From: a virus | Taxonomy: Duplodnaviria; Caudoviricetes | Direction: 5' to 3' (one strand) | Virus record (IMG/VR): IMGVR_UViG_3300048848_000290 | Span: 1-53,060 of that record | DNA: 53,060 nucleotides | In this document: piece by piece, positions 1-53,060 of the stretch | Position numbering within the stretch: the stretch's first letter is position 1 | How the letters are laid out: every line of letters begins with the position of its first letter | The notes under the pieces: generated by a model | What the model was told of the DNA's origin: nothing | Databases searched by the model: none | What the model saw: only the letters and a program-made list of their open reading frames with translations | Position numbers and translations under genes: made by a program

Positions 1-849
1 TCACGCCCTCCCGCCCAGGCCGCGAACTGCCTCGACGAAATGCACGATTTCGCCGATAACGCCGAATTTCCGAAGTTCGGACTTGAGAACCGAATTTTCT
101 GCCAAGGCATCCGCTTTGATATTGATGCCTTCCTGGGTGAGGGCCGGGAGGTAGGAAATGTCTGAAGCCAGATTGTCGATCTTCAACTCGGCCTGCCGTA
201 TCCGCTCCTTCGCCGCATCGACGCCCGACATCATCCGAAGCCGCGCCGTCTCGGCTTCATATGCTTTCGCGACCGGAAGCCTATTCCTGCAGCTTCGGAT
301 ACCCTCGTCGAGATCAGCTCGGTTTCGAGCGAGAGACTTTTCGGTCCGGCCAGATGGGGTGCACTTCTCCAGATTGGATATCACCTCCTCGGCACGGGCG
401 GCAGTCAGGAGGTAGAAACACGTTCTCGGGGTTTCCTGGTGCTGTTTCGCAGTAAAGCGCTTGGTGAGGACGCTGGTATCCCGCATCAGGTAGCGACCAA
501 GAATATCGCGTTCGGCATTTTTCCCGACACCATAGCCGGACTGTGCGTTGGCGCCTTCCAAAAGCTCCTCAGGAGCAAGTGGCCAGCGGTGTTTCCATTC
601 GTCCGCAAGCCCCTCCAGCGCGGCCTTGGCTTCTTCCTGCTCGGCGCGAGCTGCCAGCAGGTCGGCGTGAGCCTGCAGCAGATCGGGGTTCTCCTCCGGT
701 AAATTCGTAACCGTTGCGGATTTCGCCGGGGAAGGCGTTGCGACGACGGCGACGGATGCCGATGCGGCGGCGATACCGGTGAGCATCTGGCGGCGGTTCA
801 GAACCGGTTCCATGCTGGCGGCGACTGTGATAGTTTTGCTGTTAGCCAT
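1..849 (-). CDS. Hypothetical prophage protein with twin-arginine (Tat)-like N-terminus
   Basis: 282 aa ORF; LNRRQMLTG followed by an Ala/Val-rich stretch; GAGGA RBS upstream. Confidence 0.65.
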   Translation of the reverse strand: MANSKTITVAASMEPVLNRRQMLTGIAAASASVAVVATPSPAKSATVTNLPEENPDLLQAHADLLAARAEQEEAKAALEGLADEWKHRWPLAPEELLEGANAQSGYGVGKNAERDILGRYLMRDTSVLTKRFTAKQHQETPRTCFYLLTAARAEEVISNLEKCTPSGRTEKSLARNRADLDEGIRSCRNRLPVAKAYEAETARLRMMSGVDAAKERIRQAELKIDNLASDISYLPALTQEGINIKADALAENSVLKSELRKFGVIGEIVHFVEAVRGLGGRA

Positions 850-921
850 TTTCGTTCCTCGTGAGGGTTCGTTTTGGTGAGGATCGGTCAGGGCCTGGTA
901 TCCCTTTCCGATCCGCTCTGC

Positions 922-1272
922 TCAGACTGCTTTGGTGGTGAGGGTGGATGCGGCCAAGAGACCAAGTGTCTCTTTGGTGAACTCGCCGCACCATGCTTCG
1001 TATTCGACGAGCAAAGCGATCCGCAGGCGCTCATCGTCTTTATCGGCCATCGGCCTTTCTCTCAGGCTGCTGATGAGATCCCATCGCTCCCCCGACAACA
1101 TTTCCTGCAGCCCGAAAACGTAGTCAGCCGCCGGCGTGTAGTCCTCGCCATCGTCCAGGCAGTGGTTGCCGGCCATGACCAGCGCTTCTTCCGCGGTCAT
1201 GATCGCTCGGTAGGCCTTCTGGTAATCGGTCACTGTCGCCGAAGCGAAGTCCAAAGGGGTAATCGTTCTCAC
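922..1272 (-). CDS. Hypothetical protein
   Basis: 116 aa ORF, AAGGAGAG RBS, divergent from the XRE gene. Confidence 0.6.
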   Translation of the reverse strand: MRTITPLDFASATVTDYQKAYRAIMTAEEALVMAGNHCLDDGEDYTPAADYVFGLQEMLSGERWDLISSLRERPMADKDDERLRIALLVEYEAWCGEFTKETLGLLAASTLTTKAV

Positions 1273-1290
1273 GGGTCTCTCCTTGCAACT

Positions 1291-1367
1291 TGATCCCTTA
1301 GAGATTATTTAATACATTAGGGGTATCACTTCAAGCCCTGATGTATCATTTAATCTGAAAAGGATCA
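1291..1367. promoter_or_regulatory. Divergent promoter/operator region with imperfect inverted repeat
   Basis: 1291-1322 matches the reverse complement of 1336-1367 at 25/32; 17-bp boxes TGATCCCTTAGAGATTA (1291-1307) and TAATCTGAAAAGGATCA (1351-1367); AT-rich. Confidence 0.65.
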
Positions 1368-1370
1368 TTC

Positions 1371-1610
1371 GTGAGAGCAGAGCAGGTACGGGCAGCGAGG
1401 GCACTGTTGCGTTGGTCGCAGGCAGACTTATCCGAGCGGTGCAAAGTGTCAGTCCCGACAATCAAACGGCTAGAGGCAATGGAAGGGGACCTGTCAGGCC
1501 ACCAAACCACAATTCGCGCGATTGAAGCCGCGCTCATGGAGGCTGGGATTATCTTCATCGCGCAGAATGGCGGCGGTGCCGGCGTCCGGCTCGCCAAGCC
1601 TAACCCCTAA
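1371..1610 (+). CDS. XRE-family HTH transcriptional regulator
   Basis: QVRAARALLRWSQADLS...VSVPTIKRLE...GI.FI..NGGGAGVRL, typical alphaproteobacterial XRE family. Confidence 0.9.
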   Translation: MRAEQVRAARALLRWSQADLSERCKVSVPTIKRLEAMEGDLSGHQTTIRAIEAALMEAGIIFIAQNGGGAGVRLAKPNP

Positions 1611-1789
1611 GTGAAAAGGGCAAGATTCTCACCGTGAGAACTTGACTCCGCCAAAATTACAGGCCGCGATTTTTGGGGCATTGCCGCCGAATATAACCGG
1701 TATGACTATGCGGACGAGAAGCGGGCCGCGTTGACGGCTTGGGCTGATGCCGTGGGTAAACTTGCTGCTGGTGCGTGAGCGACTGAGTA

Positions 1790-2383
1790 TTACCGCTCTT
1801 CAGTCCATTGCGCTTGAATGACGCCATCGAGCGCTTCGATTGCTCGGCCAAGCGCGCGATGGTTTATCCGCTTTCTAATCCATCCAGCTTTCTGAAAATA
1901 TGTGCCGGTTTTTGCCGCCTTGTCTAGATCACGCATGGTCCAGCGGATTTCACGGCAGCGGCGACGAACGTCGTCTAGGGCTGCAATACCAGTCAGCTTG
2001 TATGTAAGCCGGTTCTCTCGTCGGAAGCCACGGTATCGCGCCTGCGCGCAAATGTTTGCCCATCTTGAGTGCGGAAACGCGGCGCTTATTTCCTCGACTG
2101 AACCCTTGGGATACATTTTTCGAAGCTTCGCCACTTCTGCTGCCGACCACACGTGCTTGGACTTCTGGAGCCCCATCTTGGCGTGTTGCCAACGAATTGC
2201 GTTATAGGTTCGGTGCTTCAAACGCCTGCACATCGATTTATAGTCGCCACGGCAGTCTAGTAACACCTGACGCTCAGCATCGTCCCAAAGCTTCTGGCCT
2301 TTCATGGTAACGCCTGCGCGCTTCATCCTCCTTCGGGAGCGCTCACCCGAGGCAACGTTTCTGGCGTAGTAGGCTAATGACAT
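1790..2383 (-). CDS. Basic DNA-binding protein with Myb/SANT-like repeats
   Basis: Two repeats (LWDDAERQVL / VWSAAEVAKL); ATG 2383 preceded by GAGGAGG. Confidence 0.6.
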   Translation of the reverse strand: MSLAYYARNVASGERSRRRMKRAGVTMKGQKLWDDAERQVLLDCRGDYKSMCRRLKHRTYNAIRWQHAKMGLQKSKHVWSAAEVAKLRKMYPKGSVEEISAAFPHSRWANICAQARYRGFRRENRLTYKLTGIAALDDVRRRCREIRWTMRDLDKAAKTGTYFQKAGWIRKRINHRALGRAIEALDGVIQAQWTEER

Positions 2384-2536
2384 GGTGCACCTCCTCACCC
2401 AAAATGAGCGAGGAAACCCGACAACGATGTGACGACGGTGTGGCAATCCCAGATTTCCACAGGGTGTTTTGCTCAGCGTGGAAAAGCAGGGCAAATCATG
2501 ACATCGTCGGTGGGTTTAAAGAGGCAGCGATGGCAA

Positions 2537-2827
2537 ATGACGGACCCTTCAAGGCAGGCACTGATTGACCTCGTCCAGGCCCTGGCCAGGGGCCAAGCAC
2601 GAATTGATTCAGCCGCAGGCGTTCGGTGGGACGCGATCGAACTCTATTGCGATGATCCATCTCCGGAGAACGCCGCATTGGTGGTCGAACATATGATGCT
2701 CGCCATGGATCTCGCATTTAACGTGCGCCGGGGCGTGCGGAAAGCGACCTCCCGGCAGGGGAAAGGGCGAGCCTATGTCGACGAAAGCAAAGCTGATCGT
2801 ACTGGCGGCATTTCAACGGAACGATGA
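2537..2827 (+). CDS. Hypothetical protein
   Basis: ORF starting MTDPSRQALIDLVQALARGQARID; overlaps the next gene. Confidence 0.35.
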   Translation: MTDPSRQALIDLVQALARGQARIDSAAGVRWDAIELYCDDPSPENAALVVEHMMLAMDLAFNVRRGVRKATSRQGKGRAYVDESKADRTGGISTER

Positions 2828-3017
2828 TGGGGATTTGGTGCCGGCATTCGATCCGCGCCAAGTCGACACGGAAGAGCGGGCAAAGCGCGAGGCGCGGCTG
2901 ATGGCAGACCAAGATGCCGGCGTCGTCGCGTGGAGCCGGGAAGCTGACCCGGCTATCAGGGAATATGGGCCGCCGGTGATCTTGTACCAGCACGGCGATT
3001 GCCCGGACTTCGAATAA
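2775..3017 (+). CDS. Conserved small rhizobial hypothetical protein
   Basis: KLIVLAAF..NDDGDLVPAFDPRQ...GVVAWSREADP...YGPPVILYQHG motif pattern. Confidence 0.7.
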   Translation: MSTKAKLIVLAAFQRNDDGDLVPAFDPRQVDTEERAKREARLMADQDAGVVAWSREADPAIREYGPPVILYQHGDCPDFE

Positions 3018-3094
3018 TGAACCCGCTGAAAATGCATGTGGCTTTTTACGCGGCGCTGGCCATCTTTCTGTGATGTTTCACAAGGGCCTGAGTC

Positions 3095-3289
3095 TTGAGC
3101 GACGATAACGAGCTACCCAAAGCCTACACACCGAAAACCCTAGCTGAACGCTGGCTCTGTTCCGAGCGCCATGTCCGGAACCTAATCGATCGTGGCCATC
3201 TGCCTGCCTTCTGTCTCGGCGGCAAGCTCCTCCCTATTCGTAGGGAAGACGTCGAAGCGTTTGAGGCTGACGGCGGAATGAAGCAATAG
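3095..3289 (+). CDS. Excisionase-like HTH (HTH_17/MerR-type) protein
   Basis: YTPKTLAERWLCSERHVRNLIDRGHLPAF.LGGKLL.IRREDVEAFE. Confidence 0.8.
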   Translation: MSDDNELPKAYTPKTLAERWLCSERHVRNLIDRGHLPAFCLGGKLLPIRREDVEAFEADGGMKQ

Positions 3290-3300
3290 CCAGAGGACCA

Positions 3301-3981
3301 TTGATGACGCGAGCCGCTTTCCGCCAAGCCGACATCGAACGCATCATCCGGGCCACCGAGAAGACAGGGGCGGCCGTACAGGTGGATCTAAAGTCGCTTG
3401 TGGTGACCATATTTCCGGGTGCGGGGACTGCTCCAAAGCTGGTCGCGCCGACCTATCTTGCGCCTGATGGCTTAGAGAATTGGGACGACGAGCCCGTTCG
3501 AAATAATTCCGCTCGCCGTTCTTCAACCAACCCGATCGACTACCGCAGTACTAACCACGCCCCCCTGAAGGGCAAGGGAGGCTATGAGATATTCGATGAC
3601 CCAAGCCACCCGCTAAAACAGTATTACGACAAGTTGGGATTCGATCCTCGCACGATGAATAGTTCGGACATGGCGCGCCTCCGCGAGGAAGCAGACGCGA
3701 GATGGAAAGCCTCGATACCAGGGACGGAGCTTGGCAAACGTGAGAAATCCGCGTTGGGAAAAATGGTGGTAATTGGTGTGGACGTCCACGTCCTCGCGAG
3801 AGATGTGAAGGGATGCGGAGACGACACGCTCGACCGGCTAGAGGCCCGCGGGTTCATCGGTCGCAAGCAACTCATGCCCCCCGAGAAGGTTAAGGCCGGA
3901 TATAGCCAAGAGGAGATCTGGTTGCTTCAGCCCGGCTTGGAGGCCTTCCAGGCTTCGTATCTGAAACGCGAGCAACTTTAA
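3301..3981 (+). CDS. Hypothetical protein
   Basis: 226 aa ORF directly after the excisionase-like gene; GAGGA RBS. Confidence 0.6.
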   Translation: MMTRAAFRQADIERIIRATEKTGAAVQVDLKSLVVTIFPGAGTAPKLVAPTYLAPDGLENWDDEPVRNNSARRSSTNPIDYRSTNHAPLKGKGGYEIFDDPSHPLKQYYDKLGFDPRTMNSSDMARLREEADARWKASIPGTELGKREKSALGKMVVIGVDVHVLARDVKGCGDDTLDRLEARGFIGRKQLMPPEKVKAGYSQEEIWLLQPGLEAFQASYLKREQL

Positions 3982-4152
3982 CGGCTTGACGCCGGTGTGG
4001 GGGGAGTCCACCGCCCCGATTGCTTACTTCGCAATTAACATCCACAGCCAGTGTCCCAGCGGCTTCAGTGATCTCCAATTGGAGCGTACCGCCCCCCTAG
4101 ACAACCTTCCTTCACGCTCTATGTCGGGCTCATCCACTGGGCGGAGACAGCA

Positions 4153-4416
4153 ATGAGCGTCATAAGGGTCAATTTCGATACGGAATGGGAAGTACCCGTC
4201 TTCGTAAACCGCGAGGGCTTCCATGACCTCGCCATTGACGGCCCAAAAGAAGCACTAAGATACATGCGAAACGACTTTCCGCGGAGGGGCAGCGAGCTGT
4301 ATTGGAACGCGATCGATGCATGCTATGCTGCGCTCCGATTCAGAACCGACCCAGAGCGAGCACGAGCCTACTTTATCGCCGCTTGGGGCGAACAGCAAAG
4401 CCGATTGCATTCTTGA
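4153..4416 (+). CDS. DUF982-family protein
   Basis: W..PV.V...I.GP.EAL..M...FP...A..AC..AL......AR..FIAA; GGAG RBS. Confidence 0.8.
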   Translation: MSVIRVNFDTEWEVPVFVNREGFHDLAIDGPKEALRYMRNDFPRRGSELYWNAIDACYAALRFRTDPERARAYFIAAWGEQQSRLHS

Positions 4417-4470
4417 TCGCAGCCCTATTGCGGGGACGGGATTTATTCCCGTCCGTCCCCCTGTTTGGAT

Positions 4471-4495
4471 GGAACTGATTCGCGCGACGGGCATT
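4471..4495 (+). promoter_or_regulatory. sigma-EcfG/RpoE2-type promoter motif
   Basis: GGAAC-N18-TT (-10 GCATT), intergenic. Confidence 0.5.
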
Positions 4496-4502
4496 GAATT
4501 GT

Positions 4503-4580
4503 CGTCGCGAGGGCAAATCCCCGTCCCCATTAGAACGTTCGTCGCCCCACGAACACGCTCTCGCGACGCCCTCCCCTTAA
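4503..4580 (+). ncRNA. Candidate structured small RNA
   Basis: CGTCGCGAG (4503-4511) pairs with CTCGCGACG (4560-4568), enclosing hairpin GTTCGT-CGCCCC-ACGAAC; C-rich single-stranded parts; begins about 8 nt after the promoter motif. Confidence 0.35.
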
Positions 4581-4919
4581 CGCGCTTATCCCAGTGAAGC
4601 GCTTCGGCTTGCCGACTTCTTTCGGGACTCTATTTCCTCTCTATGAGCGACATCCCTCCCCCCACTGTCGCTGTTGGCGACGACAAGCGGCACCTGTTCT
4701 GCCAGATGGCGATCGAGATCCCTTTGCAGGATCTAATCCAGGCTGCAGTAAAGGCCGGATGGGACGCCGAGCGTTGCAGAACCTAAGCCGCCTGGGTGCA
4801 ATACACGGTTTGCCTTTCATAGGCGCGCGCCAGAGCCAGAGCTTGATCGAATGACTTAATTGCGCAAACGTAGGCTATATCTTACCATCAGCGGCGCTTT
4901 TGCTAAGAGAGTGACTTAG

Positions 4920-5807
4920 ATGTTAAGTACTATTAGACAAAAAGGGATCGGAGGCTTTTGGTCTGAAGGTAGATTATCTGCCTTGGAAAGGGCTTGCATA
5001 CAATCATACCTCAATTTGGGCCTCAGTTATACAATATTCTCATACGGCCCGTTGGGTAATATACCGGATGGCATTTTGGTCGAAGACGCAAATAAGATAG
5101 TTCCTCATTCGATGAGGCAGAGGATCATATATAACGGAAAACCTGACTTGTCGCACTTTTCGGATCTTTTCAGATTTGAAATGATCAGTCAGAGGGATTT
5201 GGTGTGGCATGATTTGGACGTAATGCTAATCGCAGATAAGCCGCTGCCAGAGTATAACGATATCATCGTCAGAGAGGAGCAGGGCGGGATCAATGGAGCA
5301 ATACTTTATGTCTCTGACACAAAAATTATCGATTATTGCTTAGACGAGATACATAAACTGCTGGACCGAGAGCTCACATGGGGCCAGACGGGACCGAGAT
5401 TGCTTGTGGAAGCAATCAACAAATCGGGGCGCCAGATAAACACTTATAATCATGAATATTTCTATCCAATAGAGCATTACGACATATGGAAAGCATTCCA
5501 TCCTGGATATTACTCGTTCTGCAAGGAAAAGTGTGAGTCCGCACTGACCATCCATTTATTCAACAATATTTTAAACAGTATCGGGATGTGGAAAGATATG
5601 GCACCCCCAAAAGGTTGCTTCATGGATGAGCAACTTGAAAAAATGGATCTGCTCCGGCTCTTTAGGGATACCTACCCTGAGAAAGTCATGACTTCTATTT
5701 TGGAAAATTTTCAATATCGGCAAAATGGCAAGGCGCTCGGCATTAAAACAATTATTCGGGAAATCGCACCAAGCATTTATCGTACCTACAAGCACTATCG
5801 AAGATAG
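4920..5807 (+). CDS. Glycosyltransferase, alpha-1,4-GT/GT32-like (DxD)
   Basis: SHFSDLFRF...WHDLDV (DxD)...INGAIL...WGQTGPRLL...FYPI motifs; visibly AT-rich relative to flanks. Confidence 0.8.
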   Translation: MLSTIRQKGIGGFWSEGRLSALERACIQSYLNLGLSYTIFSYGPLGNIPDGILVEDANKIVPHSMRQRIIYNGKPDLSHFSDLFRFEMISQRDLVWHDLDVMLIADKPLPEYNDIIVREEQGGINGAILYVSDTKIIDYCLDEIHKLLDRELTWGQTGPRLLVEAINKSGRQINTYNHEYFYPIEHYDIWKAFHPGYYSFCKEKCESALTIHLFNNILNSIGMWKDMAPPKGCFMDEQLEKMDLLRLFRDTYPEKVMTSILENFQYRQNGKALGIKTIIREIAPSIYRTYKHYRR

Positions 5808-5976
5808 AATTTGGCGAACAAAATTGCTGGTTCGGCGCCTCGATGCTGGTCTCGGTCTCCTCGAAGGGCATGTTGCTCCTCGTCAATGTCTGGAGATGCA
5901 AATCTGCGACCCAGGACTCTAGAGGTTCGGCGCGCTTCGGAAAGCGCTGAGAGAATCTGGATTAGACGGCGCCCCG

Positions 5977-6001
5977 AAGAAAGGCCCGCCGAAGCGGGCT
6001 T
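5977..6001 (-). terminator. Rho-independent terminator
   Basis: Minus strand AAGCCCGC-TTCG-GCGGGCCTTTCTT. Confidence 0.6.
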
Positions 6002-6307
6002 AGACGATCTCCTTCCCTCGCTCGTCCATAGGATGGAAATGCATAACACCTGCAGCCTAGTCTTTGCCGAGGTCATTCTCGCCAAATTTCAATCCGCCAG
6101 CCTGCTGCGTTAAATCAGCGACGGGATGATTGCGCGGATATCCTGCGAGCTTGTTGACCGCGCGGCTACGGCCGGCAAATACTATTCGACGTTTAGCCAC
6201 TTTGGATCAGCTACGCCTTTCGCCCATCCTTCGATGTGCTGGCATGACATGGCGGAGTAATCGGTTCATCGTCACGAAAGTCATGTCTAAAGCAAAGGAG
6301 GAATGCT

Positions 6308-6544
6308 GTGATGTCAACGAAGTTGCTGCAGATTATCACTCTGAGCGCGGGGATGGTCCTTGCCGGGACGGGCTTCTCGGCGAGTTATGCGTGCGGAGCC
6401 GGCGAGTGTGAACCGCCGCCTGAAACCTCCAAAGGCAACAACGGCTGGGGACAGGAAAAGAACCAAGGAACGAACGACGGGACCAACGCTGGTAGTGACA
6501 ATGGTGGCACCGCCGCTTCCAAGACCGCGAGCACCGACAGGTAA
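6308..6544 (+). CDS. Small secreted Gly/Asn-rich protein
   Basis: Signal-peptide-like N-terminus, CGAGEC and KGNNGWG motifs; AAGGAGG RBS. Confidence 0.7.
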   Translation: MMSTKLLQIITLSAGMVLAGTGFSASYACGAGECEPPPETSKGNNGWGQEKNQGTNDGTNAGSDNGGTAASKTASTDR

Positions 6545-7294
6545 ACCCGCGACTGCTTCGGCGGCGTGGCATCGCGACGCCGCCGATTCCATCTGACCCA
6601 GGCGGACCGATTCTCCGGGAACAACACTCAGTAGGTTGTTCAACTGGGAGGCGCCCCATATACTGAGCACCGTCAGGAGAATTATGAGGATAAGGAGCGC
6701 GATTTTCGGCTTTTTCTTCATCCTCTCGAACTAGCTCCCCATGTCCCACTTGCAATAGGACTAAAGGCCGGGCGCACGCAGCTACCCCTGAAACTTCATC
6801 CCGAGTTTGCAAGCAGCGTCAACGTCTGCTCCTCGTCACGTCGCGAGCGATGAGCAAGGTGGCGGTTTCTCCGTGGACATAATTCAAGCGCCACCATAGC
6901 CTCGGCCGTGAACGCGACCATTATTGAAGTGCCATCCGAGGCGTTTCACCTAATCGGCTGCAGCCAGGTTTTTCGATCCGGCATGATGTCCCGAATATGA
7001 AAGAAAGGCCCGCCCGTTTGTTCGTCGCCCACGAACCCACTCGCGCGCGCCCCCTCACCTCAGATGCGCCAATCCGCCACACTGCATTAGCTTGCGCTCA
7101 TGGGTGCCGCCCGCCATATCGACGCCGCGGGCGCTTCGCCGGATACTCTCCTATCCGCGTGCCCGTCGCCCGATGCAGGGATCACAAGAGGCCTGCGTCG
7201 GGCTCCTTTCGGCAACCTGCGGATCGCTAATATTGCGGATAACCTGGTGCTAGTTCACGGGTAGAACGCCGACCTGACTCTGGAATAGCGGACG

Positions 7295-7319
7295 GGAACC
7301 TTCCTTGCCGCGTTCGGTT
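7295..7319 (+). promoter_or_regulatory. sigma-EcfG/RpoE2-type promoter motif
   Basis: GGAAC-N18-TT (-10 GGTT), 23 nt before ATG 7343. Confidence 0.65.
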
Positions 7320-7342
7320 GGGTAAGCCAAAAGGAGAGGACA

Positions 7343-7621
7343 ATGACCAGCAGAATCACCACCGCCTTGATCTTTAACCTTTGCCTCGCTCTTCCCGCCG
7401 CAGCCCAACAAGGCGGAACCTTTACGCCGGACACCACGAACATGCAGGGAACCAATTCAGGTGGCCCAGTGGGCTCTCAAGCGATCGAACGGCCGAAGAA
7501 TGCGATACCCAACTCGGTCGGCAAAGCCGGGCAGGATTGCCAGAAGATGGCGAATACTGTTTCAGGTGAGCGGCCGTCGACGTCCAATCAGCAGGAACAG
7601 CAGCCGCAGCGAAAGTGTTAG
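7343..7621 (+). CDS. Small secreted low-complexity protein
   Basis: Sec signal ending PAAAQ; AGGAGAGG RBS; two Cys. Confidence 0.7.
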   Translation: MTSRITTALIFNLCLALPAAAQQGGTFTPDTTNMQGTNSGGPVGSQAIERPKNAIPNSVGKAGQDCQKMANTVSGERPSTSNQQEQQPQRKC

Positions 7622-7640
7622 AACCCGTAGCGCGATCTGT

Positions 7641-7755
7641 TCAATCCGGCACCCGATAAATTTCGGACGTATCATCCGGATCGCGAAGCCCCTTGAATGG
7701 CGCAAACCGCAGCTTCCCGTCGCTCGTCCATGCGCGGTATTTCAGCGTGAGACGG
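7641..7755 (-). pseudogene. C-terminal remnant of ATP-dependent (LigD/LigC-type) DNA ligase
   Basis: KYRAWTSDGKLRFAPFKGLRDPDD resembles the ligase OB-fold C-terminal motif; no catalytic domain upstream. Confidence 0.65.
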
Positions 7756-7766
7756 TAAGACCCTAG

Positions 7767-7791
7767 GGAACAGTCCTCTCGGGAGACCGTT
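7767..7791 (+). promoter_or_regulatory. sigma-EcfG/RpoE2-type promoter motif
   Basis: GGAAC-N16-CGTT, full consensus, upstream of ORF 7831. Confidence 0.7.
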
Positions 7792-7830
7792 AGGAGCCGC
7801 GAATTTCTCCGACTTAACCGCTTGGAGTGA

Positions 7831-8037
7831 TTGGGTTTGAAAGAATACAAGGTCTATATCGAGGTCGCCGGTCAGAAGGTGCTAGATAGAAGCCGGATTA
7901 AAGAAACCGATCTGCTGATCGCGATCTCCGGCTGTTACAAGGCGAAATCTCCAAAGATAGTGATCGCTCACGCCATCCTGCAGGGCGGCGCGTATGTTGA
8001 CCCACCGTTCCGTATAAGCCTGACCAAGCTCGACTGA
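7831..8037 (+). CDS. Small hypothetical protein
   Basis: 68 aa, TTG start with GGAG RBS and upstream promoter motif. Confidence 0.5.
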   Translation: MGLKEYKVYIEVAGQKVLDRSRIKETDLLIAISGCYKAKSPKIVIAHAILQGGAYVDPPFRISLTKLD

Positions 8038-8251
8038 TGGCGCGCTTCACCGATAGGATGTTCGGTCGTTGAGTATCGTTACAACCACTGGGTCATGCGC
8101 GTCCGCCAGTCGGTCGAGAAATAGACGTCGGCGACATCGTCCCCATTAGAACGAGTTATAGACTTGATGCAATGATCGGAAGTGCGAAATAGCAGTTGCC
8201 ATGTGCCCGGGCGGGTACCATTGAGTGCATCCAGTGAACAGGTGCCCAAAG

Positions 8252-8286
8252 GAAAGCCCGCGTCAATCCCCGGAGGCGCGGGCTTT
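8252..8286. terminator. Intrinsic terminator hairpin (possibly bidirectional)
   Basis: AAAGCCCGCGTC...GGCGCGGGCTTT between convergent genes. Confidence 0.55.
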
Positions 8287-8391
8287 CGCAGCCGGGGCTC
8301 TTCTCAGCCCGACCCATTCCCCGAGCTTAAGCCTGTTGGGCCAGAGCGATCAATTCCATCAAAGGGAGTATTGCAAGACGCCGTATAGACG

Positions 8392-10326
8392 TTAATGGAT
8401 GGCTGCCGCAAGCATTGCCAAAACGTCGTTCAACTGCTTCTGGCTGAACGGTTTAGCCAACCGGGTCAAACCGGCACCCTCGCTGCCAGGTAGTTCGGCA
8501 TATCCCGTAGCAAGGACCACTTGGATCGCTGGATATTGCTCGGCAATCTGTTGCGCCAGTTCCGCTCCTGTCATCTGAGGCATGGCATGATCCGTGATGA
8601 CGACATCAGGACACGGTCCCTCTCGCAGAAGCCGGAGCGCCTCTTCTCCCGAATTCGCCTCGAGCACCTTGTGTCCAAGATCTTCCAGCATCAGCACGGT
8701 GTTCATCAGCACAAGGCTATCGTCGTCTACCGCCATGATCGTAAGGGGAGGAACTGAAGCGACTGACGTTGTCTCAACGGCGGGCTCAGGCGGCGCGGCA
8801 GCGTCCGCCACAGGAAGCCAGAGCTCCGCGGTGGTACCCTGGCCTTTGCTCGACTTCATGATCAGGCGGCCCCCTGACTGAGCCATCAGGCCCTGCACCA
8901 TCGAAAGCCCCAGTCCGGTCCCCTTGCCGATTCCTTTCGTCGTGAAGAATGGCGTGGTTGCCTTTTCGAGCGTTTCTGCGTCCATTCCTTCGCCTTCGTC
9001 CTTGACCGAGAGGCAGACGTATTGGCCAGGCGGCAGATCCTGAACCTGTTTCGGTTTTAGGGCATGCTTCCGTGCAGAGATCTCGATCGTGCCACCATCC
9101 GGCATCGCGTCGCGCGCGTTCACCACCAGATTAAGCAGCGCGCTCTCGAGCTGGTTCGGATCCGACCATACAGGGGGCATCGAGAGTGGAAACGTCGTGC
9201 TGATCTCGATCTTGGGGCCGATCGATCGTTGCAATAGCTCAGCCATCTCTCTCACCAGCGCCGGTGCATCCACGGCTTCGAGCTTAAGATCCTGCTTGCG
9301 GGAGAAGGCAAGCAACCGCTGTGTCAACGAGGCCCCGCGCTTGGCGCCAATGATCGCGTTGTCGATTAGCTCGACAACATTCTGGCCTTCGAGCGCCCTC
9401 TTCCGAGCAATCTCTAGGCTGCCGAGGATCGCCATCAGGAGGTTGTTGAAGTCATGCGCAACGCCGCCGGTCAGTTGGCCAACGGCTTCCATCTTCTGCG
9501 CTTGGACGAGTTCCTGTTGGGCTTGTTCCAACGCCTGCTGAGCCTGCTTCTTTTCGGTGATATCGCGTGTGATCTTCGCGAAACCGATGAGTTTGCCATC
9601 GTCACCATGGATCACGTCGATGATAACGTTCGCCCAGAAGCGTGTGCCGTCTTTGCGAAGCCTCCATCCCTCCTTTTCAAAGCGACCGTCTCGCTTCGCG
9701 ATTTCTAATGCCTTCCTGGGAAGTTCTTCCGCCCGGTCCTCCTCCGTATAGAAGCGAGAGAAATGCTGTCCGATAATTTCGTCCGGCTGATAACCCTTGA
9801 TGCGCTCCGCACCGGCGTTCCAGCTCGCGACGTTCCCGTTCGGATCCAGCATATAAATCGCATAGTCCGTAACACCCTGCACCAGGAGGCGAAACTGCTC
9901 CTGGCTTCGCCTCAGCACCTCCTCGGCGACTTTTCGTTCCGAGAGATCCCGGGTGATCTTGGCAAAACCGAGGAGCTGGCCATGCTGGTCGCGGATGGCG
10001 TCGATGATGACATGCGCCCAGAAGCGTCCACCGTCTTTACGGACACGCCATCCCTCTGCTTCAAAACGCCCTTCGGCTTCGGCAGTCGCGAGTGCTCGGG
10101 TGGGAACGCCCGCTGCAAGGTCTTCAGGCGTGTAGAAACGCGAGAAGTGCTCTCCGAGGATCTCGGACTCGGTATAGCCTTTGAAACGCTGGGCGCCGGC
10201 ATTCCAACTTGATATCCGGCCTTCCGTGTCGAGCATATAGATCGCGTAGTCAGTGATGGCGTCGACGAGGAGGCGGTATCGTCCTTCATTGGACGCGGCC
10301 TGAAGCGTGGTGACATGCGCAGTCAT
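8392..10326 (-). CDS. Soluble hybrid sensor histidine kinase (PAS-PAS-HisKA-HATPase-REC)
   Basis: Two similar PAS/PAC repeats; H-box GQLTGGVAHDFNNLL; N/G1/F/G2 boxes (NARDAM, DEGEGM, PFFTTK, GTGLGL); receiver VDDD...TDHAMP...KPF; likely start 10326 after AAGGA. Confidence 0.93.
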   Translation of the reverse strand: MTAHVTTLQAASNEGRYRLLVDAITDYAIYMLDTEGRISSWNAGAQRFKGYTESEILGEHFSRFYTPEDLAAGVPTRALATAEAEGRFEAEGWRVRKDGGRFWAHVIIDAIRDQHGQLLGFAKITRDLSERKVAEEVLRRSQEQFRLLVQGVTDYAIYMLDPNGNVASWNAGAERIKGYQPDEIIGQHFSRFYTEEDRAEELPRKALEIAKRDGRFEKEGWRLRKDGTRFWANVIIDVIHGDDGKLIGFAKITRDITEKKQAQQALEQAQQELVQAQKMEAVGQLTGGVAHDFNNLLMAILGSLEIARKRALEGQNVVELIDNAIIGAKRGASLTQRLLAFSRKQDLKLEAVDAPALVREMAELLQRSIGPKIEISTTFPLSMPPVWSDPNQLESALLNLVVNARDAMPDGGTIEISARKHALKPKQVQDLPPGQYVCLSVKDEGEGMDAETLEKATTPFFTTKGIGKGTGLGLSMVQGLMAQSGGRLIMKSSKGQGTTAELWLPVADAAAPPEPAVETTSVASVPPLTIMAVDDDSLVLMNTVLMLEDLGHKVLEANSGEEALRLLREGPCPDVVITDHAMPQMTGAELAQQIAEQYPAIQVVLATGYAELPGSEGAGLTRLAKPFSQKQLNDVLAMLAAAIH

Positions 10327-10551
10327 CTGTATCCTTCCCGGAAAGATTGGGCTTTCCGTTGACGGACATGTAGACGCTCTCTGCCTCACGGCAAGAAGCC
10401 TGCGCCGAAACAACCGCCGACGATACGTTTAAGACACGCGCTAGCTACAGGTGGTGGTCCATGACAGTTTGATAAAAGCCTCCTCCAACCAGCGGGTAGC
10501 CGACGTCTGCTCGATCGGTACAATCAATCTGCTCAACAAGGACACACTGCA

Positions 10552-10695
10552 TTGAGTTCTACTACCGACTTCGTTGCCGAGTTGATCCGAGCTGCCAATC
10601 AAATCGATAAGCTGACGGCGCTGGAAAAGAACCGGCTGCTGGATCGTGCCGCCACGGTCGTGCGGCTAAAGCGGGGCTCTTTTTGTTTGGCGTAA
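10552..10695 (+). pseudogene. Truncated paralog of the 12234-12551 gene
   Basis: MSSTTDFVAELIRAANQIDKL...RLLDRA versus MSSTNDFIAELVRAANKVETL...RLLNRA; shares the 20-bp GGACACACTGCATTGAGTTC at the start. Confidence 0.7.
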
Positions 10696-10747
10696 AATCG
10701 ACGCCCTGCTTCTTCAACCCGTTTGGCAACTCGGTAATGTTCCAGGC

Positions 10748-11023
10748 ATGGACAAGGTCGCGCGAGACAATCTAATCGTGAAGATGCGTGCTGACGGGGA
10801 AACCATCCCAGCGATTGCGAAGGTACTAGGGCTGTCTGTGGCAATGATCAAAATCGTCCTGCAAAACCATGCCTATTGCATTGTTTCCACTCAGCCGCCG
10901 GAAGGCATGAGCATCCGGACAGCATGGCTCATTTGCCGGTCTCTTGGCACCTGGCCCACATCTGCCAACGCCGAAGAGCTTGCTCATAGGAAGCAGGCGT
11001 TCATGAGGGCACCCGGCACATAG
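10748..11023 (+). CDS. Small N-terminal HTH protein (possibly amber-truncated)
   Basis: RDNLIVKMRADGETIPAIAKVLGLSVAMIK HTH; frame stays open for 20 codons after the TAG. Confidence 0.55.
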   Translation: MDKVARDNLIVKMRADGETIPAIAKVLGLSVAMIKIVLQNHAYCIVSTQPPEGMSIRTAWLICRSLGTWPTSANAEELAHRKQAFMRAPGT

Positions 11024-11145
11024 CGGAAAGATTGGCGCGAGTTCGACGACTGGGTCATGCGAGGTTGCCAGTCGGGCGAGCAATGAAGGCAGCATTGTCC
11101 GGAATTGCCGCAAGTACTAGCTTGTTTCCCCAGCAAGACTGGAAT

Positions 11146-11400
11146 TTAGGTACTGCTTTCAAGCGAGAACGCATCTCGTATGGTCGCCAACAGCGCTGAG
11201 TTGGCTGCAGGAATTGTTACCCACCGATCCCGCCCCTGGATTCGCCGGCGAGCCTGATACCTGACAATCGGATACCCCATTATGGGAGTGCGCACCGACA
11301 TCCGGAAGACGACGCCGTCAATCATTCGTTCAACCATCACTGGGACCATTGCATCGCCTCTCTCCAAGGGAGTTTCTCGATCCATGTTCGCAGATGGCAT
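11146..11400 (-). CDS. Hypothetical protein
   Basis: 84 aa ORF; start uncertain. Confidence 0.35.
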   Translation of the reverse strand: MPSANMDRETPLERGDAMVPVMVERMIDGVVFRMSVRTPIMGYPIVRYQARRRIQGRDRWVTIPAANSALLATIRDAFSLESST

Positions 11401-11467
11401 TTAACAAAGGGGAAAAACCATTGGCACTTTGCTCAGCAGGAACTACCGGAATTGCACCCCAGGCCGT

Positions 11468-11695
11468 CTACGCTCGCACCACACGACCGATCTTGGTGAG
11501 GTAGGCGACAATCTCGTATTTGAGATGGCCGCGCTCCCCAAAAGCCTTGGACACAAGCTCGATGCGACGATAGGCTTCCTTATCGGTCGGATCGACCGGT
11601 TCCGCAACAACGTACCCAACGGTTCCGATCGCCTGGATATTGCTTCCCGCCTCGATCATGGCGGCCACAAACGCTTCAACTTCATCTTTGGTCAT
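11468..11695 (-). CDS. Hypothetical protein
   Basis: MTKDEVEAFVAAMIEAG... globular-looking 75 aa ORF. Confidence 0.55.
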   Translation of the reverse strand: MTKDEVEAFVAAMIEAGSNIQAIGTVGYVVAEPVDPTDKEAYRRIELVSKAFGERGHLKYEIVAYLTKIGRVVRA

Positions 11696-11824
11696 GTAAG
11701 AAGTTGAGCATATTTGCACCGCTGCGCAACCCTCAGATCTGATAGGCTCGCGGCCGTTTGTATTGCTACCAACGATCTGCCGTTGCGACTTGACTCCCGT
11801 TCAGAGGGTGGCAATGCTACTTCA

Positions 11825-12043
11825 ATGAGTCCCGACCGCTTCAACGAGTGCATGCGCCATATCCGCTGGACGCCCATCAATCTGGCGTCGGCGTTGCAGT
11901 GTGACCTGTCCTGGATCGAAGCGCTTGAAACGGGCAACGAAGAGGTGCCCGCCGGCCTTGCGGCTTGGCTGGAAACGCTCGCCCAAGCTCATGAAGCTCT
12001 TCCCCCACCCACAACTTACAGGCGCCAGAGGGCAGGACTTTGA
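11825..12043 (+). CDS. Small XRE-like HTH protein
   Basis: MSPDRFNECMRHIRWTPINLASALQCD...ETG..EVP..LA.WLE.LA. Confidence 0.7.
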   Translation: MSPDRFNECMRHIRWTPINLASALQCDLSWIEALETGNEEVPAGLAAWLETLAQAHEALPPPTTYRRQRAGL

Positions 12044-12237
12044 TTACAATGGCCGCGCCCCGCTTCGATATCCGCAAGGACAGCGACACCACGTGGGAGA
12101 TATTCGATACCACGACCGGCAGGACGGCAATTATTGGCGGAAAACCATACTTTGACCTGCCACTCGACAGCGCAGACACCCTCGCCGATTTCATGAACTC
12201 GGCAGGTATGGTGCCCGACAGGGACACACTGCATTGA
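12040..12237 (+). CDS. Hypothetical protein
   Basis: Coupled to neighbours by TTGA overlaps. Confidence 0.6.
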   Translation: MITMAAPRFDIRKDSDTTWEIFDTTTGRTAIIGGKPYFDLPLDSADTLADFMNSAGMVPDRDTLH

Positions 12238-12551
12238 GTTCGACGAACGACTTCATTGCGGAACTAGTCCGGGCCGCGAATAAGGTCGAGACGCTCCATG
12301 GCGAAGAAGCCCGCCGTCTACTCAACCGGGCGATAACGACGATCCGCGATATGCGGGAGACGATCGGGATACCTCGCAGCAACACGGCGGCCGACGCCGT
12401 GATCGACCTGCAGACGACAGCTGTGGCCCTCGGCTTGGGTAACCGATCGCCCGATCAGGTCAAGGCTGCCCTGCTGGATGCCGCCGGAATAATCCGGGAC
12501 CTGCATATCGTGCTGGACACGGGGACGGAAATTCAGATCGAGCAGAAATGA
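12234..12551 (+). CDS. Hypothetical protein
   Basis: 105 aa helical ORF, coupled to upstream gene; paralog fragment at 10552. Confidence 0.7.
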   Translation: MSSTNDFIAELVRAANKVETLHGEEARRLLNRAITTIRDMRETIGIPRSNTAADAVIDLQTTAVALGLGNRSPDQVKAALLDAAGIIRDLHIVLDTGTEIQIEQK

Positions 12552-12570
12552 AAACGGGGCCGAAGCCCCG
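12551..12570 (-). terminator. Rho-independent terminator
   Basis: Minus strand CGGGGC-TTCG-GCCCCG-TTTT just after the KilA-N gene. Confidence 0.65.
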
Positions 12571-12579
12571 CCATCACAA

Positions 12580-13353
12580 TCACACCAGACGTCTCTGCCT
12601 ATTCCTGCGATCTCCTTCAATTGCGGTTCTTATGGACAGGGCTGCGAGCTTAGTTTCATCGCGGCACGCTAAGAAACCCTGTGCGTCCTGATCTTCAATC
12701 CGTTCAGACGCAAGCGCTTCCGATGCCATCGTGTAGGCAACCTCGGATAGAGTCATGTTATCTCGGAGGTTAGCCTTTGGGTGCAGCTTTCGGGAAATTT
12801 TGAGGTCTTTCGCGGTGCCGCCTAACAAATGCTTGTACAGCTCGTTAGTGCAAGTGGCGTATTCGAATGGACGTGTAAGCCCGTGTGCTTTCAACGTATC
12901 GGTATATGTGCGCAGCACTCGCTTGCCGATTTCGCGGTGTTCTTCAAAGATCTGAGCGCGCTTGGCTCTATTGACCGTGATCTCGTCATGGAGGGTCTCG
13001 TCCCCTTTTCGGAAACGGAGAAAAGCGTCCCGAATCTCAACTGCCAGCGTTGGGGAGAGATAGGCGGCGTAGGCAAGAGCCATGTTTTCATGCACCCATG
13101 TTCCCCCATCCGCCCCCCGCTTAGTGTAAGCTATTGATCTAATTTCTTCTTTCGTCCAATTACGGGATTTTCCCGTAATTTTCTTTAGAAGAGCAGAATA
13201 TTCCCGCTGATAGGTGCTCAAACGCATCCAGTCGCCCGGAGTTTGGTTCTTCGAGAAACCCGCCGCCTTGAACAGATCGTTGAGGCAAATTAATCCCTTT
13301 TCATCAACCCTGATACGAGCGGATTTGAAAAGCACTACCTTCATTTGCATCAT
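12580..13353 (-). CDS. KilA-N domain DNA-binding protein (antirepressor-like)
   Basis: IRVDEKGLICLNDLFKAAG...P.DW.R...KRG..GGTWVH...A..YA..LSP. Confidence 0.85.
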   Translation of the reverse strand: MMQMKVVLFKSARIRVDEKGLICLNDLFKAAGFSKNQTPGDWMRLSTYQREYSALLKKITGKSRNWTKEEIRSIAYTKRGADGGTWVHENMALAYAAYLSPTLAVEIRDAFLRFRKGDETLHDEITVNRAKRAQIFEEHREIGKRVLRTYTDTLKAHGLTRPFEYATCTNELYKHLLGGTAKDLKISRKLHPKANLRDNMTLSEVAYTMASEALASERIEDQDAQGFLACRDETKLAALSIRTAIEGDRRNRQRRLV

Positions 13354-13600
13354 GGGATATAAATCCTTCTTTATATCGAGATGCGGCAGCTACGCTATTG
13401 ACACGACCCTGTGGATAAATACATCAATGCCACACGTGATCACGAGCTTACCGCCTGGTTAGCGAAAAAGGCCCGATTGGTGTGCAACCACCTTTCGGGC
13501 CGCCCTATTCATCGGATGAATCCGGCGAACCTGATATTCTTCCTCCTCGAAATCTGATTCGGCAAGTTGCGGTTCTCGTCTATCGACAACAATTTCTGCT

Positions 13601-14233
13601 CTAGGGGCCTGGCGCGTTCACCCGCTGTCTCTCGACTCGATCAAGCCGCTCCCTCAGATCGAGAATGATATCGCGCTGGCCGTAAACGCTCCCCTGCGCG
13701 GTCTTCACCTCGTCGATCTGGCGTTGCTGGTCCTGGAACCGCTGGTCGTAGTTCGCCCACACACGGTCCAGCTCTTGGCGTGGAACCTGGGCGTCACGGA
13801 CTTCCTTGAGCCCCGCCTCCGATCGGGCCCGATCCTCCGATCCGCGGTTCGTCCGCCATTCCATCTCCTTTTGCGTCACCATCTTTTCGGTGATGATCGT
13901 GATCGAGCCTTTGAGATCGGTCGTCGCGCTCTGGATCGGCCAGTAGACCAGGCCGCCGACAATGGTGCAGAACGAGAGCGCCACCGCGATAGCCTGCCAC
14001 TGAGGCTTGTTTCGCTCGGCGATGTTCGTGGACAGCGCGGCGACAGACGACCGCATCTCCGACGACATCGCCGCCATCGAGGATTCGATCTGCTTGAAGC
14101 CCGATCGCATTTCGCCTTCCAGGTCGGACTGTCGGCGGCCGAGGTTGGTTACCCGCTCCCCGAGCTGGGCGGTCAAGGCATCTGAGTAAACTCGGTGTTC
14201 TGCGCCATTGGGCATCTCTTCGTTCCCTGCCAT
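13601..14233 (-). CDS. Coiled-coil protein with one TM helix (lysis-region associated)
   Basis: TM WQAIAVALSFCTIVGGLVYWPI between coiled coils; same strand and GC-rich codon use as the late genes. Confidence 0.65.
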   Translation of the reverse strand: MAGNEEMPNGAEHRVYSDALTAQLGERVTNLGRRQSDLEGEMRSGFKQIESSMAAMSSEMRSSVAALSTNIAERNKPQWQAIAVALSFCTIVGGLVYWPIQSATTDLKGSITIITEKMVTQKEMEWRTNRGSEDRARSEAGLKEVRDAQVPRQELDRVWANYDQRFQDQQRQIDEVKTAQGSVYGQRDIILDLRERLDRVERQRVNAPGP

Positions 14234-14465
14234 TGGTCCTGCTGCCCTTTCAATGCGTCAGTACAAATTCGGTGGTCTGTTCTTGTTCCGGTCCCGTTGA
14301 CCATCGCGCCGACCGCTCCATGTTTCCGCTGCGGACGGAGACTGTAGACTCGACTCAGTATCGAATGAGAGTAGATTGTTGACATCGGCACCAACCGAAC
14401 AGGTAGGCGGTGACGACTGAGGGTTACTTTGTGCTCCCGCCTGCGGCGTGTCAGGAGGAGCGGTA

Positions 14466-14720
14466 ATGTTGCCCTCCCAAGCTTCCCAATTTTCTGATGC
14501 AAGACCCCTCCTCATGAGGTGGGCAAAACACATCGCTCCTACCGAAGAGCAACAGACCTTCCTCGTCGACCGGACGATTATGGTTGCAAGTTGCGATCCT
14601 GATTCCCTGGAGGATGGTCCAATCGATCGGGCGATGTTTTCATTGATGTTGGAAATCGCACGGTTTGAAGCTCATCTTCCAGTCTCGATATCCGCACCAA
14701 TGCCACCGTCAGAGACCTGA
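14466..14720 (+). CDS. Small protein resembling an isolated ECF-sigma region 2 / PhyR sigma-like domain
   Basis: PLLMRWAKHI...LVDRTIMVA..DPDSLEDG...AMFSLM; AGGAGGAG RBS. Confidence 0.55.
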   Translation: MLPSQASQFSDARPLLMRWAKHIAPTEEQQTFLVDRTIMVASCDPDSLEDGPIDRAMFSLMLEIARFEAHLPVSISAPMPPSET

Positions 14721-14876
14721 CTTACGCTTTTCGTCTTGTTCTGGGGTACCGGTTTCGGAGGATCCCCGCGCCAAGCCCATGCCCGAACGAATTCCAGCGT
14801 CCACTTTACAATCGCCAGTTCCGTGCGAAGCCGATCGATCGCATCCGCCAAAACCGTTTGGGGAGATGGGATGTAG

Positions 14877-14901
14877 GGAACCAAATCTTCGCGAGGTGCT
14901 T
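14877..14901 (+). promoter_or_regulatory. sigma-EcfG/RpoE2-type promoter motif
   Basis: GGAAC-N18-TT upstream of the 14993 ORF and DUF982 pair. Confidence 0.55.
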
Positions 14902-14992
14902 GTAGCGCAGGTTCGGTCCTGTCCGGGCTCAGAGGCTCGCCAGTGACACAGCGGCGGGCCTCGATTGCTTCTGCATTGATGCGGAGAGAAGC

Positions 14993-15166
14993 TTGACCCA
15001 GAGAAGCCATTACGAGTCCGGAATGAGCATCATATTTGATGTGTTGACCAAGTCCACCGTGATCACCTTCCGTGAGAAGATCAAACTGCTCGGCCCCTTC
15101 ATTGACAGGACGGCAGCCATTACCGCGTCCGAGGAATACTGTAGGTCCAAGGGATGGATTGGTTAA
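14993..15166 (+). CDS. Small hypothetical protein (not in ORF track)
   Basis: 57 aa, TTG start after GGAGAG: MTQRSHYESGMSIIFDVLTKSTVITFREKIKLLGPFIDRTAAITASEEYCRSKGWIG. Confidence 0.6.
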   Translation: MTQRSHYESGMSIIFDVLTKSTVITFREKIKLLGPFIDRTAAITASEEYCRSKGWIG

Positions 15167-15285
15167 CGTCGCATTCGTTTCGGGCTAGGGAGACCTGCTC
15201 TTGGACGGCCAGCCGATTGCGTTTGCTATATCGATAGAAAGAGCGCGTGATGATCGGGAGGCATCAAGCCGCCTGGAGAATAGAA

Positions 15286-15534
15286 ATGGTCAGCGAATGG
15301 AAAAACTCGGTTTATATCCGCATCGGTACCGGTAGCGTCGAGATTATCACCGGAGCTGGTGATGCTTTCGCTGCGCTCAACACTCGTTGGCCCGGCGAAC
15401 ACGGCCCCCACTACAATTTAGCGAAACGGATTTGCGGTATGGCGGCTGCCGGAGATATCTCTTCCGAAGTCGCCAGGGAAGCGTTCATCGCGGCGGCCCT
15501 TGAGGCATCTGTTCTGGACGAGCGCGTTCGTTGA
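15286..15534 (+). CDS. DUF982-family protein
   Basis: W...V.IRIG.G....I....DA...L..RWP...G..Y..A...C.......AREAFIAAALEA.VL. Confidence 0.85.
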   Translation: MVSEWKNSVYIRIGTGSVEIITGAGDAFAALNTRWPGEHGPHYNLAKRICGMAAAGDISSEVAREAFIAAALEASVLDERVR

Positions 15535-15624
15535 CGCTGGCAGATCGACGCCGATTGTCGTTGCTAAGTGGCACGGAAGAGCGCGTAGTATCGCCTGCAG
15601 GATTATGCTGGTAGGAGAGAGATC

Positions 15625-15891
15625 GTGCAGTGGAAGCGAAATCCGACCTACAGAGCCGGCGTTCAATGGACCGCGCCCGTTGCTGTTCGCATCGGTTACG
15701 GTTCGCCTGAAATGATCCAGAACGCTGCGGACGCGCTGGAATTCCTTGAAAGACGTTGGAGGCATGAGCGCGAGGAACAGTATCAGGCTGCCAAGCAAGC
15801 GTGTAGGGGCGCTCTCTTCCATAGTCGTTCGAGCTCCGTGGCCAGGGACGCTTTCATAGCTGCTGCCGTTGAGGCATACGTTCTTGCTTAA
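15625..15891 (+). CDS. DUF982-family protein
   Basis: WTAPVAVRIGYG..E.I..A.DALEFL..RW....A..AC..AL......ARDAFIAAAVEA.VL. Confidence 0.85.
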   Translation: MQWKRNPTYRAGVQWTAPVAVRIGYGSPEMIQNAADALEFLERRWRHEREEQYQAAKQACRGALFHSRSSSVARDAFIAAAVEAYVLA

Positions 15892-16188
15892 TTGCGCGAG
15901 CGATGTGGTGCTACCGCCGGATGTGATGCGTGAATTGCTAAGGTACTGGGAGGCGCCCACATCGCCAGCGTGAAATGCTTTGCTTAGGCCATAGGGCGCC
16001 TGCGGGCGGACTCGCCTGCATTTCACGCACGTCCATCTGGGGGATGGGTTGGGTGAACCTGTGAGATCGAATTTTGGAACTGGCCTCCGTGTTGGTTTCG
16101 CATCCAGAGCGGCGGCAGGCATCACTTTGTTGTTGCTATATCGATGCAAACAGCGCGTTGTGTGGTGGGGGACGCCAAGGAGGATGCC

Positions 16189-16404
16189 ATGTCCGTTCAA
16201 TGGAAGATTCAGGTCCGCGATTTGCTCAAGACATTTTTGTCGCGGTTCGGCATGAGTGAGCACGTCCCACCTACTCAAAAGGTCGATCTGCAGGGACCAA
16301 ATCAGCATTATCAAAATCCAGGTAGGGACAAGAACCACCCGGGTGACGATGCCGACGTTCGCGCGTCTACGGAGCTCCACAAAGAGCAAGCGGCTAAGCT
16401 CTGA
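16189..16404 (+). CDS. Small hydrophilic hypothetical protein
   Basis: AAGGAGG RBS before ATG 16189. Confidence 0.5.
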   Translation: MSVQWKIQVRDLLKTFLSRFGMSEHVPPTQKVDLQGPNQHYQNPGRDKNHPGDDADVRASTELHKEQAAKL

Positions 16405-16777
16405 ATGACGTCCAGGCTGGATGATACCGGCGGCCGGTATCATCTGCGAGACTTGGCTTGTCTTGCAAAGGGCGTTTTCTGTCGAAGACGACGGATTTTA
16501 CGTGGCATCCATGGCGGTCGAAATATTGCGGGTGGCTGGTTTGGAACACGAGCCTCCGACTCTAGTTCTGCGGCATGGTTCTGACGGATGAGCAGCGAAA
16601 GAAGATATTCGAGGAAGGGAAGCAGGCGGCCGCCCTCGGAAAGAGCAGGCGATCTTGCCCGTATCTCGACGACGAGACCCCGGAGCGCATTTACATCTGG
16701 ATGGGCGGGTTCGACTCGGTCAGGCAGGGTCTGTAACGGGCTGTTAAGCGTAAGCCCTCCTAATGCTCTCGCGCCCG

Positions 16778-16802
16778 GGAACGGTGGCATACGACCGACG
16801 TT
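16778..16802 (+). promoter_or_regulatory. sigma-EcfG/RpoE2-type promoter motif
   Basis: GGAAC-N16-CGTT, full consensus, 25 nt before ATG 16828. Confidence 0.7.
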
Positions 16803-16827
16803 TGGCCTCGGCAAGTCGGAGAGGCAT

Positions 16828-16992
16828 ATGAACGTGTGGTGTTTTTGGGGAGCTGCCGTGCTGCAGCTTTGGTTCGGGTTCTATCTCATTCGTCGTAACT
16901 TTCGTGGCAAAATGTCAAACGACCTGCTGGCAGCGTGGAACGGCTACTCTATCTCCCCACCGACATGGGAGAATGACTTCGTACGGGAATGA
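16828..16992 (+). CDS. Small putative membrane protein
   Basis: GGAGAGG RBS; hydrophobic N-terminus MNVWCFWGAAVLQLWFGFYLIRR. Confidence 0.45.
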   Translation: MNVWCFWGAAVLQLWFGFYLIRRNFRGKMSNDLLAAWNGYSISPPTWENDFVRE

Positions 16993-17033
16993 AACCAGAA
17001 ACCAACGCACCACCGCTGTGTCTCGGGGAGCAG

Positions 17034-17135
17034 ATGACGCTTGCACCTATCCTGATCATTTTCGGTTTTGCCTTGCTAGCGGCCGTCGGATTGCTTGTCT
17101 TTCTTGCAAGCAAGCGACCGCCACCGGCAGTTTAA
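17034..17135 (+). CDS. 33-aa single-TM peptide (not in ORF track)
   Basis: MTLAPILIIFGFALLAAVGLLVFLASKRPPPAV; GGGGAG RBS. Confidence 0.5.
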   Translation: MTLAPILIIFGFALLAAVGLLVFLASKRPPPAV

Positions 17136-17208
17136 GGTTTCACGGACGACAGATGAACCGGACCTTTGCCCATCTGGAATGAAGACGCTCCAGGTGCTAG
17201 TTTAGCAA

Positions 17209-17430
17209 ATGCTCCAGAACCACAACCCTATTGTCGGCGCCTTTGAGCCCGAGGACTTGCAGATGCTCCAGCAGGTGCTGGAGAAAATCTGCGACCAACG
17301 CGGCATCCTGAAATCCTCGGCGTGTGCCGCGGATATTGCTGCTGATGTGATCACTCTCTATCAGAGCGGCTTATGGGGCGAGGTTCAACTCCATGCAATG
17401 CTGGCCTCTCCGGCGAACACCGGGGCCTGA
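17209..17430 (+). CDS. Small helical rhizobial hypothetical protein
   Basis: FEPEDLQMLQQVLEKIC..RGI...S..A...A..VI.LYQSG pattern. Confidence 0.65.
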   Translation: MLQNHNPIVGAFEPEDLQMLQQVLEKICDQRGILKSSACAADIAADVITLYQSGLWGEVQLHAMLASPANTGA

Positions 17431-17443
17431 ACGAGACGAAGGC

Positions 17444-17710
17444 TCATCTGGGCTTCTTGGCTGTCTTCTGGTCGTGCGCCAAGCATTCCCCAGCAGTCCA
17501 GACGCCGGCCCCGCAGACGCCGGCGACCGTGTCATCGATCGCCTCCTGGTCGACGGGCGTTTCGCCACGCGCGCCGATCAGTGACGTCCCCACGATGGCT
17601 CTAGCGGTGCGGGACAGCTGCCCCTTCGAGGCACTGACCTGTTGAGTTGAGGTACACGCCGCCGCGCTCACGGCACATGCGACGGTTAAAGCGAGCCTTG
17701 TCAGCTTCAT
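17444..17710 (-). CDS. Lipoprotein, Rz1/o-spanin-like
   Basis: Lipobox SAAA-C; overlaps the 3' end of the Rz-like gene in another frame, downstream of endolysin. Confidence 0.75.
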   Translation of the reverse strand: MKLTRLALTVACAVSAAACTSTQQVSASKGQLSRTARAIVGTSLIGARGETPVDQEAIDDTVAGVCGAGVWTAGECLAHDQKTAKKPR

Positions 17711-17888
17711 TGCTCAGTTCTCCTACTGCTTTGTCGGTTGCTGCCTGCATGGTGGCGCGCTCGACGGCCCGCGCCTCCTCTTTGGCGTCTGGGAGCCACC
17801 AGATGGCGTTGATGGTGGTAAAGACGGCGAAGCCGAGCGCCAGACCGCCGGCCGCGCCGATCGCCATGCTGATCTTGTCGGTGATCAT
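17601..17888 (-). CDS. Rz/i-spanin-like protein
   Basis: N-terminal TM, helical body, C-terminal Cys pair; ATGA overlap with endolysin stop. Confidence 0.75.
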   Translation of the reverse strand: MITDKISMAIGAAGGLALGFAVFTTINAIWWLPDAKEEARAVERATMQAATDKAVGELSNEADKARFNRRMCRERGGVYLNSTGQCLEGAAVPHR

Positions 17889-18856
17889 GGCGCTACCGCC
17901 GCGCGGATCTTGCCGATCGCCGAGACGACCGAGTTCTGAAGCAGGAGGCCGAGGATCAACATGAGTAGGATGACGACGGCAAGCACGGCGACCACCTGCC
18001 AATCCATGCCGGCCAAGGCAGCCAGGCCAAGGCTACCGAACGAGCCGCCACCGCCGAACAGACCGAACAGGCTGAACTTGCGCTTGACCTGCGTCTCGAC
18101 GGCGACCGGCACCACGGCCTTCTCTTCTGTAACCGGAGACGAGGAAAAGGCCGCCATCTGGACCGACGCTCCCGAGAGGGCGAGGAGATCCTTGTGCAGG
18201 GCCGCTCGAGTCTTTGGCCCCACGTCGCCGTCGACGTCGAGGCCGCGTTCTGACTGATAGCGCCGGATGTCCGCCTCGGTCGGCTGGTAGCCGAGCAGGA
18301 CGAGCGAGACCCGGCCATAGTAGTCGATGCGGTCGTTGAGCCCGTTCTTGCCGCCGTTGATCTTCTTGGTGATTGTCTCGATGTCGTTCCGGTCGGCATA
18401 GGCGTTCAGGTTCCGTGTCGACCAATACCAGAGCGGCACAAGGCCTTCCCACGGATCGGTGTTGACGAGGTCCGGCTGCGCCACAAAGTCCGGCGGGTTG
18501 TAGCCCTTCTGACGGCACCAATCGCGGAAGGCCTCATAGTTCGCCTTGCCGGTGATCTGAATGCCGGCGCGGCCGCGGTAGAGGTAGCCGTCACCATCGG
18601 CGGCCGGCGTGTTGCCGAGATCGACGCGGGTATCATACCGAGCCTGTGCAGCCGTCGGCCCCCAGATTTCCTGATCAAACCGGAAAGCGCCGCTCTCATG
18701 CATGAGCTGCGCGAGGTAGTGGGCGACCCGGTGCGGCCGGTTCAGCCCCAGCCCCAGCCCGAACTTTTCGAGCGCGACCAGGACAGAGTTCATGTTGCCT
18801 TCGTTGACACGCGATTTTGCAGCCGCGCGGATCTGCGCGGCAGTGATGACGCTCAT
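17885..18856 (-). CDS. Endolysin: GH19 domain + PG-binding domain + C-terminal hydrophobic segments
   Basis: AHYLAQLMHESG, GDGYLYRGRAGIQITGKANY, ITKKINGGKNGL.DR; YQ..RGLDVDGDVGPKT..AL. Confidence 0.9.
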   Translation of the reverse strand: MSVITAAQIRAAAKSRVNEGNMNSVLVALEKFGLGLGLNRPHRVAHYLAQLMHESGAFRFDQEIWGPTAAQARYDTRVDLGNTPAADGDGYLYRGRAGIQITGKANYEAFRDWCRQKGYNPPDFVAQPDLVNTDPWEGLVPLWYWSTRNLNAYADRNDIETITKKINGGKNGLNDRIDYYGRVSLVLLGYQPTEADIRRYQSERGLDVDGDVGPKTRAALHKDLLALSGASVQMAAFSSSPVTEEKAVVPVAVETQVKRKFSLFGLFGGGGSFGSLGLAALAGMDWQVVAVLAVVILLMLILGLLLQNSVVSAIGKIRAAVAP

Positions 18857-18905
18857 AGGAATTTCCTTTGTGGTGGAGTGATGTTTTGCTGCAGGTCCGG
18901 TGGGA

Positions 18906-18930
18906 GGAACCTTAGAAGCCCAAGGCTGTT
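18906..18930 (+). promoter_or_regulatory. sigma-EcfG/RpoE2-type promoter motif
   Basis: GGAAC-N18-TT (-10 TGTT), 24 nt before ATG 18955. Confidence 0.65.
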
Positions 18931-18954
18931 AGCTACCAAAATGGAGTTGGCTGA

Positions 18955-19233
18955 ATGGCAAATTACGTATGGCTTTTTCTCGTTGCAGGCGGCGCCGCTA
19001 TATTGGGCAGCGTTCTTGCGTTCGGCATGATCAAACAGAACGGGGAACGGTCCCTCGCTGCAATTGCGGGCGCATTCGTAGTGGCGGGCCTCGCCCTAAT
19101 CTTGGGCTTATACGTCTCATCAGCCCCAACCGCTCCCCAAGTGTCGTCCGACCCTCAGGCATCAGAAATCAGTCGTCCTGCCCGCCAGTCCGATCAGAAC
19201 GCTCTTCCGGGATTAGCGCAACCTAACCGTTGA
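18955..19233 (+). CDS. Small two-TM membrane protein (moron)
   Basis: Two hydrophobic helices; GGAG RBS. Confidence 0.7.
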   Translation: MANYVWLFLVAGGAAILGSVLAFGMIKQNGERSLAAIAGAFVVAGLALILGLYVSSAPTAPQVSSDPQASEISRPARQSDQNALPGLAQPNR

Positions 19234-19277
19234 TGCCGCCGTCGGACCAACGCGGGTTGCTATTTTGGGAGGTATGA

Positions 19278-19955
19278 ATGCAGCCGGTTCGAAGAGTGCT
19301 AAGTCTCGGATCCACGTGCGAGGCACAGTATCAGCTGCGTCGTTTGACGGCCGACACTTCCGAGAGAATGCGTTATGTCAACGGCCTGAAAGATGCTGCC
19401 TTGGGATGCCCCAGTGTCGTATTCTCTTGGCAAATCACGCCTATCACCGCCTTGTTCGAATATCTCCGAAGAGACTTCAAGGGGATGATGGAACTCGATG
19501 ATCTTGTTCCCGATAGCCGGACCGTGCGGAATTTGCGGTTTGGAACAATGCATCACCACGAGTTCAAGCGTGACGTGTCCGAGCAGCAAATCCACGACTA
19601 CTTCCCCATAGCTCGGCGGAAGCATGACGCAATGTGCGAGCGGGCGCGACGGATGATTTCCGATGACGAACCAACGCTCTATGCTCTTGCGAACTCGGGT
19701 GCGACAGACGAACAACTTGAAGAGCTCAAAAGCCTTCTGAAGTTCCGCAACCCCAGCAAGCGCTTTGATATCCTTGCTCTGCAGTCAACGACGCCCGACA
19801 TATGGCAGGGTGACGACAGCGCTTGGGATGAGGAGTTCTCCCACTTTAGTTTTGATGCGACGCTAAGGCCAGTTGAGAAGATGAAGATGGGCGTGCTCAG
19901 GCTCAAGTCTCAGTTTATCCGTCTCCGAGGGCACCTCGAAACGGGGAAATTTTAA
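19278..19955 (+). CDS. DUF1796-like putative papain-type cysteine peptidase (moron)
   Basis: VLSLGSTCEAQYQLRR...FSW...HHEF pattern; GGAGG RBS. Confidence 0.65.
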   Translation: MQPVRRVLSLGSTCEAQYQLRRLTADTSERMRYVNGLKDAALGCPSVVFSWQITPITALFEYLRRDFKGMMELDDLVPDSRTVRNLRFGTMHHHEFKRDVSEQQIHDYFPIARRKHDAMCERARRMISDDEPTLYALANSGATDEQLEELKSLLKFRNPSKRFDILALQSTTPDIWQGDDSAWDEEFSHFSFDATLRPVEKMKMGVLRLKSQFIRLRGHLETGKF

Positions 19956-20406
19956 CGAAGACGGTCCCCACTTACCGGACACGGAGAGCGCGCCAGCCTT
20001 AGCTATCGGGCAATTTTTTACCAATCAGAGTTTCGACGCAGCCAGGAAAAAGGCGTCAATTTGTGGTCCCCGAAACCCCATGGCTTGGAAACCGGCCTGC
20101 ACCATCGGCTCTTTGCGGACGAACGTGCCGCTGTATTCGTAGGCGACTTGGGTGGCGCGGTCTTGTGTGGCGATCCACGCGTCAACTTGATCAATAAGGG
20201 CCGCCGCCCAGCACGCAGGCCAGTGAACCGCCGTTGGACTCCCTTACAAGTTGTGCAATATTTTAGCCGCTAAGAGACTGTTTGAGGGCTCGAACGGGAA
20301 AACGGGCGAGCCCTCTCATTTTTCTGAACCTGTTGTTCTAAATCGGGTTAAGGGCCTGCATCACGGCGGACCTACGCAGGCCCTTGCGCGGCGAGCTTCC
20401 CATTGA

Positions 20407-20721
20407 TCAGTTCGGCCAGACGATCGGCGTGATGCCGCCGATGAACTCTTCAATGGTCGGCGGCGGGATCTCGCCGGCCTCGACAGCAGCGAGCTGGTCG
20501 AACATGTAGTCTAAGGCAGCATCCCGCCATGCGATGTAGGCCGCCGCCTCGGCGGCCCATTGTGGCTTGGTGCTGCCCTCGTAACTGACGATCGTGAGGC
20601 GGCTGTCATATTGCCGTTGAGCCGCGACAGCGTCGAGGTGATCGTCGAAGGCCGTCTTGTAATGATCGAGGGTCGGAGCCTCGCCAGCGATCATCGCGTT
20701 TCCGAATACTCTTGGTGCCAT
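20407..20721 (-). CDS. Tail fibre assembly/chaperone-like protein
   Basis: HLDAVA.QRQYD.....SY..S...W.AEA.A.IAWRD...P.IEEFI...P..WP; follows tail fibre. Confidence 0.7.
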   Translation of the reverse strand: MAPRVFGNAMIAGEAPTLDHYKTAFDDHLDAVAAQRQYDSRLTIVSYEGSTKPQWAAEAAAYIAWRDAALDYMFDQLAAVEAGEIPPPTIEEFIGGITPIVWPN

Positions 20722-20725
20722 CGTC

Positions 20726-22840
20726 CTAGCTCCACTGCATGACAACGCCGGAGACGGCGACGTTCTTGTTATTGGCGGTATCGATTTCCCATTTCATCGA
20801 CGTGCCGGACGCAAGGCTGGCAAGGCTGATGCTACTCGCCTCGTAGACCTTCGCACCGACGAGCGGCTGGGATAGAGACAGGACAGCCGTCGCCCAGGTC
20901 GTCCCGCCGTCACGGGACATCTTGGCGATGACGTCGGTATTAATGGTGATGGTATCCGTTTCGACGAGCTGCACCGCCAGGCGACCAGTCGTCGGAACAG
21001 ATGACGCGGTATAGGCAACCGACCGCAGCGCCATATTGAGATACTCGGCAGCGACGGACCTCGCCTCCAATCTGGAGAAAACAACCATACCCGCAGCAGC
21101 ATATCCCGAAACATCCGGCGTTCCCGCTTCGTCCGTGGCTCCGTCCTTATAATAGGGAGAGTAGTTTGCTGGGGTCGGGTCGATGTATCCCACATTTCCA
21201 GACGCCGAGGCCAGATCAACCGCAATGACATGTGCAAATGCGTTATTGAGATCAAATGGCACCCAGTCACTCCAGACGCTCCCGCCGACAGGTGGCGTCA
21301 CGCTGTTGGCTCCGCCGAAGGTCAGGCGCACAGGCGTCGGCGACGAGGACGCCATGTCCCATGCATCCCCACTTGCCGCAGCACGACCGAAAAACGTGTT
21401 GGTGACAGACTTGGAAGACCCTGTGATTGGCCCCTTCAACTGCACTCGAACATAACTTCCGCTTGCCGCCAATGCCGGCGCACCAATCCTAATCCGATAC
21501 TTTCTCTGGGGAGCGATCACGGTTTCGGTGTTCATAGCGACGGACGCAACCGAAACTGATGTTGGCGTCGGATTGTACAAGTCGTTAGTTGAATCGTAGA
21601 CCTCATTTGTGGAAGCAGCCGCGTCGACGCCGGTTTCATCATCGAACGCATCAGCAATGCCGCCCTTCATGCCGAGGCGAGAGCCCTTTAGGTCCGCGAT
21701 TTCGAGCGCCAGCAGAGCGTCGTTCTTGCCGCCGGAGTTTGCAGCGAGGGATTCGATCGCCGCCTGAACGGTCGTCGGCCCTCCCGGCAGGTTAGCTGTT
21801 GCATTGTTGAAGATGACGTCGAGCGCCGTTGTCGCAAGCCAGGCCTTTGCTTCAGCGTTGGTCAGCGCCTTGAGGATCTTGCCGGTTGCGCCGTCATACC
21901 CGGCAAGCGCCCCGTTCGTGGACGCAGCCGGCCCCGTTACCAGATCTGCAACCAGCTTGCCGCCATCATCGATCGCCTTGCCGGTATTGCTGCTGAAGGC
22001 GGCGACGCGGCCGACGGTCGCGCCACCTGGCCCGATGACATCACCCGTGCCCGTGCCGTCCATGCCCTTTGCAGCTGCGAGCTGCCAATAGGCGTTGACG
22101 GTCGTCGGGAGAACGGGCGGAGCATTCCCGGTCGTCGCCTGCAGGGCGATCCATGACGAACCGTTATCCAGAACCATGTCACGCGTTGCGTAGGCCGTCG
22201 CAGCGGAATAGGCGCCACGGAAGTTCACGCCGATCTCGCCGGCCGGGATCGTGAAGGTGATCTGGTAGGGATCGCCCGGTTCGCCGCTGCCCGTGACCTC
22301 CATCTCGGCATTCGTGCCAGGTGCTCCAGTAATCACCGGCTCGAAGTCGATCTCAGGTGCCGGTCCGGCCGGACCGGTGCCATAACTGAACGGACCCGCC
22401 CAATCGCCTGAAGTTGCCGAGGCCTTGATGTAGAGATCCGCCGGATTGACGTCGATCGCCAGGAAGGCAAAGCCGGCAGGCCGCTCGGCATAAGTCGCGA
22501 GGTCGGCCGTATCGCCCGCCACGTCATAGCGATAGAGCGTGCCCGCCTCCATCGCCACCAGAATCCGGGACAGGATATTGCTGTTGGTTTCCAGCTGCTC
22601 GCTGAAGGCCGTCGCCCGAAGCAGAGCATAGGCATAGGTGCCGGTCGCGCCGGTCCATTCCAGAGCCGCCGTCGCCGCGGTGTCGCTTTCGATCGATGCC
22701 AAGGGAAGCGGGTTACCTTCCGCCTGAACGAAGATCGTGCCGCCGGCCACCTGGGCGATTGCCCAGGCAGTATCAATGCCGGTCACGGCCTTGCTGCCGT
22801 TGGTCAGCTGAACCGACCCGGTGATGTAATAATCAGCCAT
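20726..22840 (-). CDS. Tail fibre / receptor-binding protein
   Basis: GSVQLTNGSKAVTG N-terminus, GDVIGP/FSSNTGK.I and GYDGATGKILK fibre repeats, position after tail tip. Confidence 0.8.
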   Translation of the reverse strand: MADYYITGSVQLTNGSKAVTGIDTAWAIAQVAGGTIFVQAEGNPLPLASIESDTAATAALEWTGATGTYAYALLRATAFSEQLETNSNILSRILVAMEAGTLYRYDVAGDTADLATYAERPAGFAFLAIDVNPADLYIKASATSGDWAGPFSYGTGPAGPAPEIDFEPVITGAPGTNAEMEVTGSGEPGDPYQITFTIPAGEIGVNFRGAYSAATAYATRDMVLDNGSSWIALQATTGNAPPVLPTTVNAYWQLAAAKGMDGTGTGDVIGPGGATVGRVAAFSSNTGKAIDDGGKLVADLVTGPAASTNGALAGYDGATGKILKALTNAEAKAWLATTALDVIFNNATANLPGGPTTVQAAIESLAANSGGKNDALLALEIADLKGSRLGMKGGIADAFDDETGVDAAASTNEVYDSTNDLYNPTPTSVSVASVAMNTETVIAPQRKYRIRIGAPALAASGSYVRVQLKGPITGSSKSVTNTFFGRAAASGDAWDMASSSPTPVRLTFGGANSVTPPVGGSVWSDWVPFDLNNAFAHVIAVDLASASGNVGYIDPTPANYSPYYKDGATDEAGTPDVSGYAAAGMVVFSRLEARSVAAEYLNMALRSVAYTASSVPTTGRLAVQLVETDTITINTDVIAKMSRDGGTTWATAVLSLSQPLVGAKVYEASSISLASLASGTSMKWEIDTANNKNVAVSGVVMQWS

Positions 22841-22852
22841 ACGATGGATGCC

Positions 22853-24367
22853 CTATGAGGTCGGGATGCCGAGGATGTAGTAGCGAATGCCGACTATGCG
22901 CGAAGTTGAGTAGTCAAACGCCCAGTTGTTGTTAGTCCACCGCTCCTGGTACGGGTTGCCCTCGTAGGTCCAGAAGGTCGCCTGGTTGCTGCCGAGAATG
23001 CAGAAGCTGCTATTCCCGGCGTTGTAGCGGGTCGAGTTATTGTAGCTTTCGATGAGACGGGCGGACGGGGCCTTGACGCCGACACCGGCATCGGCGTCTG
23101 ACATCACCGTCATGTATTTGACGAAGGGGAAGAACCCGGCTCCGTTGAAGCCAATCGTGAAGCTCTGCCCCGCGTTCACCGAATTCGGCGGCGTATATTG
23201 CGGCTGCGCCCCGATTGTCCGGTATCCTTCCGCGAGGATCTGGATTGCCGGCCAGCGGCTGTCGAGCACGATGTCGGCGAAGTTTGGCGGGTCAGCCGCA
23301 CCAGGGCGCAGGAACTGGACGACGTCTTGGCCGCCTTCTTCGAATTGCCGGAGCACATTGTTGTTGCCGGACGTCGGTGGCAGTTGGTTGTTTGAGAGTA
23401 CGAGGTATCGGACCCGGCACGGTCCAGAGAGGTTGTTGATGTAAAGCTTGGTCCCGGAGAACCAGTATTCGCACCGGGTGTCGGTGAAGTAGCCGCTGAC
23501 CGGATAGGAGATGACACCATTCTCATACTGCAGCATGTCGCAGATGGTGGTGTTATCGACCGGATAGCCGACTTCGATCTCGGTCAGGCCTGAAGGCAAG
23601 GCGATGTCGCCCGCCTTGATGACCGCGAGCGGGCGACCGGAAGAGTCGAAAGCCATCTGGGTCGCCGTTGCGGTCCGGGTATCAAATCCCGGCTTCGCGA
23701 CCCGACAGAATTCGCTGTTAATTTCTACCCCCCGCAGGCCGGGAACAGGTGACGGCGTATCGCTGTCGAGCAGGGGTACATTCGTCGCAGGAAGCCTCCA
23801 GACCACCAGCTTGATCTCGTAGGACCCGCCGTCTAATGCGCCGAAGGTGTTGGTGTAGTAGCGGATGCCTTTGCCCATTGGCGGATTACCATAGAAGGTC
23901 TGTCCGTCATTGAGCCACCAGCCGTTGTTCATCCAGCCGATCATGGTGCGATAACCCGGCTCTTGACCGTTGCCATCTTCTGCACCTTGGGTGAACACCC
24001 TGAAGTTCTCGACGTAGCGGCCATCGGAGAGGCGCTGATATTTCAGGTCGTAGACCGGCAGATCGTAGGGCAGCGCGTCCCCGAAATACGAGTTGCGGAT
24101 CATGATGTAGCTGAAGCCAGCGACGGAGCCCGGAAGCTTCTTCTTCTGGTAGTTGGCGTTGTTTGTCCCTGCAGGCCAAAAGGTCGTCGAGTTCGGCGAG
24201 AATGGCGTGCTGTCGATGTCGACGATTTTTACGTCATCGGCGAACTTGGAATTGTAGAGGAACGAACTCCTGTTCGCGTCCGGCTCGGTGATCGGGTCGA
24301 TCTCGCCCTTGGTGATCTTCACGCAGGGCACGCCGAGGCTATCAAAACCAATGAGTGTCTGGGTCAT
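22853..24367 (-). CDS. Minor tail/baseplate protein
   Basis: 504 aa, coupled to central tail protein; RVAKPGFD...Q.AFDS repeats. Confidence 0.7.
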   Translation of the reverse strand: MTQTLIGFDSLGVPCVKITKGEIDPITEPDANRSSFLYNSKFADDVKIVDIDSTPFSPNSTTFWPAGTNNANYQKKKLPGSVAGFSYIMIRNSYFGDALPYDLPVYDLKYQRLSDGRYVENFRVFTQGAEDGNGQEPGYRTMIGWMNNGWWLNDGQTFYGNPPMGKGIRYYTNTFGALDGGSYEIKLVVWRLPATNVPLLDSDTPSPVPGLRGVEINSEFCRVAKPGFDTRTATATQMAFDSSGRPLAVIKAGDIALPSGLTEIEVGYPVDNTTICDMLQYENGVISYPVSGYFTDTRCEYWFSGTKLYINNLSGPCRVRYLVLSNNQLPPTSGNNNVLRQFEEGGQDVVQFLRPGAADPPNFADIVLDSRWPAIQILAEGYRTIGAQPQYTPPNSVNAGQSFTIGFNGAGFFPFVKYMTVMSDADAGVGVKAPSARLIESYNNSTRYNAGNSSFCILGSNQATFWTYEGNPYQERWTNNNWAFDYSTSRIVGIRYYILGIPTS

Positions 24368-26775
24368 GAGCTGATCACGATCGTGCCGTTGTTGACGTCG
24401 ATGGTCATCTTGCCGTTCGGGCTTTGAATGAGACCGGCGTTGACGGTCCCGATATTGGCGATATTGAGCTTGAGTTCTCCGTTCTCGAACACCATCGGGT
24501 AGCTTGCATCGCCCCCGTCTGTGACAACAAACTGATCGACGTGGAAGACGGTCCGGGACTTGAGGATGCCGCCATCGGTGTAGATTTCGATGAAGAGGCC
24601 GCTCTCTTTGAATTCATCCTCGATCTCAGCCTTAAGCAAGATGGCGTAGCGAACCGTTACACCGGCAGGCGCCGCGACGGCCTGAAAGGCGATCATGCCG
24701 TTCGCCAAACTTTCCCCGAACTCGGCGATCAGTTCTTCGGTTTTCCCCACCACGTTTGCGATGTTCGAGGTGATGATCACGATCTCTTCCGTGAAGCTCG
24801 CGCCGAGCTGCTGGAGCTTGCGGCCCAACGTCTGAGAAACGCCACCATTGATCTGCAGGTTCTGCTGCAAGCGCGCGAGCAGCGTTTCGTTGCGGTTCAG
24901 GCTGGCGTAGAGTTGCGAGAGCACCGCCATGACGTCGTCGCGCAAATTGCCGAGACCGACCTCGATATCCGGATTGCCGGCATCAGCCGAGGTCACTGTA
25001 ATAGGGACGGTCCAGTTGGTCGGGCGGTCGGCGATCAGCCTATGGCGGAACTCGTAATCCGTCAGGTTTACGATGCCCTCCTGGATGAAGGTGACGGCCG
25101 CCTGTCGATCCACCTGCCGGGAGAACTTGTTGGTCGGCTCCGTCTTGATCCACCATTCGAACACCACCCCGGTGACCGTGACGTCCTCGATCGGCGCCCA
25201 GGTCATCCGGAAGGCCGGATAGGTCCGCCCGTCCGCGCCTGTTGCAATCACCGGGATGACCGCCCAATCCTGAAGGGCGTTCAGATAGACCGGCTCGCCG
25301 TTCGGGATCGGCACGTTCGGCGGTATAAGTCCGACCGAAGCATAGATCTCACCGGACCGCTCCTGCAGGGACAGGACCACGTTGCGCGGCCCGTCGCTGG
25401 ACAATGCCCGGATCGATCGGCTCTGGACGACGAACACGATCGAGCCGTAGCGCGCCGAATTCCACTCCACCCAGTCGCCGACGCGGATCGTCTGGAAGCG
25501 AGGGCGCAAGACGATGTCCGCGGTCGCCTCGTATCGGTTCTCATTGTAGTAGATCGAGGCCAGCTGGTTCGCCTGGCGCTTCGAGCGCACCGTCGGGAAG
25601 TTCAGCTGGACGTCCCGCGTGCGCCGGTCGAGCGCCACCTGCGTCGGATTGCTCTGCGTGTCATAGCCGGCCGGCGACCACATGTTCGCAGGCTCGGGAT
25701 AGGTGCCGGAAACCGAGTTGGTAAGATCCGCCATCGACCGCCGCTTCTGGAACCGAACCGGCTCTGTCACGATTAGATCGTCATCTGTGAACGTCTCGAC
25801 GATGGGCTGCTCAGTTCCGATGATCGGCCATGATCCCTCGACGCTGTCGACGACGATCCCGCCGCAAGAAACCATGATGGATTCGATATTGTCGCCATGG
25901 TCGACGTCGGCATCGAGCAGGACCGAGCAGCGGTAGCGAGGCTCGCCGCCAGCGTTCTCGTCGCAGATGTTGGCGGCCACGGCATAGCGGTCGATCGGCA
26001 GGTCGATCGCGTCCATGTCCATGCCGAGGAACAGGTCATCGTTCCACGAAAAGCCGCGCCGGTAATTGTAGTCGAACACGACCGGGTTTTCCGAGAACTG
26101 GTAGGTCGAGTAATCGCCCCAGCGATGCGGCCCGGAACCACCGACAGTATCGTCCTTGCGGAAATCATACAGGCGAGCGCCGCGGATCTCGAAGAAGAAG
26201 TCGGGGAACTGCGAGAGCTTCTCCTGGTCATACGTCAGGCGGGCGATCAGGTAGCATTGGCCGGAGCCAATATGTGCAGCTGTCCACCGGCCGAGCGGGT
26301 TGGAGTTGCCGATCAGACCAGGATCGGCCGCTGTCTGGGTGCCGTCGTAAAAGACGAAGCTCATGCGGCCGGCGTAGTCTCCGGTGACGACAGAGTAGTT
26401 CTTGCCGTTGGTCGTCGAGAGTTGCAACTGCTGGCCGCCGGCCCAGATCTTGGACAGACCATCGCAGGGAAAGTCGGAGAAGACGAACACCTGCTCAAGA
26501 TACTTGTTCGACTCTCCGTAGGTGTTCACGTAGCAATCATGGCCGGCAATCCCGACGAGGCCGCAGGCGACCTTGCGGCTGATGTTCTCGCCATATTCCC
26601 GCTCGAACTGCGTGCCGGATGCCTGCTTCTGCGACTTCTTCGCGCGGTCGGCCTGGATCTTGGCAACGACCAGGCTAATGCCGATCCCAATAACGGCCTT
26701 GGCGATGGCAAGGCCGATCGTGCCGAGACCGAGCGCGCCGCCGATCGCGCCAACAACTGCGGAGATGAAGGGCAT
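24364..26775 (-). CDS. Central tail tip/hub protein (gpJ-like, DUF1983-like C-terminus)
   Basis: IRGARLYDFRKD, FSENP, C-terminal DQFVV..G....PMVFENG...IGTV.AG.I.S. Confidence 0.85.
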   Translation of the reverse strand: MPFISAVVGAIGGALGLGTIGLAIAKAVIGIGISLVVAKIQADRAKKSQKQASGTQFEREYGENISRKVACGLVGIAGHDCYVNTYGESNKYLEQVFVFSDFPCDGLSKIWAGGQQLQLSTTNGKNYSVVTGDYAGRMSFVFYDGTQTAADPGLIGNSNPLGRWTAAHIGSGQCYLIARLTYDQEKLSQFPDFFFEIRGARLYDFRKDDTVGGSGPHRWGDYSTYQFSENPVVFDYNYRRGFSWNDDLFLGMDMDAIDLPIDRYAVAANICDENAGGEPRYRCSVLLDADVDHGDNIESIMVSCGGIVVDSVEGSWPIIGTEQPIVETFTDDDLIVTEPVRFQKRRSMADLTNSVSGTYPEPANMWSPAGYDTQSNPTQVALDRRTRDVQLNFPTVRSKRQANQLASIYYNENRYEATADIVLRPRFQTIRVGDWVEWNSARYGSIVFVVQSRSIRALSSDGPRNVVLSLQERSGEIYASVGLIPPNVPIPNGEPVYLNALQDWAVIPVIATGADGRTYPAFRMTWAPIEDVTVTGVVFEWWIKTEPTNKFSRQVDRQAAVTFIQEGIVNLTDYEFRHRLIADRPTNWTVPITVTSADAGNPDIEVGLGNLRDDVMAVLSQLYASLNRNETLLARLQQNLQINGGVSQTLGRKLQQLGASFTEEIVIITSNIANVVGKTEELIAEFGESLANGMIAFQAVAAPAGVTVRYAILLKAEIEDEFKESGLFIEIYTDGGILKSRTVFHVDQFVVTDGGDASYPMVFENGELKLNIANIGTVNAGLIQSPNGKMTIDVNNGTIVISS

Positions 26776-26776
26776 T

Positions 26777-27238
26777 TTACCGGACCTTGTAGGCGCGCTT
26801 GACGGATAGGATGGACATGATTTCGAGGTACGAACCGGTCGTGACCTCGACCCGCTTGCCGCCGACCCTCTCGACGTGGCCGTAGATGGTCTTCACGGCA
26901 AACCCGGTCGAGACGAACACGCCGCAGGAGATCGCGCCGTCGCGCTCGATCACGCCGACGTCGCCACGCTGCGCCATCATCGCGGGGATAGGTTCACCGA
27001 GCTCGGCTGCAAGAGCCTCCTCGACCGTCTCCTTGAAGCCTGCCTTGCGGAACACCTTGTAACCGTCCGCCTCGCTCCGATAGTTCTGGAGGTGCGGCAG
27101 GATGCGTGTGCCTGTGACGGCCTCGACCGCGTCCATGGTCATCATCCAGCAGTCGGACACGCCCCATTGACCGGGCAACGCCAGATGCTTCGCCACAACC
27201 GCGTTGAGGCGCTTTTCCCAATCCGAAACTCTCGTCAT
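26777..27238 (-). CDS. Tail-associated NlpC/P60-like protein
   Basis: DWEKRL...WGVSDC...DAVEA.TG...AQRGDVG. Confidence 0.8.
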   Translation of the reverse strand: MTRVSDWEKRLNAVVAKHLALPGQWGVSDCWMMTMDAVEAVTGTRILPHLQNYRSEADGYKVFRKAGFKETVEEALAAELGEPIPAMMAQRGDVGVIERDGAISCGVFVSTGFAVKTIYGHVERVGGKRVEVTTGSYLEIMSILSVKRAYKVR

Positions 27239-27295
27239 AGGTGTACTTCCGTCGATAAACGTGATGGATTGCCGCAAACCACAAGGAGACCGGGT

Positions 27296-27559
27296 ATGGC
27301 GACACGTGAAGAAGCAGTCGGCGCGGCGCTTGCGGCGCAGGCTTTGGCGTTCGTATCAATCGAAATGCTGATCCGGCTCGGACACAGCGACCTGATCGAC
27401 ACGTTGAAGGCCAGCGCACTTGAGACGCTGGACGCCTCGGTGACTGAAGGAACGGGGCTAGACCGGGAAAAGACGCTGGAGCATGCGCGCCTTATTTTGA
27501 TGGGCCTGACGGCGACGGCGAAGGCCAATAGCGCTCTAGGTGCCGCGTTACGTCAATGA
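27296..27559 (+). CDS. Hypothetical protein (moron)
   Basis: AAGGAG RBS before ATG 27296; antisense to tail operon. Confidence 0.55.
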   Translation: MATREEAVGAALAAQALAFVSIEMLIRLGHSDLIDTLKASALETLDASVTEGTGLDREKTLEHARLILMGLTATAKANSALGAALRQ

Positions 27560-27760
27560 CGTGGCGGACCTTGCCGTCCACGATCTCGAACCGATGACCG
27601 ATTGGGTCGGCGATCTTGTTGAGCTCAACAAGTTTCGCTGCAGTCTCTTTGTCAGGCGTCATAGGTTCCCTCTGGTTCTCGTAGCTGGACGGCTACGCAG
27701 ATTCGACACTTGCCATCCGTTGTGATTGATTGTGACTTCAACCACAGGAAGGGGTAAAAT

Positions 27761-27985
27761 ATGAAACATTGGAAGCTTAAGCCGGCGGAAAGCATGGGCT
27801 TGGACATAAGTCCTGCATCCATCAGCTTTCCGAAACACGATGATGGCTACATCGTCGAATGTGCGCACTGTGACCAGGTGTTCTTCGACGGCTATAGGCC
27901 TTCTCAAGGCCTAGTTATCGACGTGTTGAAGTGCGACCGGTGCGGCGGCTATAGCCGTTTCAACGACAGCCCGCCTGAAGGTTAA
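27761..27985 (+). CDS. Small zinc-ribbon protein (moron)
   Basis: CAHC...CDRC. Confidence 0.6.
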   Translation: MKHWKLKPAESMGLDISPASISFPKHDDGYIVECAHCDQVFFDGYRPSQGLVIDVLKCDRCGGYSRFNDSPPEG

Positions 27986-28120
27986 CTGCCCGGCCTCGGT
28001 GATTGTTATCTCGGCATCAGGGTACCCTTCTGACCTGAAGGTGATCCTCGGCCGGTCACCGTCGGACACGATGGCTTTGAGGTAATAGGCGCCCTGATGG
28101 ATCACTGCTTCCGTCTTCAT
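27911..28120 (-). CDS. Hypothetical protein
   Basis: AAGGA RBS right after tail gene; 3' end overlaps the zinc-ribbon ORF. Confidence 0.35.
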   Translation of the reverse strand: MKTEAVIHQGAYYLKAIVSDGDRPRITFRSEGYPDAEITITEAGQLTFRRAVVETAIAAAPVALQHVDN

Positions 28121-28132
28121 AGTGACTTTCCT

Positions 28133-28717
28133 TTACGTTCTCGCGGCCACACGGCCCCAGAAGATGTCGACACGGCCGCGCTTGGCCGCATGCTGGAAAA
28201 ACTTGTCGTCAGGCGCCCGCCGCGCCTGGTCCGTCATGGTTCGGTACCGGCCATTCTTGCGGGAATAGTCGAGTTGCCGGCCTTCGCACCGCGCGACGAG
28301 GATATAACCGCGTTCCGGATCGACCTGGTGCTCGACGACGTCGAGGTAGCCGCGCGCGACCACCTCGACCTGTAACAAGGCACCGGTGTCAGGATGGAAG
28401 TGGGCATCCATTACGGTCACCGGCCGGTCGCGGTAGTCCTCGCTCTCGATTTGGGTCAGGACGTCCGGCGTCAGCCCGTCATCCGGGCTCTCGGCAAGCG
28501 TCAGGGTGAAGCCGCCATCCGCACTCGTGCCAGTGCCACCACCAATGTCCGACACCTCGATCAGGCCGAACGGCTTATAGTCGACACCGGAATAGGTGAA
28601 CGGCTCCGGCCGGCTGATGAAACCGTAGATGCCGGAGGCGAACTGAAACCTCAGCATCTGCCGGGTCGATATCCGGCCCTGGTCGTAGAGGTCTTTGACG
28701 TCAGGAGAGAGCGCCAT
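28133..28717 (-). CDS. Minor tail protein (DUF2163/gpL-like)
   Basis: EDYRDRPVTV...RGY.D...DQ.RR.P.D.FF......I.WG; position before NlpC/P60 gene. Confidence 0.75.
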   Translation of the reverse strand: MALSPDVKDLYDQGRISTRQMLRFQFASGIYGFISRPEPFTYSGVDYKPFGLIEVSDIGGGTGTSADGGFTLTLAESPDDGLTPDVLTQIESEDYRDRPVTVMDAHFHPDTGALLQVEVVARGYLDVVEHQVDPERGYILVARCEGRQLDYSRKNGRYRTMTDQARRAPDDKFFQHAAKRGRVDIFWGRVAART

Positions 28718-28959
28718 CAGATTGCTCGACGACGTGTTGCATCGCGAACGACTGAGAGCACGGCCTCACGAAAGGCAGGATCGGCCGGATTGAATACTTT
28801 TGCTGGCCGCTTCAGTTCGTATTGAGCGATCATGCTCTTCCATGTCTCGACCGTGCCGCACAAGGCTCCGCCGACAAACACCAGCGGCTCTCCCTGTTCG
28901 TTGTGGCGGCGGCCAATCTCAATCTCGGGATATTCCATGTCTTTCTCCGACTGGTTCAA
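28717..28959 (-). CDS. Hypothetical protein inserted in tail operon
   Basis: 80 aa ORF filling the gap between two tail genes. Confidence 0.45.
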   Translation of the reverse strand: MNQSEKDMEYPEIEIGRRHNEQGEPLVFVGGALCGTVETWKSMIAQYELKRPAKVFNPADPAFREAVLSVVRDATRRRAI

Positions 28960-28960
28960 C

Positions 28961-29578
28961 TTACTGCCCTTCGATCAGCCGAAAGGCGACAGAGTAGCGC
29001 CCGTTGGACCGAGGAGCGGAGAAGCTCTCCGGTACCGGCCGCATGACGAGCGCGGGTTTCGCGAACCGCACGACCGCGCCGGCCTGTGACACCACATCGA
29101 AAGGCGGCGGGTCGATCGTGATTGTTCTGGTCGTGCCGGCGCCTGTCACCTCAGTTACGCGGCCGATGTGATATCGGGTGAGGCGCTCCAGCCCTATGCG
29201 ATCGCCGACGACCAGCGAAAGGCCGGCATCCACGCCACTGACCGACAGAATGTTTCCATCGGTCACAGACACCAGATTGCCGGCATCATCCGCGGGCGCC
29301 TGATTGCCGCCATGGTTTTTCGGATAGCAGACGTGAGGATGACGGAAGAGGACTCGTTTGAGGCCTTCCCGCAACGACAGCCACCAGGCCTCAACCTCGG
29401 CATATTGGCTATATGTGAGCGGCCGCGTCACGAGGCTCGCCTCCCATGCCGGGTCGGTCACCTGAGTGTAGTTGATCAGGCGTGCGCCGGCGGGAGAGGC
29501 CTTGACCGGGGCGCGCAGGATGAAATCCGCCGTCACATAGCCGACGGCCGGGATCTCGCGAGGAAAGGTAATCGCCAT
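28961..29578 (-). CDS. Distal tail protein-like
   Basis: Immediately after tape measure; EAWWLSLREG...F.HP. Confidence 0.75.
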   Translation of the reverse strand: MAITFPREIPAVGYVTADFILRAPVKASPAGARLINYTQVTDPAWEASLVTRPLTYSQYAEVEAWWLSLREGLKRVLFRHPHVCYPKNHGGNQAPADDAGNLVSVTDGNILSVSGVDAGLSLVVGDRIGLERLTRYHIGRVTEVTGAGTTRTITIDPPPFDVVSQAGAVVRFAKPALVMRPVPESFSAPRSNGRYSVAFRLIEGQ

Positions 29579-31722
29579 TAAAGCACGCGTCTCTTTTGAG
29601 CATCTTTCACGACACGGACGATCTTTTCAGGAAGCTCCGCGTCGCGCTTCGCCGCCCACCGCCTCATCTCGGCGTCGGTCTCGGCGTTGCCACTGGCCTG
29701 TATCGTCGTGCTCGCGTCGATAGAGATGTTGGATGATCCGCCAGCAACCACATTGGATAGGCTAGGCATGGTCGGCGCTGTCGGGACGCGCGGTACGATC
29801 GACCCGTTTTGATCCGGGACGAATAGCTCTGGCCGCTTCTCACCGACGACATATGGTTGCCCCTTCCTCACCGGGCCGCCGCCGGCCCGGAAGATATCAC
29901 CGAGAAAGCTCAGGGGGTTGAAGCCTGCGCCGCCTTGGCCCGGACTATCGAAGATGCTGTCCAGCGCCATACCGAGAAGCCGATCGCCGATCTTCTTCAG
30001 GCTGTCTGCGAAGACGTCCGCGGCTTTCTTCCCCTCAACAAACCCGTCGATGATTCCGCGCGTCAGGTCCTTGTTGAACTCCCGGGCGTCCTCCGCTGCC
30101 TGCCTGACGCGGTCCTGACTTTCGGCCAACTGTTCCGAAGCCACGACGGCGTTGGCGTAGGAGGTGGCCAGTGTGTCGATCTGGGCAGCTAGCTCTGGGG
30201 TGACCTTCTTGCCTGCTTCCTGGGCGGCCTTCAGCAGATCGTGTTTCGCGGCGGCCTTCTCGACGGCAAAGCCGTAATCGTCGATGAGCGGATTGACTTG
30301 CGCCTGGGCAGTAGTTGCAGCCTGGAGCGCTTCGGTCCGTTCCTTGATCTGCGCGATCTCTCGCTGCATGTCGTCGGTCTTCGGTTTCCCGCTGCCCGAC
30401 TTACCGGCAGGTGGCTTGAAGTCCTTGACCGAGACCGGCTCGACGGCCGCTGGACGGCGAGCACCGCCACGCGTGGAAGGCCCGCCCATGTTGCCATTGG
30501 TGCCGCCAGTGACGGGCTCGATAAGGCCGTTACCCAACGGCGCCGGGGCTCCGGCAGCTGCTGCATTGACGGCCGCGAGAGCCTGCTGCACTTCGGCCAG
30601 CCGTTGCAATGCCGGCCGATTATCGATTTCCATAGTGGTGTTCAGGGCAATGCGCTGCTGAAGGAGGGCAATCTCCTTTTCGAGTGCGGCTGCCTCTTGC
30701 TGCGCTGGCGCAGTGTCCAGCTGCACCACATTGCCTTCGCCGTTGATGACGCCAAGCCCTGCCGCGAGATCCTTGAAGACTTGAGCATTGCCAAGGCTGC
30801 TTAGGTAAGAGTCGAGCTCATTTCTGGCGTCTCTGACCTTCTGAATGAGCGCCGACACGTCGAAGCCGTTGATCGCCTTTGCGGCCGTGTTGATGCCTCC
30901 CGCGAAGTTCTTGCTGGCACCAGTCGAATTGTTGAACTCGCGGGCGACATTGACCAAAGCAGTCCACAGGTTGCCGGCCGCCTGCTCGATCGTGAACACG
31001 GAACCGGCCACCTTGTTCTGGAGAATCGGCGCGCCGGCCTCGAATGCACGGAAGAACGCTTCGGACGATATTTTGCCGTCAACCACCAGCCCCTTCAGTC
31101 GCGCGACGGAGCCGCCAGCTTCCTTCAATCCGGCTGCCGCTGCCTGGGCGATGGTTGGAGCCCCCTCCAGGATCGAATTGAATTCCTCTGCCTGGACCTT
31201 GCCGCTGCCCAGCGCCTGGCCGAGTTGCAGCAATGCCCCGCTTGCCGACTGAGCATCTGTGCCGGCAACGCGTAGCGCGAGCGCGACGTTGTTGGTGAAA
31301 CCGAGCAGTTCCTCGGTCGTGACGCCAAGTTCTTTCTGGCTTTGAGCGGCCTTGCCGTAGAGGGTGGCAAGCGTCTCTATAGGAGCTCCGTTGGCGATGG
31401 CGGCCTTATTCAGACGCTGATAAACCTTCTCCAGTTCAGCGCCTGACAGCCCGGCAACCTTTAGAGCGTTGTCGATCCGCGTGGCGGCGTCGGACAGCTG
31501 GCCGATGTTGCGGATAACGTCGTTCGCAATGAAAGCGCCAGCGATCGCCGCGCCTGACTTGATGAATGCGCCGGCAATGGCTGTGCTCGAAGCCAGCGCC
31601 TTCTTCTGGATTGCCCCTAGACGCTGGTTTGTGACGCCCTGCGCCTTCTTCATTGAGTTTTCGTAGCCCTTCAGGTCAGCAGAAAGCTGCACCACGAGGC
31701 GCTCAAGGTCGGTTGCGGCCAT
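29578..31722 (-). CDS. Tail tape measure protein
   Basis: 714 aa Ala-rich; ASGALLQLGQALGSGKVQAEEFNSILE tape-measure domain; RAGGGPV..G..YVVGEKRPELFVP. Confidence 0.93.
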   Translation of the reverse strand: MAATDLERLVVQLSADLKGYENSMKKAQGVTNQRLGAIQKKALASSTAIAGAFIKSGAAIAGAFIANDVIRNIGQLSDAATRIDNALKVAGLSGAELEKVYQRLNKAAIANGAPIETLATLYGKAAQSQKELGVTTEELLGFTNNVALALRVAGTDAQSASGALLQLGQALGSGKVQAEEFNSILEGAPTIAQAAAAGLKEAGGSVARLKGLVVDGKISSEAFFRAFEAGAPILQNKVAGSVFTIEQAAGNLWTALVNVAREFNNSTGASKNFAGGINTAAKAINGFDVSALIQKVRDARNELDSYLSSLGNAQVFKDLAAGLGVINGEGNVVQLDTAPAQQEAAALEKEIALLQQRIALNTTMEIDNRPALQRLAEVQQALAAVNAAAAGAPAPLGNGLIEPVTGGTNGNMGGPSTRGGARRPAAVEPVSVKDFKPPAGKSGSGKPKTDDMQREIAQIKERTEALQAATTAQAQVNPLIDDYGFAVEKAAAKHDLLKAAQEAGKKVTPELAAQIDTLATSYANAVVASEQLAESQDRVRQAAEDAREFNKDLTRGIIDGFVEGKKAADVFADSLKKIGDRLLGMALDSIFDSPGQGGAGFNPLSFLGDIFRAGGGPVRKGQPYVVGEKRPELFVPDQNGSIVPRVPTAPTMPSLSNVVAGGSSNISIDASTTIQASGNAETDAEMRRWAAKRDAELPEKIVRVVKDAQKRRVL

Positions 31723-31747
31723 GTCACTCTTTCGCTACGATGTTTGA

Positions 31748-32056
31748 ATGTTCTGGAAAACGTGTTTTTTCGCTCTGCTCGCTACGCCGGCGTTCGCCGG
31801 TAGCCTCGATATCCAGGTGGACAATTTCACCGTCGATCGAGGAATTCACCACGTCGTGATGAAGGTCACAAACAGCACGAGCCGGACATTGGAGAATACC
31901 TACATCAACTGCGCCATCCTCGACCGCGACAAGCGAGCGATCGGAATAGCCAAAGCCAACATCGAAATCATGTATCCCGGGTCACATAGATACGAGGATG
32001 CGACGTTGGTTAGCTCGCAGCGCGGCCAATACGTCGAGTGCCGCACCGCCAACTAA
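31748..32056 (+). CDS. Secreted/periplasmic beta-sandwich protein (FxLYD-like moron)
   Basis: Signal peptide ending PAFA; VTNSTSRTL....I....LD.D...IG. Confidence 0.65.
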   Translation: MFWKTCFFALLATPAFAGSLDIQVDNFTVDRGIHHVVMKVTNSTSRTLENTYINCAILDRDKRAIGIAKANIEIMYPGSHRYEDATLVSSQRGQYVECRTAN

Positions 32057-32064
32057 AAGCGGCC

Positions 32065-32307
32065 CTATTCCTTGCTCTGCAACCACTTCCAAAGATCGTC
32101 AGCCTCTGCGTTGGACATCTTGTCCTTGGCGCCGTTTGCCTTCGCATATCCATCGAACGCAGCCAGGAACTGCCACATCGACATGTCGTTGACCTGCTGG
32201 GGCGTGAACCCCATTGCGGCGCCAACCCCATAGATTGCCGCGAAACGGATCTTGCCGTTCGGGAGGTCATCTACTCGGCTGCTGGTGTTGGCGCTTCCGG
32301 CTCCCCC
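32065..32307 (-). CDS. Tail assembly chaperone gpT part (-1 frame extension; not in ORF track)
   Basis: Open -1 frame GAGSANTSSRVDDLPNGKIRFAAIYGVGAAMGFTPQQVNDMSMWQFLAAFDGY...KE* begins at slippery GGGGGAG (32301-32307). Confidence 0.7.
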   Translation of the reverse strand, partial: GGAGSANTSSRVDDLPNGKIRFAAIYGVGAAMGFTPQQVNDMSMWQFLAAFDGYAKANGAKDKMSNAEADDLWKWLQSKE

Positions 32308-32627
32308 ACAGGCTCCTCCGGAGCGCCGAGCAGACCCGCGGAAAGAATGGCAACGGCAACCGCGTGGTTTTCCAACGGCGGCCGGCTCTCAACGTAATAC
32401 CGCACCTTCTTCATAGCTTCAGCCGCCGCAAGGCCGCCGCCGATCAAGCCAAGGCGGATCACGTTGGAGATGTCCTCGACGCGCCACTGATGCGAATGGA
32501 GTCGGTGCAGGACCACGTAAGGGCCGGCGTCGGTCTTTTCTTGGAGCTCGGCCAGTTCGCCCCAACCGAGACGGAAGGTGAAGTCACCGTCCGCCCAGGG
32601 GATCGTGATTTGCGCGTCCCGGGCCAT
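32271..32627 (-). CDS. Tail assembly chaperone (GTA-gp10-like, gpG)
   Basis: WADGDFTFRLGWGELAELQEK.DAGP...IRLGLIGGG; lies between tube and TMP. Confidence 0.85.
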   Translation of the reverse strand: MARDAQITIPWADGDFTFRLGWGELAELQEKTDAGPYVVLHRLHSHQWRVEDISNVIRLGLIGGGLAAAEAMKKVRYYVESRPPLENHAVAVAILSAGLLGAPEEPVGEPEAPTPAAE

Positions 32628-33076
32628 TACGGAGCCTCGGGAGTGACGACGCGCGTCATCTTACCGTCGCTCTGCATGCCGACATTGCCGGTCACCCGGC
32701 GGCCGTCCTGGGCGCCGGCTTCGAAGCTCTCGACATGCATCTTGCCCGTCCAGGTGATCGTCTTGGTCGGGAACTCCCATTCGACCTTCACCGGAATGGA
32801 TTCCACGTTCTCGGCGGCATCGAGCCAGGTCTCGACGCTTTCTTCCGAGAGCACGCCCTTGCCATTGACGCTCATGGAAAGCGACACGGCATCTCGGCCA
32901 AGCCAATTCACCGCATCGGGATCGGCGCAGTCCGGGAGGTTCACCTCTTCCAAGCCCTTATTGATGGTGACGGTGCGCTGGCTGAAGCCGCACGGCGCGG
33001 TGTAGACGGTCGGTGTGGCGTCATCTCCGAGCAGGACCCGGACCTTGCCGCCTTTGATGGTTGTCGGTTCTGCCAT
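32627..33076 (-). CDS. Tail tube (major tail) protein
   Basis: YTAPCGF...PDC.DPD...W...S.S.NG.GV...SDG; AAGGAG RBS. Confidence 0.85.
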   Translation of the reverse strand: MAEPTTIKGGKVRVLLGDDATPTVYTAPCGFSQRTVTINKGLEEVNLPDCADPDAVNWLGRDAVSLSMSVNGKGVLSEESVETWLDAAENVESIPVKVEWEFPTKTITWTGKMHVESFEAGAQDGRRVTGNVGMQSDGKMTRVVTPEAP

Positions 33077-33150
33077 GGAAAATCTCCTTTGTGGCAACAG
33101 TGGTTGCCCCGCTCGGCGAGCAGGGTTGGTGAATTCAGGCGTCCAGGTAA

Positions 33151-33615
33151 TCAGCCGCCCGCGGCGACTTTCTTTGCGGCGTCTCTCACGCCTTTGCGCA
33201 CGAGGCGCTTGGCCGACCGCTTGTTCGCGCGCCAGCTGACGTAGAAGACGGGCCTCGCTCTGGTGCCCGGATTTTTGGTGCCGGGGAACTTCCCACCGTT
33301 GGTGTGCGGGGAGGTCCCGAACTCAACCCACCGGGCATAGTAGGCTTTGTCATTGCCGGCATAGATCGTGATCGTCAGTCCGTCGCCCCTGCCGCCTTTG
33401 ATCGCACCCACCGCGAGTGAACCTTTCGGAGCTTTGCCCCAGGTCCATCCGATGCTGTCTCGCAAGGTCCCGTCGGCTTCCGGCACGAGGTTCTTCATCA
33501 TGGCGACGATCTGCTCCGCAGCCCGCTCCATCCCCGCCCGGATTTCACGCTTTGCTACCTCCGGCAGGCGCATCAGTTTCCGGTTGAGGCGATCAAGGTT
33601 GAGGATTTTCGTCAC
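33151..33615 (-). CDS. HK97 gp10-like tail component
   Basis: VP..DG.LRDSIG...AYYARWVEFGT....RP.F. Confidence 0.85.
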   Translation of the reverse strand: MTKILNLDRLNRKLMRLPEVAKREIRAGMERAAEQIVAMMKNLVPEADGTLRDSIGWTWGKAPKGSLAVGAIKGGRGDGLTITIYAGNDKAYYARWVEFGTSPHTNGGKFPGTKNPGTRARPVFYVSWRANKRSAKRLVRKGVRDAAKKVAAGG

Positions 33616-33787
33616 TGACCGGATCTTCCGTCGGAGGCTTGGCGTCGAGAATCTCCGCCTTTCCCGCGGCCACCGCCTTGTCAGCACAATCGCGCTTTAC
33701 GGTGCCGCTCCAGCCGGCCTCGTAGCCGATGGTCGTGCGGGCCGTCGGCTTGTAGTCAAAATCCGCTATGAACCTCACGCGAGCCAT
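33593..33787 (-). CDS. Small virion-region protein
   Basis: RVRFIADFDY.P...Y.AG....V...CA..AVAAGKA; AGGAGG RBS. Confidence 0.7.
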   Translation of the reverse strand: MARVRFIADFDYKPTARTTIGYEAGWSGTVKRDCADKAVAAGKAEILDAKPPTEDPVSDENPQP

Positions 33788-33795
33788 GATGCCTC

Positions 33796-34197
33796 CTACT
33801 CTTCGATGACGGCGGTGACCTGAACCACGCCGTGTGTGGTGATGCCGTCGGGGTCACTGAACACCCGCGCGAGATCGACACGCATCAACACCAGCGCGCC
33901 TTCGGTCAGGTCGCCTTCGGCGTCGTGCAGTGCGTTCTTCACCGCGTCGACCAGCTTCCGACAGGGCCACTTCTTGCCTGCGTCCCGCGTCCAGCAGTCG
34001 ATCTGCAGCGTCTCCTCTCTCCCTCGGATGCAGTCAGCATCGTCGGGGAAGAAATCGGACGTGCCCAAGGTGATGTTGGGGAATTCCAGGTCGTCGTCAT
34101 CGCCATCTACAATCCGGTCGGCGACGATGTCGGTCACCGCCTCGTTCGCAAGCAAGCGGGCCAGGACAAGGTCCTGAAACGAAACCGAGACGCTCAT
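33796..34197 (-). CDS. Tail terminator (DUF3168)
   Basis: L.A...V...V..RI.D...P.ITLG...QID.W...V..ALH...DPDG.T.HGVV. Confidence 0.85.
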   Translation of the reverse strand: MSVSVSFQDLVLARLLANEAVTDIVADRIVDGDDDDLEFPNITLGTSDFFPDDADCIRGREETLQIDCWTRDAGKKWPCRKLVDAVKNALHDAEGDLTEGALVLMRVDLARVFSDPDGITTHGVVQVTAVIEE

Positions 34198-34541
34198 ACG
34201 GCCACCCCGCCTTCGACGGTCAATTCCAAAAACCCGCGGTCATCGGTCGGGACGATCGAACGGATGTTGTAGACGGCATCGGTACGCACATCGCGCATGC
34301 GCCAGTCATTCGTGATCTGCGCTGTCGCGGCGCTCTTACGGATCGTGACCACGATGGGTTGCCTCCCGGCCAAGCGCGCCGCCTGGACGGCTTCACCGCC
34401 GCGAAGGAAGCGGAAGTGAGCCCAAGCCTTCACGGCAGCCTCTGGCGCTCCCCAGCCCGTTGTCGTGCCACCGTGACCATCCGGAGATCGAACCATCGCA
34501 TCGAAAGCGACGCGCTCATTGAAATTGCTCGGGGGGCTCAT
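34194..34541 (-). CDS. Head closure / head-tail joining protein
   Basis: ERV.F......DG.GG....W...WA....RG.E.V.A.RL. Confidence 0.85.
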   Translation of the reverse strand: MSPPSNFNERVAFDAMVRSPDGHGGTTTGWGAPEAAVKAWAHFRFLRGGEAVQAARLAGRQPIVVTIRKSAATAQITNDWRMRDVRTDAVYNIRSIVPTDDRGFLELTVEGGVAV

Positions 34542-34852
34542 GCTATTGCCGGATCCCGAAGACGATAGAGAAGCGCGACAACTGGGTTCTTCGGATCGCC
34601 CGTGCCAAGGCCGGAAAGCATTTCCGGGGCGGCGCTGTCATCGAGGAGGCTTTTGATCGTCAAGATGATCGCCGCTTGGACGCGAGGCGGCACGGTACCC
34701 TCCGTCCAGCCATGGTCAGGCTTCTTCAGGTAGTCGAGGATCGCGTCTTCGGCCTGGGCGATCTTGAGCTGAATGTCCGGGGTCCGCTCGTCACCTTCGA
34801 CGAGGTCAAGGCGGAGAGCGAGGTTGACTTGCTGGAGAGTCACGAGGGCCAT
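34538..34852 (-). CDS. Head-tail connector (gp6-like)
   Basis: LVTL..V...LR.D...I..A...I..YL...VP..V.AAI.L...YR.R.P. Confidence 0.85.
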   Translation of the reverse strand: MALVTLQQVNLALRLDLVEGDERTPDIQLKIAQAEDAILDYLKKPDHGWTEGTVPPRVQAAIILTIKSLLDDSAAPEMLSGLGTGDPKNPVVALLYRLRDPAIA

Positions 34853-34853
34853 A

Positions 34854-35882
34854 TCAGACCACCGTTCCCGGGACGCCGACGCGAACCGGCTGATGCGCTT
34901 TGGCCTCTTTCAACTCGCCATCCTTGCCGTCCCGGCCCTTCTTGGCGCACAGGGTCCAGGTGGTGGAACCTTCTCCCGGTTTTTCATGGGTATCGCTGTC
35001 ACAGTGCCAAAGCGACCCGCCCCATGTGACCGTGTCGCCCTGTTCATAATTTTGCCCATCCTTGTAGACGCCGCGGTAGATCATGACGGGGAAACCGAGC
35101 TCGACCTTGTAGTCGAGCGTCTTGCCGGTGAAGGAGAGCAGCACGGTGCGGCGATCATCCATGACCTTCGCATCGAAGTCCTCAAGATTGAAACCGTCTC
35201 GTCCGGGAGCGCCTGGTTCGCCGTCCTTTCCGACGACGCAGCCCAGATTGCGGGGCTCTCCGTTGGTCATGGTGATGATCAGGTTTCCGTCCCGGTCGAT
35301 GAAGGCTCCGGCCATGCCAACACCGTCTTTCCCGGGGTCGCCATCCTTCGCTTTCGGCAGCGTACCGACACGTTTCTCTACCTCGGCGGAGATCAATGGC
35401 GCGATCTCTTCGACAGTCACACTCTTGCCGTCCTGCGGCGCTGGGATCGCAGCAACTGCTGAAATGACCGCTTCGTCGACGAGACCGGCAATGTCGGGCA
35501 GTTCCACATGCGGTATCTCAGGTATCTCGATGGCCTCCACCGCAGCCTTTACCGCTGCGAGATCTTCCGACAGGTCGGCAGGCGCTGGGAGAGCGGCAAC
35601 TGCCTTGGAGACAGCATCATCCACCATGGATTTGATGTCGTTCGGCACCCGCTTGTCTAGCTCGTCCAGTGCTTTCCGCATGGTCGAAAGATCGGCATCG
35701 AGTTTGACTGAAACCTTCGAAACGATCTGATCAGGATCAGCATCCTTACCATCCCTCGGCGCCGGCAGCCGATCGATGCGCTTCTCGAGATCGGACATCC
35801 GCACCTCATAGGCATCGAAGGACCGCTCAACGTAGGTTTTCACGGCCTCGAAGCCGGCGTCAAACGCCTCTTGAAGGTTCAT
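34854..35882 (-). CDS. Head-region protein with coiled coil, collagen-like GxDG repeats and C-terminal beta module
   Basis: LPAPRDGKD/AIPAPQDGK repeats, GKDGEPGAPGRDG, YRGVYKDG..Y..GD.VT.GGSLWHC. Confidence 0.75.
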   Translation of the reverse strand: MNLQEAFDAGFEAVKTYVERSFDAYEVRMSDLEKRIDRLPAPRDGKDADPDQIVSKVSVKLDADLSTMRKALDELDKRVPNDIKSMVDDAVSKAVAALPAPADLSEDLAAVKAAVEAIEIPEIPHVELPDIAGLVDEAVISAVAAIPAPQDGKSVTVEEIAPLISAEVEKRVGTLPKAKDGDPGKDGVGMAGAFIDRDGNLIITMTNGEPRNLGCVVGKDGEPGAPGRDGFNLEDFDAKVMDDRRTVLLSFTGKTLDYKVELGFPVMIYRGVYKDGQNYEQGDTVTWGGSLWHCDSDTHEKPGEGSTTWTLCAKKGRDGKDGELKEAKAHQPVRVGVPGTVV

Positions 35883-37243
35883 TATGCGGCCTTTCCAAAA
35901 TCGCGGCGCCCCGCGAACAAACCCTTGACGCGCTCGGGGTTGAATTGCTTCTCAGGCTCTGGCTTCGGTGGCTCGGCTGCTGGTGCCGGCGCTGGCGCCG
36001 TCCCGAACGGATCGGCCTGGGCGTCGCGCTTCGCCAGCGCCTCAAGGCTGAAGTTCTGCTGTTGCAGCATCGGGCTGTCCCCGCCTGCCTTTGGCTTCAG
36101 ATCAAGCCGCTTGCGCTGCTCGTTCGGGGCCATGATGCCCTTTGACTTATCGAGGACTTCCATCTGGGTGACGCTGTCCATCCGCAGAAGATTATCGGTG
36201 TCGAACTCTGTCCCGACCGTCTCGCCAGTGCCGAGCCCCTCGTCGAGGCAGAGCTCAATGGACTCGATCAGCACCTGCAGGCACTGGGAATAGTATTCGA
36301 CGTTCAAGCTCTGGACGTTGTTGTTTGTCGGCATCGGGCCGAGGCCGATCTTGTACGGCGGAACGTGGTATGTCGAGCAAACGACCTCGCCCGACCACTT
36401 CAGCTGCTCGATGAGCTGTGAATCAGTCGCCTTCGCCTACATCCCTTCGTATTTCAGGCCGTCGCCGAGAACCGCAACCTTGCCGGCGTTCTTGCCGGAG
36501 AAGTTCGTGTTCCAATGCGCCTTCAGGCGATCCGCTGTCTCGTCAGAGATGGCGCCTGGGGCGGTCAGGATACCGCCTGGCTGGGCACCGTTCTGGAAGA
36601 ACAGGGCGCTGTCGTTCTGGATGGCCAGGCCCTGCACGGCAGCGAGGCCGCCGGCGAAGATCGGCGACAGGCCGACCAGCGGATGGAAGAAGCAGTTGAA
36701 CCGATCGTGGATGATCTCGCGCGCCGGCACGATGACGCTCTGCTCGATCGACGCGAGCGGGTCCTTGCTCAGCTGATAGAAGACACTGCCATCGTCCGAC
36801 ACGAGCGGCGTGACGAGCGTCGGATCAAGCACATATAGCTTCTTCACCACGCCGCGGCCGTCGCGCTGCTTCAGGATATAAGCGTTACCGCGCTGGAGCT
36901 TCGAGAGCACCCAGCTTTCCATGAACTGGATCCGGTTCTGGAAATCATTCGGCTTGCGCAGAACGGGCGAATACGCCGGGTTGGTGGTCTCGCTCCAGAT
37001 ACCATCGCTGTCCTTCTGCACGAGCTTTATGCGCAGCTTGGCGATGTCGGAGGCAATCAGAGTGCGGCACGCGAAGTCGGCATGGTTGGACAGAACGGAA
37101 TCAAACTTGACCTCGACGTTCTGCTGCCATGCGCCGGGGAAGGATTCGAGAATGCGGTACCAACCGCCACGCCCTTGATTGACGGACGACATGGCTTTCT
37201 CTGTCGCGCGGCGGTGCGTGATCTCCATGCCGAACAATCGCAT
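35882..37243 (-). pseudogene. HK97-family portal protein interrupted by one in-frame TAG (36437-36439)
   Basis: ORFs 36437-37249 and 35882-36334 are in the same frame; read-through gives LGDGLKYEGM*AKATDSQLIEQLKWSGEVVCSTYHVPPYKIG, continuous portal motifs. Confidence 0.9.
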
Positions 37244-37451
37244 CAGCAAATCCTATTCGTGTTTATGTTCGGGTGTTGTGGTGATGGCCTGGCAGGCGCT
37301 GCGGGTAATCTGGACTTCGCCTCGTGCTTAATGAGGATCATTGGCTATCTGCCTGAAAGGAGACTCTGCTATGGTTGCGGTACCGACCGGCGATGGCACG
37401 CCAGCCGGTATCTAACATCACCCCGCGATACGAGCACGAGGAGACGATTGC

Positions 37452-37850
37452 ATGGGATTTCCGCGATTTAGAGGGCGATTTGCCGCCTATGAACTTAGCC
37501 CTGATGGGACCGACGCCACGATCGGGATTGACGCAAATGACAAGAGATTTGCATTTGAGATCGCGGTGGAACTGATCCCAGTTTTTATTGCCAACTTGCG
37601 GCGCATAGCTTCGGCTGCTGAACAGGCCCGAGCGCGGGCGAATCCCGACGCCCAGTTCAGAGCAGTGGCTCCGCTGGTTCCCGAAGGCGTCGGGGTCCAC
37701 AGGGATAATACGGACGGAACGATACAACTCACTTTTCATGTGGGGGGCGCTCGGGAGGCGTATCAGTTGAAAGAAGAGACTGCTCGGACGCTGGCGTCTC
37801 ACATGCAGCTGACGGCCGATGAGCCATGGACGCCTGAGAAACTTCAATAA
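37452..37850 (+). CDS. Hypothetical protein (moron)
   Basis: 132 aa, GAGGAG RBS, antisense within head operon. Confidence 0.6.
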   Translation: MGFPRFRGRFAAYELSPDGTDATIGIDANDKRFAFEIAVELIPVFIANLRRIASAAEQARARANPDAQFRAVAPLVPEGVGVHRDNTDGTIQLTFHVGGAREAYQLKEETARTLASHMQLTADEPWTPEKLQ

Positions 37851-37909
37851 AGCGGGTGCTTCTGAGCGGCATTTTCTTGACAACAAAATTTGGATAGTCC
37901 GCGTCCTTC

Positions 37910-38131
37910 ATGGCGTGGTTTCCTTGGGCCAAACGGAAAAGGGCTGGTTTAAAAATGGAACCGGAGGATGCTCTAAAAATCCTTGACGCCTGGGATGCGA
38001 AGCTGGCTGGAAGGCCTCCAACGCCGGGGGAGGCAAGAATATTGCTGAGATATCGAGCGATTGCCCAGAGCATGGACATGAGGGTGTACGACATGCTGAT
38101 TCAAAGCGGCGACGAGCCGGATGACGTCTAA
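37910..38131 (+). CDS. Hypothetical protein (moron)
   Basis: 73 aa ORF following the previous moron. Confidence 0.45.
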   Translation: MAWFPWAKRKRAGLKMEPEDALKILDAWDAKLAGRPPTPGEARILLRYRAIAQSMDMRVYDMLIQSGDEPDDV

Positions 38132-38185
38132 AGAAGCTATCCAGCTGTGCGCCGAGGCAGCGGCCGCGACCGCAGCGGCTTGTCG

Positions 38186-38464
38186 TCAATCCTTCGGTTC
38201 TTCAGCGAGCTTTTCGGTCAGCGTCATCGCATCCCAACCATGGAACGGTCGCTTGCCGAACTTCTCAGAATACTGGGTGCGGAGCGTGGTCAGATCATCG
38301 CTGGGATTCACGGACGGTGACCCGCCTTTTTTGTCGTCGCTGTCGTGGTCAAGCGGATCGGCGGCAATCACATCAGAACGCTCATAGCCGAGCTTTCCGA
38401 GCACGCGCGCGAACCGCGGGTCGCTAGCTGTGAGGGCGCGGGTCATGTAGCTCGACTTTTTCAT
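38186..38464 (-). CDS. Small capsid-associated protein (HeH/LEM-like C-terminus)
   Basis: LTTLRTQY...FGKRPFHGWD..TL.EK; AAGGAG RBS; follows MCP. Confidence 0.7.
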   Translation of the reverse strand: MKKSSYMTRALTASDPRFARVLGKLGYERSDVIAADPLDHDSDDKKGGSPSVNPSDDLTTLRTQYSEKFGKRPFHGWDAMTLTEKLAEEPKD

Positions 38465-38537
38465 TGCCGTCTCCTTACTCGGTGAGAAAGAGCCACCCCC
38501 ATTGAATGGGGATGGCAGTAGTCTTTGATCTGCTCGA

Positions 38538-40553
38538 TCACGGGCCTACAGGTTCAGGCTGACCCCATGTCGCGCCGGTGAGGATCGTGACGGCGGTCGG
38601 GCGACGGCGAGCCCAGTTGATGAACCGTTCGACGCGGAAGGCCACGCTGTTGGTCTGGAACATGGAAACCAGCGAAGTGGCACCGGTTGGCGTGCCCGAG
38701 TTGTGCGCCGGGTTGTCTGCCATCTCCAGCGATGCCTCGCGGGACATGTCGACCTGAATGCCTCCTTCATCCGCCAGATAGATGTCGCTGGCGTTCGCTA
38801 GAACAACGGTTCCAGACGGGATGTAGTCGGAGACGATCACCGGCATGCCGGCAAAAGTTCCGCCGTTCATGGAAATGCCGGGGAACTCAGGCTGACCGAG
38901 AGGATTGGTCATCATCGACAGGGCAAGAGCCGTAGTCGAGCCCATGATCCAGACACCGCTTGTCGGCGCATTCTGTGCCGCGATGAACGTTGCCATGAGG
39001 GCTCGGATGTCGGTGCGGATTGCGTCGGCGTCACCGCCAGACGACACGACCGCAGTCAAGCCATTGGTGATGGAAGCCGGAGAGACGCCTGCAACTGCAG
39101 CCTTAGCCGGGTTGACGAAGTCCGTATCGAGCCGAGCAGCGATTGCCGCGGCCAAGCTGTCACGCAGGAGGCCTTCAGCAGCCGGCGAAGCCCGACGCAG
39201 AAGCTCTTCCGTCACGACCGCAATGTTCGCCACCTTGTAGATGTCGAGGATATTGCGCTCGAAGCCGAAGCTGGTGAGCGGCTTGGCCTTGCCTTCGCCC
39301 ACCCAGTAGCCCTCGCCGCCTTCGGTCTGCCCGACAAGCGGGACGTTGAAGGGGACATTTCGGAGACCTGGAACACCATTCTGACCAAAGCGGCCCAGGA
39401 TTGTACGCGGACGAAGGTATTCGACAAAGTCGGCAATCACGTCGGTGCCTTCACCAACGAGGGCGCCGGCCCAGTTCCCTTCTGCCGTGGTTCCCGCGGG
39501 GACTGCAGCCTTCATGACAACACCGTAGACAGCCGAGTCCTCGCCATACAGCTCCTTGGCAACCGTGCGGACGCTCTCGCCATCCAGTTTCGCCAGGGCT
39601 TTGACCTTGGCCAGCCGCGCAAACCCGATGCCCTTTTCCAAGGCGGGAGCCTTGATCTGGACAGCGGAACGAGCAGCAGTGCCTTCAGCAGCGGTTTTGC
39701 CTGCGACAGGCTTTGCGCTGGCAGCCTGGCTCTTTTCCATGAGGCGCAGACGCTTCAGGTCGCCATCGATCGCTTCGACTTCCTGAGCGAGAGTGTCGAA
39801 TTCTTCCTGCTCGGCCTGGTCAGTCGAACGGCCTTCATCCATGGACTTCTGCATGACTTCTGCCATGCGCGCGGACTTCGCGTTGCGCGAAGCCTCCAGA
39901 GCAGCGATCTGCTCGGCAATCGTCTTCATTTCAATGCCCTCCTTGGGGCGCAGGTTGACGGGGTTGTGGGATTTTCCCGAAGCGCCGGGAGGGGTCTTCC
40001 CTGGGCGCTCGATGGTGCCGGTCGCGGCAGGAGCGTTCGTGTCGAAGGACTTGATGAGCGCGACACCGGCCGCGTCCATGTTCTTGATGCTCGTCATCAC
40101 CGCTTCCGGCTGGGCCGGGATGGTGACGGCGGAGAGCTCGTAGACCTCGGATTCGGCGAACTTGATGCCACCGTTTTCCATGAAGCTGTATTCGACGGCC
40201 CGGAATCCGATCGAGACGGCGCGGACCAGGCCGAGCTTGATAGACTGCCACGCCTCGTCGATGCGATCCTTGAGGGTGCCGGGCTCATCCATTACTGGGA
40301 GCTCGGCTTCGAATGTGATGCCATCCTTGGTCGGCGGATCGAATTTGACGGTGCCGATCGGCTTGCGCGCGTCGTGCTGCCAGAGGAACGGCATCGGGTT
40401 CGTGAACTTCACACCCAACGGCTCCACGATATCGCCAACGCGGTCAACGGCTGGCGTCGTGGCGATACCGCGGATGATCCGCTTTTCCTCGTTCACTGTC
40501 TTGATCGTCAGGAACGAGTATGCGCGGCGCGTCACTGTCATGACGTCCTCCAT
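38538..40553 (-). CDS. Fused prohead protease - HK97-fold major capsid protein
   Basis: N: GIATTP.VDR.GD...LWQH...PIG...SIGF...ELSAVTIPA; C: WVGEG..KP, VT.ELL, G.PV.VS, FQ.N.VA.R.ER. Confidence 0.93.
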   Translation of the reverse strand: MEDVMTVTRRAYSFLTIKTVNEEKRIIRGIATTPAVDRVGDIVEPLGVKFTNPMPFLWQHDARKPIGTVKFDPPTKDGITFEAELPVMDEPGTLKDRIDEAWQSIKLGLVRAVSIGFRAVEYSFMENGGIKFAESEVYELSAVTIPAQPEAVMTSIKNMDAAGVALIKSFDTNAPAATGTIERPGKTPPGASGKSHNPVNLRPKEGIEMKTIAEQIAALEASRNAKSARMAEVMQKSMDEGRSTDQAEQEEFDTLAQEVEAIDGDLKRLRLMEKSQAASAKPVAGKTAAEGTAARSAVQIKAPALEKGIGFARLAKVKALAKLDGESVRTVAKELYGEDSAVYGVVMKAAVPAGTTAEGNWAGALVGEGTDVIADFVEYLRPRTILGRFGQNGVPGLRNVPFNVPLVGQTEGGEGYWVGEGKAKPLTSFGFERNILDIYKVANIAVVTEELLRRASPAAEGLLRDSLAAAIAARLDTDFVNPAKAAVAGVSPASITNGLTAVVSSGGDADAIRTDIRALMATFIAAQNAPTSGVWIMGSTTALALSMMTNPLGQPEFPGISMNGGTFAGMPVIVSDYIPSGTVVLANASDIYLADEGGIQVDMSREASLEMADNPAHNSGTPTGATSLVSMFQTNSVAFRVERFINWARRRPTAVTILTGATWGQPEPVGP

Positions 40554-40575
40554 TCATCAAAGGGTTTCGGGGTGG

Positions 40576-42273
40576 TCAGCCGACGACCAGCATCTGGTAT
40601 TGCGGCTTTCGCTTTGGTTCCGGGTTCCGGCTCATCACCGTGACCGCGTTGAAGAGCGCCATGGCGAGGTCGATCTTGGCGTCGCCAGCATTCTGCTTGG
40701 TGGCTCGTATGGCCGTGGCCGTCGGCTCGATCTTCAGGTTCGAGACGCACCACTGCATAAGGCCGGCACCCGAGTGGCGCAGCGTCCCGTTTGCGAGCTT
40801 CCGTTCCGTCGTCTTGATGGCGTTCATCAGCTGGTAGCCCTGCGGCACGCCGATCAACATTCCCTCTTCCTGTGTGACGCCGATCTCGTCGAGCGCCTCG
40901 ACCATCTCACCAAGGCCGGCCGGGTCGACTGCGACACAGGCAAGCAAGCCGGCGTCCTTGATCTGGGCGATGATGCCGACGATCTCCGAGATATCCGCCA
41001 GTTCGTCATCGACAATCGTCAGTTCGCCGTCGTTCTCGAACGTTTTGAGCTTCGTGGCGATGGACTGGCGCCGCTTCAGCACGCCGTGATGGCACCAGCC
41101 ATGAACCCAGCATAGCCACTCCCGCGTATTGCTGTGACGTCCAACGACCGCCAGTCCGAACAGGTCGTCGAGACCGCCCCCATCCAATCCCGGTACGATG
41201 ACGTCGCAGTTCGCAAGCAGATAGTCGAGCGTGATGATTTCGCTTGCGCGACCGTTCCAGAGGTCGGCGCCCGGCCACCTATTGGCGCGCAGGTTCATAC
41301 CGATCTCGACATTCAGGTGCTTTGCAAGGAACGTAGCGAGCGTCGTTCGATCGCCAGCCAGTTCCTTCGTCATTTCGTCCTGCAACCACTCCTGGCTGAC
41401 TGATCGACCGAGGTTTGGGTTGGTGACATAGAAGTTCGCCGGGTCTTCGTATGCCTTCGCCTTGATCATTTCGCGCGGAAACTCGTAGATCACCGGCAAG
41501 AATTTGCGGTTCTCTATGACGCCATCCCGGATGTTTCGGGCATAGTCGAGCTTGGCTTTGAACACGCCGGCCGGCGGCTCGTCGCTCTGCGTCGACAGCG
41601 TGATGATGAAACCTTCCGGCCGTGAGACCAACCCCCCTGTGGCTTCACGCAACATCGCATCCGCATTCGGCCGCTTGCCGAAGACCCAGAGCTCGTCGAT
41701 CAGTATCCGGCCGGACTTTTTCCCCGAGACCGTGTCGGTATCCGCGGCGACGACTTTCAAGACGGCATCGTTGCCGAGATGCTTAATCGTCCGAAGATGA
41801 TCCTGGACGACGAGGAACCCGCCTTCATCGGCGTTGGCATCCAGTTCCGGATCTGCGCGTACCATCGCGGCGGCCGGCTTATAGCTGTTCTGCGCGACCT
41901 CGATCGTTGGCGCCAGGATCAACAGCTCTTCATTATGCCGCCAGTTGACGATCAACGCCGTCAACATGATCGCAGCGGCGATGGTCGACTTGGTGTTCTT
42001 CTTGCTGATCAGCAGAAAGAACTCCGTAATAAGCTGCTTTCCCGTCTCTGCGTCGTAGGCGCCAAAGATGGCGGAGACGAAATCGAATACCCACTCGTCG
42101 CTCACCTCACCGAAGGTCGGTTGCCCCGGTAGATCGGTGACCTTTAGCGCTTTAAAGACGCTCAGCGCATATTCCGCCTCGCTCGAAAAAAGCGGCTGAA
42201 ACGGGATAAGGGATCGCCGCGATACGATCCGCTTGTCCCAGTCAGGACAGGCCGTCGTCCAGTGCAACGTCAC
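40576..42273 (-). CDS. terL: Terminase large subunit
   Basis: Walker A-like ISKKNTKST, Walker B ILIDE, NP.LG.S, GLDGGGLDDL nuclease motif, KIDL.MA. Confidence 0.93.
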   Translation of the reverse strand: MTLHWTTACPDWDKRIVSRRSLIPFQPLFSSEAEYALSVFKALKVTDLPGQPTFGEVSDEWVFDFVSAIFGAYDAETGKQLITEFFLLISKKNTKSTIAAAIMLTALIVNWRHNEELLILAPTIEVAQNSYKPAAAMVRADPELDANADEGGFLVVQDHLRTIKHLGNDAVLKVVAADTDTVSGKKSGRILIDELWVFGKRPNADAMLREATGGLVSRPEGFIITLSTQSDEPPAGVFKAKLDYARNIRDGVIENRKFLPVIYEFPREMIKAKAYEDPANFYVTNPNLGRSVSQEWLQDEMTKELAGDRTTLATFLAKHLNVEIGMNLRANRWPGADLWNGRASEIITLDYLLANCDVIVPGLDGGGLDDLFGLAVVGRHSNTREWLCWVHGWCHHGVLKRRQSIATKLKTFENDGELTIVDDELADISEIVGIIAQIKDAGLLACVAVDPAGLGEMVEALDEIGVTQEEGMLIGVPQGYQLMNAIKTTERKLANGTLRHSGAGLMQWCVSNLKIEPTATAIRATKQNAGDAKIDLAMALFNAVTVMSRNPEPKRKPQYQMLVVG

Positions 42274-42812
42274 TTGTTGTCGACCACCAGTTTCGGGCCA
42301 GGCCGCTGCGCGAATTTGCCACCACCCGCTGCCGCCGCAGCTGCTGCATCCTTTCGAGCAGCCTTTTTGCCTGAAGGTGCGGAAGCTTCCGACAGCGTCT
42401 TCAGCGTAGCGCTGATGTCCTTTAGCGTTTTTGCACGCTCGGCCAAGGAGATTGCCTTCAGCAAAGCCTGGCGGCGCCGGCTGTCGCTCTCCTCAGCACA
42501 GATCATGTCTTCGAGCTCACCATGCAGTGAAGTCACGGCGTCGAGCTCATCCATCATTCTGCCGGCAATGGCTTTGCCCTTTTCGGAAAGATCAGCGGGT
42601 GTTTCCACCACCTCGGTCAACCTCTCGACCCGCTCCCGTCGATCGAGATGCTTCGGCTGCGTTGCCCGGGTCCAGTTGTCAGCCTTGGCCCGCTTGTTGA
42701 TCGCCGTGTGGGAAACGCCGTACCACCGGGCGATATCGCGGACGCTCATGGCGCCTGCGCGGTAGTCCGTTTCAATGCCTTGCCAGTCGATGGGCTTATT
42801 TTCTTTTGCCAT
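42270..42812 (-). CDS. terS: Terminase small subunit
   Basis: DW..IE.DYRAG..SVR.IA..YGVSHTAINKRAK...W.R HTH; C-terminal GKKA..; coupled to terL. Confidence 0.8.
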   Translation of the reverse strand: MAKENKPIDWQGIETDYRAGAMSVRDIARWYGVSHTAINKRAKADNWTRATQPKHLDRRERVERLTEVVETPADLSEKGKAIAGRMMDELDAVTSLHGELEDMICAEESDSRRRQALLKAISLAERAKTLKDISATLKTLSEASAPSGKKAARKDAAAAAAAGGGKFAQRPGPKLVVDNK

Positions 42813-42925
42813 GGTTTCCACTCTGGTTTCCGGATGGAAACTCTCAGATGAGAAAAAATCTCTCGATGTGGGGGACGCGGGTCCGGCCGCCGAAGGGGTC
42901 TTTAGGTGGACATGCCCCCCCAGGG
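42813..42925 (-). other. Probable cos/packaging region
   Basis: Between HNH and terS; G7 run, GGACCCGCGTCCCC, GATTTTTT, and repeated GTTTCCA/GGAAACC boxes. Confidence 0.45.
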
Positions 42926-43155
42926 TCACCGTCTCGGAGGCGGTGGGCGATGCATCGGCGGGGTCGGGAACACCTTTGTCCACCCACTGCCGCATCATGC
43001 CACGGGTCGCCTCGACCGCTGTAAGGGTTCCACTGACCAGCTACGCCGCACTTGCATTCGAGCCTGACATCGTAGCTGAACAATCTGCGGAACTTGACTT
43101 GAGGGTCGGCACCACAAGGGCATGCGGCGATGACGGTGCGAGGCCGGTAGCTCAT
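42844..43155 (-). CDS. Small Cys-rich protein (Lar-like zinc ribbon), 3' end uncertain
   Basis: CPCG...ECKCG; runs into the presumed cos region. Confidence 0.35.
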   Translation of the reverse strand: MSYRPRTVIAACPCGADPQVKFRRLFSYDVRLECKCGVAGQWNPYSGRGDPWHDAAVGGQRCSRPRRCIAHRLRDGDPGGACPPKDPFGGRTRVPHIERFFLI

Positions 43156-43162
43156 ACTGCTG

Positions 43163-43531
43163 TCACCCTTCCAAGGCTGACTTGCGCTCCTCGGCCTGGA
43201 TGAGGCTGTCATGGATGCGCTTGGTTACCGTCTCGATGTTGTTGATGTCCCAGAAGAGGGCCGGGTCACCGTGGTGCGGGGTCTTGTGGTTGGCGACTGG
43301 TGCGTTCGGATCGTTGCCGGTGCCCGCACATATCTCTCCGCTTCGCTGGCAGGTGTAGAGGTCTCGCTCGAAGGCCTGGCGCCTCAACCGTTCCCACCGC
43401 GGCGTCTTGTACCAGGCTCTCCAGGGCTGGGTGTTGCGGCGGTGCTGGTCCCGAGACTTCTCTCCCTGCATCCTGCCAACCAATGGCTTGATCGTTGCGA
43501 CAAGGGGCTTGATCGTCCTCACCTTGGCCAT
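43163..43531 (-). CDS. HNH endonuclease (packaging-associated)
   Basis: WY.TPRW..LR....RD.Y.CQ...VANHK.PH.GD..LFWD..N......HDS. Confidence 0.88.
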   Translation of the reverse strand: MAKVRTIKPLVATIKPLVGRMQGEKSRDQHRRNTQPWRAWYKTPRWERLRRQAFERDLYTCQRSGEICAGTGNDPNAPVANHKTPHHGDPALFWDINNIETVTKRIHDSLIQAEERKSALEG

Positions 43532-43626
43532 TGCACCGATATCCACTGCTGACGGGTCGTTCCTTGCCGAACCTTCTCAGCCCTCCGTGGTTGTGGACGG
43601 TCGGCACGACGTTCTGGAGGAAAGAC

Positions 43627-43827
43627 ATGACAGAACCCGCACACCGCAGCGTGATCAGGGAAATCACTGCTGACGGCTATCTGATCACCACAATCGAGAA
43701 TGGGAAGGAGATCCGAACGCGGCTCTTTACCGATCGAGATGAGGCTAACACCTACCTCGTAGAGGAACGTCGCCGAATGGGCTTGCCTGATCGAGTTCGC
43801 CCCACTCGCGCGGTCCGCCGCAATTGA
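43627..43827 (+). CDS. Small hypothetical protein (moron)
   Basis: GGAGG RBS; CGAAC-N18-TT at 43568-43592. Confidence 0.6.
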   Translation: MTEPAHRSVIREITADGYLITTIENGKEIRTRLFTDRDEANTYLVEERRRMGLPDRVRPTRAVRRN

Positions 43828-43988
43828 TCGTTGGCTTCAGAGGCAGCAGCCGCAGCTTGCGTTGGCGGCTGGCCAAACGCTCTCCTGCCAAGGCCTTCTG
43901 ATCACATTAACCATCCTGACGATCGATTGAACCTCTTCGGAACAGGCGAGGTATAAGCAATTAACCGTACCGTCAGGAGGAATTGCTT

Positions 43989-44231
43989 ATGAGCTTCGTC
44001 CTACAGAAGCACCAGCAACAAGTGCTCGACGCGGTCCAAGCCTATCGGTCGGAGATTGAAGAGATCGAGGCCCACGTCCGCATGAGGGCAATGTCCAACA
44101 ATGTTAGCGATTCTGAGCTGGCCTTGCTTCGACGTCTGAAGGACGAAAAATCCCAGATCCTTTACCGCTACGAAAACTTGGTTGAGGCCTTCAAAGCCGT
44201 GCTCGGAGACATCAACCTCGCTGCGGAGTGA
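43989..44231 (+). CDS. Small coiled-coil protein (moron)
   Basis: AGGAGG RBS; GGAAC-N17-TT at 43939-43962. Confidence 0.7.
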   Translation: MSFVLQKHQQQVLDAVQAYRSEIEEIEAHVRMRAMSNNVSDSELALLRRLKDEKSQILYRYENLVEAFKAVLGDINLAAE

Positions 44232-44256
44232 GGCGCGCGGCTGCATTCAAGGCGAC

Positions 44257-44281
44257 GGAACTTTGACGCGCGAAGCCAGTT
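44257..44281 (+). promoter_or_regulatory. sigma-EcfG/RpoE2-type promoter motif
   Basis: GGAAC-N18-TT (-10 AGTT), 8 nt before ATG 44290. Confidence 0.6.
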
Positions 44282-44289
44282 AGCTGCGA

Positions 44290-44454
44290 ATGAAAAACTC
44301 AGAACGCAACGCCAGCGCCCGCACGATCAGGTTCGTCCTGGCTATATTCGGCATCGCCGTTTTGATAACGGTGATATATTTGGTCCTGCTGATGCCGAGA
44401 GAGCCCCAGGAAGGTCAGACGCCACCGCACGCCATCAATCAAAGCACTCCATGA
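44290..44454 (+). CDS. 54-aa single-TM protein, probably leaderless (not in ORF track)
   Basis: MKNSERNASARTIRFVLAIFGIAVLITVIYLVLLMPREPQ... Confidence 0.55.
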   Translation: MKNSERNASARTIRFVLAIFGIAVLITVIYLVLLMPREPQEGQTPPHAINQSTP

Positions 44455-44550
44455 ACGCGGCGAAATGGCTGAACGCCTCAGTTTGGGGGTATCCTCGAAT
44501 TGAGGAGGGGCTTCCGCCCGGAGAAATTGGCAAATTTTCGGGAAGACTGT

Positions 44551-44575
44551 TCGGGCCGCCGACCGACCCGGCTAT
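44551..44575 (-). repeat. Hairpin element copy 2
   Basis: Minus strand ATAGCCGGGTCGGTCGGCGGCCCGA; same as 46422-46445 with one extra G. Confidence 0.8.
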
Positions 44576-44787
44576 ACTGACGACCTGAATGGCCGTGAAG
44601 ACCTTGAGCATCAGGTTCGGATGTTCACCGACGTCATCAATGATATGAAAGCCAGGCAGGCTACAGCTGGCCACTGTCAGCGCGTCGCCGACTACGAGCA
44701 GATAGTCGCAGAACTCAAAGCAGCTCTCGCTGCGATGGCTCCGTCGCGTCTGCATTAAAATTCGGAAGCTTACACTCCCTTGGGGAA

Positions 44788-45030
44788 TCAGCCGAAATCG
44801 CCTTGCGAATAGTCGACGTAAATTGATCCGATGGTCTTTCCAACGCTGTCCTTCACTTCATGGAATCCGTCATCGAATTCCCCTAGTTCGACGCGATCAG
44901 CGAGAGCCCGCAAGGTATCAGCAGCCCACTTATTGTTAACTGCAACGGTCGGACCGGTGATATTCAGTTCCACATCACATTTCAGATATTGGGTGAAATC
45001 GGATTCATCGTCCACGGGCGGCCCCCTCAC
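44788..45030 (-). CDS. Small acidic hypothetical protein
   Basis: 80 aa ORF. Confidence 0.55.
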   Translation of the reverse strand: MRGPPVDDESDFTQYLKCDVELNITGPTVAVNNKWAADTLRALADRVELGEFDDGFHEVKDSVGKTIGSIYVDYSQGDFG

Positions 45031-45190
45031 TTCCTACAACCCAATGTAAAGAGAAGAACGCGCCACCTGACAAGCCAGGGGCTGTTGGCGCATTGGCCCG
45101 ATTTCCAGCCCCTCGACTCTTTCAACGCGGATGCGATCTCGGGGCTGAACAAAGCGCAGGAAATGCACCCAGATAAAATATTGGGTACTT

Positions 45191-46204
45191 CTACGCAGAT
45201 TTAATTAATCTCAGCGTGCCATCTGGCGAGCTCGCATACATCTGCAAAGCGCCCTCCGGCAAGATTCCCCTAAGCTTATCGGCATATTCTGCCGCCACCC
45301 TGGGCTCATTGGCTGGGAGTATGGAACTCAGCGCTGTTCCAACATCTGTCAAAATATAAACCGGTATTGAGGGCGTGCCGTCATTATTCGAAAGTATCTC
45401 GTTACTCCCGTAGTCGATCGCAGTATCTTGGGGGATGGCTAAAGCCACACTGCCGAACGGCGAAATCCAAAGCTTCTTTCCCGCAGTGGTGGCCGCCGAA
45501 CCAAATAGTCTAGACTGGCCTCCAAATCCGGGGTCTACAAGCAAGCCAGCACCAACCAGTTTCAGGGTTGTGTTAAAATCCAAATCCGGGTTCATCAGCG
45601 GCTTGATCAAAACATCACCTACCTGATAACGCATGAGCGTTTCGAAAATCCGCGCGGTCTCACCATCCAGTTCATCTGTTGTACGTAATACCTTCGAACT
45701 GAAAGTCCCTGGTTTCCTGATTTCACCAGCTAGAATGCGACCCCACCGTTCTCTAAGTTGCTCGGTTGTTGCAGTTTCAGCATAGCCTTCAAATCGCCCC
45801 ATAAACTCCTCGCTTACGAGTTCGGGTCCCGACGCAGCCTGCTCATCGCTGGGAACATTCTGGCGTAAGTCTTCTACGGCCGCCCCGACAACAGCATCCT
45901 TGTTGATCTGGGCCTGCGCTATTTTCTTGAAATGGTTTTCGAATGCTCGCTTGGCGAATTCGTCGTCCAGCCCCATGCGCTCTACACCGTACTTTGCAGC
46001 AGCTTCTATCAAAGCGCGCTCTCCTTCAATGTGAGCGCGCCGCCGAGAGAGGCCCCCTTCGAGTAGGACATTGCCCCAGTCGGCGACATTCCCAACAAGG
46101 CGGTCGATTGCCGCAACAGTTCTACTTTTGGCAGCGGCTTTCACGCCAGTTTCCGTTATTTCGGCGGAAACAGATGTCTCAGTGTTCAGATGATCCTCGG
46201 CCAT
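45191..46204 (-). CDS. DUF2806-domain protein (moron)
   Basis: EFM.RF..YAE....EQLRERWGRILAGEIRKPGTFS; AAGGAGG RBS before ATG 46204; AT-richer. Confidence 0.8.
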   Translation of the reverse strand: MAEDHLNTETSVSAEITETGVKAAAKSRTVAAIDRLVGNVADWGNVLLEGGLSRRRAHIEGERALIEAAAKYGVERMGLDDEFAKRAFENHFKKIAQAQINKDAVVGAAVEDLRQNVPSDEQAASGPELVSEEFMGRFEGYAETATTEQLRERWGRILAGEIRKPGTFSSKVLRTTDELDGETARIFETLMRYQVGDVLIKPLMNPDLDFNTTLKLVGAGLLVDPGFGGQSRLFGSAATTAGKKLWISPFGSVALAIPQDTAIDYGSNEILSNNDGTPSIPVYILTDVGTALSSILPANEPRVAAEYADKLRGILPEGALQMYASSPDGTLRLIKSA

Positions 46205-46421
46205 GATCGGTCCTCCTTCCGGGATACGATCACGCACTGTCCGATTCTCTGCAACCAGTGATGCTAAAATAGATTGCGTCTTGCTCAAAGGACGCGCCCA
46301 AGCTCGCCTTGTGGGCCGGGAATAAGCGGAGCCGCCGGGTGCGATACAAGAATTGCCCGATGTTCTGAGCTACTTAGGACGCTTGGGTAATCAACATCGG
46401 ACAATATTTCGGATTGGGCGC

Positions 46422-46445
46422 TCGGGCCGCGACCGACCCGGCTAT
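46422..46445 (-). repeat. Hairpin element copy 1
   Basis: Minus strand ATAGCCGGGTCGGTCGCGGCCCGA, 80 nt after the nusG-like stop. Confidence 0.8.
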
Positions 46446-46525
46446 GGAGCCGGCGAGTATTCCATCGTCCGCCAGACGCTCCGCAAATCGCGATGAGGAA
46501 TAAATACCTTCTCCTCGAAAAACAA

Positions 46526-47083
46526 TCAAGTCGCCTCTAGCTGCTTCCTTTCGAATTCCACAGGCGTCATTCTCCCGAAAAGATCGAGCAACGCTGATAT
46601 TGTGCCACGCTCCGTGACTTCCTTGATGACCGCGCTGAGGCCAATGAAACATCCATCAGTAACGCGAAATTCGCCGCCTGTAGGAAAAGCTTCCTCAAGT
46701 TTCGCAATTCGCTGCTGCTTCGAATGTTCGAGCCGGTCGAATTCGCCGTTGATCTGGTCCGTATAGATCGCCTGTATCTCGTCTGGGTGGATCGCTAGCG
46801 GCTTCTCACCCCCCAAATACCGAACCACGTGATCCCGGATCAAATGCATCTTGTCACGGCTAATCGAGACAAACGCATAGCCTGGCAGCGCAGGATACTC
46901 CCGGGATCTGATCTTATGCGTCCGATGGTTTTTCACCTCCCAGCGCCCGTAGGGAACATAGCTGCGGAAGTAGACATCATTCCGCCCGCAGATCCGCTCC
47001 ATCTCGAAGGCTGCCCCCAACTCATCGCCTGGCATCACCTGGGCAACAAACCAGAACTCGAGTCCAGCGTCGAATATCTTCAT
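46526..47083 (-). CDS. NusG-paralog transcription antiterminator (NGN + KOW)
   Basis: WFVAQV.PG.E...PALPGY.FV; KOW G..FRVTDG.F.GL...I......LDLFGR.TPVE. Confidence 0.88.
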   Translation of the reverse strand: MKIFDAGLEFWFVAQVMPGDELGAAFEMERICGRNDVYFRSYVPYGRWEVKNHRTHKIRSREYPALPGYAFVSISRDKMHLIRDHVVRYLGGEKPLAIHPDEIQAIYTDQINGEFDRLEHSKQQRIAKLEEAFPTGGEFRVTDGCFIGLSAVIKEVTERGTISALLDLFGRMTPVEFERKQLEAT

Positions 47084-47460
47084 GCCTCGCTCCCGTACCG
47101 GCGAGCGTATTCCGAGTTGACCATGTCGACGAGGATATCAACCTCGTCCCAATCCGGCGCCGACCTGACATCGCCAGCGCTCTCGACGAGCGCGTTTAGC
47201 ATCTCCAAATCGTCAACTGACAGCTCGCGCAGGATCTGGCGGGAGAACTGCACCACGGTGCTGATATAGATGTAAGCCGCCTGCCCGCGCCCAAGGTCTG
47301 CAGGGATTTCCGAATAAATTTTGGCTGCGTCTTGAACCAGCTTGGGCTGTCCGCGCTTCGGCGTTGGCTTGGCTGTCTTCATCGGCTTTCCGCAGAAATA
47401 CGGACCTTGCGGCTGCGCAGGCACCGTCCGCCTCGACGGAAATTCGAATACATTGCTCAT
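47080..47460 (-). CDS. Hypothetical protein
   Basis: MSNVFEFP.. start typical of phage early ORFs; GAGGAG RBS; coupled to nusG-like gene. Confidence 0.7.
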   Translation of the reverse strand: MSNVFEFPSRRTVPAQPQGPYFCGKPMKTAKPTPKRGQPKLVQDAAKIYSEIPADLGRGQAAYIYISTVVQFSRQILRELSVDDLEMLNALVESAGDVRSAPDWDEVDILVDMVNSEYARRYGSEA

Positions 47461-47508
47461 CTCAGTGCTCCTCGAAATTGATGATTGAAAAGAATCCTCC
47501 CTGGACGA

Positions 47509-47533
47509 GGAACCGGAGGCTCTTCGCGGATTT
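47509..47533 (+). promoter_or_regulatory. sigma-EcfG/RpoE2-type promoter motif
   Basis: GGAAC-N18-TT upstream of the DUF982 gene. Confidence 0.6.
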
Positions 47534-47570
47534 GTCTCAGCAACAAGAACAACAAGGGAGGAAAACAGAA

Positions 47571-47831
47571 ATGACCGGACCGAACGATAAATGGAGCAAA
47601 CCCGTCCGACTTGATCTCACCAACAGCGGAAGGCTGGAGGTCAGCAGTCCCTTCGAGGCGCTGATCTACCTCACGGAGGACTGGCCGGCTCACCAGGGCC
47701 TGCGTTTCATAAAGGCTCGCAGCGCTTGTCGCGGAGCCCTCGCCGGCCACAAATCGGTCGAGGAGGCCCGCGCCGAGTTTGAAGCTGCCGCTGAAGAAGC
47801 TCGACAGCAATTCCGAAAGGGCCGCCACTGA
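47571..47831 (+). CDS. DUF982-family protein (moron)
   Basis: WSKPV......VSSPFEAL..L..DWP...G....A..AC..AL.G....EEAR.EF.AAA.EA; GGAGG RBS. Confidence 0.85.
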   Translation: MTGPNDKWSKPVRLDLTNSGRLEVSSPFEALIYLTEDWPAHQGLRFIKARSACRGALAGHKSVEEARAEFEAAAEEARQQFRKGRH

Positions 47832-47892
47832 TCTCCCGGCCGGGTGCTTCCATAGTGCCCGGTACCGATGTCCCGAAAGAATAGTCGGCATA

Positions 47893-49635
47893 TCAACGCT
47901 CCTCTGATCCTAGAGTCTTGAAGCTGTCTTGGATCGCTTCGAACCGGCGATCGGCACCGACGAACTGCAACGTCACCGAGCCCGGCCGACCGCACATCGG
48001 CTGTCGTCGAATTTTCTTCGAAATGACGAATGTGACCTCCTCCTCGTAATCGCGGTAGACCACGATCCCGGCATCGGCTTTGTTGCGCCAATGGGCACTG
48101 CCGGCGAGGTCGTAGAGGCCTGGAACCGGCTCCTTGCCTTCACCATGGGCCTTCAGCTTCGTTGGGTGGATGATCATCCAGATCGTGCAGCCGTGGAGCT
48201 TCGCAAACAGCTTGCATTTCGAGATGAGCTGCGAAATGAACTCGGTCTCGGTAAGCTTGTCGGGACGAGACGCCTCGATTTCGTTGTACGGATCGATCAC
48301 CAGGTTCGTCACGCCATAGCGAAGGACTGCAGCCCGACCTCGTTCCAACAACCAGTCGATCGACGGCGTATGATCCACCGCGCCGAGCAGGAATATCCGC
48401 TCGTTTAGCCAGGCCATTGCCGTCATCATTTCCGCCTCGGACATTCGAGGCGTGGGACCGTCGAAGAACGGTTGCCCACACCAGATCTCGCAGAGATCGG
48501 CGATATGGTTCGCCTCTCCAGTCTCCGGTGAGAAGAATCCCCACTTTTCGTTGCGGAGCCTCGCGGTCTGGACCGCAACCTGATCCACCCAACGAGATTT
48601 GCCGTGGTTCGGAATACCCGTCACCGCAATGAATTGGCCGGGGATATACCTGAACGCCTTGTCCATCTCGGGGAAGCCGGTAGACAGTGGCTTTGGTCCA
48701 TTTCCGTTGTAGAGATCGTGCACATCGATCGCGAAATCTTCGATGTCATGGAGGCCTTCGATCGGCCACGGCTCGGCATTCTCGACGCATTTCCGCAGAG
48801 CCTCTCGCCCAAGGTGGACGAGGCAGTCATTGGCGTCCTTGCAGCCGGCAGGCATCTTCACCCGATAGCTGCGGTCCTTGCCGACGCGGCGCGCTATCTC
48901 CTGTGCCAGCGCCTCGCCAGGACCGTCCATGTCTGAGGCGATCAGCACACGCCGAACCTTTAGGATCAGCTCCCAATGGGTTCCGAAGGGCTCATACCGC
49001 TTTTCACTTGTTTCTGGTCCGGAGGGAGCGCCGTTCGGCAGCGACACGATGTGATGAAAGCCGGCTTCAGCCATCGACATCACGTCGATTTCGCCTTCGC
49101 AGATGATCAGATCCTCGCCGGCACCGATGGTGTCCGCATTGAAGAAAACCGGCTCAGGGTCCTTCTCCTGCCGAAACATCTTGTTCGCCGTGCGGTACTT
49201 CACGTTGCGCAGCTCGCCGTCCCACTCATACGGAAACGCGATGCAATCCTCTTCCTTCTCGCTTTGCGGAAACCACTGCCGGCTCCTGTAGACGCCAAAC
49301 CTCGTGACCGTGTCGCGCGAAATCCCCCGCTTCTCGAACCAGGCGTGCAGGGTGTCGGGTCGCTGCGGTGCCGGATCGCGCTGCGGCTTTCGATAGGTCC
49401 GACGCTCGCGGACCGGCCGGTATTCCTGTCCGCCGGCACCGCCCGTGAAGTTGCAGTGGTGGCAGTTCCAAACTGCGCTTCCATCCGTCTTGACCGTCAC
49501 TGACAGGCAAGGATCATTCTTCTTGCGCCTCGACGAGGAGCAGTTCGGGCACAGAGTCTTATGGTTTCCCGGCTTTGCGTCACGCAGCCGGATATGATGT
49601 TCAGCAAGGGCGGCGAAGGTGTCGGTCATGGTCAC
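47893..49635 (-). CDS. Twinkle/T7 gp4-like bifunctional primase-helicase
   Basis: Zn finger CPNC...CHHC; TOPRIM IICEGEID, DMD, KDAND; Walker A TGIPNHGKS; LVIDPYNE; HP; LYDLAGSAHW.NKAD. Confidence 0.92.
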   Translation of the reverse strand: MTMTDTFAALAEHHIRLRDAKPGNHKTLCPNCSSSRRKKNDPCLSVTVKTDGSAVWNCHHCNFTGGAGGQEYRPVRERRTYRKPQRDPAPQRPDTLHAWFEKRGISRDTVTRFGVYRSRQWFPQSEKEEDCIAFPYEWDGELRNVKYRTANKMFRQEKDPEPVFFNADTIGAGEDLIICEGEIDVMSMAEAGFHHIVSLPNGAPSGPETSEKRYEPFGTHWELILKVRRVLIASDMDGPGEALAQEIARRVGKDRSYRVKMPAGCKDANDCLVHLGREALRKCVENAEPWPIEGLHDIEDFAIDVHDLYNGNGPKPLSTGFPEMDKAFRYIPGQFIAVTGIPNHGKSRWVDQVAVQTARLRNEKWGFFSPETGEANHIADLCEIWCGQPFFDGPTPRMSEAEMMTAMAWLNERIFLLGAVDHTPSIDWLLERGRAAVLRYGVTNLVIDPYNEIEASRPDKLTETEFISQLISKCKLFAKLHGCTIWMIIHPTKLKAHGEGKEPVPGLYDLAGSAHWRNKADAGIVVYRDYEEEVTFVISKKIRRQPMCGRPGSVTLQFVGADRRFEAIQDSFKTLGSEER

Positions 49636-50360
49636 ATCCGCCCGAAGAGGCGCGCCTTCTCGGTCGCCGCAGTTTTGCCCCTCGGCGCCGGACCGTCGAT
49701 CTTGTCGCTGTACCAGTTTCGCCAGGTCGCCAGCCAATCGAGCTTGGCCCCGCTCCTCGTCGACAGGGACCAGTTTTTCATCCGCTCGGCTTCCGACACG
49801 GCGGTGGCCCGTGGCATGCCTTTTCCGACCGCCTCTTCGATCCATTCGGGTGGAGGGGTCCAGTTAGAAGCAAGGCGATAAGCGCGCTTTTTGGAAGAAC
49901 CGGTAGGTTCTTCTTTTACTTCTAGGTTGCTGGTTGGTGGTTGGTGGTTGGTGGTTAGGTTTGACGGAAAAGAACCCGGAGCTTTCTCGGCAGGTTGATT
50001 TTCCTTGATTTTTCCGTTCGGCCGGCCGCCCTTTGAACCACGTTCGGACGCACTTTGGATGCGGTTCAGAGACTTTTCGACTTCACTTTGAGCACGGTTC
50101 TGGCACAGTTTGCCATCGCTTTGGACACGGATCTTGCCCTTGCGGATCAGCTTTTCTATCAGTCGCTTGATGTCGGCTGGACGGACTCCGCATAGCATCG
50201 CGAGCCGGCGCGGGTTGTTTTCGATCGGCCCACCTTCAGACATGATCAGGGCGCAGATCATCCAATATGCCCCCTGCTCTTCAGCATTAAGCGAGCCGGC
50301 GACACCGGCGATATATTCGTCAAAATAGAAGTCGACATGCCGAGCCTTCCCTCTGGTCAT
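49632..50360 (-). CDS. Replication initiator-like protein (DUF1376/YdaU-like N-terminus)
   Basis: FY..EYIAG...L.AEEQGAY..I...M; SERGSKGGRP; C-terminal KLDWLATWRNW. Confidence 0.8.
   Translation of the reverse strand: MTRGKARHVDFYFDEYIAGVAGSLNAEEQGAYWMICALIMSEGGPIENNPRRLAMLCGVRPADIKRLIEKLIRKGKIRVQSDGKLCQNRAQSEVEKSLNRIQSASERGSKGGRPNGKIKENQPAEKAPGSFPSNLTTNHQPPTSNLEVKEEPTGSSKKRAYRLASNWTPPPEWIEEAVGKGMPRATAVSEAERMKNWSLSTRSGAKLDWLATWRNWYSDKIDGPAPRGKTAATEKARLFGRM
49924..49958. repeat. 7-bp tandem repeats inside the initiator gene (candidate origin iterons)
   Basis: AGGTTGC TGGTTGG TGGTTGG TGGTTGG TGGTTAG. Confidence 0.7.
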
Positions 50361-50590
50361 ACGTGATGTCCTGGGAAACTCGTCTTGTGCACCGGAAAGA
50401 TAGCTACGTTGCCGCCCGTCGTGCGGCGTTCCGGCAATCTTTGATCTTCCGGAAGGTAGGTGTTCAAAAACCCTACCCAGGCCTCTGCAGCAGCTCGGCC
50501 GTCCTCAAAAGACAATGTAGCTTGCGCCTTACGGCTTGCTTCAGCATACCGCTGGAAAGCGGCCTGTTGCTCTTCGTCGCTGGTGATCAT
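50357..50590 (-). CDS. Hypothetical protein
   Basis: 77 aa, packed between alpA and initiator. Confidence 0.7.
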   Translation of the reverse strand: MITSDEEQQAAFQRYAEASRKAQATLSFEDGRAAAEAWVGFLNTYLPEDQRLPERRTTGGNVAIFPVHKTSFPGHHV

Positions 50591-50592
50591 GA

Positions 50593-50784
50593 TTAGGCGT
50601 CCCGTGCTGCCTTGGCAGATTCGATGACGCTAAGGATTTCTGACTGCGGCCACTTGGACAGAGTACCGATCTTGATCGGCTTCGGGACGATCCCGTCAGC
50701 AACCCGACGGTAAAACGTCGGGATGCTTACATCGAGGATTGCTGCGGCTTCTTTTTTAGTGAGAAGAGGGTCGGTGATTTGCAT
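50593..50784 (-). CDS. alpA: AlpA-family regulator / excisionase
   Basis: LLTKKEAA..L.VS..TFYR.V..G..PKPIKIG..S.W..SEI. Confidence 0.88.
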   Translation of the reverse strand: MQITDPLLTKKEAAAILDVSIPTFYRRVADGIVPKPIKIGTLSKWPQSEILSVIESAKAARDA

Positions 50785-50888
50785 GTGTTCAGCCCGTTGT
50801 TTGTTGAGACGGGCTGAATCTAGACTGGAAGCTGAACCAAGATTAGATAGTACGAATTGAGAAAATAATTCGAACTGGGGTGACGAAT

Positions 50889-51863
50889 TCAGTTTTTAGC
50901 GCCGGATCGCGAGTTTCTGGGACCGGATCGCGAAATCTGAGGGTACTCGACGGCAGCATATTTCCACAGCGTTTTAGCCTTTGTCGGACTAACGCCGTAA
51001 GTTTCGGCGATGATGGGGTAAATGTCGTCCCTTTTCATCCCCTCATCCCACAGTTTCAGTATCTTTTCGGTTGGGGTGCAATCCTCCATGAAGCTTTCAC
51101 CGCCTAAGTTTTTCCCCTTGTCTATATTCAGTTGGTCTAACCACTCCGCTGGAGCGACGATTGAGCATCCGTCAAACGGCATTAATGACTTATGAGGGGT
51201 ATAGTATGGAGGATATAACGAACTTTTCTCCATTGAAGCCGGAAGGGTGAACGCCCCCCTTTTCGCCACAACTATGTATTGCCGAGATAGTTCGAGTATC
51301 TCCAAATAGGCTTTTAGCTGAGTGAGATCGATCAACCCTGTATGCCAGTTTATGATCGGAATGTACTTCTCCATCCGGGTCGGGTCCATCGTGACCTTTA
51401 GCTCCGGCTGATAAAATACTCGTTCTTCGGTTAGGAATGGGACCACCCAATACCTCATAGAGAGGGACCTAATGCCGAAAACTTTTTCATCATCATCGCT
51501 CCTGTCGATCTTCTTGTCCTCAAACGCTTTCTCACGTGCATCCCAGAATGAGCTGTCTCTTTGAGGCGGGTAGAAAGTAGGACGAAGGATGCTGACCGGG
51601 ACATCAATCATTCCCCCCTCAGGCCTTAGAATTTTCGGCTTTTGCTTCCCTTCGGCTGTCATCTTCGAGAATAAATCGAACACTATATATTCTGCAGCTA
51701 ATTCCGAATTGTAATTTGCCCACGGATATTGCGTTCTTTCTTCTCCGCTCGCTTTTTGTTCCTCCCATCTTCTCCACCTTTCGCGCGAAACAGGGCCGTA
51801 AATTGCTCTGAACGCAGCGCTTTTAAAGGCGCGAATAGACTCATACCCCTCAATCGAAAACAT
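50889..51863 (-). CDS. Hypothetical protein, AT-rich, between integrase and alpA
   Basis: 324 aa ORF starting 3 nt after the integrase stop; possible C-terminal HTH. Confidence 0.7.
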   Translation of the reverse strand: MFSIEGYESIRAFKSAAFRAIYGPVSRERWRRWEEQKASGEERTQYPWANYNSELAAEYIVFDLFSKMTAEGKQKPKILRPEGGMIDVPVSILRPTFYPPQRDSSFWDAREKAFEDKKIDRSDDDEKVFGIRSLSMRYWVVPFLTEERVFYQPELKVTMDPTRMEKYIPIINWHTGLIDLTQLKAYLEILELSRQYIVVAKRGAFTLPASMEKSSLYPPYYTPHKSLMPFDGCSIVAPAEWLDQLNIDKGKNLGGESFMEDCTPTEKILKLWDEGMKRDDIYPIIAETYGVSPTKAKTLWKYAAVEYPQISRSGPRNSRSGAKN

Positions 51864-51866
51864 CCG

Positions 51867-53060
51867 TCACCCTTTCACCAATTGCATCACCTGACCGCCT
51901 TGGCCGGTGACGTGTTGCGCCCATCGCACCATCAGCTTGCGGCGCTGTTCCAAGAAATCTGTTCGTCTGTAGGCTCGCTCGACAGTGCCGCCGACCACAT
52001 GCCCGAGAACAGTCTCGGCAATGTCGTGAGAAGTGTCGGTCGTTTCCGCGATCCAGTCGCGAAGGCTCGATCTGAAGCCATGCGGGCGAGCTGTGAGCTT
52101 CGCCCGCTCCATCAGCCGGCTCATTGTCATATCGGACACCACGCCCCGCTTGACGCTGGGGAAAAGGTATCCGTCGCGAGCAAGCTTACGCGCCTGCTTG
52201 ATAATCTCCAGCGCCTCGTCAGATAGGGGCACCCGGAAGTCAGGCGTCTTGTCCTTGCGGCCTTTCATGGCCTCGCCGGGGACGGTCCAGACATCGCCGT
52301 CGATCTGGTCCTCACGAATGAACCGTAGAGGGGCCGAGCGGACGCCAGTAAGGATTAGGAGCCTAAGCGCCAGGTGCGTTACCGTGCCGTCGTTTAGGGA
52401 AAGATAGAAGGCTGGAACCTCAGACCATGGCATGGCGGGAATGTTGCCCGCCTTGTGGCGCTGTCGGCCGAGCAGGGCGCGAGCTTTTTCGGTCGCCTGA
52501 ATATCAACGTCGAGCCCGAGAGCCGCGGCATGCTTGAAGCAGATGCCGAGCCGATTGATAGCCTTCTTCGCCGTCTCCGCCTTGCTGTGCCAGATCGGCG
52601 CCAGCGCATCCCGGATATCGGTCTGGTTGATGTCGGCGATCGGTATCTTACCGAGCTTGGGGAGAATGTGCAGCTCCAGCGGGCTGAACCATCGGCCGGC
52701 GACGCCATCACCTTTCAGCTCGGCCTTGCGGCTTTCGAAGGCATCTTTCGCGATCTCCTTCAGAAGGTGAAGATTTCGGGCAGCTTCTCTCCGGAGGCGA
52801 TCACGCTCTTTGATCGGGTCAAGATTTTGCCGCGCGACAGCCCGCCATTTTGCGGCTTCATCTCGGATCTCTTTCAGAGTAACCTCTGATGCGGAGCCAA
52901 GCCCCATCTCGCGGCGCCGGCCGTGAACGGTGATCCGCAGCACCCACTGACCGCCTCCGTCTTCGCGTTTATGAAGCCAAAGGCCACCGCCGTCAGAGTA
53001 CTTTCCGGGGCCAGAATTTTTGATGCTGAGGGCTGTCAGCTTGTTTAATTCCCGCCCCAT
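51867..53060 (-). CDS. int: P4-family tyrosine integrase with arm-binding domain
   Basis: GKYSDGGGL.L...W.LR...G.RREMGLG; LTGVRS (R), MKG (K), PHGFRSS (HxxR), LGH, AY. Confidence 0.95.
   Translation of the reverse strand: MGRELNKLTALSIKNSGPGKYSDGGGLWLHKREDGGGQWVLRITVHGRRREMGLGSASEVTLKEIRDEAAKWRAVARQNLDPIKERDRLRREAARNLHLLKEIAKDAFESRKAELKGDGVAGRWFSPLELHILPKLGKIPIADINQTDIRDALAPIWHSKAETAKKAINRLGICFKHAAALGLDVDIQATEKARALLGRQRHKAGNIPAMPWSEVPAFYLSLNDGTVTHLALRLLILTGVRSAPLRFIREDQIDGDVWTVPGEAMKGRKDKTPDFRVPLSDEALEIIKQARKLARDGYLFPSVKRGVVSDMTMSRLMERAKLTARPHGFRSSLRDWIAETTDTSHDIAETVLGHVVGGTVERAYRRTDFLEQRRKLMVRWAQHVTGQGGQVMQLVKG

Follow-up and report, generated by a model that had tools for sequence, protein, structure and literature searches.

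Candidate EcfG-type promoters on the small cargo genes of a prophage from a Sinorhizobium-like host

The window analyzed here, a whole stretch of 53,060 nt, derives from an IMG/VR provirus; it is an integrated, temperate, siphovirus-like prophage whose host is a Sinorhizobium-like alphaproteobacterium. The minus strand carries the phage backbone from the integrase to the endolysin, and the plus strand holds small accessory genes, placed at the module junctions and in the arm past the lysis genes. Prophages in Sinorhizobium medicae and in a Rhizobiales isolate possess a large terminase that is 88-90% identical to that of the window. The only sequencing run found to contain the sequence is a soil metatranscriptome in the form of contigs, 10 short pieces of which were placed on the window. 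The window itself encodes no sigma factor, and a search for Sigma70_r2 in it gave no match.

Many of the plus-strand genes are preceded by the motif GGAAC-N18-TT. For Sinorhizobium meliloti, section 3.6 of PMC3738161 gives GGAAC N18-19 TT as the 'strictly conserved' binding sequence of RpoE2 (EcfG), and the -10 element of such promoters is often (c)GTT (PMC3738161; PMC4914127). The proposal of a sequence-only reading that the motif represents the consensus of the alphaproteobacterial general stress response (GSR) sigma factor agrees with this sequence as published in PMC3738161. All eight exact motifs which that reading listed (4471, 7295, 7767, 14877, 16778, 18906, 44257 and 47509) were recovered on the plus strand, two of them, 7767 and 16778, indeed in the full form GGAAC-N16-CGTT. 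Six further matches had not been listed: 16543, 32166, 38882 and 40385 on the plus strand, 14265 and 48322 on the minus strand. Across the whole window there are 14 matches (12 plus, 2 minus) against a shuffle mean of 6.33 (sd 2.6) for both strands, a background consistent with the 2-3 chance matches per strand estimated before; at least 14 matches were reached by one of 100 whole-window shuffles. When the spacing was scanned over the entire plus strand, N18 yielded 12 matches and the remaining spacings 1-9 each.

The excess is concentrated between genes. What counts as non-coding, here and in the relatives, was set by a crude gene caller made for this analysis, which is a caveat to the EcfG reading. 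In the 8,962 bp of the window that it leaves as non-coding, the plus strand contains eight matches and the minus strand one; dinucleotide shuffles of the non-coding segments gave a plus-strand mean of 0.59 and a maximum of 5, and none of 2,000 reached eight. Ranked among all 1,024 five-mers preceding N18-TT in the non-coding DNA of the window, GGAAC comes first (8 vs 4 for the runner-up). Inside genes the motif is at background: 4-5 matches compare with about 5 expected when the shuffle mean is reduced to the coding fraction of the window. A position weight matrix built from a small set of 17 host sites found six matches in the window vs 2.45 in shuffles, whose maximum was 7, a result that counts against the EcfG reading. 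Because their spacers share no sequence, the sites of the window are not copies of one repeat.

Seven sites are strong. They end 7-46 nt 5' of a plus-strand ORF, and five of the seven ORFs behind them have a Shine-Dalgarno sequence. The motif at 7295..7319 (+; GGAAC-N16-GGTT) lies 23 nt 5' of ORF 7343-7621, whose 92-aa product has a signal-peptide-like N-terminus; the homologue in G065 (L040), 64-72% identical, has GGAAC-N18-TT 24-25 nt 5' of its ATG with a diverged spacer. A full GGAAC-N16-CGTT at 7767..7791 (+) precedes ORF 7831-8037 (68 aa, TTG start), for which no homologues were found among the comparison loci. Seven nt 5' of the ATG of ORF 16575-16736 (53 aa) is the intergenic site 16543..16567 (+; -10 AGTT). 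The product is RMF-like: it scores 26.9 bits against the Pfam RMF family (cut-off 27.9), and several of its homologues carry the source annotation 'ribosome modulation factor'; in L083, however, no motif accompanies the RMF-like homologue, which counts against the EcfG reading. Another full GGAAC-N16-CGTT, 16778..16802 (+), is placed 25 nt 5' of ORF 16828-16992 (54 aa, hydrophobic N-terminus), and the orthologue in L078 (89% aa identity) has GGAAC and CGTT 24 nt upstream around a substituted spacer. The site 18906..18930 (+; -10 TGTT) is found 24 nt 5' of ORF 18955-19233 (92 aa, membrane-like); its unit continues with ORF 19278-19955 and diverges from the endolysin gene 17885-18856 (-). Of 32 genomes from the genus to which G001 belongs, 5 have weak N-terminal homologues of ORF 18955, all with the motif 26-27 nt upstream. 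At 44257..44281 (+; -10 AGTT), the motif lies 8 nt 5' of the ATG of ORF 44290-44454 (54 aa, membrane-like). Here and at 16543, the ATG follows 7-8 nt past the TT without a Shine-Dalgarno sequence, a leaderless geometry; for S. meliloti, PMC3616915 documents 171 start sites of leaderless AUG mRNAs. Finally, 47509..47533 (+; weak -10 ATTT) is located 37 nt 5' of the DUF982 gene 47571-47831 and is flanked by the phage genes 47080-47460 (-) and 47893-49845 (-, primase/helicase).

Two sites are weaker candidates, so that the earlier figure of at least eight promoter motifs was slightly generous: besides 4471 and 14877, seven are strong, including the newly found 16543. The motif at 4471..4495 (+; -10 CATT) comes directly after the DUF982 gene 4153-4416 and lies 147 nt 5' of ORF 4643-4786 (47 aa); the mapped rpoE5 promoter also has a CATT -10 (PMC6180224, Table 1). 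At the six loci with homologues of ORF 4643, no motif was found within 220 nt, which counts against the EcfG reading, as do the weak -10 elements at 4471, 14877 (GCTT) and 47509. The site 14877..14901 (+) is 121 nt 5' of ORF 15023-15166, behind which follow two DUF982 genes, 15247-15534 and 15625-15891. This site falls inside a possible minus-strand ORF (14672-15010), and L081, which is near-identical, is the only locus to retain it. Of three near matches proposed earlier, two precede ORFs with good ribosome-binding sites: CGAAC-N16-GGTT at 43568..43592 (+), before ORF 43627-43827 with its strong site, lacks a -35 G that published sites conserve strictly, and GGAAC-N17-TT at 43939..43962 (+), before ORF 43989-44231, has a spacer one base short. 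The third, TGAAC at 20325, starts in a terminator-like hairpin region and was rejected as a promoter. The plus-strand matches 32166, 38882 and 40385 lie inside minus-strand genes; the first (32166..32190), a full GGAAC-N16-CGTT within the tail module and without a plus-strand ORF, is probably a chance occurrence. The minus-strand match 14265..14289 is 31 nt 5' of gene 13601-14233 (-), and either the -35 or the spacing is not preserved in L087, L078 and L079; it is probably due to chance or very recent.

The check for enrichment in related prophages that the sequence-only reading had suggested was run on 80 related IMG/VR provirus loci, with strands set relative to the endolysin. In their unique non-coding DNA, N18 yields 83 matches on the strand opposite the endolysin, that of the cargo, vs 9 on the same strand, and N19 yields 61 vs 11; other spacings give 6-37. 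Again, GGAAC is the first of 1,024 five-mers (83 vs 39 for the next). After clustering, 66 vs 16 clusters remain in non-coding DNA and 53 vs 50 inside genes. The strand bias is seen in 54 of the 80 loci, with differing cargo, and of 106 unique instances, 68 have a G directly before the TT. Counting against the EcfG reading, no N18 peak appears in the TerL-centred loci of relatives, which offer little non-coding sequence. Four ORFs of the window pass the Pfam cut-off for DUF982 (PF06169), and ORF 47571 matches the solved member 2kpq, an 'uncharacterized protein' (E 1.2e-07). In four Rhizobiaceae-type genomes, the motif occurs 69-150 nt upstream of the DUF982 domain in 13 of 30 genes; the antisense control gave 0 of 30 and the downstream control 2 of 30. 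We found no printed description of a link between DUF982 and an EcfG-type motif; the lone paper found on DUF982, from 2005, concerns protein domains of plant-associated Proteobacteria.

Judging from the sequence, the motifs are quite likely promoters for the host EcfG (RpoE2, ECF15) on moron-like cargo, seven of them strong and two weaker. This pattern of add-on genes with a stress-sigma signature looks real and common among related rhizobial prophages. The dispersed stress mini-regulon proposed by the sequence-only reading is partly supported, by the identity of the motif, the non-coding enrichment, the small counter-oriented ORFs, the conservation at homologues, the recurrence in 80 proviruses and the absence of a phage sigma gene; EcfG dependence, the start sites and any benefit to the lysogen are predictions. 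In related genomes, nepR is present in four, its loci are preceded by GGAAC-N18/19-TT, the same motif, and the upstream regions of the four main nepR loci contain divergent motif pairs; by this analogy, the provirus host presumably possesses PhyR-NepR-EcfG. According to this model, seven, possibly nine, cargo genes would be served by GGAAC, 16 bases, and then xGTT or xxTT. In a lysogen under stress or in stationary phase, PhyR would free EcfG from NepR, and EcfG-RNA polymerase would initiate about 5-11 nt past the TT and transcribe short self-contained units, each with its promoter followed by one, two or three small ORFs, and with a hairpin ending several. Among the predicted products are DUF982 proteins, small proteins that are secreted or sit in the membrane, and one that resembles RMF, and the units may act as morons that were recruited to, or taken from, the stress regulon of the host.

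As an alternative, a cluster of short degenerate matches arising by chance hardly deserves credence: the whole-window excess is modest and only seven bases are fixed, yet the intergenic shuffle result and the sharp N18-19 peak in 80 independent loci effectively refute it, and so do the rank of GGAAC and the way in which the sites keep to one orientation and to similar distances from ORF starts. The motif does not uniquely fix the sigma factor that reads it: for S. meliloti, PMC6180224 describes the consensus of RpoE6 as similar to the ECF15 one and places 27 of 40 RpoE6 targets also within the RpoE2 regulon. Another host ECF sigma, such as a second ECF15 paralogue (RpoE5) or an ECF26-type one with overlapping specificity (RpoE6), could read these sites as real promoters; S. 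meliloti has two ECF15 sigmas (PMC6180224). We nevertheless regard this as improbable, since the ECF26 -35 is GGAATA rather than GGAAC, a single RpoE5 target was found (PMC6180224), GGAAC-N18/19-TT is also present at the nepR loci, and the spacing in relatives peaks exactly at N18-19. Little probability is likewise assigned to passive baggage, i.e. host stress genes captured with their native promoters or a left arm that is misincluded host flank, with no phage-level regulon selected and some sites perhaps silent. Host chromosomes do carry the same promoter at DUF982 and 18955-like genes, the left 8 kb is poor in phage-family matches and of lower GC (0.50 at 4-6 kb), and the gene boundaries are the cut points of the provirus ends. 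But 16543, 16778, 18906, 44257 and 47509 lie between recognizable phage genes (lysis, tail fibre, HNH/TerS, antiterminator, primase), and the bias in 54 of 80 loci with different cargo argues for repeated retention, not one accident; moreover, the idea bears on origin more than on function, as captured promoters would still answer to EcfG.

The suggestion that plus-strand transcripts made under stress extend antisense into the lytic operons of the minus strand and dampen their transcription is not borne out, and we consider it doubtful. Every cargo unit is convergent with minus-strand phage genes, 32166 is antisense within the tail module, and in S. meliloti 40 antisense RNAs are preceded by RpoE2-type motifs (PMC3616915). 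Against this, strong hairpins follow the cargo units in the convergent gaps: a 13-bp GC-rich one at 8252..8296 (dG -25.2 over 45 nt), which separates the cargo unit 7295-8037 (+) from gene 8392-10413 (-); one at about 16410 (dG -23.2); a hairpin with a T-run at 20272..20328 (+; dG -24.0), the terminator-like end of the 18906 unit after ORF 19278-19955; and a 10-bp hairpin at 47829..47873 (dG -20.0) that separates the DUF982 gene from the primase gene facing it. Furthermore, intragenic matches are strand-symmetric in the relatives and at background in the lytic genes of the window, and 32166 needs no special explanation, as about 0.46 full-consensus matches are expected per window by chance.

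Morons, or lysogenic-conversion genes, are self-contained units between backbone modules; each has a promoter of its own and, in many cases, a terminator. The cargo units of the window resemble them: they are self-contained, inserted between backbone modules, missing from related phages with the same backbone, and located in regions of lower GC. Unlike morons, several units of this one prophage share one type of alternative-sigma promoter and would thus form a coordinated set, and the strong sites all face against the backbone. Our literature search found no description of EcfG/RpoE2 promoters on prophage cargo. The S. meliloti genome comprises about 6.7 Mb. With the RpoE2/EcfG (ECF15) regulon of S. 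meliloti and other alphaproteobacteria, the window shares the same sequence rule, and the cargo is alike as well: RpoE2 targets are mostly small proteins, and 150 of 202 dependent genes are without predicted function (PMC3616915). In contrast to that regulon, for which PMC3738161 gives 108 transcription units, the window contains 7-9 candidate sites in 53 kb, a high density, and these lie on a prophage.

Nine intergenic plus-strand sites of the window (4471, 7295, 7767, 14877, 16543, 16778, 18906, 44257 and 47509) carry an exact GGAAC -35 element followed by N18-TT, and the best reading of the sequence is that they are predicted promoters for a host sigma factor of the EcfG/RpoE2 type, placed on self-contained accessory units (morons). 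In line with the sequence-only reading, both elements agree at all nine sites with the published rule: Sallet et al. (PMC3738161) place a TT, usually cGTT, 18-19 nt 3' of GGAAC and count 108 transcription units, and a related published form is GGAAC-N15/16-gcgTTt (PMC4914127). The -10 element reads xGTT at six sites (7295, 7767, 16543, 16778, 18906 and 44257) and is weaker at the other three, i.e. CATT at 4471, GCTT at 14877 and ATTT at 47509; the CATT of site 4471 recurs as the -10 of the mapped rpoE5 promoter (Lang et al. 2018, Table 1, PMC6180224). The spacers of the nine sites have no sequence in common, hence the sites are not copies of one repeat.

An exact motif scan of the window recovered all eight GGAAC-N18-TT sites that had been listed from the sequence alone, and found six more, four of them on the plus strand (16543, 32166, 38882, 40385) and two on the minus strand (14265, 48322). 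The total is thus 14 matches – 12 on the plus and two on the minus strand – against a mean of 6.33 in dinucleotide shuffles, with one shuffle in 100 reaching 14. Plus-strand matches number 12 at the N18 spacing and between one and nine at other spacings, and the full form GGAAC-N16-CGTT occurs three times (7767, 16778 and 32166) against 0.46 expected. Non-coding DNA was delimited with a home-made, crude gene caller (codon log-odds, ribosome-binding sites, greedy selection), which leaves 8,962 bp in 56 segments. This portion holds eight matches on the plus strand and one on the minus strand; shuffles of the same segments average 0.59 and peak at five, and none of 2,000 reaches eight. By this caller the ninth plus-strand site, 14877, lies within a minus-strand ORF of weak score. 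When every one of the 1,024 five-mers is placed as X-N18-TT in non-coding DNA, GGAAC ranks first, with eight occurrences against four for the runner-up. Equal frequency within genes and on the minus strand, named beforehand as the outcome that would speak against the proposal, is therefore not what the window presents: the excess lies on the non-coding plus strand, and the intragenic matches (32166, 38882, 40385 and 48322) are about as numerous as the shuffles predict. The position weight matrix scan that had been suggested proved not discriminating; a matrix built from 17 host sites finds six matches in the window against 2.45 in shuffles, whose maximum is seven.

Each of the seven strong sites ends shortly 5' of a plus-strand ORF, which bears out the observation that the motifs stand just before small reading frames. 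The gap from TT to start codon is 23 nt between site 7295 and ORF 7343-7621, 39 nt between 7767 and ORF 7831-8037 (45 nt if the start is at 7837), 25 nt between 16778 and ORF 16828-16992, 24 nt between 18906 and ORF 18955-19233, and 37 nt between 47509 and ORF 47571-47831. It shrinks to 7 nt between 16543 and ORF 16575-16736 and to 8 nt between 44257 and ORF 44290-44454. A clear Shine-Dalgarno sequence precedes five of the seven ORFs; the ORFs of 16543 and 44257 have none, and their ATG falls at the expected transcription start, which corresponds to a leaderless geometry. In S. meliloti, 171 leaderless starts have been mapped, all of them AUG (PMC3616915). Transcription at the predicted promoters would begin 5-11 nt 3' of the TT.

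These small plus-strand ORFs run counter to a phage backbone that PHROG and Pfam scans place on the minus strand: an integrase (51867-53060), a primosomal protein (49632-50360), a primase/helicase (47893-49845), a NusG-like antiterminator (46526-47083), an HNH endonuclease (43163-43546), the small and large terminases (42270-42998 and 40576-42273), a protease/capsid fusion (38538-40553), the tape measure (29578-31722), tail fibres (20726-26775) and the endolysin (17885-18856). Prophages in Sinorhizobium medicae, in a Rhizobiales isolate and in a MAG encode large terminases with 90%, 89% and 88% identity to that of the window, which points to a Rhizobiaceae-type host. The window is a 53,060-bp IMG/VR provirus with a CheckV completeness of 94%; a stop codon opens it and a start codon closes it, so it was cut at gene boundaries. 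The cargo lies between backbone modules, and most of it is absent from relatives that have structural or lysis DNA in common with the window. GC content is 0.50 at 4-6 kb, 0.53 at 44-46 kb and 0.57-0.59 at 14-20 kb, compared with 0.59-0.62 for the structural genes. Scanning the window for Rfam families and tRNAs gave no match. In the head module, the fused protease/capsid gene directly follows the terminase, and 'portal' PHROG matches are split between 34854-35882 and 36437-37249 (both minus strand) with other ORFs between them, which may reflect an unusual head module or a disrupted portal gene. The left arm, where the end of the prophage is provisional, has few phage-family matches and includes a plus-strand gene of low GC (4920-5807; 0.50) with a weak glycosyltransferase (Gb3_synth) match.

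The cargo encodes DUF982 (PF06169) proteins four times: at 47571-47831 (69.2 bits), 15247-15534 (64.1 bits), 15625-15891 (61.0 bits) and 4153-4416 (41.2 bits), against a gathering cut-off of 22.2 bits. The 53-aa product of 16575-16736 scores 26.9 bits (E 5e-06) with PF04957, one bit under the gathering cut-off of 27.9, and is best called RMF-like only. A homologue search returned just 12 relatives, of which five have a precomputed PF04957 assignment and four close homologues are named ribosome modulation factor at source. Ribosome modulation factor usually belongs to gammaproteobacteria. The other cargo products have no family match and resemble small secreted or membrane proteins. By eye, an identical 11-nt word ending in TATATCG is seen at about 15224-15234 and 16133-16143, just 5' of the starts at 15247 and 16144, where it may act as a further control element common to both ORFs. 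Two further plus-strand ORFs, 31748-32056 (with a signal-peptide-like N-terminus) and 37452-37850, sit within the tail and head modules. Neither has an exact GGAAC-N18-TT upstream. Not every counter-oriented cargo ORF uses an EcfG-type promoter.

Enrichment in related prophages, a check that the sequence-only reading had asked for, was found in a comparison set of 80 IMG/VR loci (1.267 Mb in all) gathered via the endolysin. Of the raw matches, 59 share the strand of the endolysin and 163 lie on the opposite, cargo strand; reduced to unique 25-mers, they number 44 and 106, and G precedes the TT in 68 of these 106. In unique non-coding segments (174,654 bp), the N18 spacing gives 83 matches on the cargo strand against nine on the endolysin strand, N19 gives 61 against 11, and other spacings give 6-37 on the cargo strand. 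GGAAC again tops the 1,024 five-mers in the relatives' non-coding DNA (83 against 39 for the next). When instances with up to 25% mismatch are clustered, non-coding DNA retains 16 clusters on the endolysin strand and 66 on the opposite one, against 50 and 53 within genes. At least one non-coding cargo-strand site is present in 54 of the 80 loci, and three or more in 26. The called downstream ORF begins 15-65 nt past the motif in 26 of 47 cases. Members of DUF982 and DUF6894 are among the downstream ORFs, as are a receiver-domain protein and several small families without a name. The slot beside the endolysin is occupied in relatives (L115:9344-9727, L096:9301-9561 and similar) by differing small ORFs behind the same motif, among them a single-domain response-regulator receiver and an unnamed cysteine-containing family; one motif cluster at this slot has 14 members. 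A set of 28 TerL-centred loci has only the structural module in common with the window and displays no N18 peak, in a test without power, since its mask leaves just 21 kb and 9 kb of sequence outside genes.

The motif is also kept before several homologous genes. In genome G065, a homologue of ORF 7343 (64-72% identical) has GGAAC-N18-TT 24-25 nt 5' of its ATG with a different spacer, and the orthologue of ORF 16828 at locus L078 (89% identical) keeps GGAAC and CGTT around a substituted spacer. ORF 18955 has weak N-terminal matches in five genomes, out of 32 searched in the genus to which genome G001 belongs, all with the motif 26-27 nt upstream. Among 30 DUF982 genes from four Rhizobiaceae-type genomes (L041-L070), 13 have the motif on the same strand at 69-150 nt 5' of the domain, with antisense and downstream controls at 0/30 and 2/30; several motif-negative genes are downstream members of tandem clusters. 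On these counts DUF982 looks like a stress-regulon family. ORF 4643, behind the weaker site 4471, has no motif within 220 nt in any of six homologues. The RMF-like ORF has no match among the 32 genomes, and the motif is absent from its homologue at L083.

Could a sigma factor of the phage itself read these sites? A phage-encoded sigma is rejected on the absence of any Sigma70_r2 match in the window, whose sole sigma-like match is a 14.5-bit r4-like helix-turn-helix at 10775-10852; a host sigma must therefore read them. Matches to the sigma-70 consensus are at shuffle level in the window. The host would have to encode the PhyR-NepR-EcfG module; the window is the provirus alone, and nepR, which served as a positive control, was found in all four related genomes, where the four main nepR loci have divergent motif pairs in their upstream regions. 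The near matches at 20325 (TGAAC) and 43568 (CGAAC) depart from the GGAAC rule. Several further candidates were discarded as promoters. The near match at 20325 lies directly 3' of a terminator-like hairpin and faces the 3' end of a minus-strand gene further downstream. The minus-strand match 14265 loses either its -35 or its spacing at L087, L078 and L079, and 38882, 40385 and 48322 are intragenic at background frequency.

The proposal that transcripts from these sites run antisense to lytic operons and damp them finds no support: strong hairpins stand in the convergent gaps, and matches inside lytic genes are at background. Hairpins follow four cargo units, at about 8252, 16410, 20272 and 47829; a clear T-run is found only near 20272-20284, and a simple terminator consensus scan of the window is at shuffle level. 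One soil metatranscriptome contains window sequence (0.06 share of words), with 10 short contig pieces on 1-20000 that carry no start or strand information. They match 8489-10005, 14507-14695, 15582-15737 and 19696-19867, several without any difference, which indicates that the phage or a close relative was present in that soil sample.

Under the preferred reading of host EcfG/RpoE2-type promoters on morons, the general stress response would switch on the cargo units in the lysogen; EcfG dependence, start sites and benefit to the lysogen are what we infer from this arrangement. If the promoters work as predicted, the prophage adds a co-regulated gene block to the general stress response of its host. 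Judging from the share of loci with at least one site (54 of 80), related rhizobial proviruses commonly have this arrangement, and it would, if true, offer a concrete, testable case of mobile elements enlarging the regulon of a sigma factor in soil bacteria and symbionts. DUF982, DUF6894 and the RMF-like protein outside its usual group, as uncharacterised families, would become stress-linked knock-out candidates. A wider reading, which we consider rather improbable, is that rhizobial temperate phages systematically plug EcfG-driven cargo (DUF982 proteins, RMF-like proteins, small membrane proteins and, in relatives, a single-domain response regulator) into the PhyR-NepR-EcfG response, that this cargo was selected for survival of the stressed lysogen or for feedback on the stress pathway or the lysis-lysogeny decision, and that DUF982 is a stress-regulon family spread by phages.

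We found no published description of EcfG/RpoE2 promoters on prophage cargo in the accessible portions of the literature searched; in the available text of a preprint on a stress-response ICE, EcfG is named only in the reference list. As a type of system this is not new, since host-regulated morons are known and EcfG promoters are known; what is new is the combination, density and recurrence of EcfG-type promoters on morons.

Follow-up and report, generated by a model that had tools for sequence, protein, structure and literature searches.

Does a phage-encoded NusG paralog act through a cis site of its own, and is the hairpin that stands behind its gene, and recurs farther downstream, that site? 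The question is raised by a viral record of 53,060 nt (IMGVR_UViG_3300048848_000290), the whole of which was analysed and is called the window here. Specialised NusG paralogs such as RfaH, LoaP and UpxY are known from chromosomes and plasmids, each being recruited in a different manner. Our literature search found no study of a phage-encoded NusG paralog with a cis site, and phage databases offer only the label 'transcription antiterminator' (PHROG 6386). If such a paralog does serve late-gene antitermination in phages, it would join N and Q as the third protein scaffold used for this purpose and would explain an accessory-gene hot spot behind nusG; if it does not, the element described below would still illustrate clearly how a conserved hairpin at a junction shapes cassette exchange in mosaic phages. 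The question is directly testable, because a candidate site of ~130 nt is defined, variants of it occur naturally, both an empty site and a decayed copy have been found, and a host is in culture.

On the minus strand, the nusG paralog gene (46526..47083, 185 aa, stop codon at 46528-46526) is followed by a nearly invariant non-coding block (46420..46502), which consists of 57 nt and the 24-nt hairpin copy A (46422..46445), and by the copy A tail (46395..46419, CCCAATCCGAAATATTG-type), which is common to relatives with different cargo. A cassette (44576..46394) comes next, containing a DUF2806 gene (46288..45191, profile match 9.5e-12), an 80-aa ORF (45030..44788), a terminator-like site (44779..44764) and ~190 nt of further sequence; hairpin copy B (44551..44575) and its tail (44525..44550, of the L006 type, CTTCCCGAAAATTTGCC) end the series. 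The first opposite-strand accessory gene (44290..44454, plus strand) is convergent and encodes a small membrane protein with 63% identity (54 aa, ungapped) to a homologue in the relative L006, where it occupies the equivalent place relative to the single hairpin of that phage. The packaging and structural genes then start on the nusG strand (40576..43546) with an HNH endonuclease (PHROG match, 4.7e-22), the small terminase (7e-31) and the large terminase, the last label, given to a 565-aa ORF (42273..40576), being based on size and position. The gene context given in the preliminary description, namely a NusG-like gene, DUF2806, then packaging genes, is thus borne out, and its placement of the nusG paralog upstream of the packaging genes holds for all relatives examined: the window, L004, L005, L006, L026 and L025 share an arrangement in which nusG, the element, accessory genes of opposite orientation and the terminase follow one another. 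The divergent accessory gene and terS are just 30–85 nt apart.

The gene product is a member of the NusG/Spt5 family, with an NGN followed by a KOW domain. It matched Pfam NusG (2.3e-7; 31.7 bits against a cut-off of 22.2) and PHROG 6386 (1.3e-24), its alignment with Escherichia coli NusG spans residues 6–183 (E 5.5e-9), and an AF2 model (pLDDT 87.8) has an NGN domain, a linker helix and a beta-barrel C-terminal domain, for which NusG chains ranked best in a fold search. It scored far under the NCBIfam cut-offs for NusG, UpxY (NF033644, 28.5 bits vs 100), LoaP (NF033641, 25.9 vs 125) and RfaH (TIGR01955, 24.7 vs 144.5; NF006534, 15.9 vs 124). RfaH-like autoinhibition, which would demand a loading site, was not seen in the model, the KOW domain being an ordinary beta barrel; this prediction was made from an alignment of 12 sequences, and fold switching is compatible with it. 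The phage collection gave 0 DNA matches and protein matches of at most 32% identity, several of them to host NusG.

A duplicated hairpin on the minus strand had been claimed for this locus, and the duplication is real. Copies A (46445..46422) and B (44575..44551) start 1870 nt apart and are alike at 24 of 25 nt, with a single loop indel (an extra G in copy B); copy A starts 80 nt past the nusG-like stop codon. The stem pattern CCGGGTCG-N3-7-CGGCCCG occurs exactly twice in the window (46423-46441 and 44552-44571) and has 0 matches in 100 shuffles, and across the 53 kb a covariance model of the element picked out these two sites alone, its next-best match having E = 2. The 16-mer ATAGCCGGGTCGGTCG, likewise present exactly twice (46430-46445 and 44560-44575, both on the minus strand), is by itself weak evidence, because 15 of 100 shuffles gave at least two matches at up to 3 mismatches. 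The tails, CCGAAATATTG and CCGAAAATTTG, are alike in the way that had been described, but only about half of their 23 positions agree. The fold that had been proposed was recovered for both copies: a 7-bp stem (46441..46423 in copy A) with a loop of 4 nt (GUCG, copy A) or 5 nt (GUCGG, copy B), at -16.3 and -13.4 kcal/mol as nusG-sense RNA, the plus-strand folds being weaker or different. Since one stem pair is G-C, G-U or A-U (in 4, 3 and 1 of 8 instances, respectively) and a U-G pair is invariant (8/8), the stem pairs only on the nusG-sense strand. Covariation rests on this single pair and is not significant, as 260 of 500 shuffles reached the same level; 2 of the 9 instances, copy B of L003 and the hairpin of L025, have a disrupted central pair, and in L025 an alternative fold is preferred.

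Copy A forms the 3' end of the 83-nt block, in which 78 of 83 columns are invariant among five prophages, compared with 366 of 555 in the adjacent nusG coding sequence (mean pairwise identities 0.97 vs 0.83); the corresponding value for the copy A tail is 0.64. Downstream non-coding DNA is conserved to the same degree as the coding sequence in 3 of 5 clade pairs. The hairpin behind nusG was present, almost unchanged, in all 5 distinct close relatives, whatever lies downstream. RNAalifold gave a Y-shaped consensus for the element, covariation support being limited to one pair; its second hairpin (46446..46482, minus strand) is a predicted, bulged 11-bp structure with a GGCGGACGATGG-type loop, in which all pairs are invariant (single-sequence fold -14.8 kcal/mol, z -0.96). 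For the element as a whole there is no thermodynamic signal, since the z values of its folding energy against shuffles are about 0 (0.01, 0.53 and -0.12).

Outside this clade, the 24-mer recurs at 23 of 24 positions 125 nt behind the PHROG 6386 NusG paralog of L025, an unrelated viral contig whose paralog has 28% identity to that of the window. There it has the same orientation relative to nusG and again faces convergent genes, in a context that is otherwise unalignable. Of the remaining 16-mer matches in IMG/VR, 13 of 17 extend no further than 18 nt. The conservation of the 83-nt block, together with the 24-mer behind a paralog this divergent, indicates from sequence comparison that the link between the hairpin and phage nusG holds. 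The suggestion that the element is kept next to homologous nusG paralogs was sustained for the 5 close relatives and for L025 but not for relatives of 30–35% identity (L007, L008, L028–L031, L033 and L071), in which 0 matches were found and other sequences lie downstream of nusG. As the 24-mer was not found in L085 either (45% identity to the L025 paralog), the hairpin is patchy even among such paralogs; a covariance model of hairpin plus tail added no copies in the window and found none in 8 distant loci. A nearly identical hairpin beside paralogs of 28% identity also argues against paralog-specific recognition of the hairpin itself.

Our preferred explanation, to which we give a probability of roughly 45%, is a cis element linked to nusG, placed where early genes give way to late ones and used by the paralog to engage RNA polymerase. 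The hairpin would be the 3' part of a ~130-nt non-coding element that travels with the phage NusG paralog and may separate the replication and regulator genes from the DNA that runs up to the packaging genes. The element would be active in the nusG sense, most probably in the nascent RNA, and possibly in concert with the DNA of the preceding 57 nt. We infer that the element is transcribed and that RNA polymerase, arriving from the nusG operon, pauses there, is loaded with and modified by the paralog, and then reads through 1–2.5 kb of untranslated accessory genes in the antisense direction until it reaches the terminase and structural genes, which would amount to a Q/qut-like or ops-like late switch. 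The late operon could also have an independent start in L004 and L006, where a conserved stretch directly before terS includes a weak promoter-like sequence (by eye). Among distant relatives, a promoter-like site just after nusG was found in 1 of 4 scanned loci (L030); at other distant loci such sites were noted by eye only.

Lambdoid late-gene antitermination depends on lambda Q with the qut site, PR' and tR', and the present locus resembles it in that i) the regulator gene directly precedes its own putative cis site at the early/late boundary, ii) the DNA behind the regulator is a hot spot for variable accessory genes, and iii) the same strand carries the packaging and structural genes a long way downstream. 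It differs in that the regulator is of the NusG fold rather than Q, most of the genes in between have the opposite orientation, and a sigma-70 promoter scan of 43000-47500 on both strands returned 0 sites. Moron boundaries, as known in mosaic phage genomes, provide a second likeness: conserved modules are interrupted by an accessory unit that brings a terminator-like site of its own, a short conserved junction sequence is duplicated, and a relative has the empty site. Here, however, the duplicated piece is a specific 24-nt hairpin, and its presence behind another NusG paralog in an unrelated phage suggests that it is more than a random junction. None of the Rfam 15 families, which include nut/boxB, put and EAR, matched at E up to 1 in 43000-48000 on either strand.

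With RfaH and ops the locus shares a specialised NusG paralog that would act on a long, horizontally acquired gene set. The ops consensus, which we take to be GGCGGTAGnnTG, was not found; the best candidate, GGCGGACGATGG in the invariant block (46473..46462), resembles it at 7 of 12 positions, and sequences within 2 mismatches of GGCGGACGATGG are not enriched (13 in the window vs 9.7 in shuffles). Besides missing the RfaH model cut-offs and having a C-terminal domain predicted as a beta barrel, the system differs in that its element has one or two predicted hairpins, whereas ops is without a pause hairpin according to the published account (PMC11685472). Leader elements including RNA hairpins are described for LoaP and UpxY (PMC12691694, PMC11685472). 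For LoaP, this is a small RNA hairpin of the UNCG type in the transcribed dfn leader, upstream of a NusA-dependent intrinsic terminator and essential for suppressing termination (PMC12691694); the present hairpin is also small, sense-strand and sequence-conserved, but its loop is GUCG or GUCGG and a canonical terminator was not found directly downstream. For UpxY of Bacteroides capsule operons, opsX is described as a nascent-RNA pause hairpin combined with non-template and upstream duplex DNA (PMC11685472). A multipartite site (here putative), a paralog encoded beside its own site and a separate leader sequence for each paralog lineage are points of likeness, whereas opsX is part of the 5' leader, between a known promoter and the paralog gene, and the present element lies behind the gene.

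A broader form of the switch, which we regard as tentative and on balance doubtful, would extend it to a group of alphaproteobacterial temperate phages, their late genes being turned on by a NusG-fold antiterminator and not by a Q-type protein. The composite site, ~130 nt long and directly behind the paralog gene, would comprise an upstream box, the RNA hairpin on the sense strand and the tail; it would convert the polymerase, which would then traverse the 1–2.5 kb of untranslated opposite-strand genes to reach the terminase operon. Because the 24-nt hairpin is almost unchanged between paralogs of 28% identity, it could serve as a transferable pause signal to which the host transcription machinery responds, with the paralog-specific part residing in the flanking boxes; the hairpin might double as a preferred crossover point for gain and loss of cassettes.

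The main rival, unlikely in our judgement but the strongest of the alternatives, holds that the hairpin is an RNA 3'-end or insulator closing nusG-strand units where opposite genes meet, unrelated to loading of the paralog; it might block 3' exonucleases or serve as a non-canonical stop. Every intact instance does come at the 3' end of a coding unit on its own strand, namely after nusG (copy A of the window, L004, L005, L006, the first copy of L026, and L025), after the DUF2806/ORF80 unit (copy B of the window) or 2 nt past the stop of a 181-aa gene (the second copy of L026), the next gene being convergent for copy B of the window, L005, L006, the second copy of L026, and L025; stability of the stem is limited to the nusG sense. 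A generic stabiliser, on the other hand, needs no 23/24 identity between phages with 28%-identical NusG, the invariant 57 nt before copy A would be left unexplained, and the cassette already has the terminator-like site ~190 nt before copy B. As to an intrinsic (Rho-independent) terminator, the stem is present but a U tract follows it in 0 of 9 instances (by eye) and the terminator scan listed neither copy, which also counts against the broader 3'-end reading; the terminator identity was rejected.

The relatives point to a different explanation for copy B than for copy A. In L006 a single hairpin joins the left flank of copy A to the right flank of copy B, with the cassette absent (an empty site). 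L026 has two hairpin copies around a different cassette, the second copy being intact and canonical, and in L004, which has the L026-type cassette, a second copy was not found; L005, L006 and L025 have one copy each. The cassette of the window was found only in the near-identical L003 (97% identity), and a search with the DUF2806 protein gave nothing beyond this contig. In L003, copy B has 7 changes in 26 nt (window 44567..44542) and a broken stem, whereas no change is seen in copy A or inside the cassette; single-base indels relative to L003 also occur just downstream of copy B (44542 and 44505). The empty site of L006, the other cassette of L026, the missing second copy of L004 and the decay in L003 make it most likely that copy B arose incidentally with the insertion of a gene cassette and does not serve as a further functional site. 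The DUF2806 cassette may have been joined by recombination at the foot of the resident hairpin or, equivalently, may have been lost from the relatives via recombination between two copies, and copy B would now be evolving freely. The tails of the two sides resemble diverged orthologous sequence (L004 type and L006 type). One observation runs against the by-product explanation: the cassettes of the window and L026 are independent, and in each the end coincides exactly with the base of an intact hairpin, so that the downstream copy could be selected for. PADLOC detected nothing in the cargo but a weak JetA-like match (1.7e-4) in that of L026; in the distant relative L071, a tRNA gene lies in the DNA behind the regulator gene.

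The variable cargo could also mean that the hairpin is a recombination site, loosely attC-like, at which an exchange system that is site-specific or targets hairpins would load and unload cassettes behind nusG, with direct repeats as footprints. This we consider improbable. The same element accompanies different cargo in different phages, the window and L026 cassettes are flanked by direct copies with the right-hand junction at the stem foot, L006 has the empty site, the 24-mer stands in the unalignable context of L025, and the burst of substitutions falls exactly at copy B. Nevertheless, ORF lists from six phages show 0 recombinase genes next to the element, L004 carries the L026 cassette without a second copy, each phage record has one or two copies, and the orthologous-looking tails fit homologous and illegitimate recombination between two phage lineages. 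An integron-type cassette site (attC) was rejected on the recombinase and copy-number grounds.

Slightly more improbable still is the view that both copies are working sites at which the NusG paralog loads before the moron and re-loads after it. Copy B is intact in the window, as is the canonical second copy of L026, and both copies are on the nusG strand upstream of the packaging genes. Copy B, however, is without the 57 conserved nt that precede copy A, one copy suffices in L005, L006 and L025, and the second is missing in L004 and decayed in L003. The preliminary description had taken the duplication for a functional pair of loading sites, which these observations and the L006 empty site do not support; its fallback, a moron insertion scar, fits the duplication.

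Least probable is that the conserved block is coding, as a 27-codon micro-ORF in the nusG frame after the TGA or as an opposite-strand ORF: the in-frame, indel-free ORF from the stop codon to a TAG at the repeat start, with ATG as start in L004, L006 and L026 and TTG in the window, is offset by an ATC start in L005, by a closing TAG replaced by TTG in L004 and AAG in L026 (hence differing extensions), by a 1-nt indel after the L026 hairpin that shifts all frames on both strands, by a plus-strand ORF closed by TAA in the window and open in relatives, by third codon positions as invariant as the rest (78/83 columns), and by the single-base indels relative to L003, and coding was rejected on both strands.

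A metagenome scan for further relatives yielded 2 distant loci, and a search among sequencing runs pointed to 3 DNA sources and 0 RNA sources. A degenerate 20-mer gave 4 new loci, which were rejected as chance because all lie inside long ORFs encoding IGRG. The motif CGGAYGA was noticed within 100 nt past the stop codon in the window clade, L008/L071, L029 and L030, on the sense strand only; having been picked after looking and representing about three independent lineages, it is a lead only. Among host genomes, a strong match occurred in only 1 of 400 scored genomes of the family and a match in only 1 of 401 of the order. A Neorhizobium genome (6.7 Mb) contains 2 copies, both within a prophage, and two Phyllobacterium genomes contain 0; on these counts a host repetitive extragenic palindrome (REP-like) was rejected. 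The Neorhizobium root isolate is a cultured host with a prophage remnant.

The ORF at 47083..46526 (minus strand) encodes a full-length NusG-like protein, with an NGN domain detected by Pfam and an alignment to E. coli NusG across residues 6-183. An AF2 model built from 12 relatives (pLDDT 87.8) consists of an NGN domain, a linker helix and a beta-barrel KOW domain, and its top fold matches are NusG chains. The protein was assigned to PHROG 6386, 'transcription antiterminator', and it scored far below the NCBIfam cut-offs for NusG, UpxY, LoaP and RfaH, so that membership in the last three families failed. It is therefore a NusG paralog in its own right, carried by the phage. Overlapping the nusG start by ATGA is a 126-aa ORF that belongs to no known family (47080-47460, minus strand) and is conserved in close relatives (e.g. 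3618..4004 of L026, a prophage described below); it may encode a partner of the paralog.

Among viral contigs, the NusG protein query matched L003 (99% identity), L004, L005 and L006 (75-76%) and two more at 30-33%. A search of one genome per species gave a single close relative, the degraded copy in L026 (75%), from a Neorhizobium root isolate, and 13 other loci from Phyllobacterium, Mesorhizobium, Aquamicrobium and two further alphaproteobacterial records; their best matched segments were 31-68% identical, full-length matches giving 31-35% and the higher values coming from fragments of 23 to 80 residues. Two distant loci were found in metagenomes, and the phage collection held no close relative. 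The close clade therefore has five distinct members. In L026, the nusG-like gene (4001-4556) is fragmented into several short reading frames, with a flagellin gene 3 kb away; this prophage looks like a decaying remnant that still retains both copies of the hairpin considered next.

The window (53,060 nt; a complete provirus record in IMG/VR) has exactly two minus-strand occurrences of the 16-mer ATAGCCGGGTCGGTCG, at 46445..46430 and 44575..44560. Two or more matches with up to three mismatches are not rare (15 of 100 shuffles), whereas the stem pattern CCGGGTCG-N3-7-CGGCCCG, also present exactly twice, occurred in none of 100 shuffles. The complete units, copy A (46445..46422, 24 nt) and copy B (44575..44551, 25 nt), are in direct orientation with a spacing of 1870 nt and differ solely by an extra loop G. 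When 340 nt around each copy were aligned, similarity was confined to the repeat plus roughly 23 nt of more loosely matching tail, and a covariance model of hairpin plus tail found only these two copies in the record. In nusG-sense RNA both form a 7-bp stem (-16.3 and -13.4 kcal/mol); owing to a U-G pair in the stem, folds of the plus strand are poorer and of a different shape. The duplication with its coordinates, the stem, the 80-nt gap after the nusG-like stop and the surrounding genes all agree with the preliminary description. One arm of a 13-nt inverted repeat (46352-46364/46393-46405; 92% complementary, 28 nt apart) is the copy-A tail, and in nusG-strand direction a U-rich run comes next; the repeat may form a further structure, or a stop before the DUF2806 gene.

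About 130 nt after the nusG stop could be aligned in all five close-clade members, regardless of what lies downstream. Within this element, 78 of the 83 columns of the block 46502..46420 (57 nt plus the 24-nt hairpin unit) are invariant, with a mean pairwise identity of 0.97, compared with 366 of 555 columns and 0.83 for the adjacent nusG coding sequence; the tail of the element falls to 0.64. Rfam gave no match for it. RNAalifold predicted a hairpin directly after the stop codon, an 11-bp bulged hairpin within the 57 nt, the repeat hairpin, and a 5-bp helix pairing the tail with the block start, all pairs but one being invariant; the folding energy of the whole element was no better than that of shuffles. 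In eight instances of the repeat hairpin, 98.2% of cells pair, with one pair being G-C (4), G-U (3) or A-U (1) and the U-G pair invariant. Since 260 of 500 shuffles reached its covariation score, this support is suggestive only.

The exact 16-mer was found in 17 IMG/VR loci: three are close relatives, 13 stop within 18 nt, and one is L025, an unrelated viral contig matching the 24-mer at 23 of 24 nt (2493-2516, minus strand). A 168-aa ORF in the same orientation (2642-3148, minus strand) lies 125 nt upstream of the match and encodes a NusG paralog that also falls in PHROG 6386 (3.5e-30; Pfam NusG 3e-13), with only 28% identity to the window protein over 111 residues. The flanks cannot be aligned except for a GATTTGCGG box and a CCAATCC(A)GAAAT motif, whose order differs. 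A chance origin of this match is not credible, and a link between the hairpin and phage nusG paralogs across deep divergence is therefore supported. The link is patchy: the expected occurrence beside phage nusG paralogs held for the five close members and L025, but no hairpin element was found in relatives at 30-35% identity, and L085, whose paralog is 45% identical to that of L025, shares other boxes and lacks the 24-mer. The L025 stem has a G-G mismatch as its central pair, and its best fold takes other partners.

The window, L004, L005, L006, L026 and L025 share a common order: nusG, the element, at least one opposite-strand accessory gene and, back on the nusG strand, the terminase and structural genes (in L025 labelled by ORF size and position). 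The start of the last opposite-strand gene is only 30-85 nt from terS. For a polymerase initiating before the element, the late genes lie beyond 1-2.5 kb in which the transcript would be antisense and untranslated. Transcripts of this kind are Rho-prone, and NusG paralogs such as RfaH guard against Rho action on them. Because of this Rho-prone stretch, and because published paralogs are recruited at leader elements including small RNA hairpins, the element may be the paralog's cis site at the early/late boundary (probability roughly 45%), with the hairpin as its putative RNA part and the 57-nt block as a lineage-specific part. We infer antitermination, like every functional step in this scheme. 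In other nusG clades, downstream non-coding DNA is as conserved as the coding sequence in three of five clade pairs, and in L071 the stop of a distant nusG paralog is followed after 138 nt by a same-strand tRNA-Ser(tga) gene (3657-3731, plus strand), recalling the tRNA genes behind Q in lambdoid phages; both point the same way. By eye, a consensus-like promoter sequence precedes this tRNA gene.

The layout resembles lambda Q/qut, and in principle the locus is like RfaH-ops, LoaP-hairpin and UpxY-opsX. LoaP is described as requiring a small leader RNA hairpin (PMC12691694), and UpxY as reading paused polymerase through non-template and upstream DNA, aided by nascent-RNA pause hairpins (PMC11685472). 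In contrast, the loop here is not UNCG, the element has no ops consensus, and the site is found after the paralog gene, not before it. Among the papers listed by our literature search, no title or abstract dealt with a NusG paralog encoded by a phage and its cis site, and 12 of the 26 phage-related passages of a NusG review (PMC7819879) treat lambda N and Rho. Several observations count against a cis site: i) a promoter scan of the locus recognised none, ii) the hairpin distribution is patchy, iii) L004 (about 4810-4895) and L006 (about 6120-6177) share conserved sequence over the 60-85 nt ahead of terS, where a weak promoter-like sequence seen by eye (GTTGAG, about 15 nt, CTATTT) could start the late operon separately, and iv) a near-identical hairpin behind very different paralogs favours a host-read or recombination-related role over paralog-specific recognition.

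The hairpin might instead form an RNA 3' end or insulator, which we consider unlikely. In L025 it faces a convergent gene for a 211-aa membrane protein, followed by about 2.5 kb of small opposite-strand genes and then large nusG-strand ORFs (478 and 694 aa) that are terminase/portal-like by position. An intrinsic terminator was rejected, as a U tract follows the stem in none of nine instances (by eye) and neither copy appeared in the terminator-scan output.

A recombination site is improbable. A host repeat was rejected: the Neorhizobium genome has two copies, both within the prophage, and was the only one with a strong match among 400 scored family genomes (the 24 remaining hits were pieces of 19-55 nt, E above 1e-4) and the only one matched among 401 of its order.

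Copy B had been proposed as a second loading site; two working sites are distinctly improbable. The cargo after the element varies: a DUF2806 gene and an 80-aa ORF (window and L003), a 181-aa membrane protein (L004 and L026), an opposite-strand 304-aa gene (L005), or, directly, an opposite-strand small membrane-protein gene (L006). The single hairpin of the L006 'empty site' is flanked on the left as copy A is; on the right, L006 aligns to 44575 to 44290 of the window, i.e. copy B's right flank, including a homologue (63% identity) of the plus-strand gene 44290..44454. L026 has two hairpin copies (4640-4661 and 5336-5357) enclosing its own cassette, the second beginning 2 nt past the cargo stop codon; L004 carries the same cargo without a second copy. 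Since copy A has the L004/L026 tail type and copy B that of L006, the window resembles a fusion of two lineages immediately 5' of a hairpin that was already there; L006 may just as well have shed a cassette through recombination between two copies. Compared with the 97%-identical L003, the window has no differences over 46599 to 45500 and seven inside 44567..44542 (copy B plus the beginning of its tail). One of the seven breaks the central pair, and the stem is gone from the best fold of L003. Copy B also lacks the 57-nt block. Taken together, the constraint on copy A does not hold copy B, and the duplication is most likely a by-product of cassette recombination. Counting against this, each of two independent cassettes stops at the base of an intact hairpin, possibly because a hairpin before the convergent genes is selected for. 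Elsewhere, the window and L003 differ at 36 positions in 43800-43899 and 25 in 43300-43499, versus 7 across 2 kb of cassette; the two stretches are local mosaic replacements beside the HNH gene.

That the invariant block is coding is highly improbable, as its 27-codon nusG-frame ORF starts with ATG, TTG or ATC and ends variably (TAG, TTG or AAG), a 1-nt indel in L026 shifts every frame across the hairpin, and the plus-strand ORF is closed in the window and open elsewhere. A CGGAYGA motif occurs on the sense strand, and never on the antisense strand, within the first 100 nt after the nusG stop in L008, L071, L029 and L030, loci with other nusG-like genes, and at 46470..46464 of the window (about three independent paralog lineages; the motif was picked post hoc, which limits its significance). 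Between L008 and the window, the likeness extends to CGGACGA(C)TGGA.
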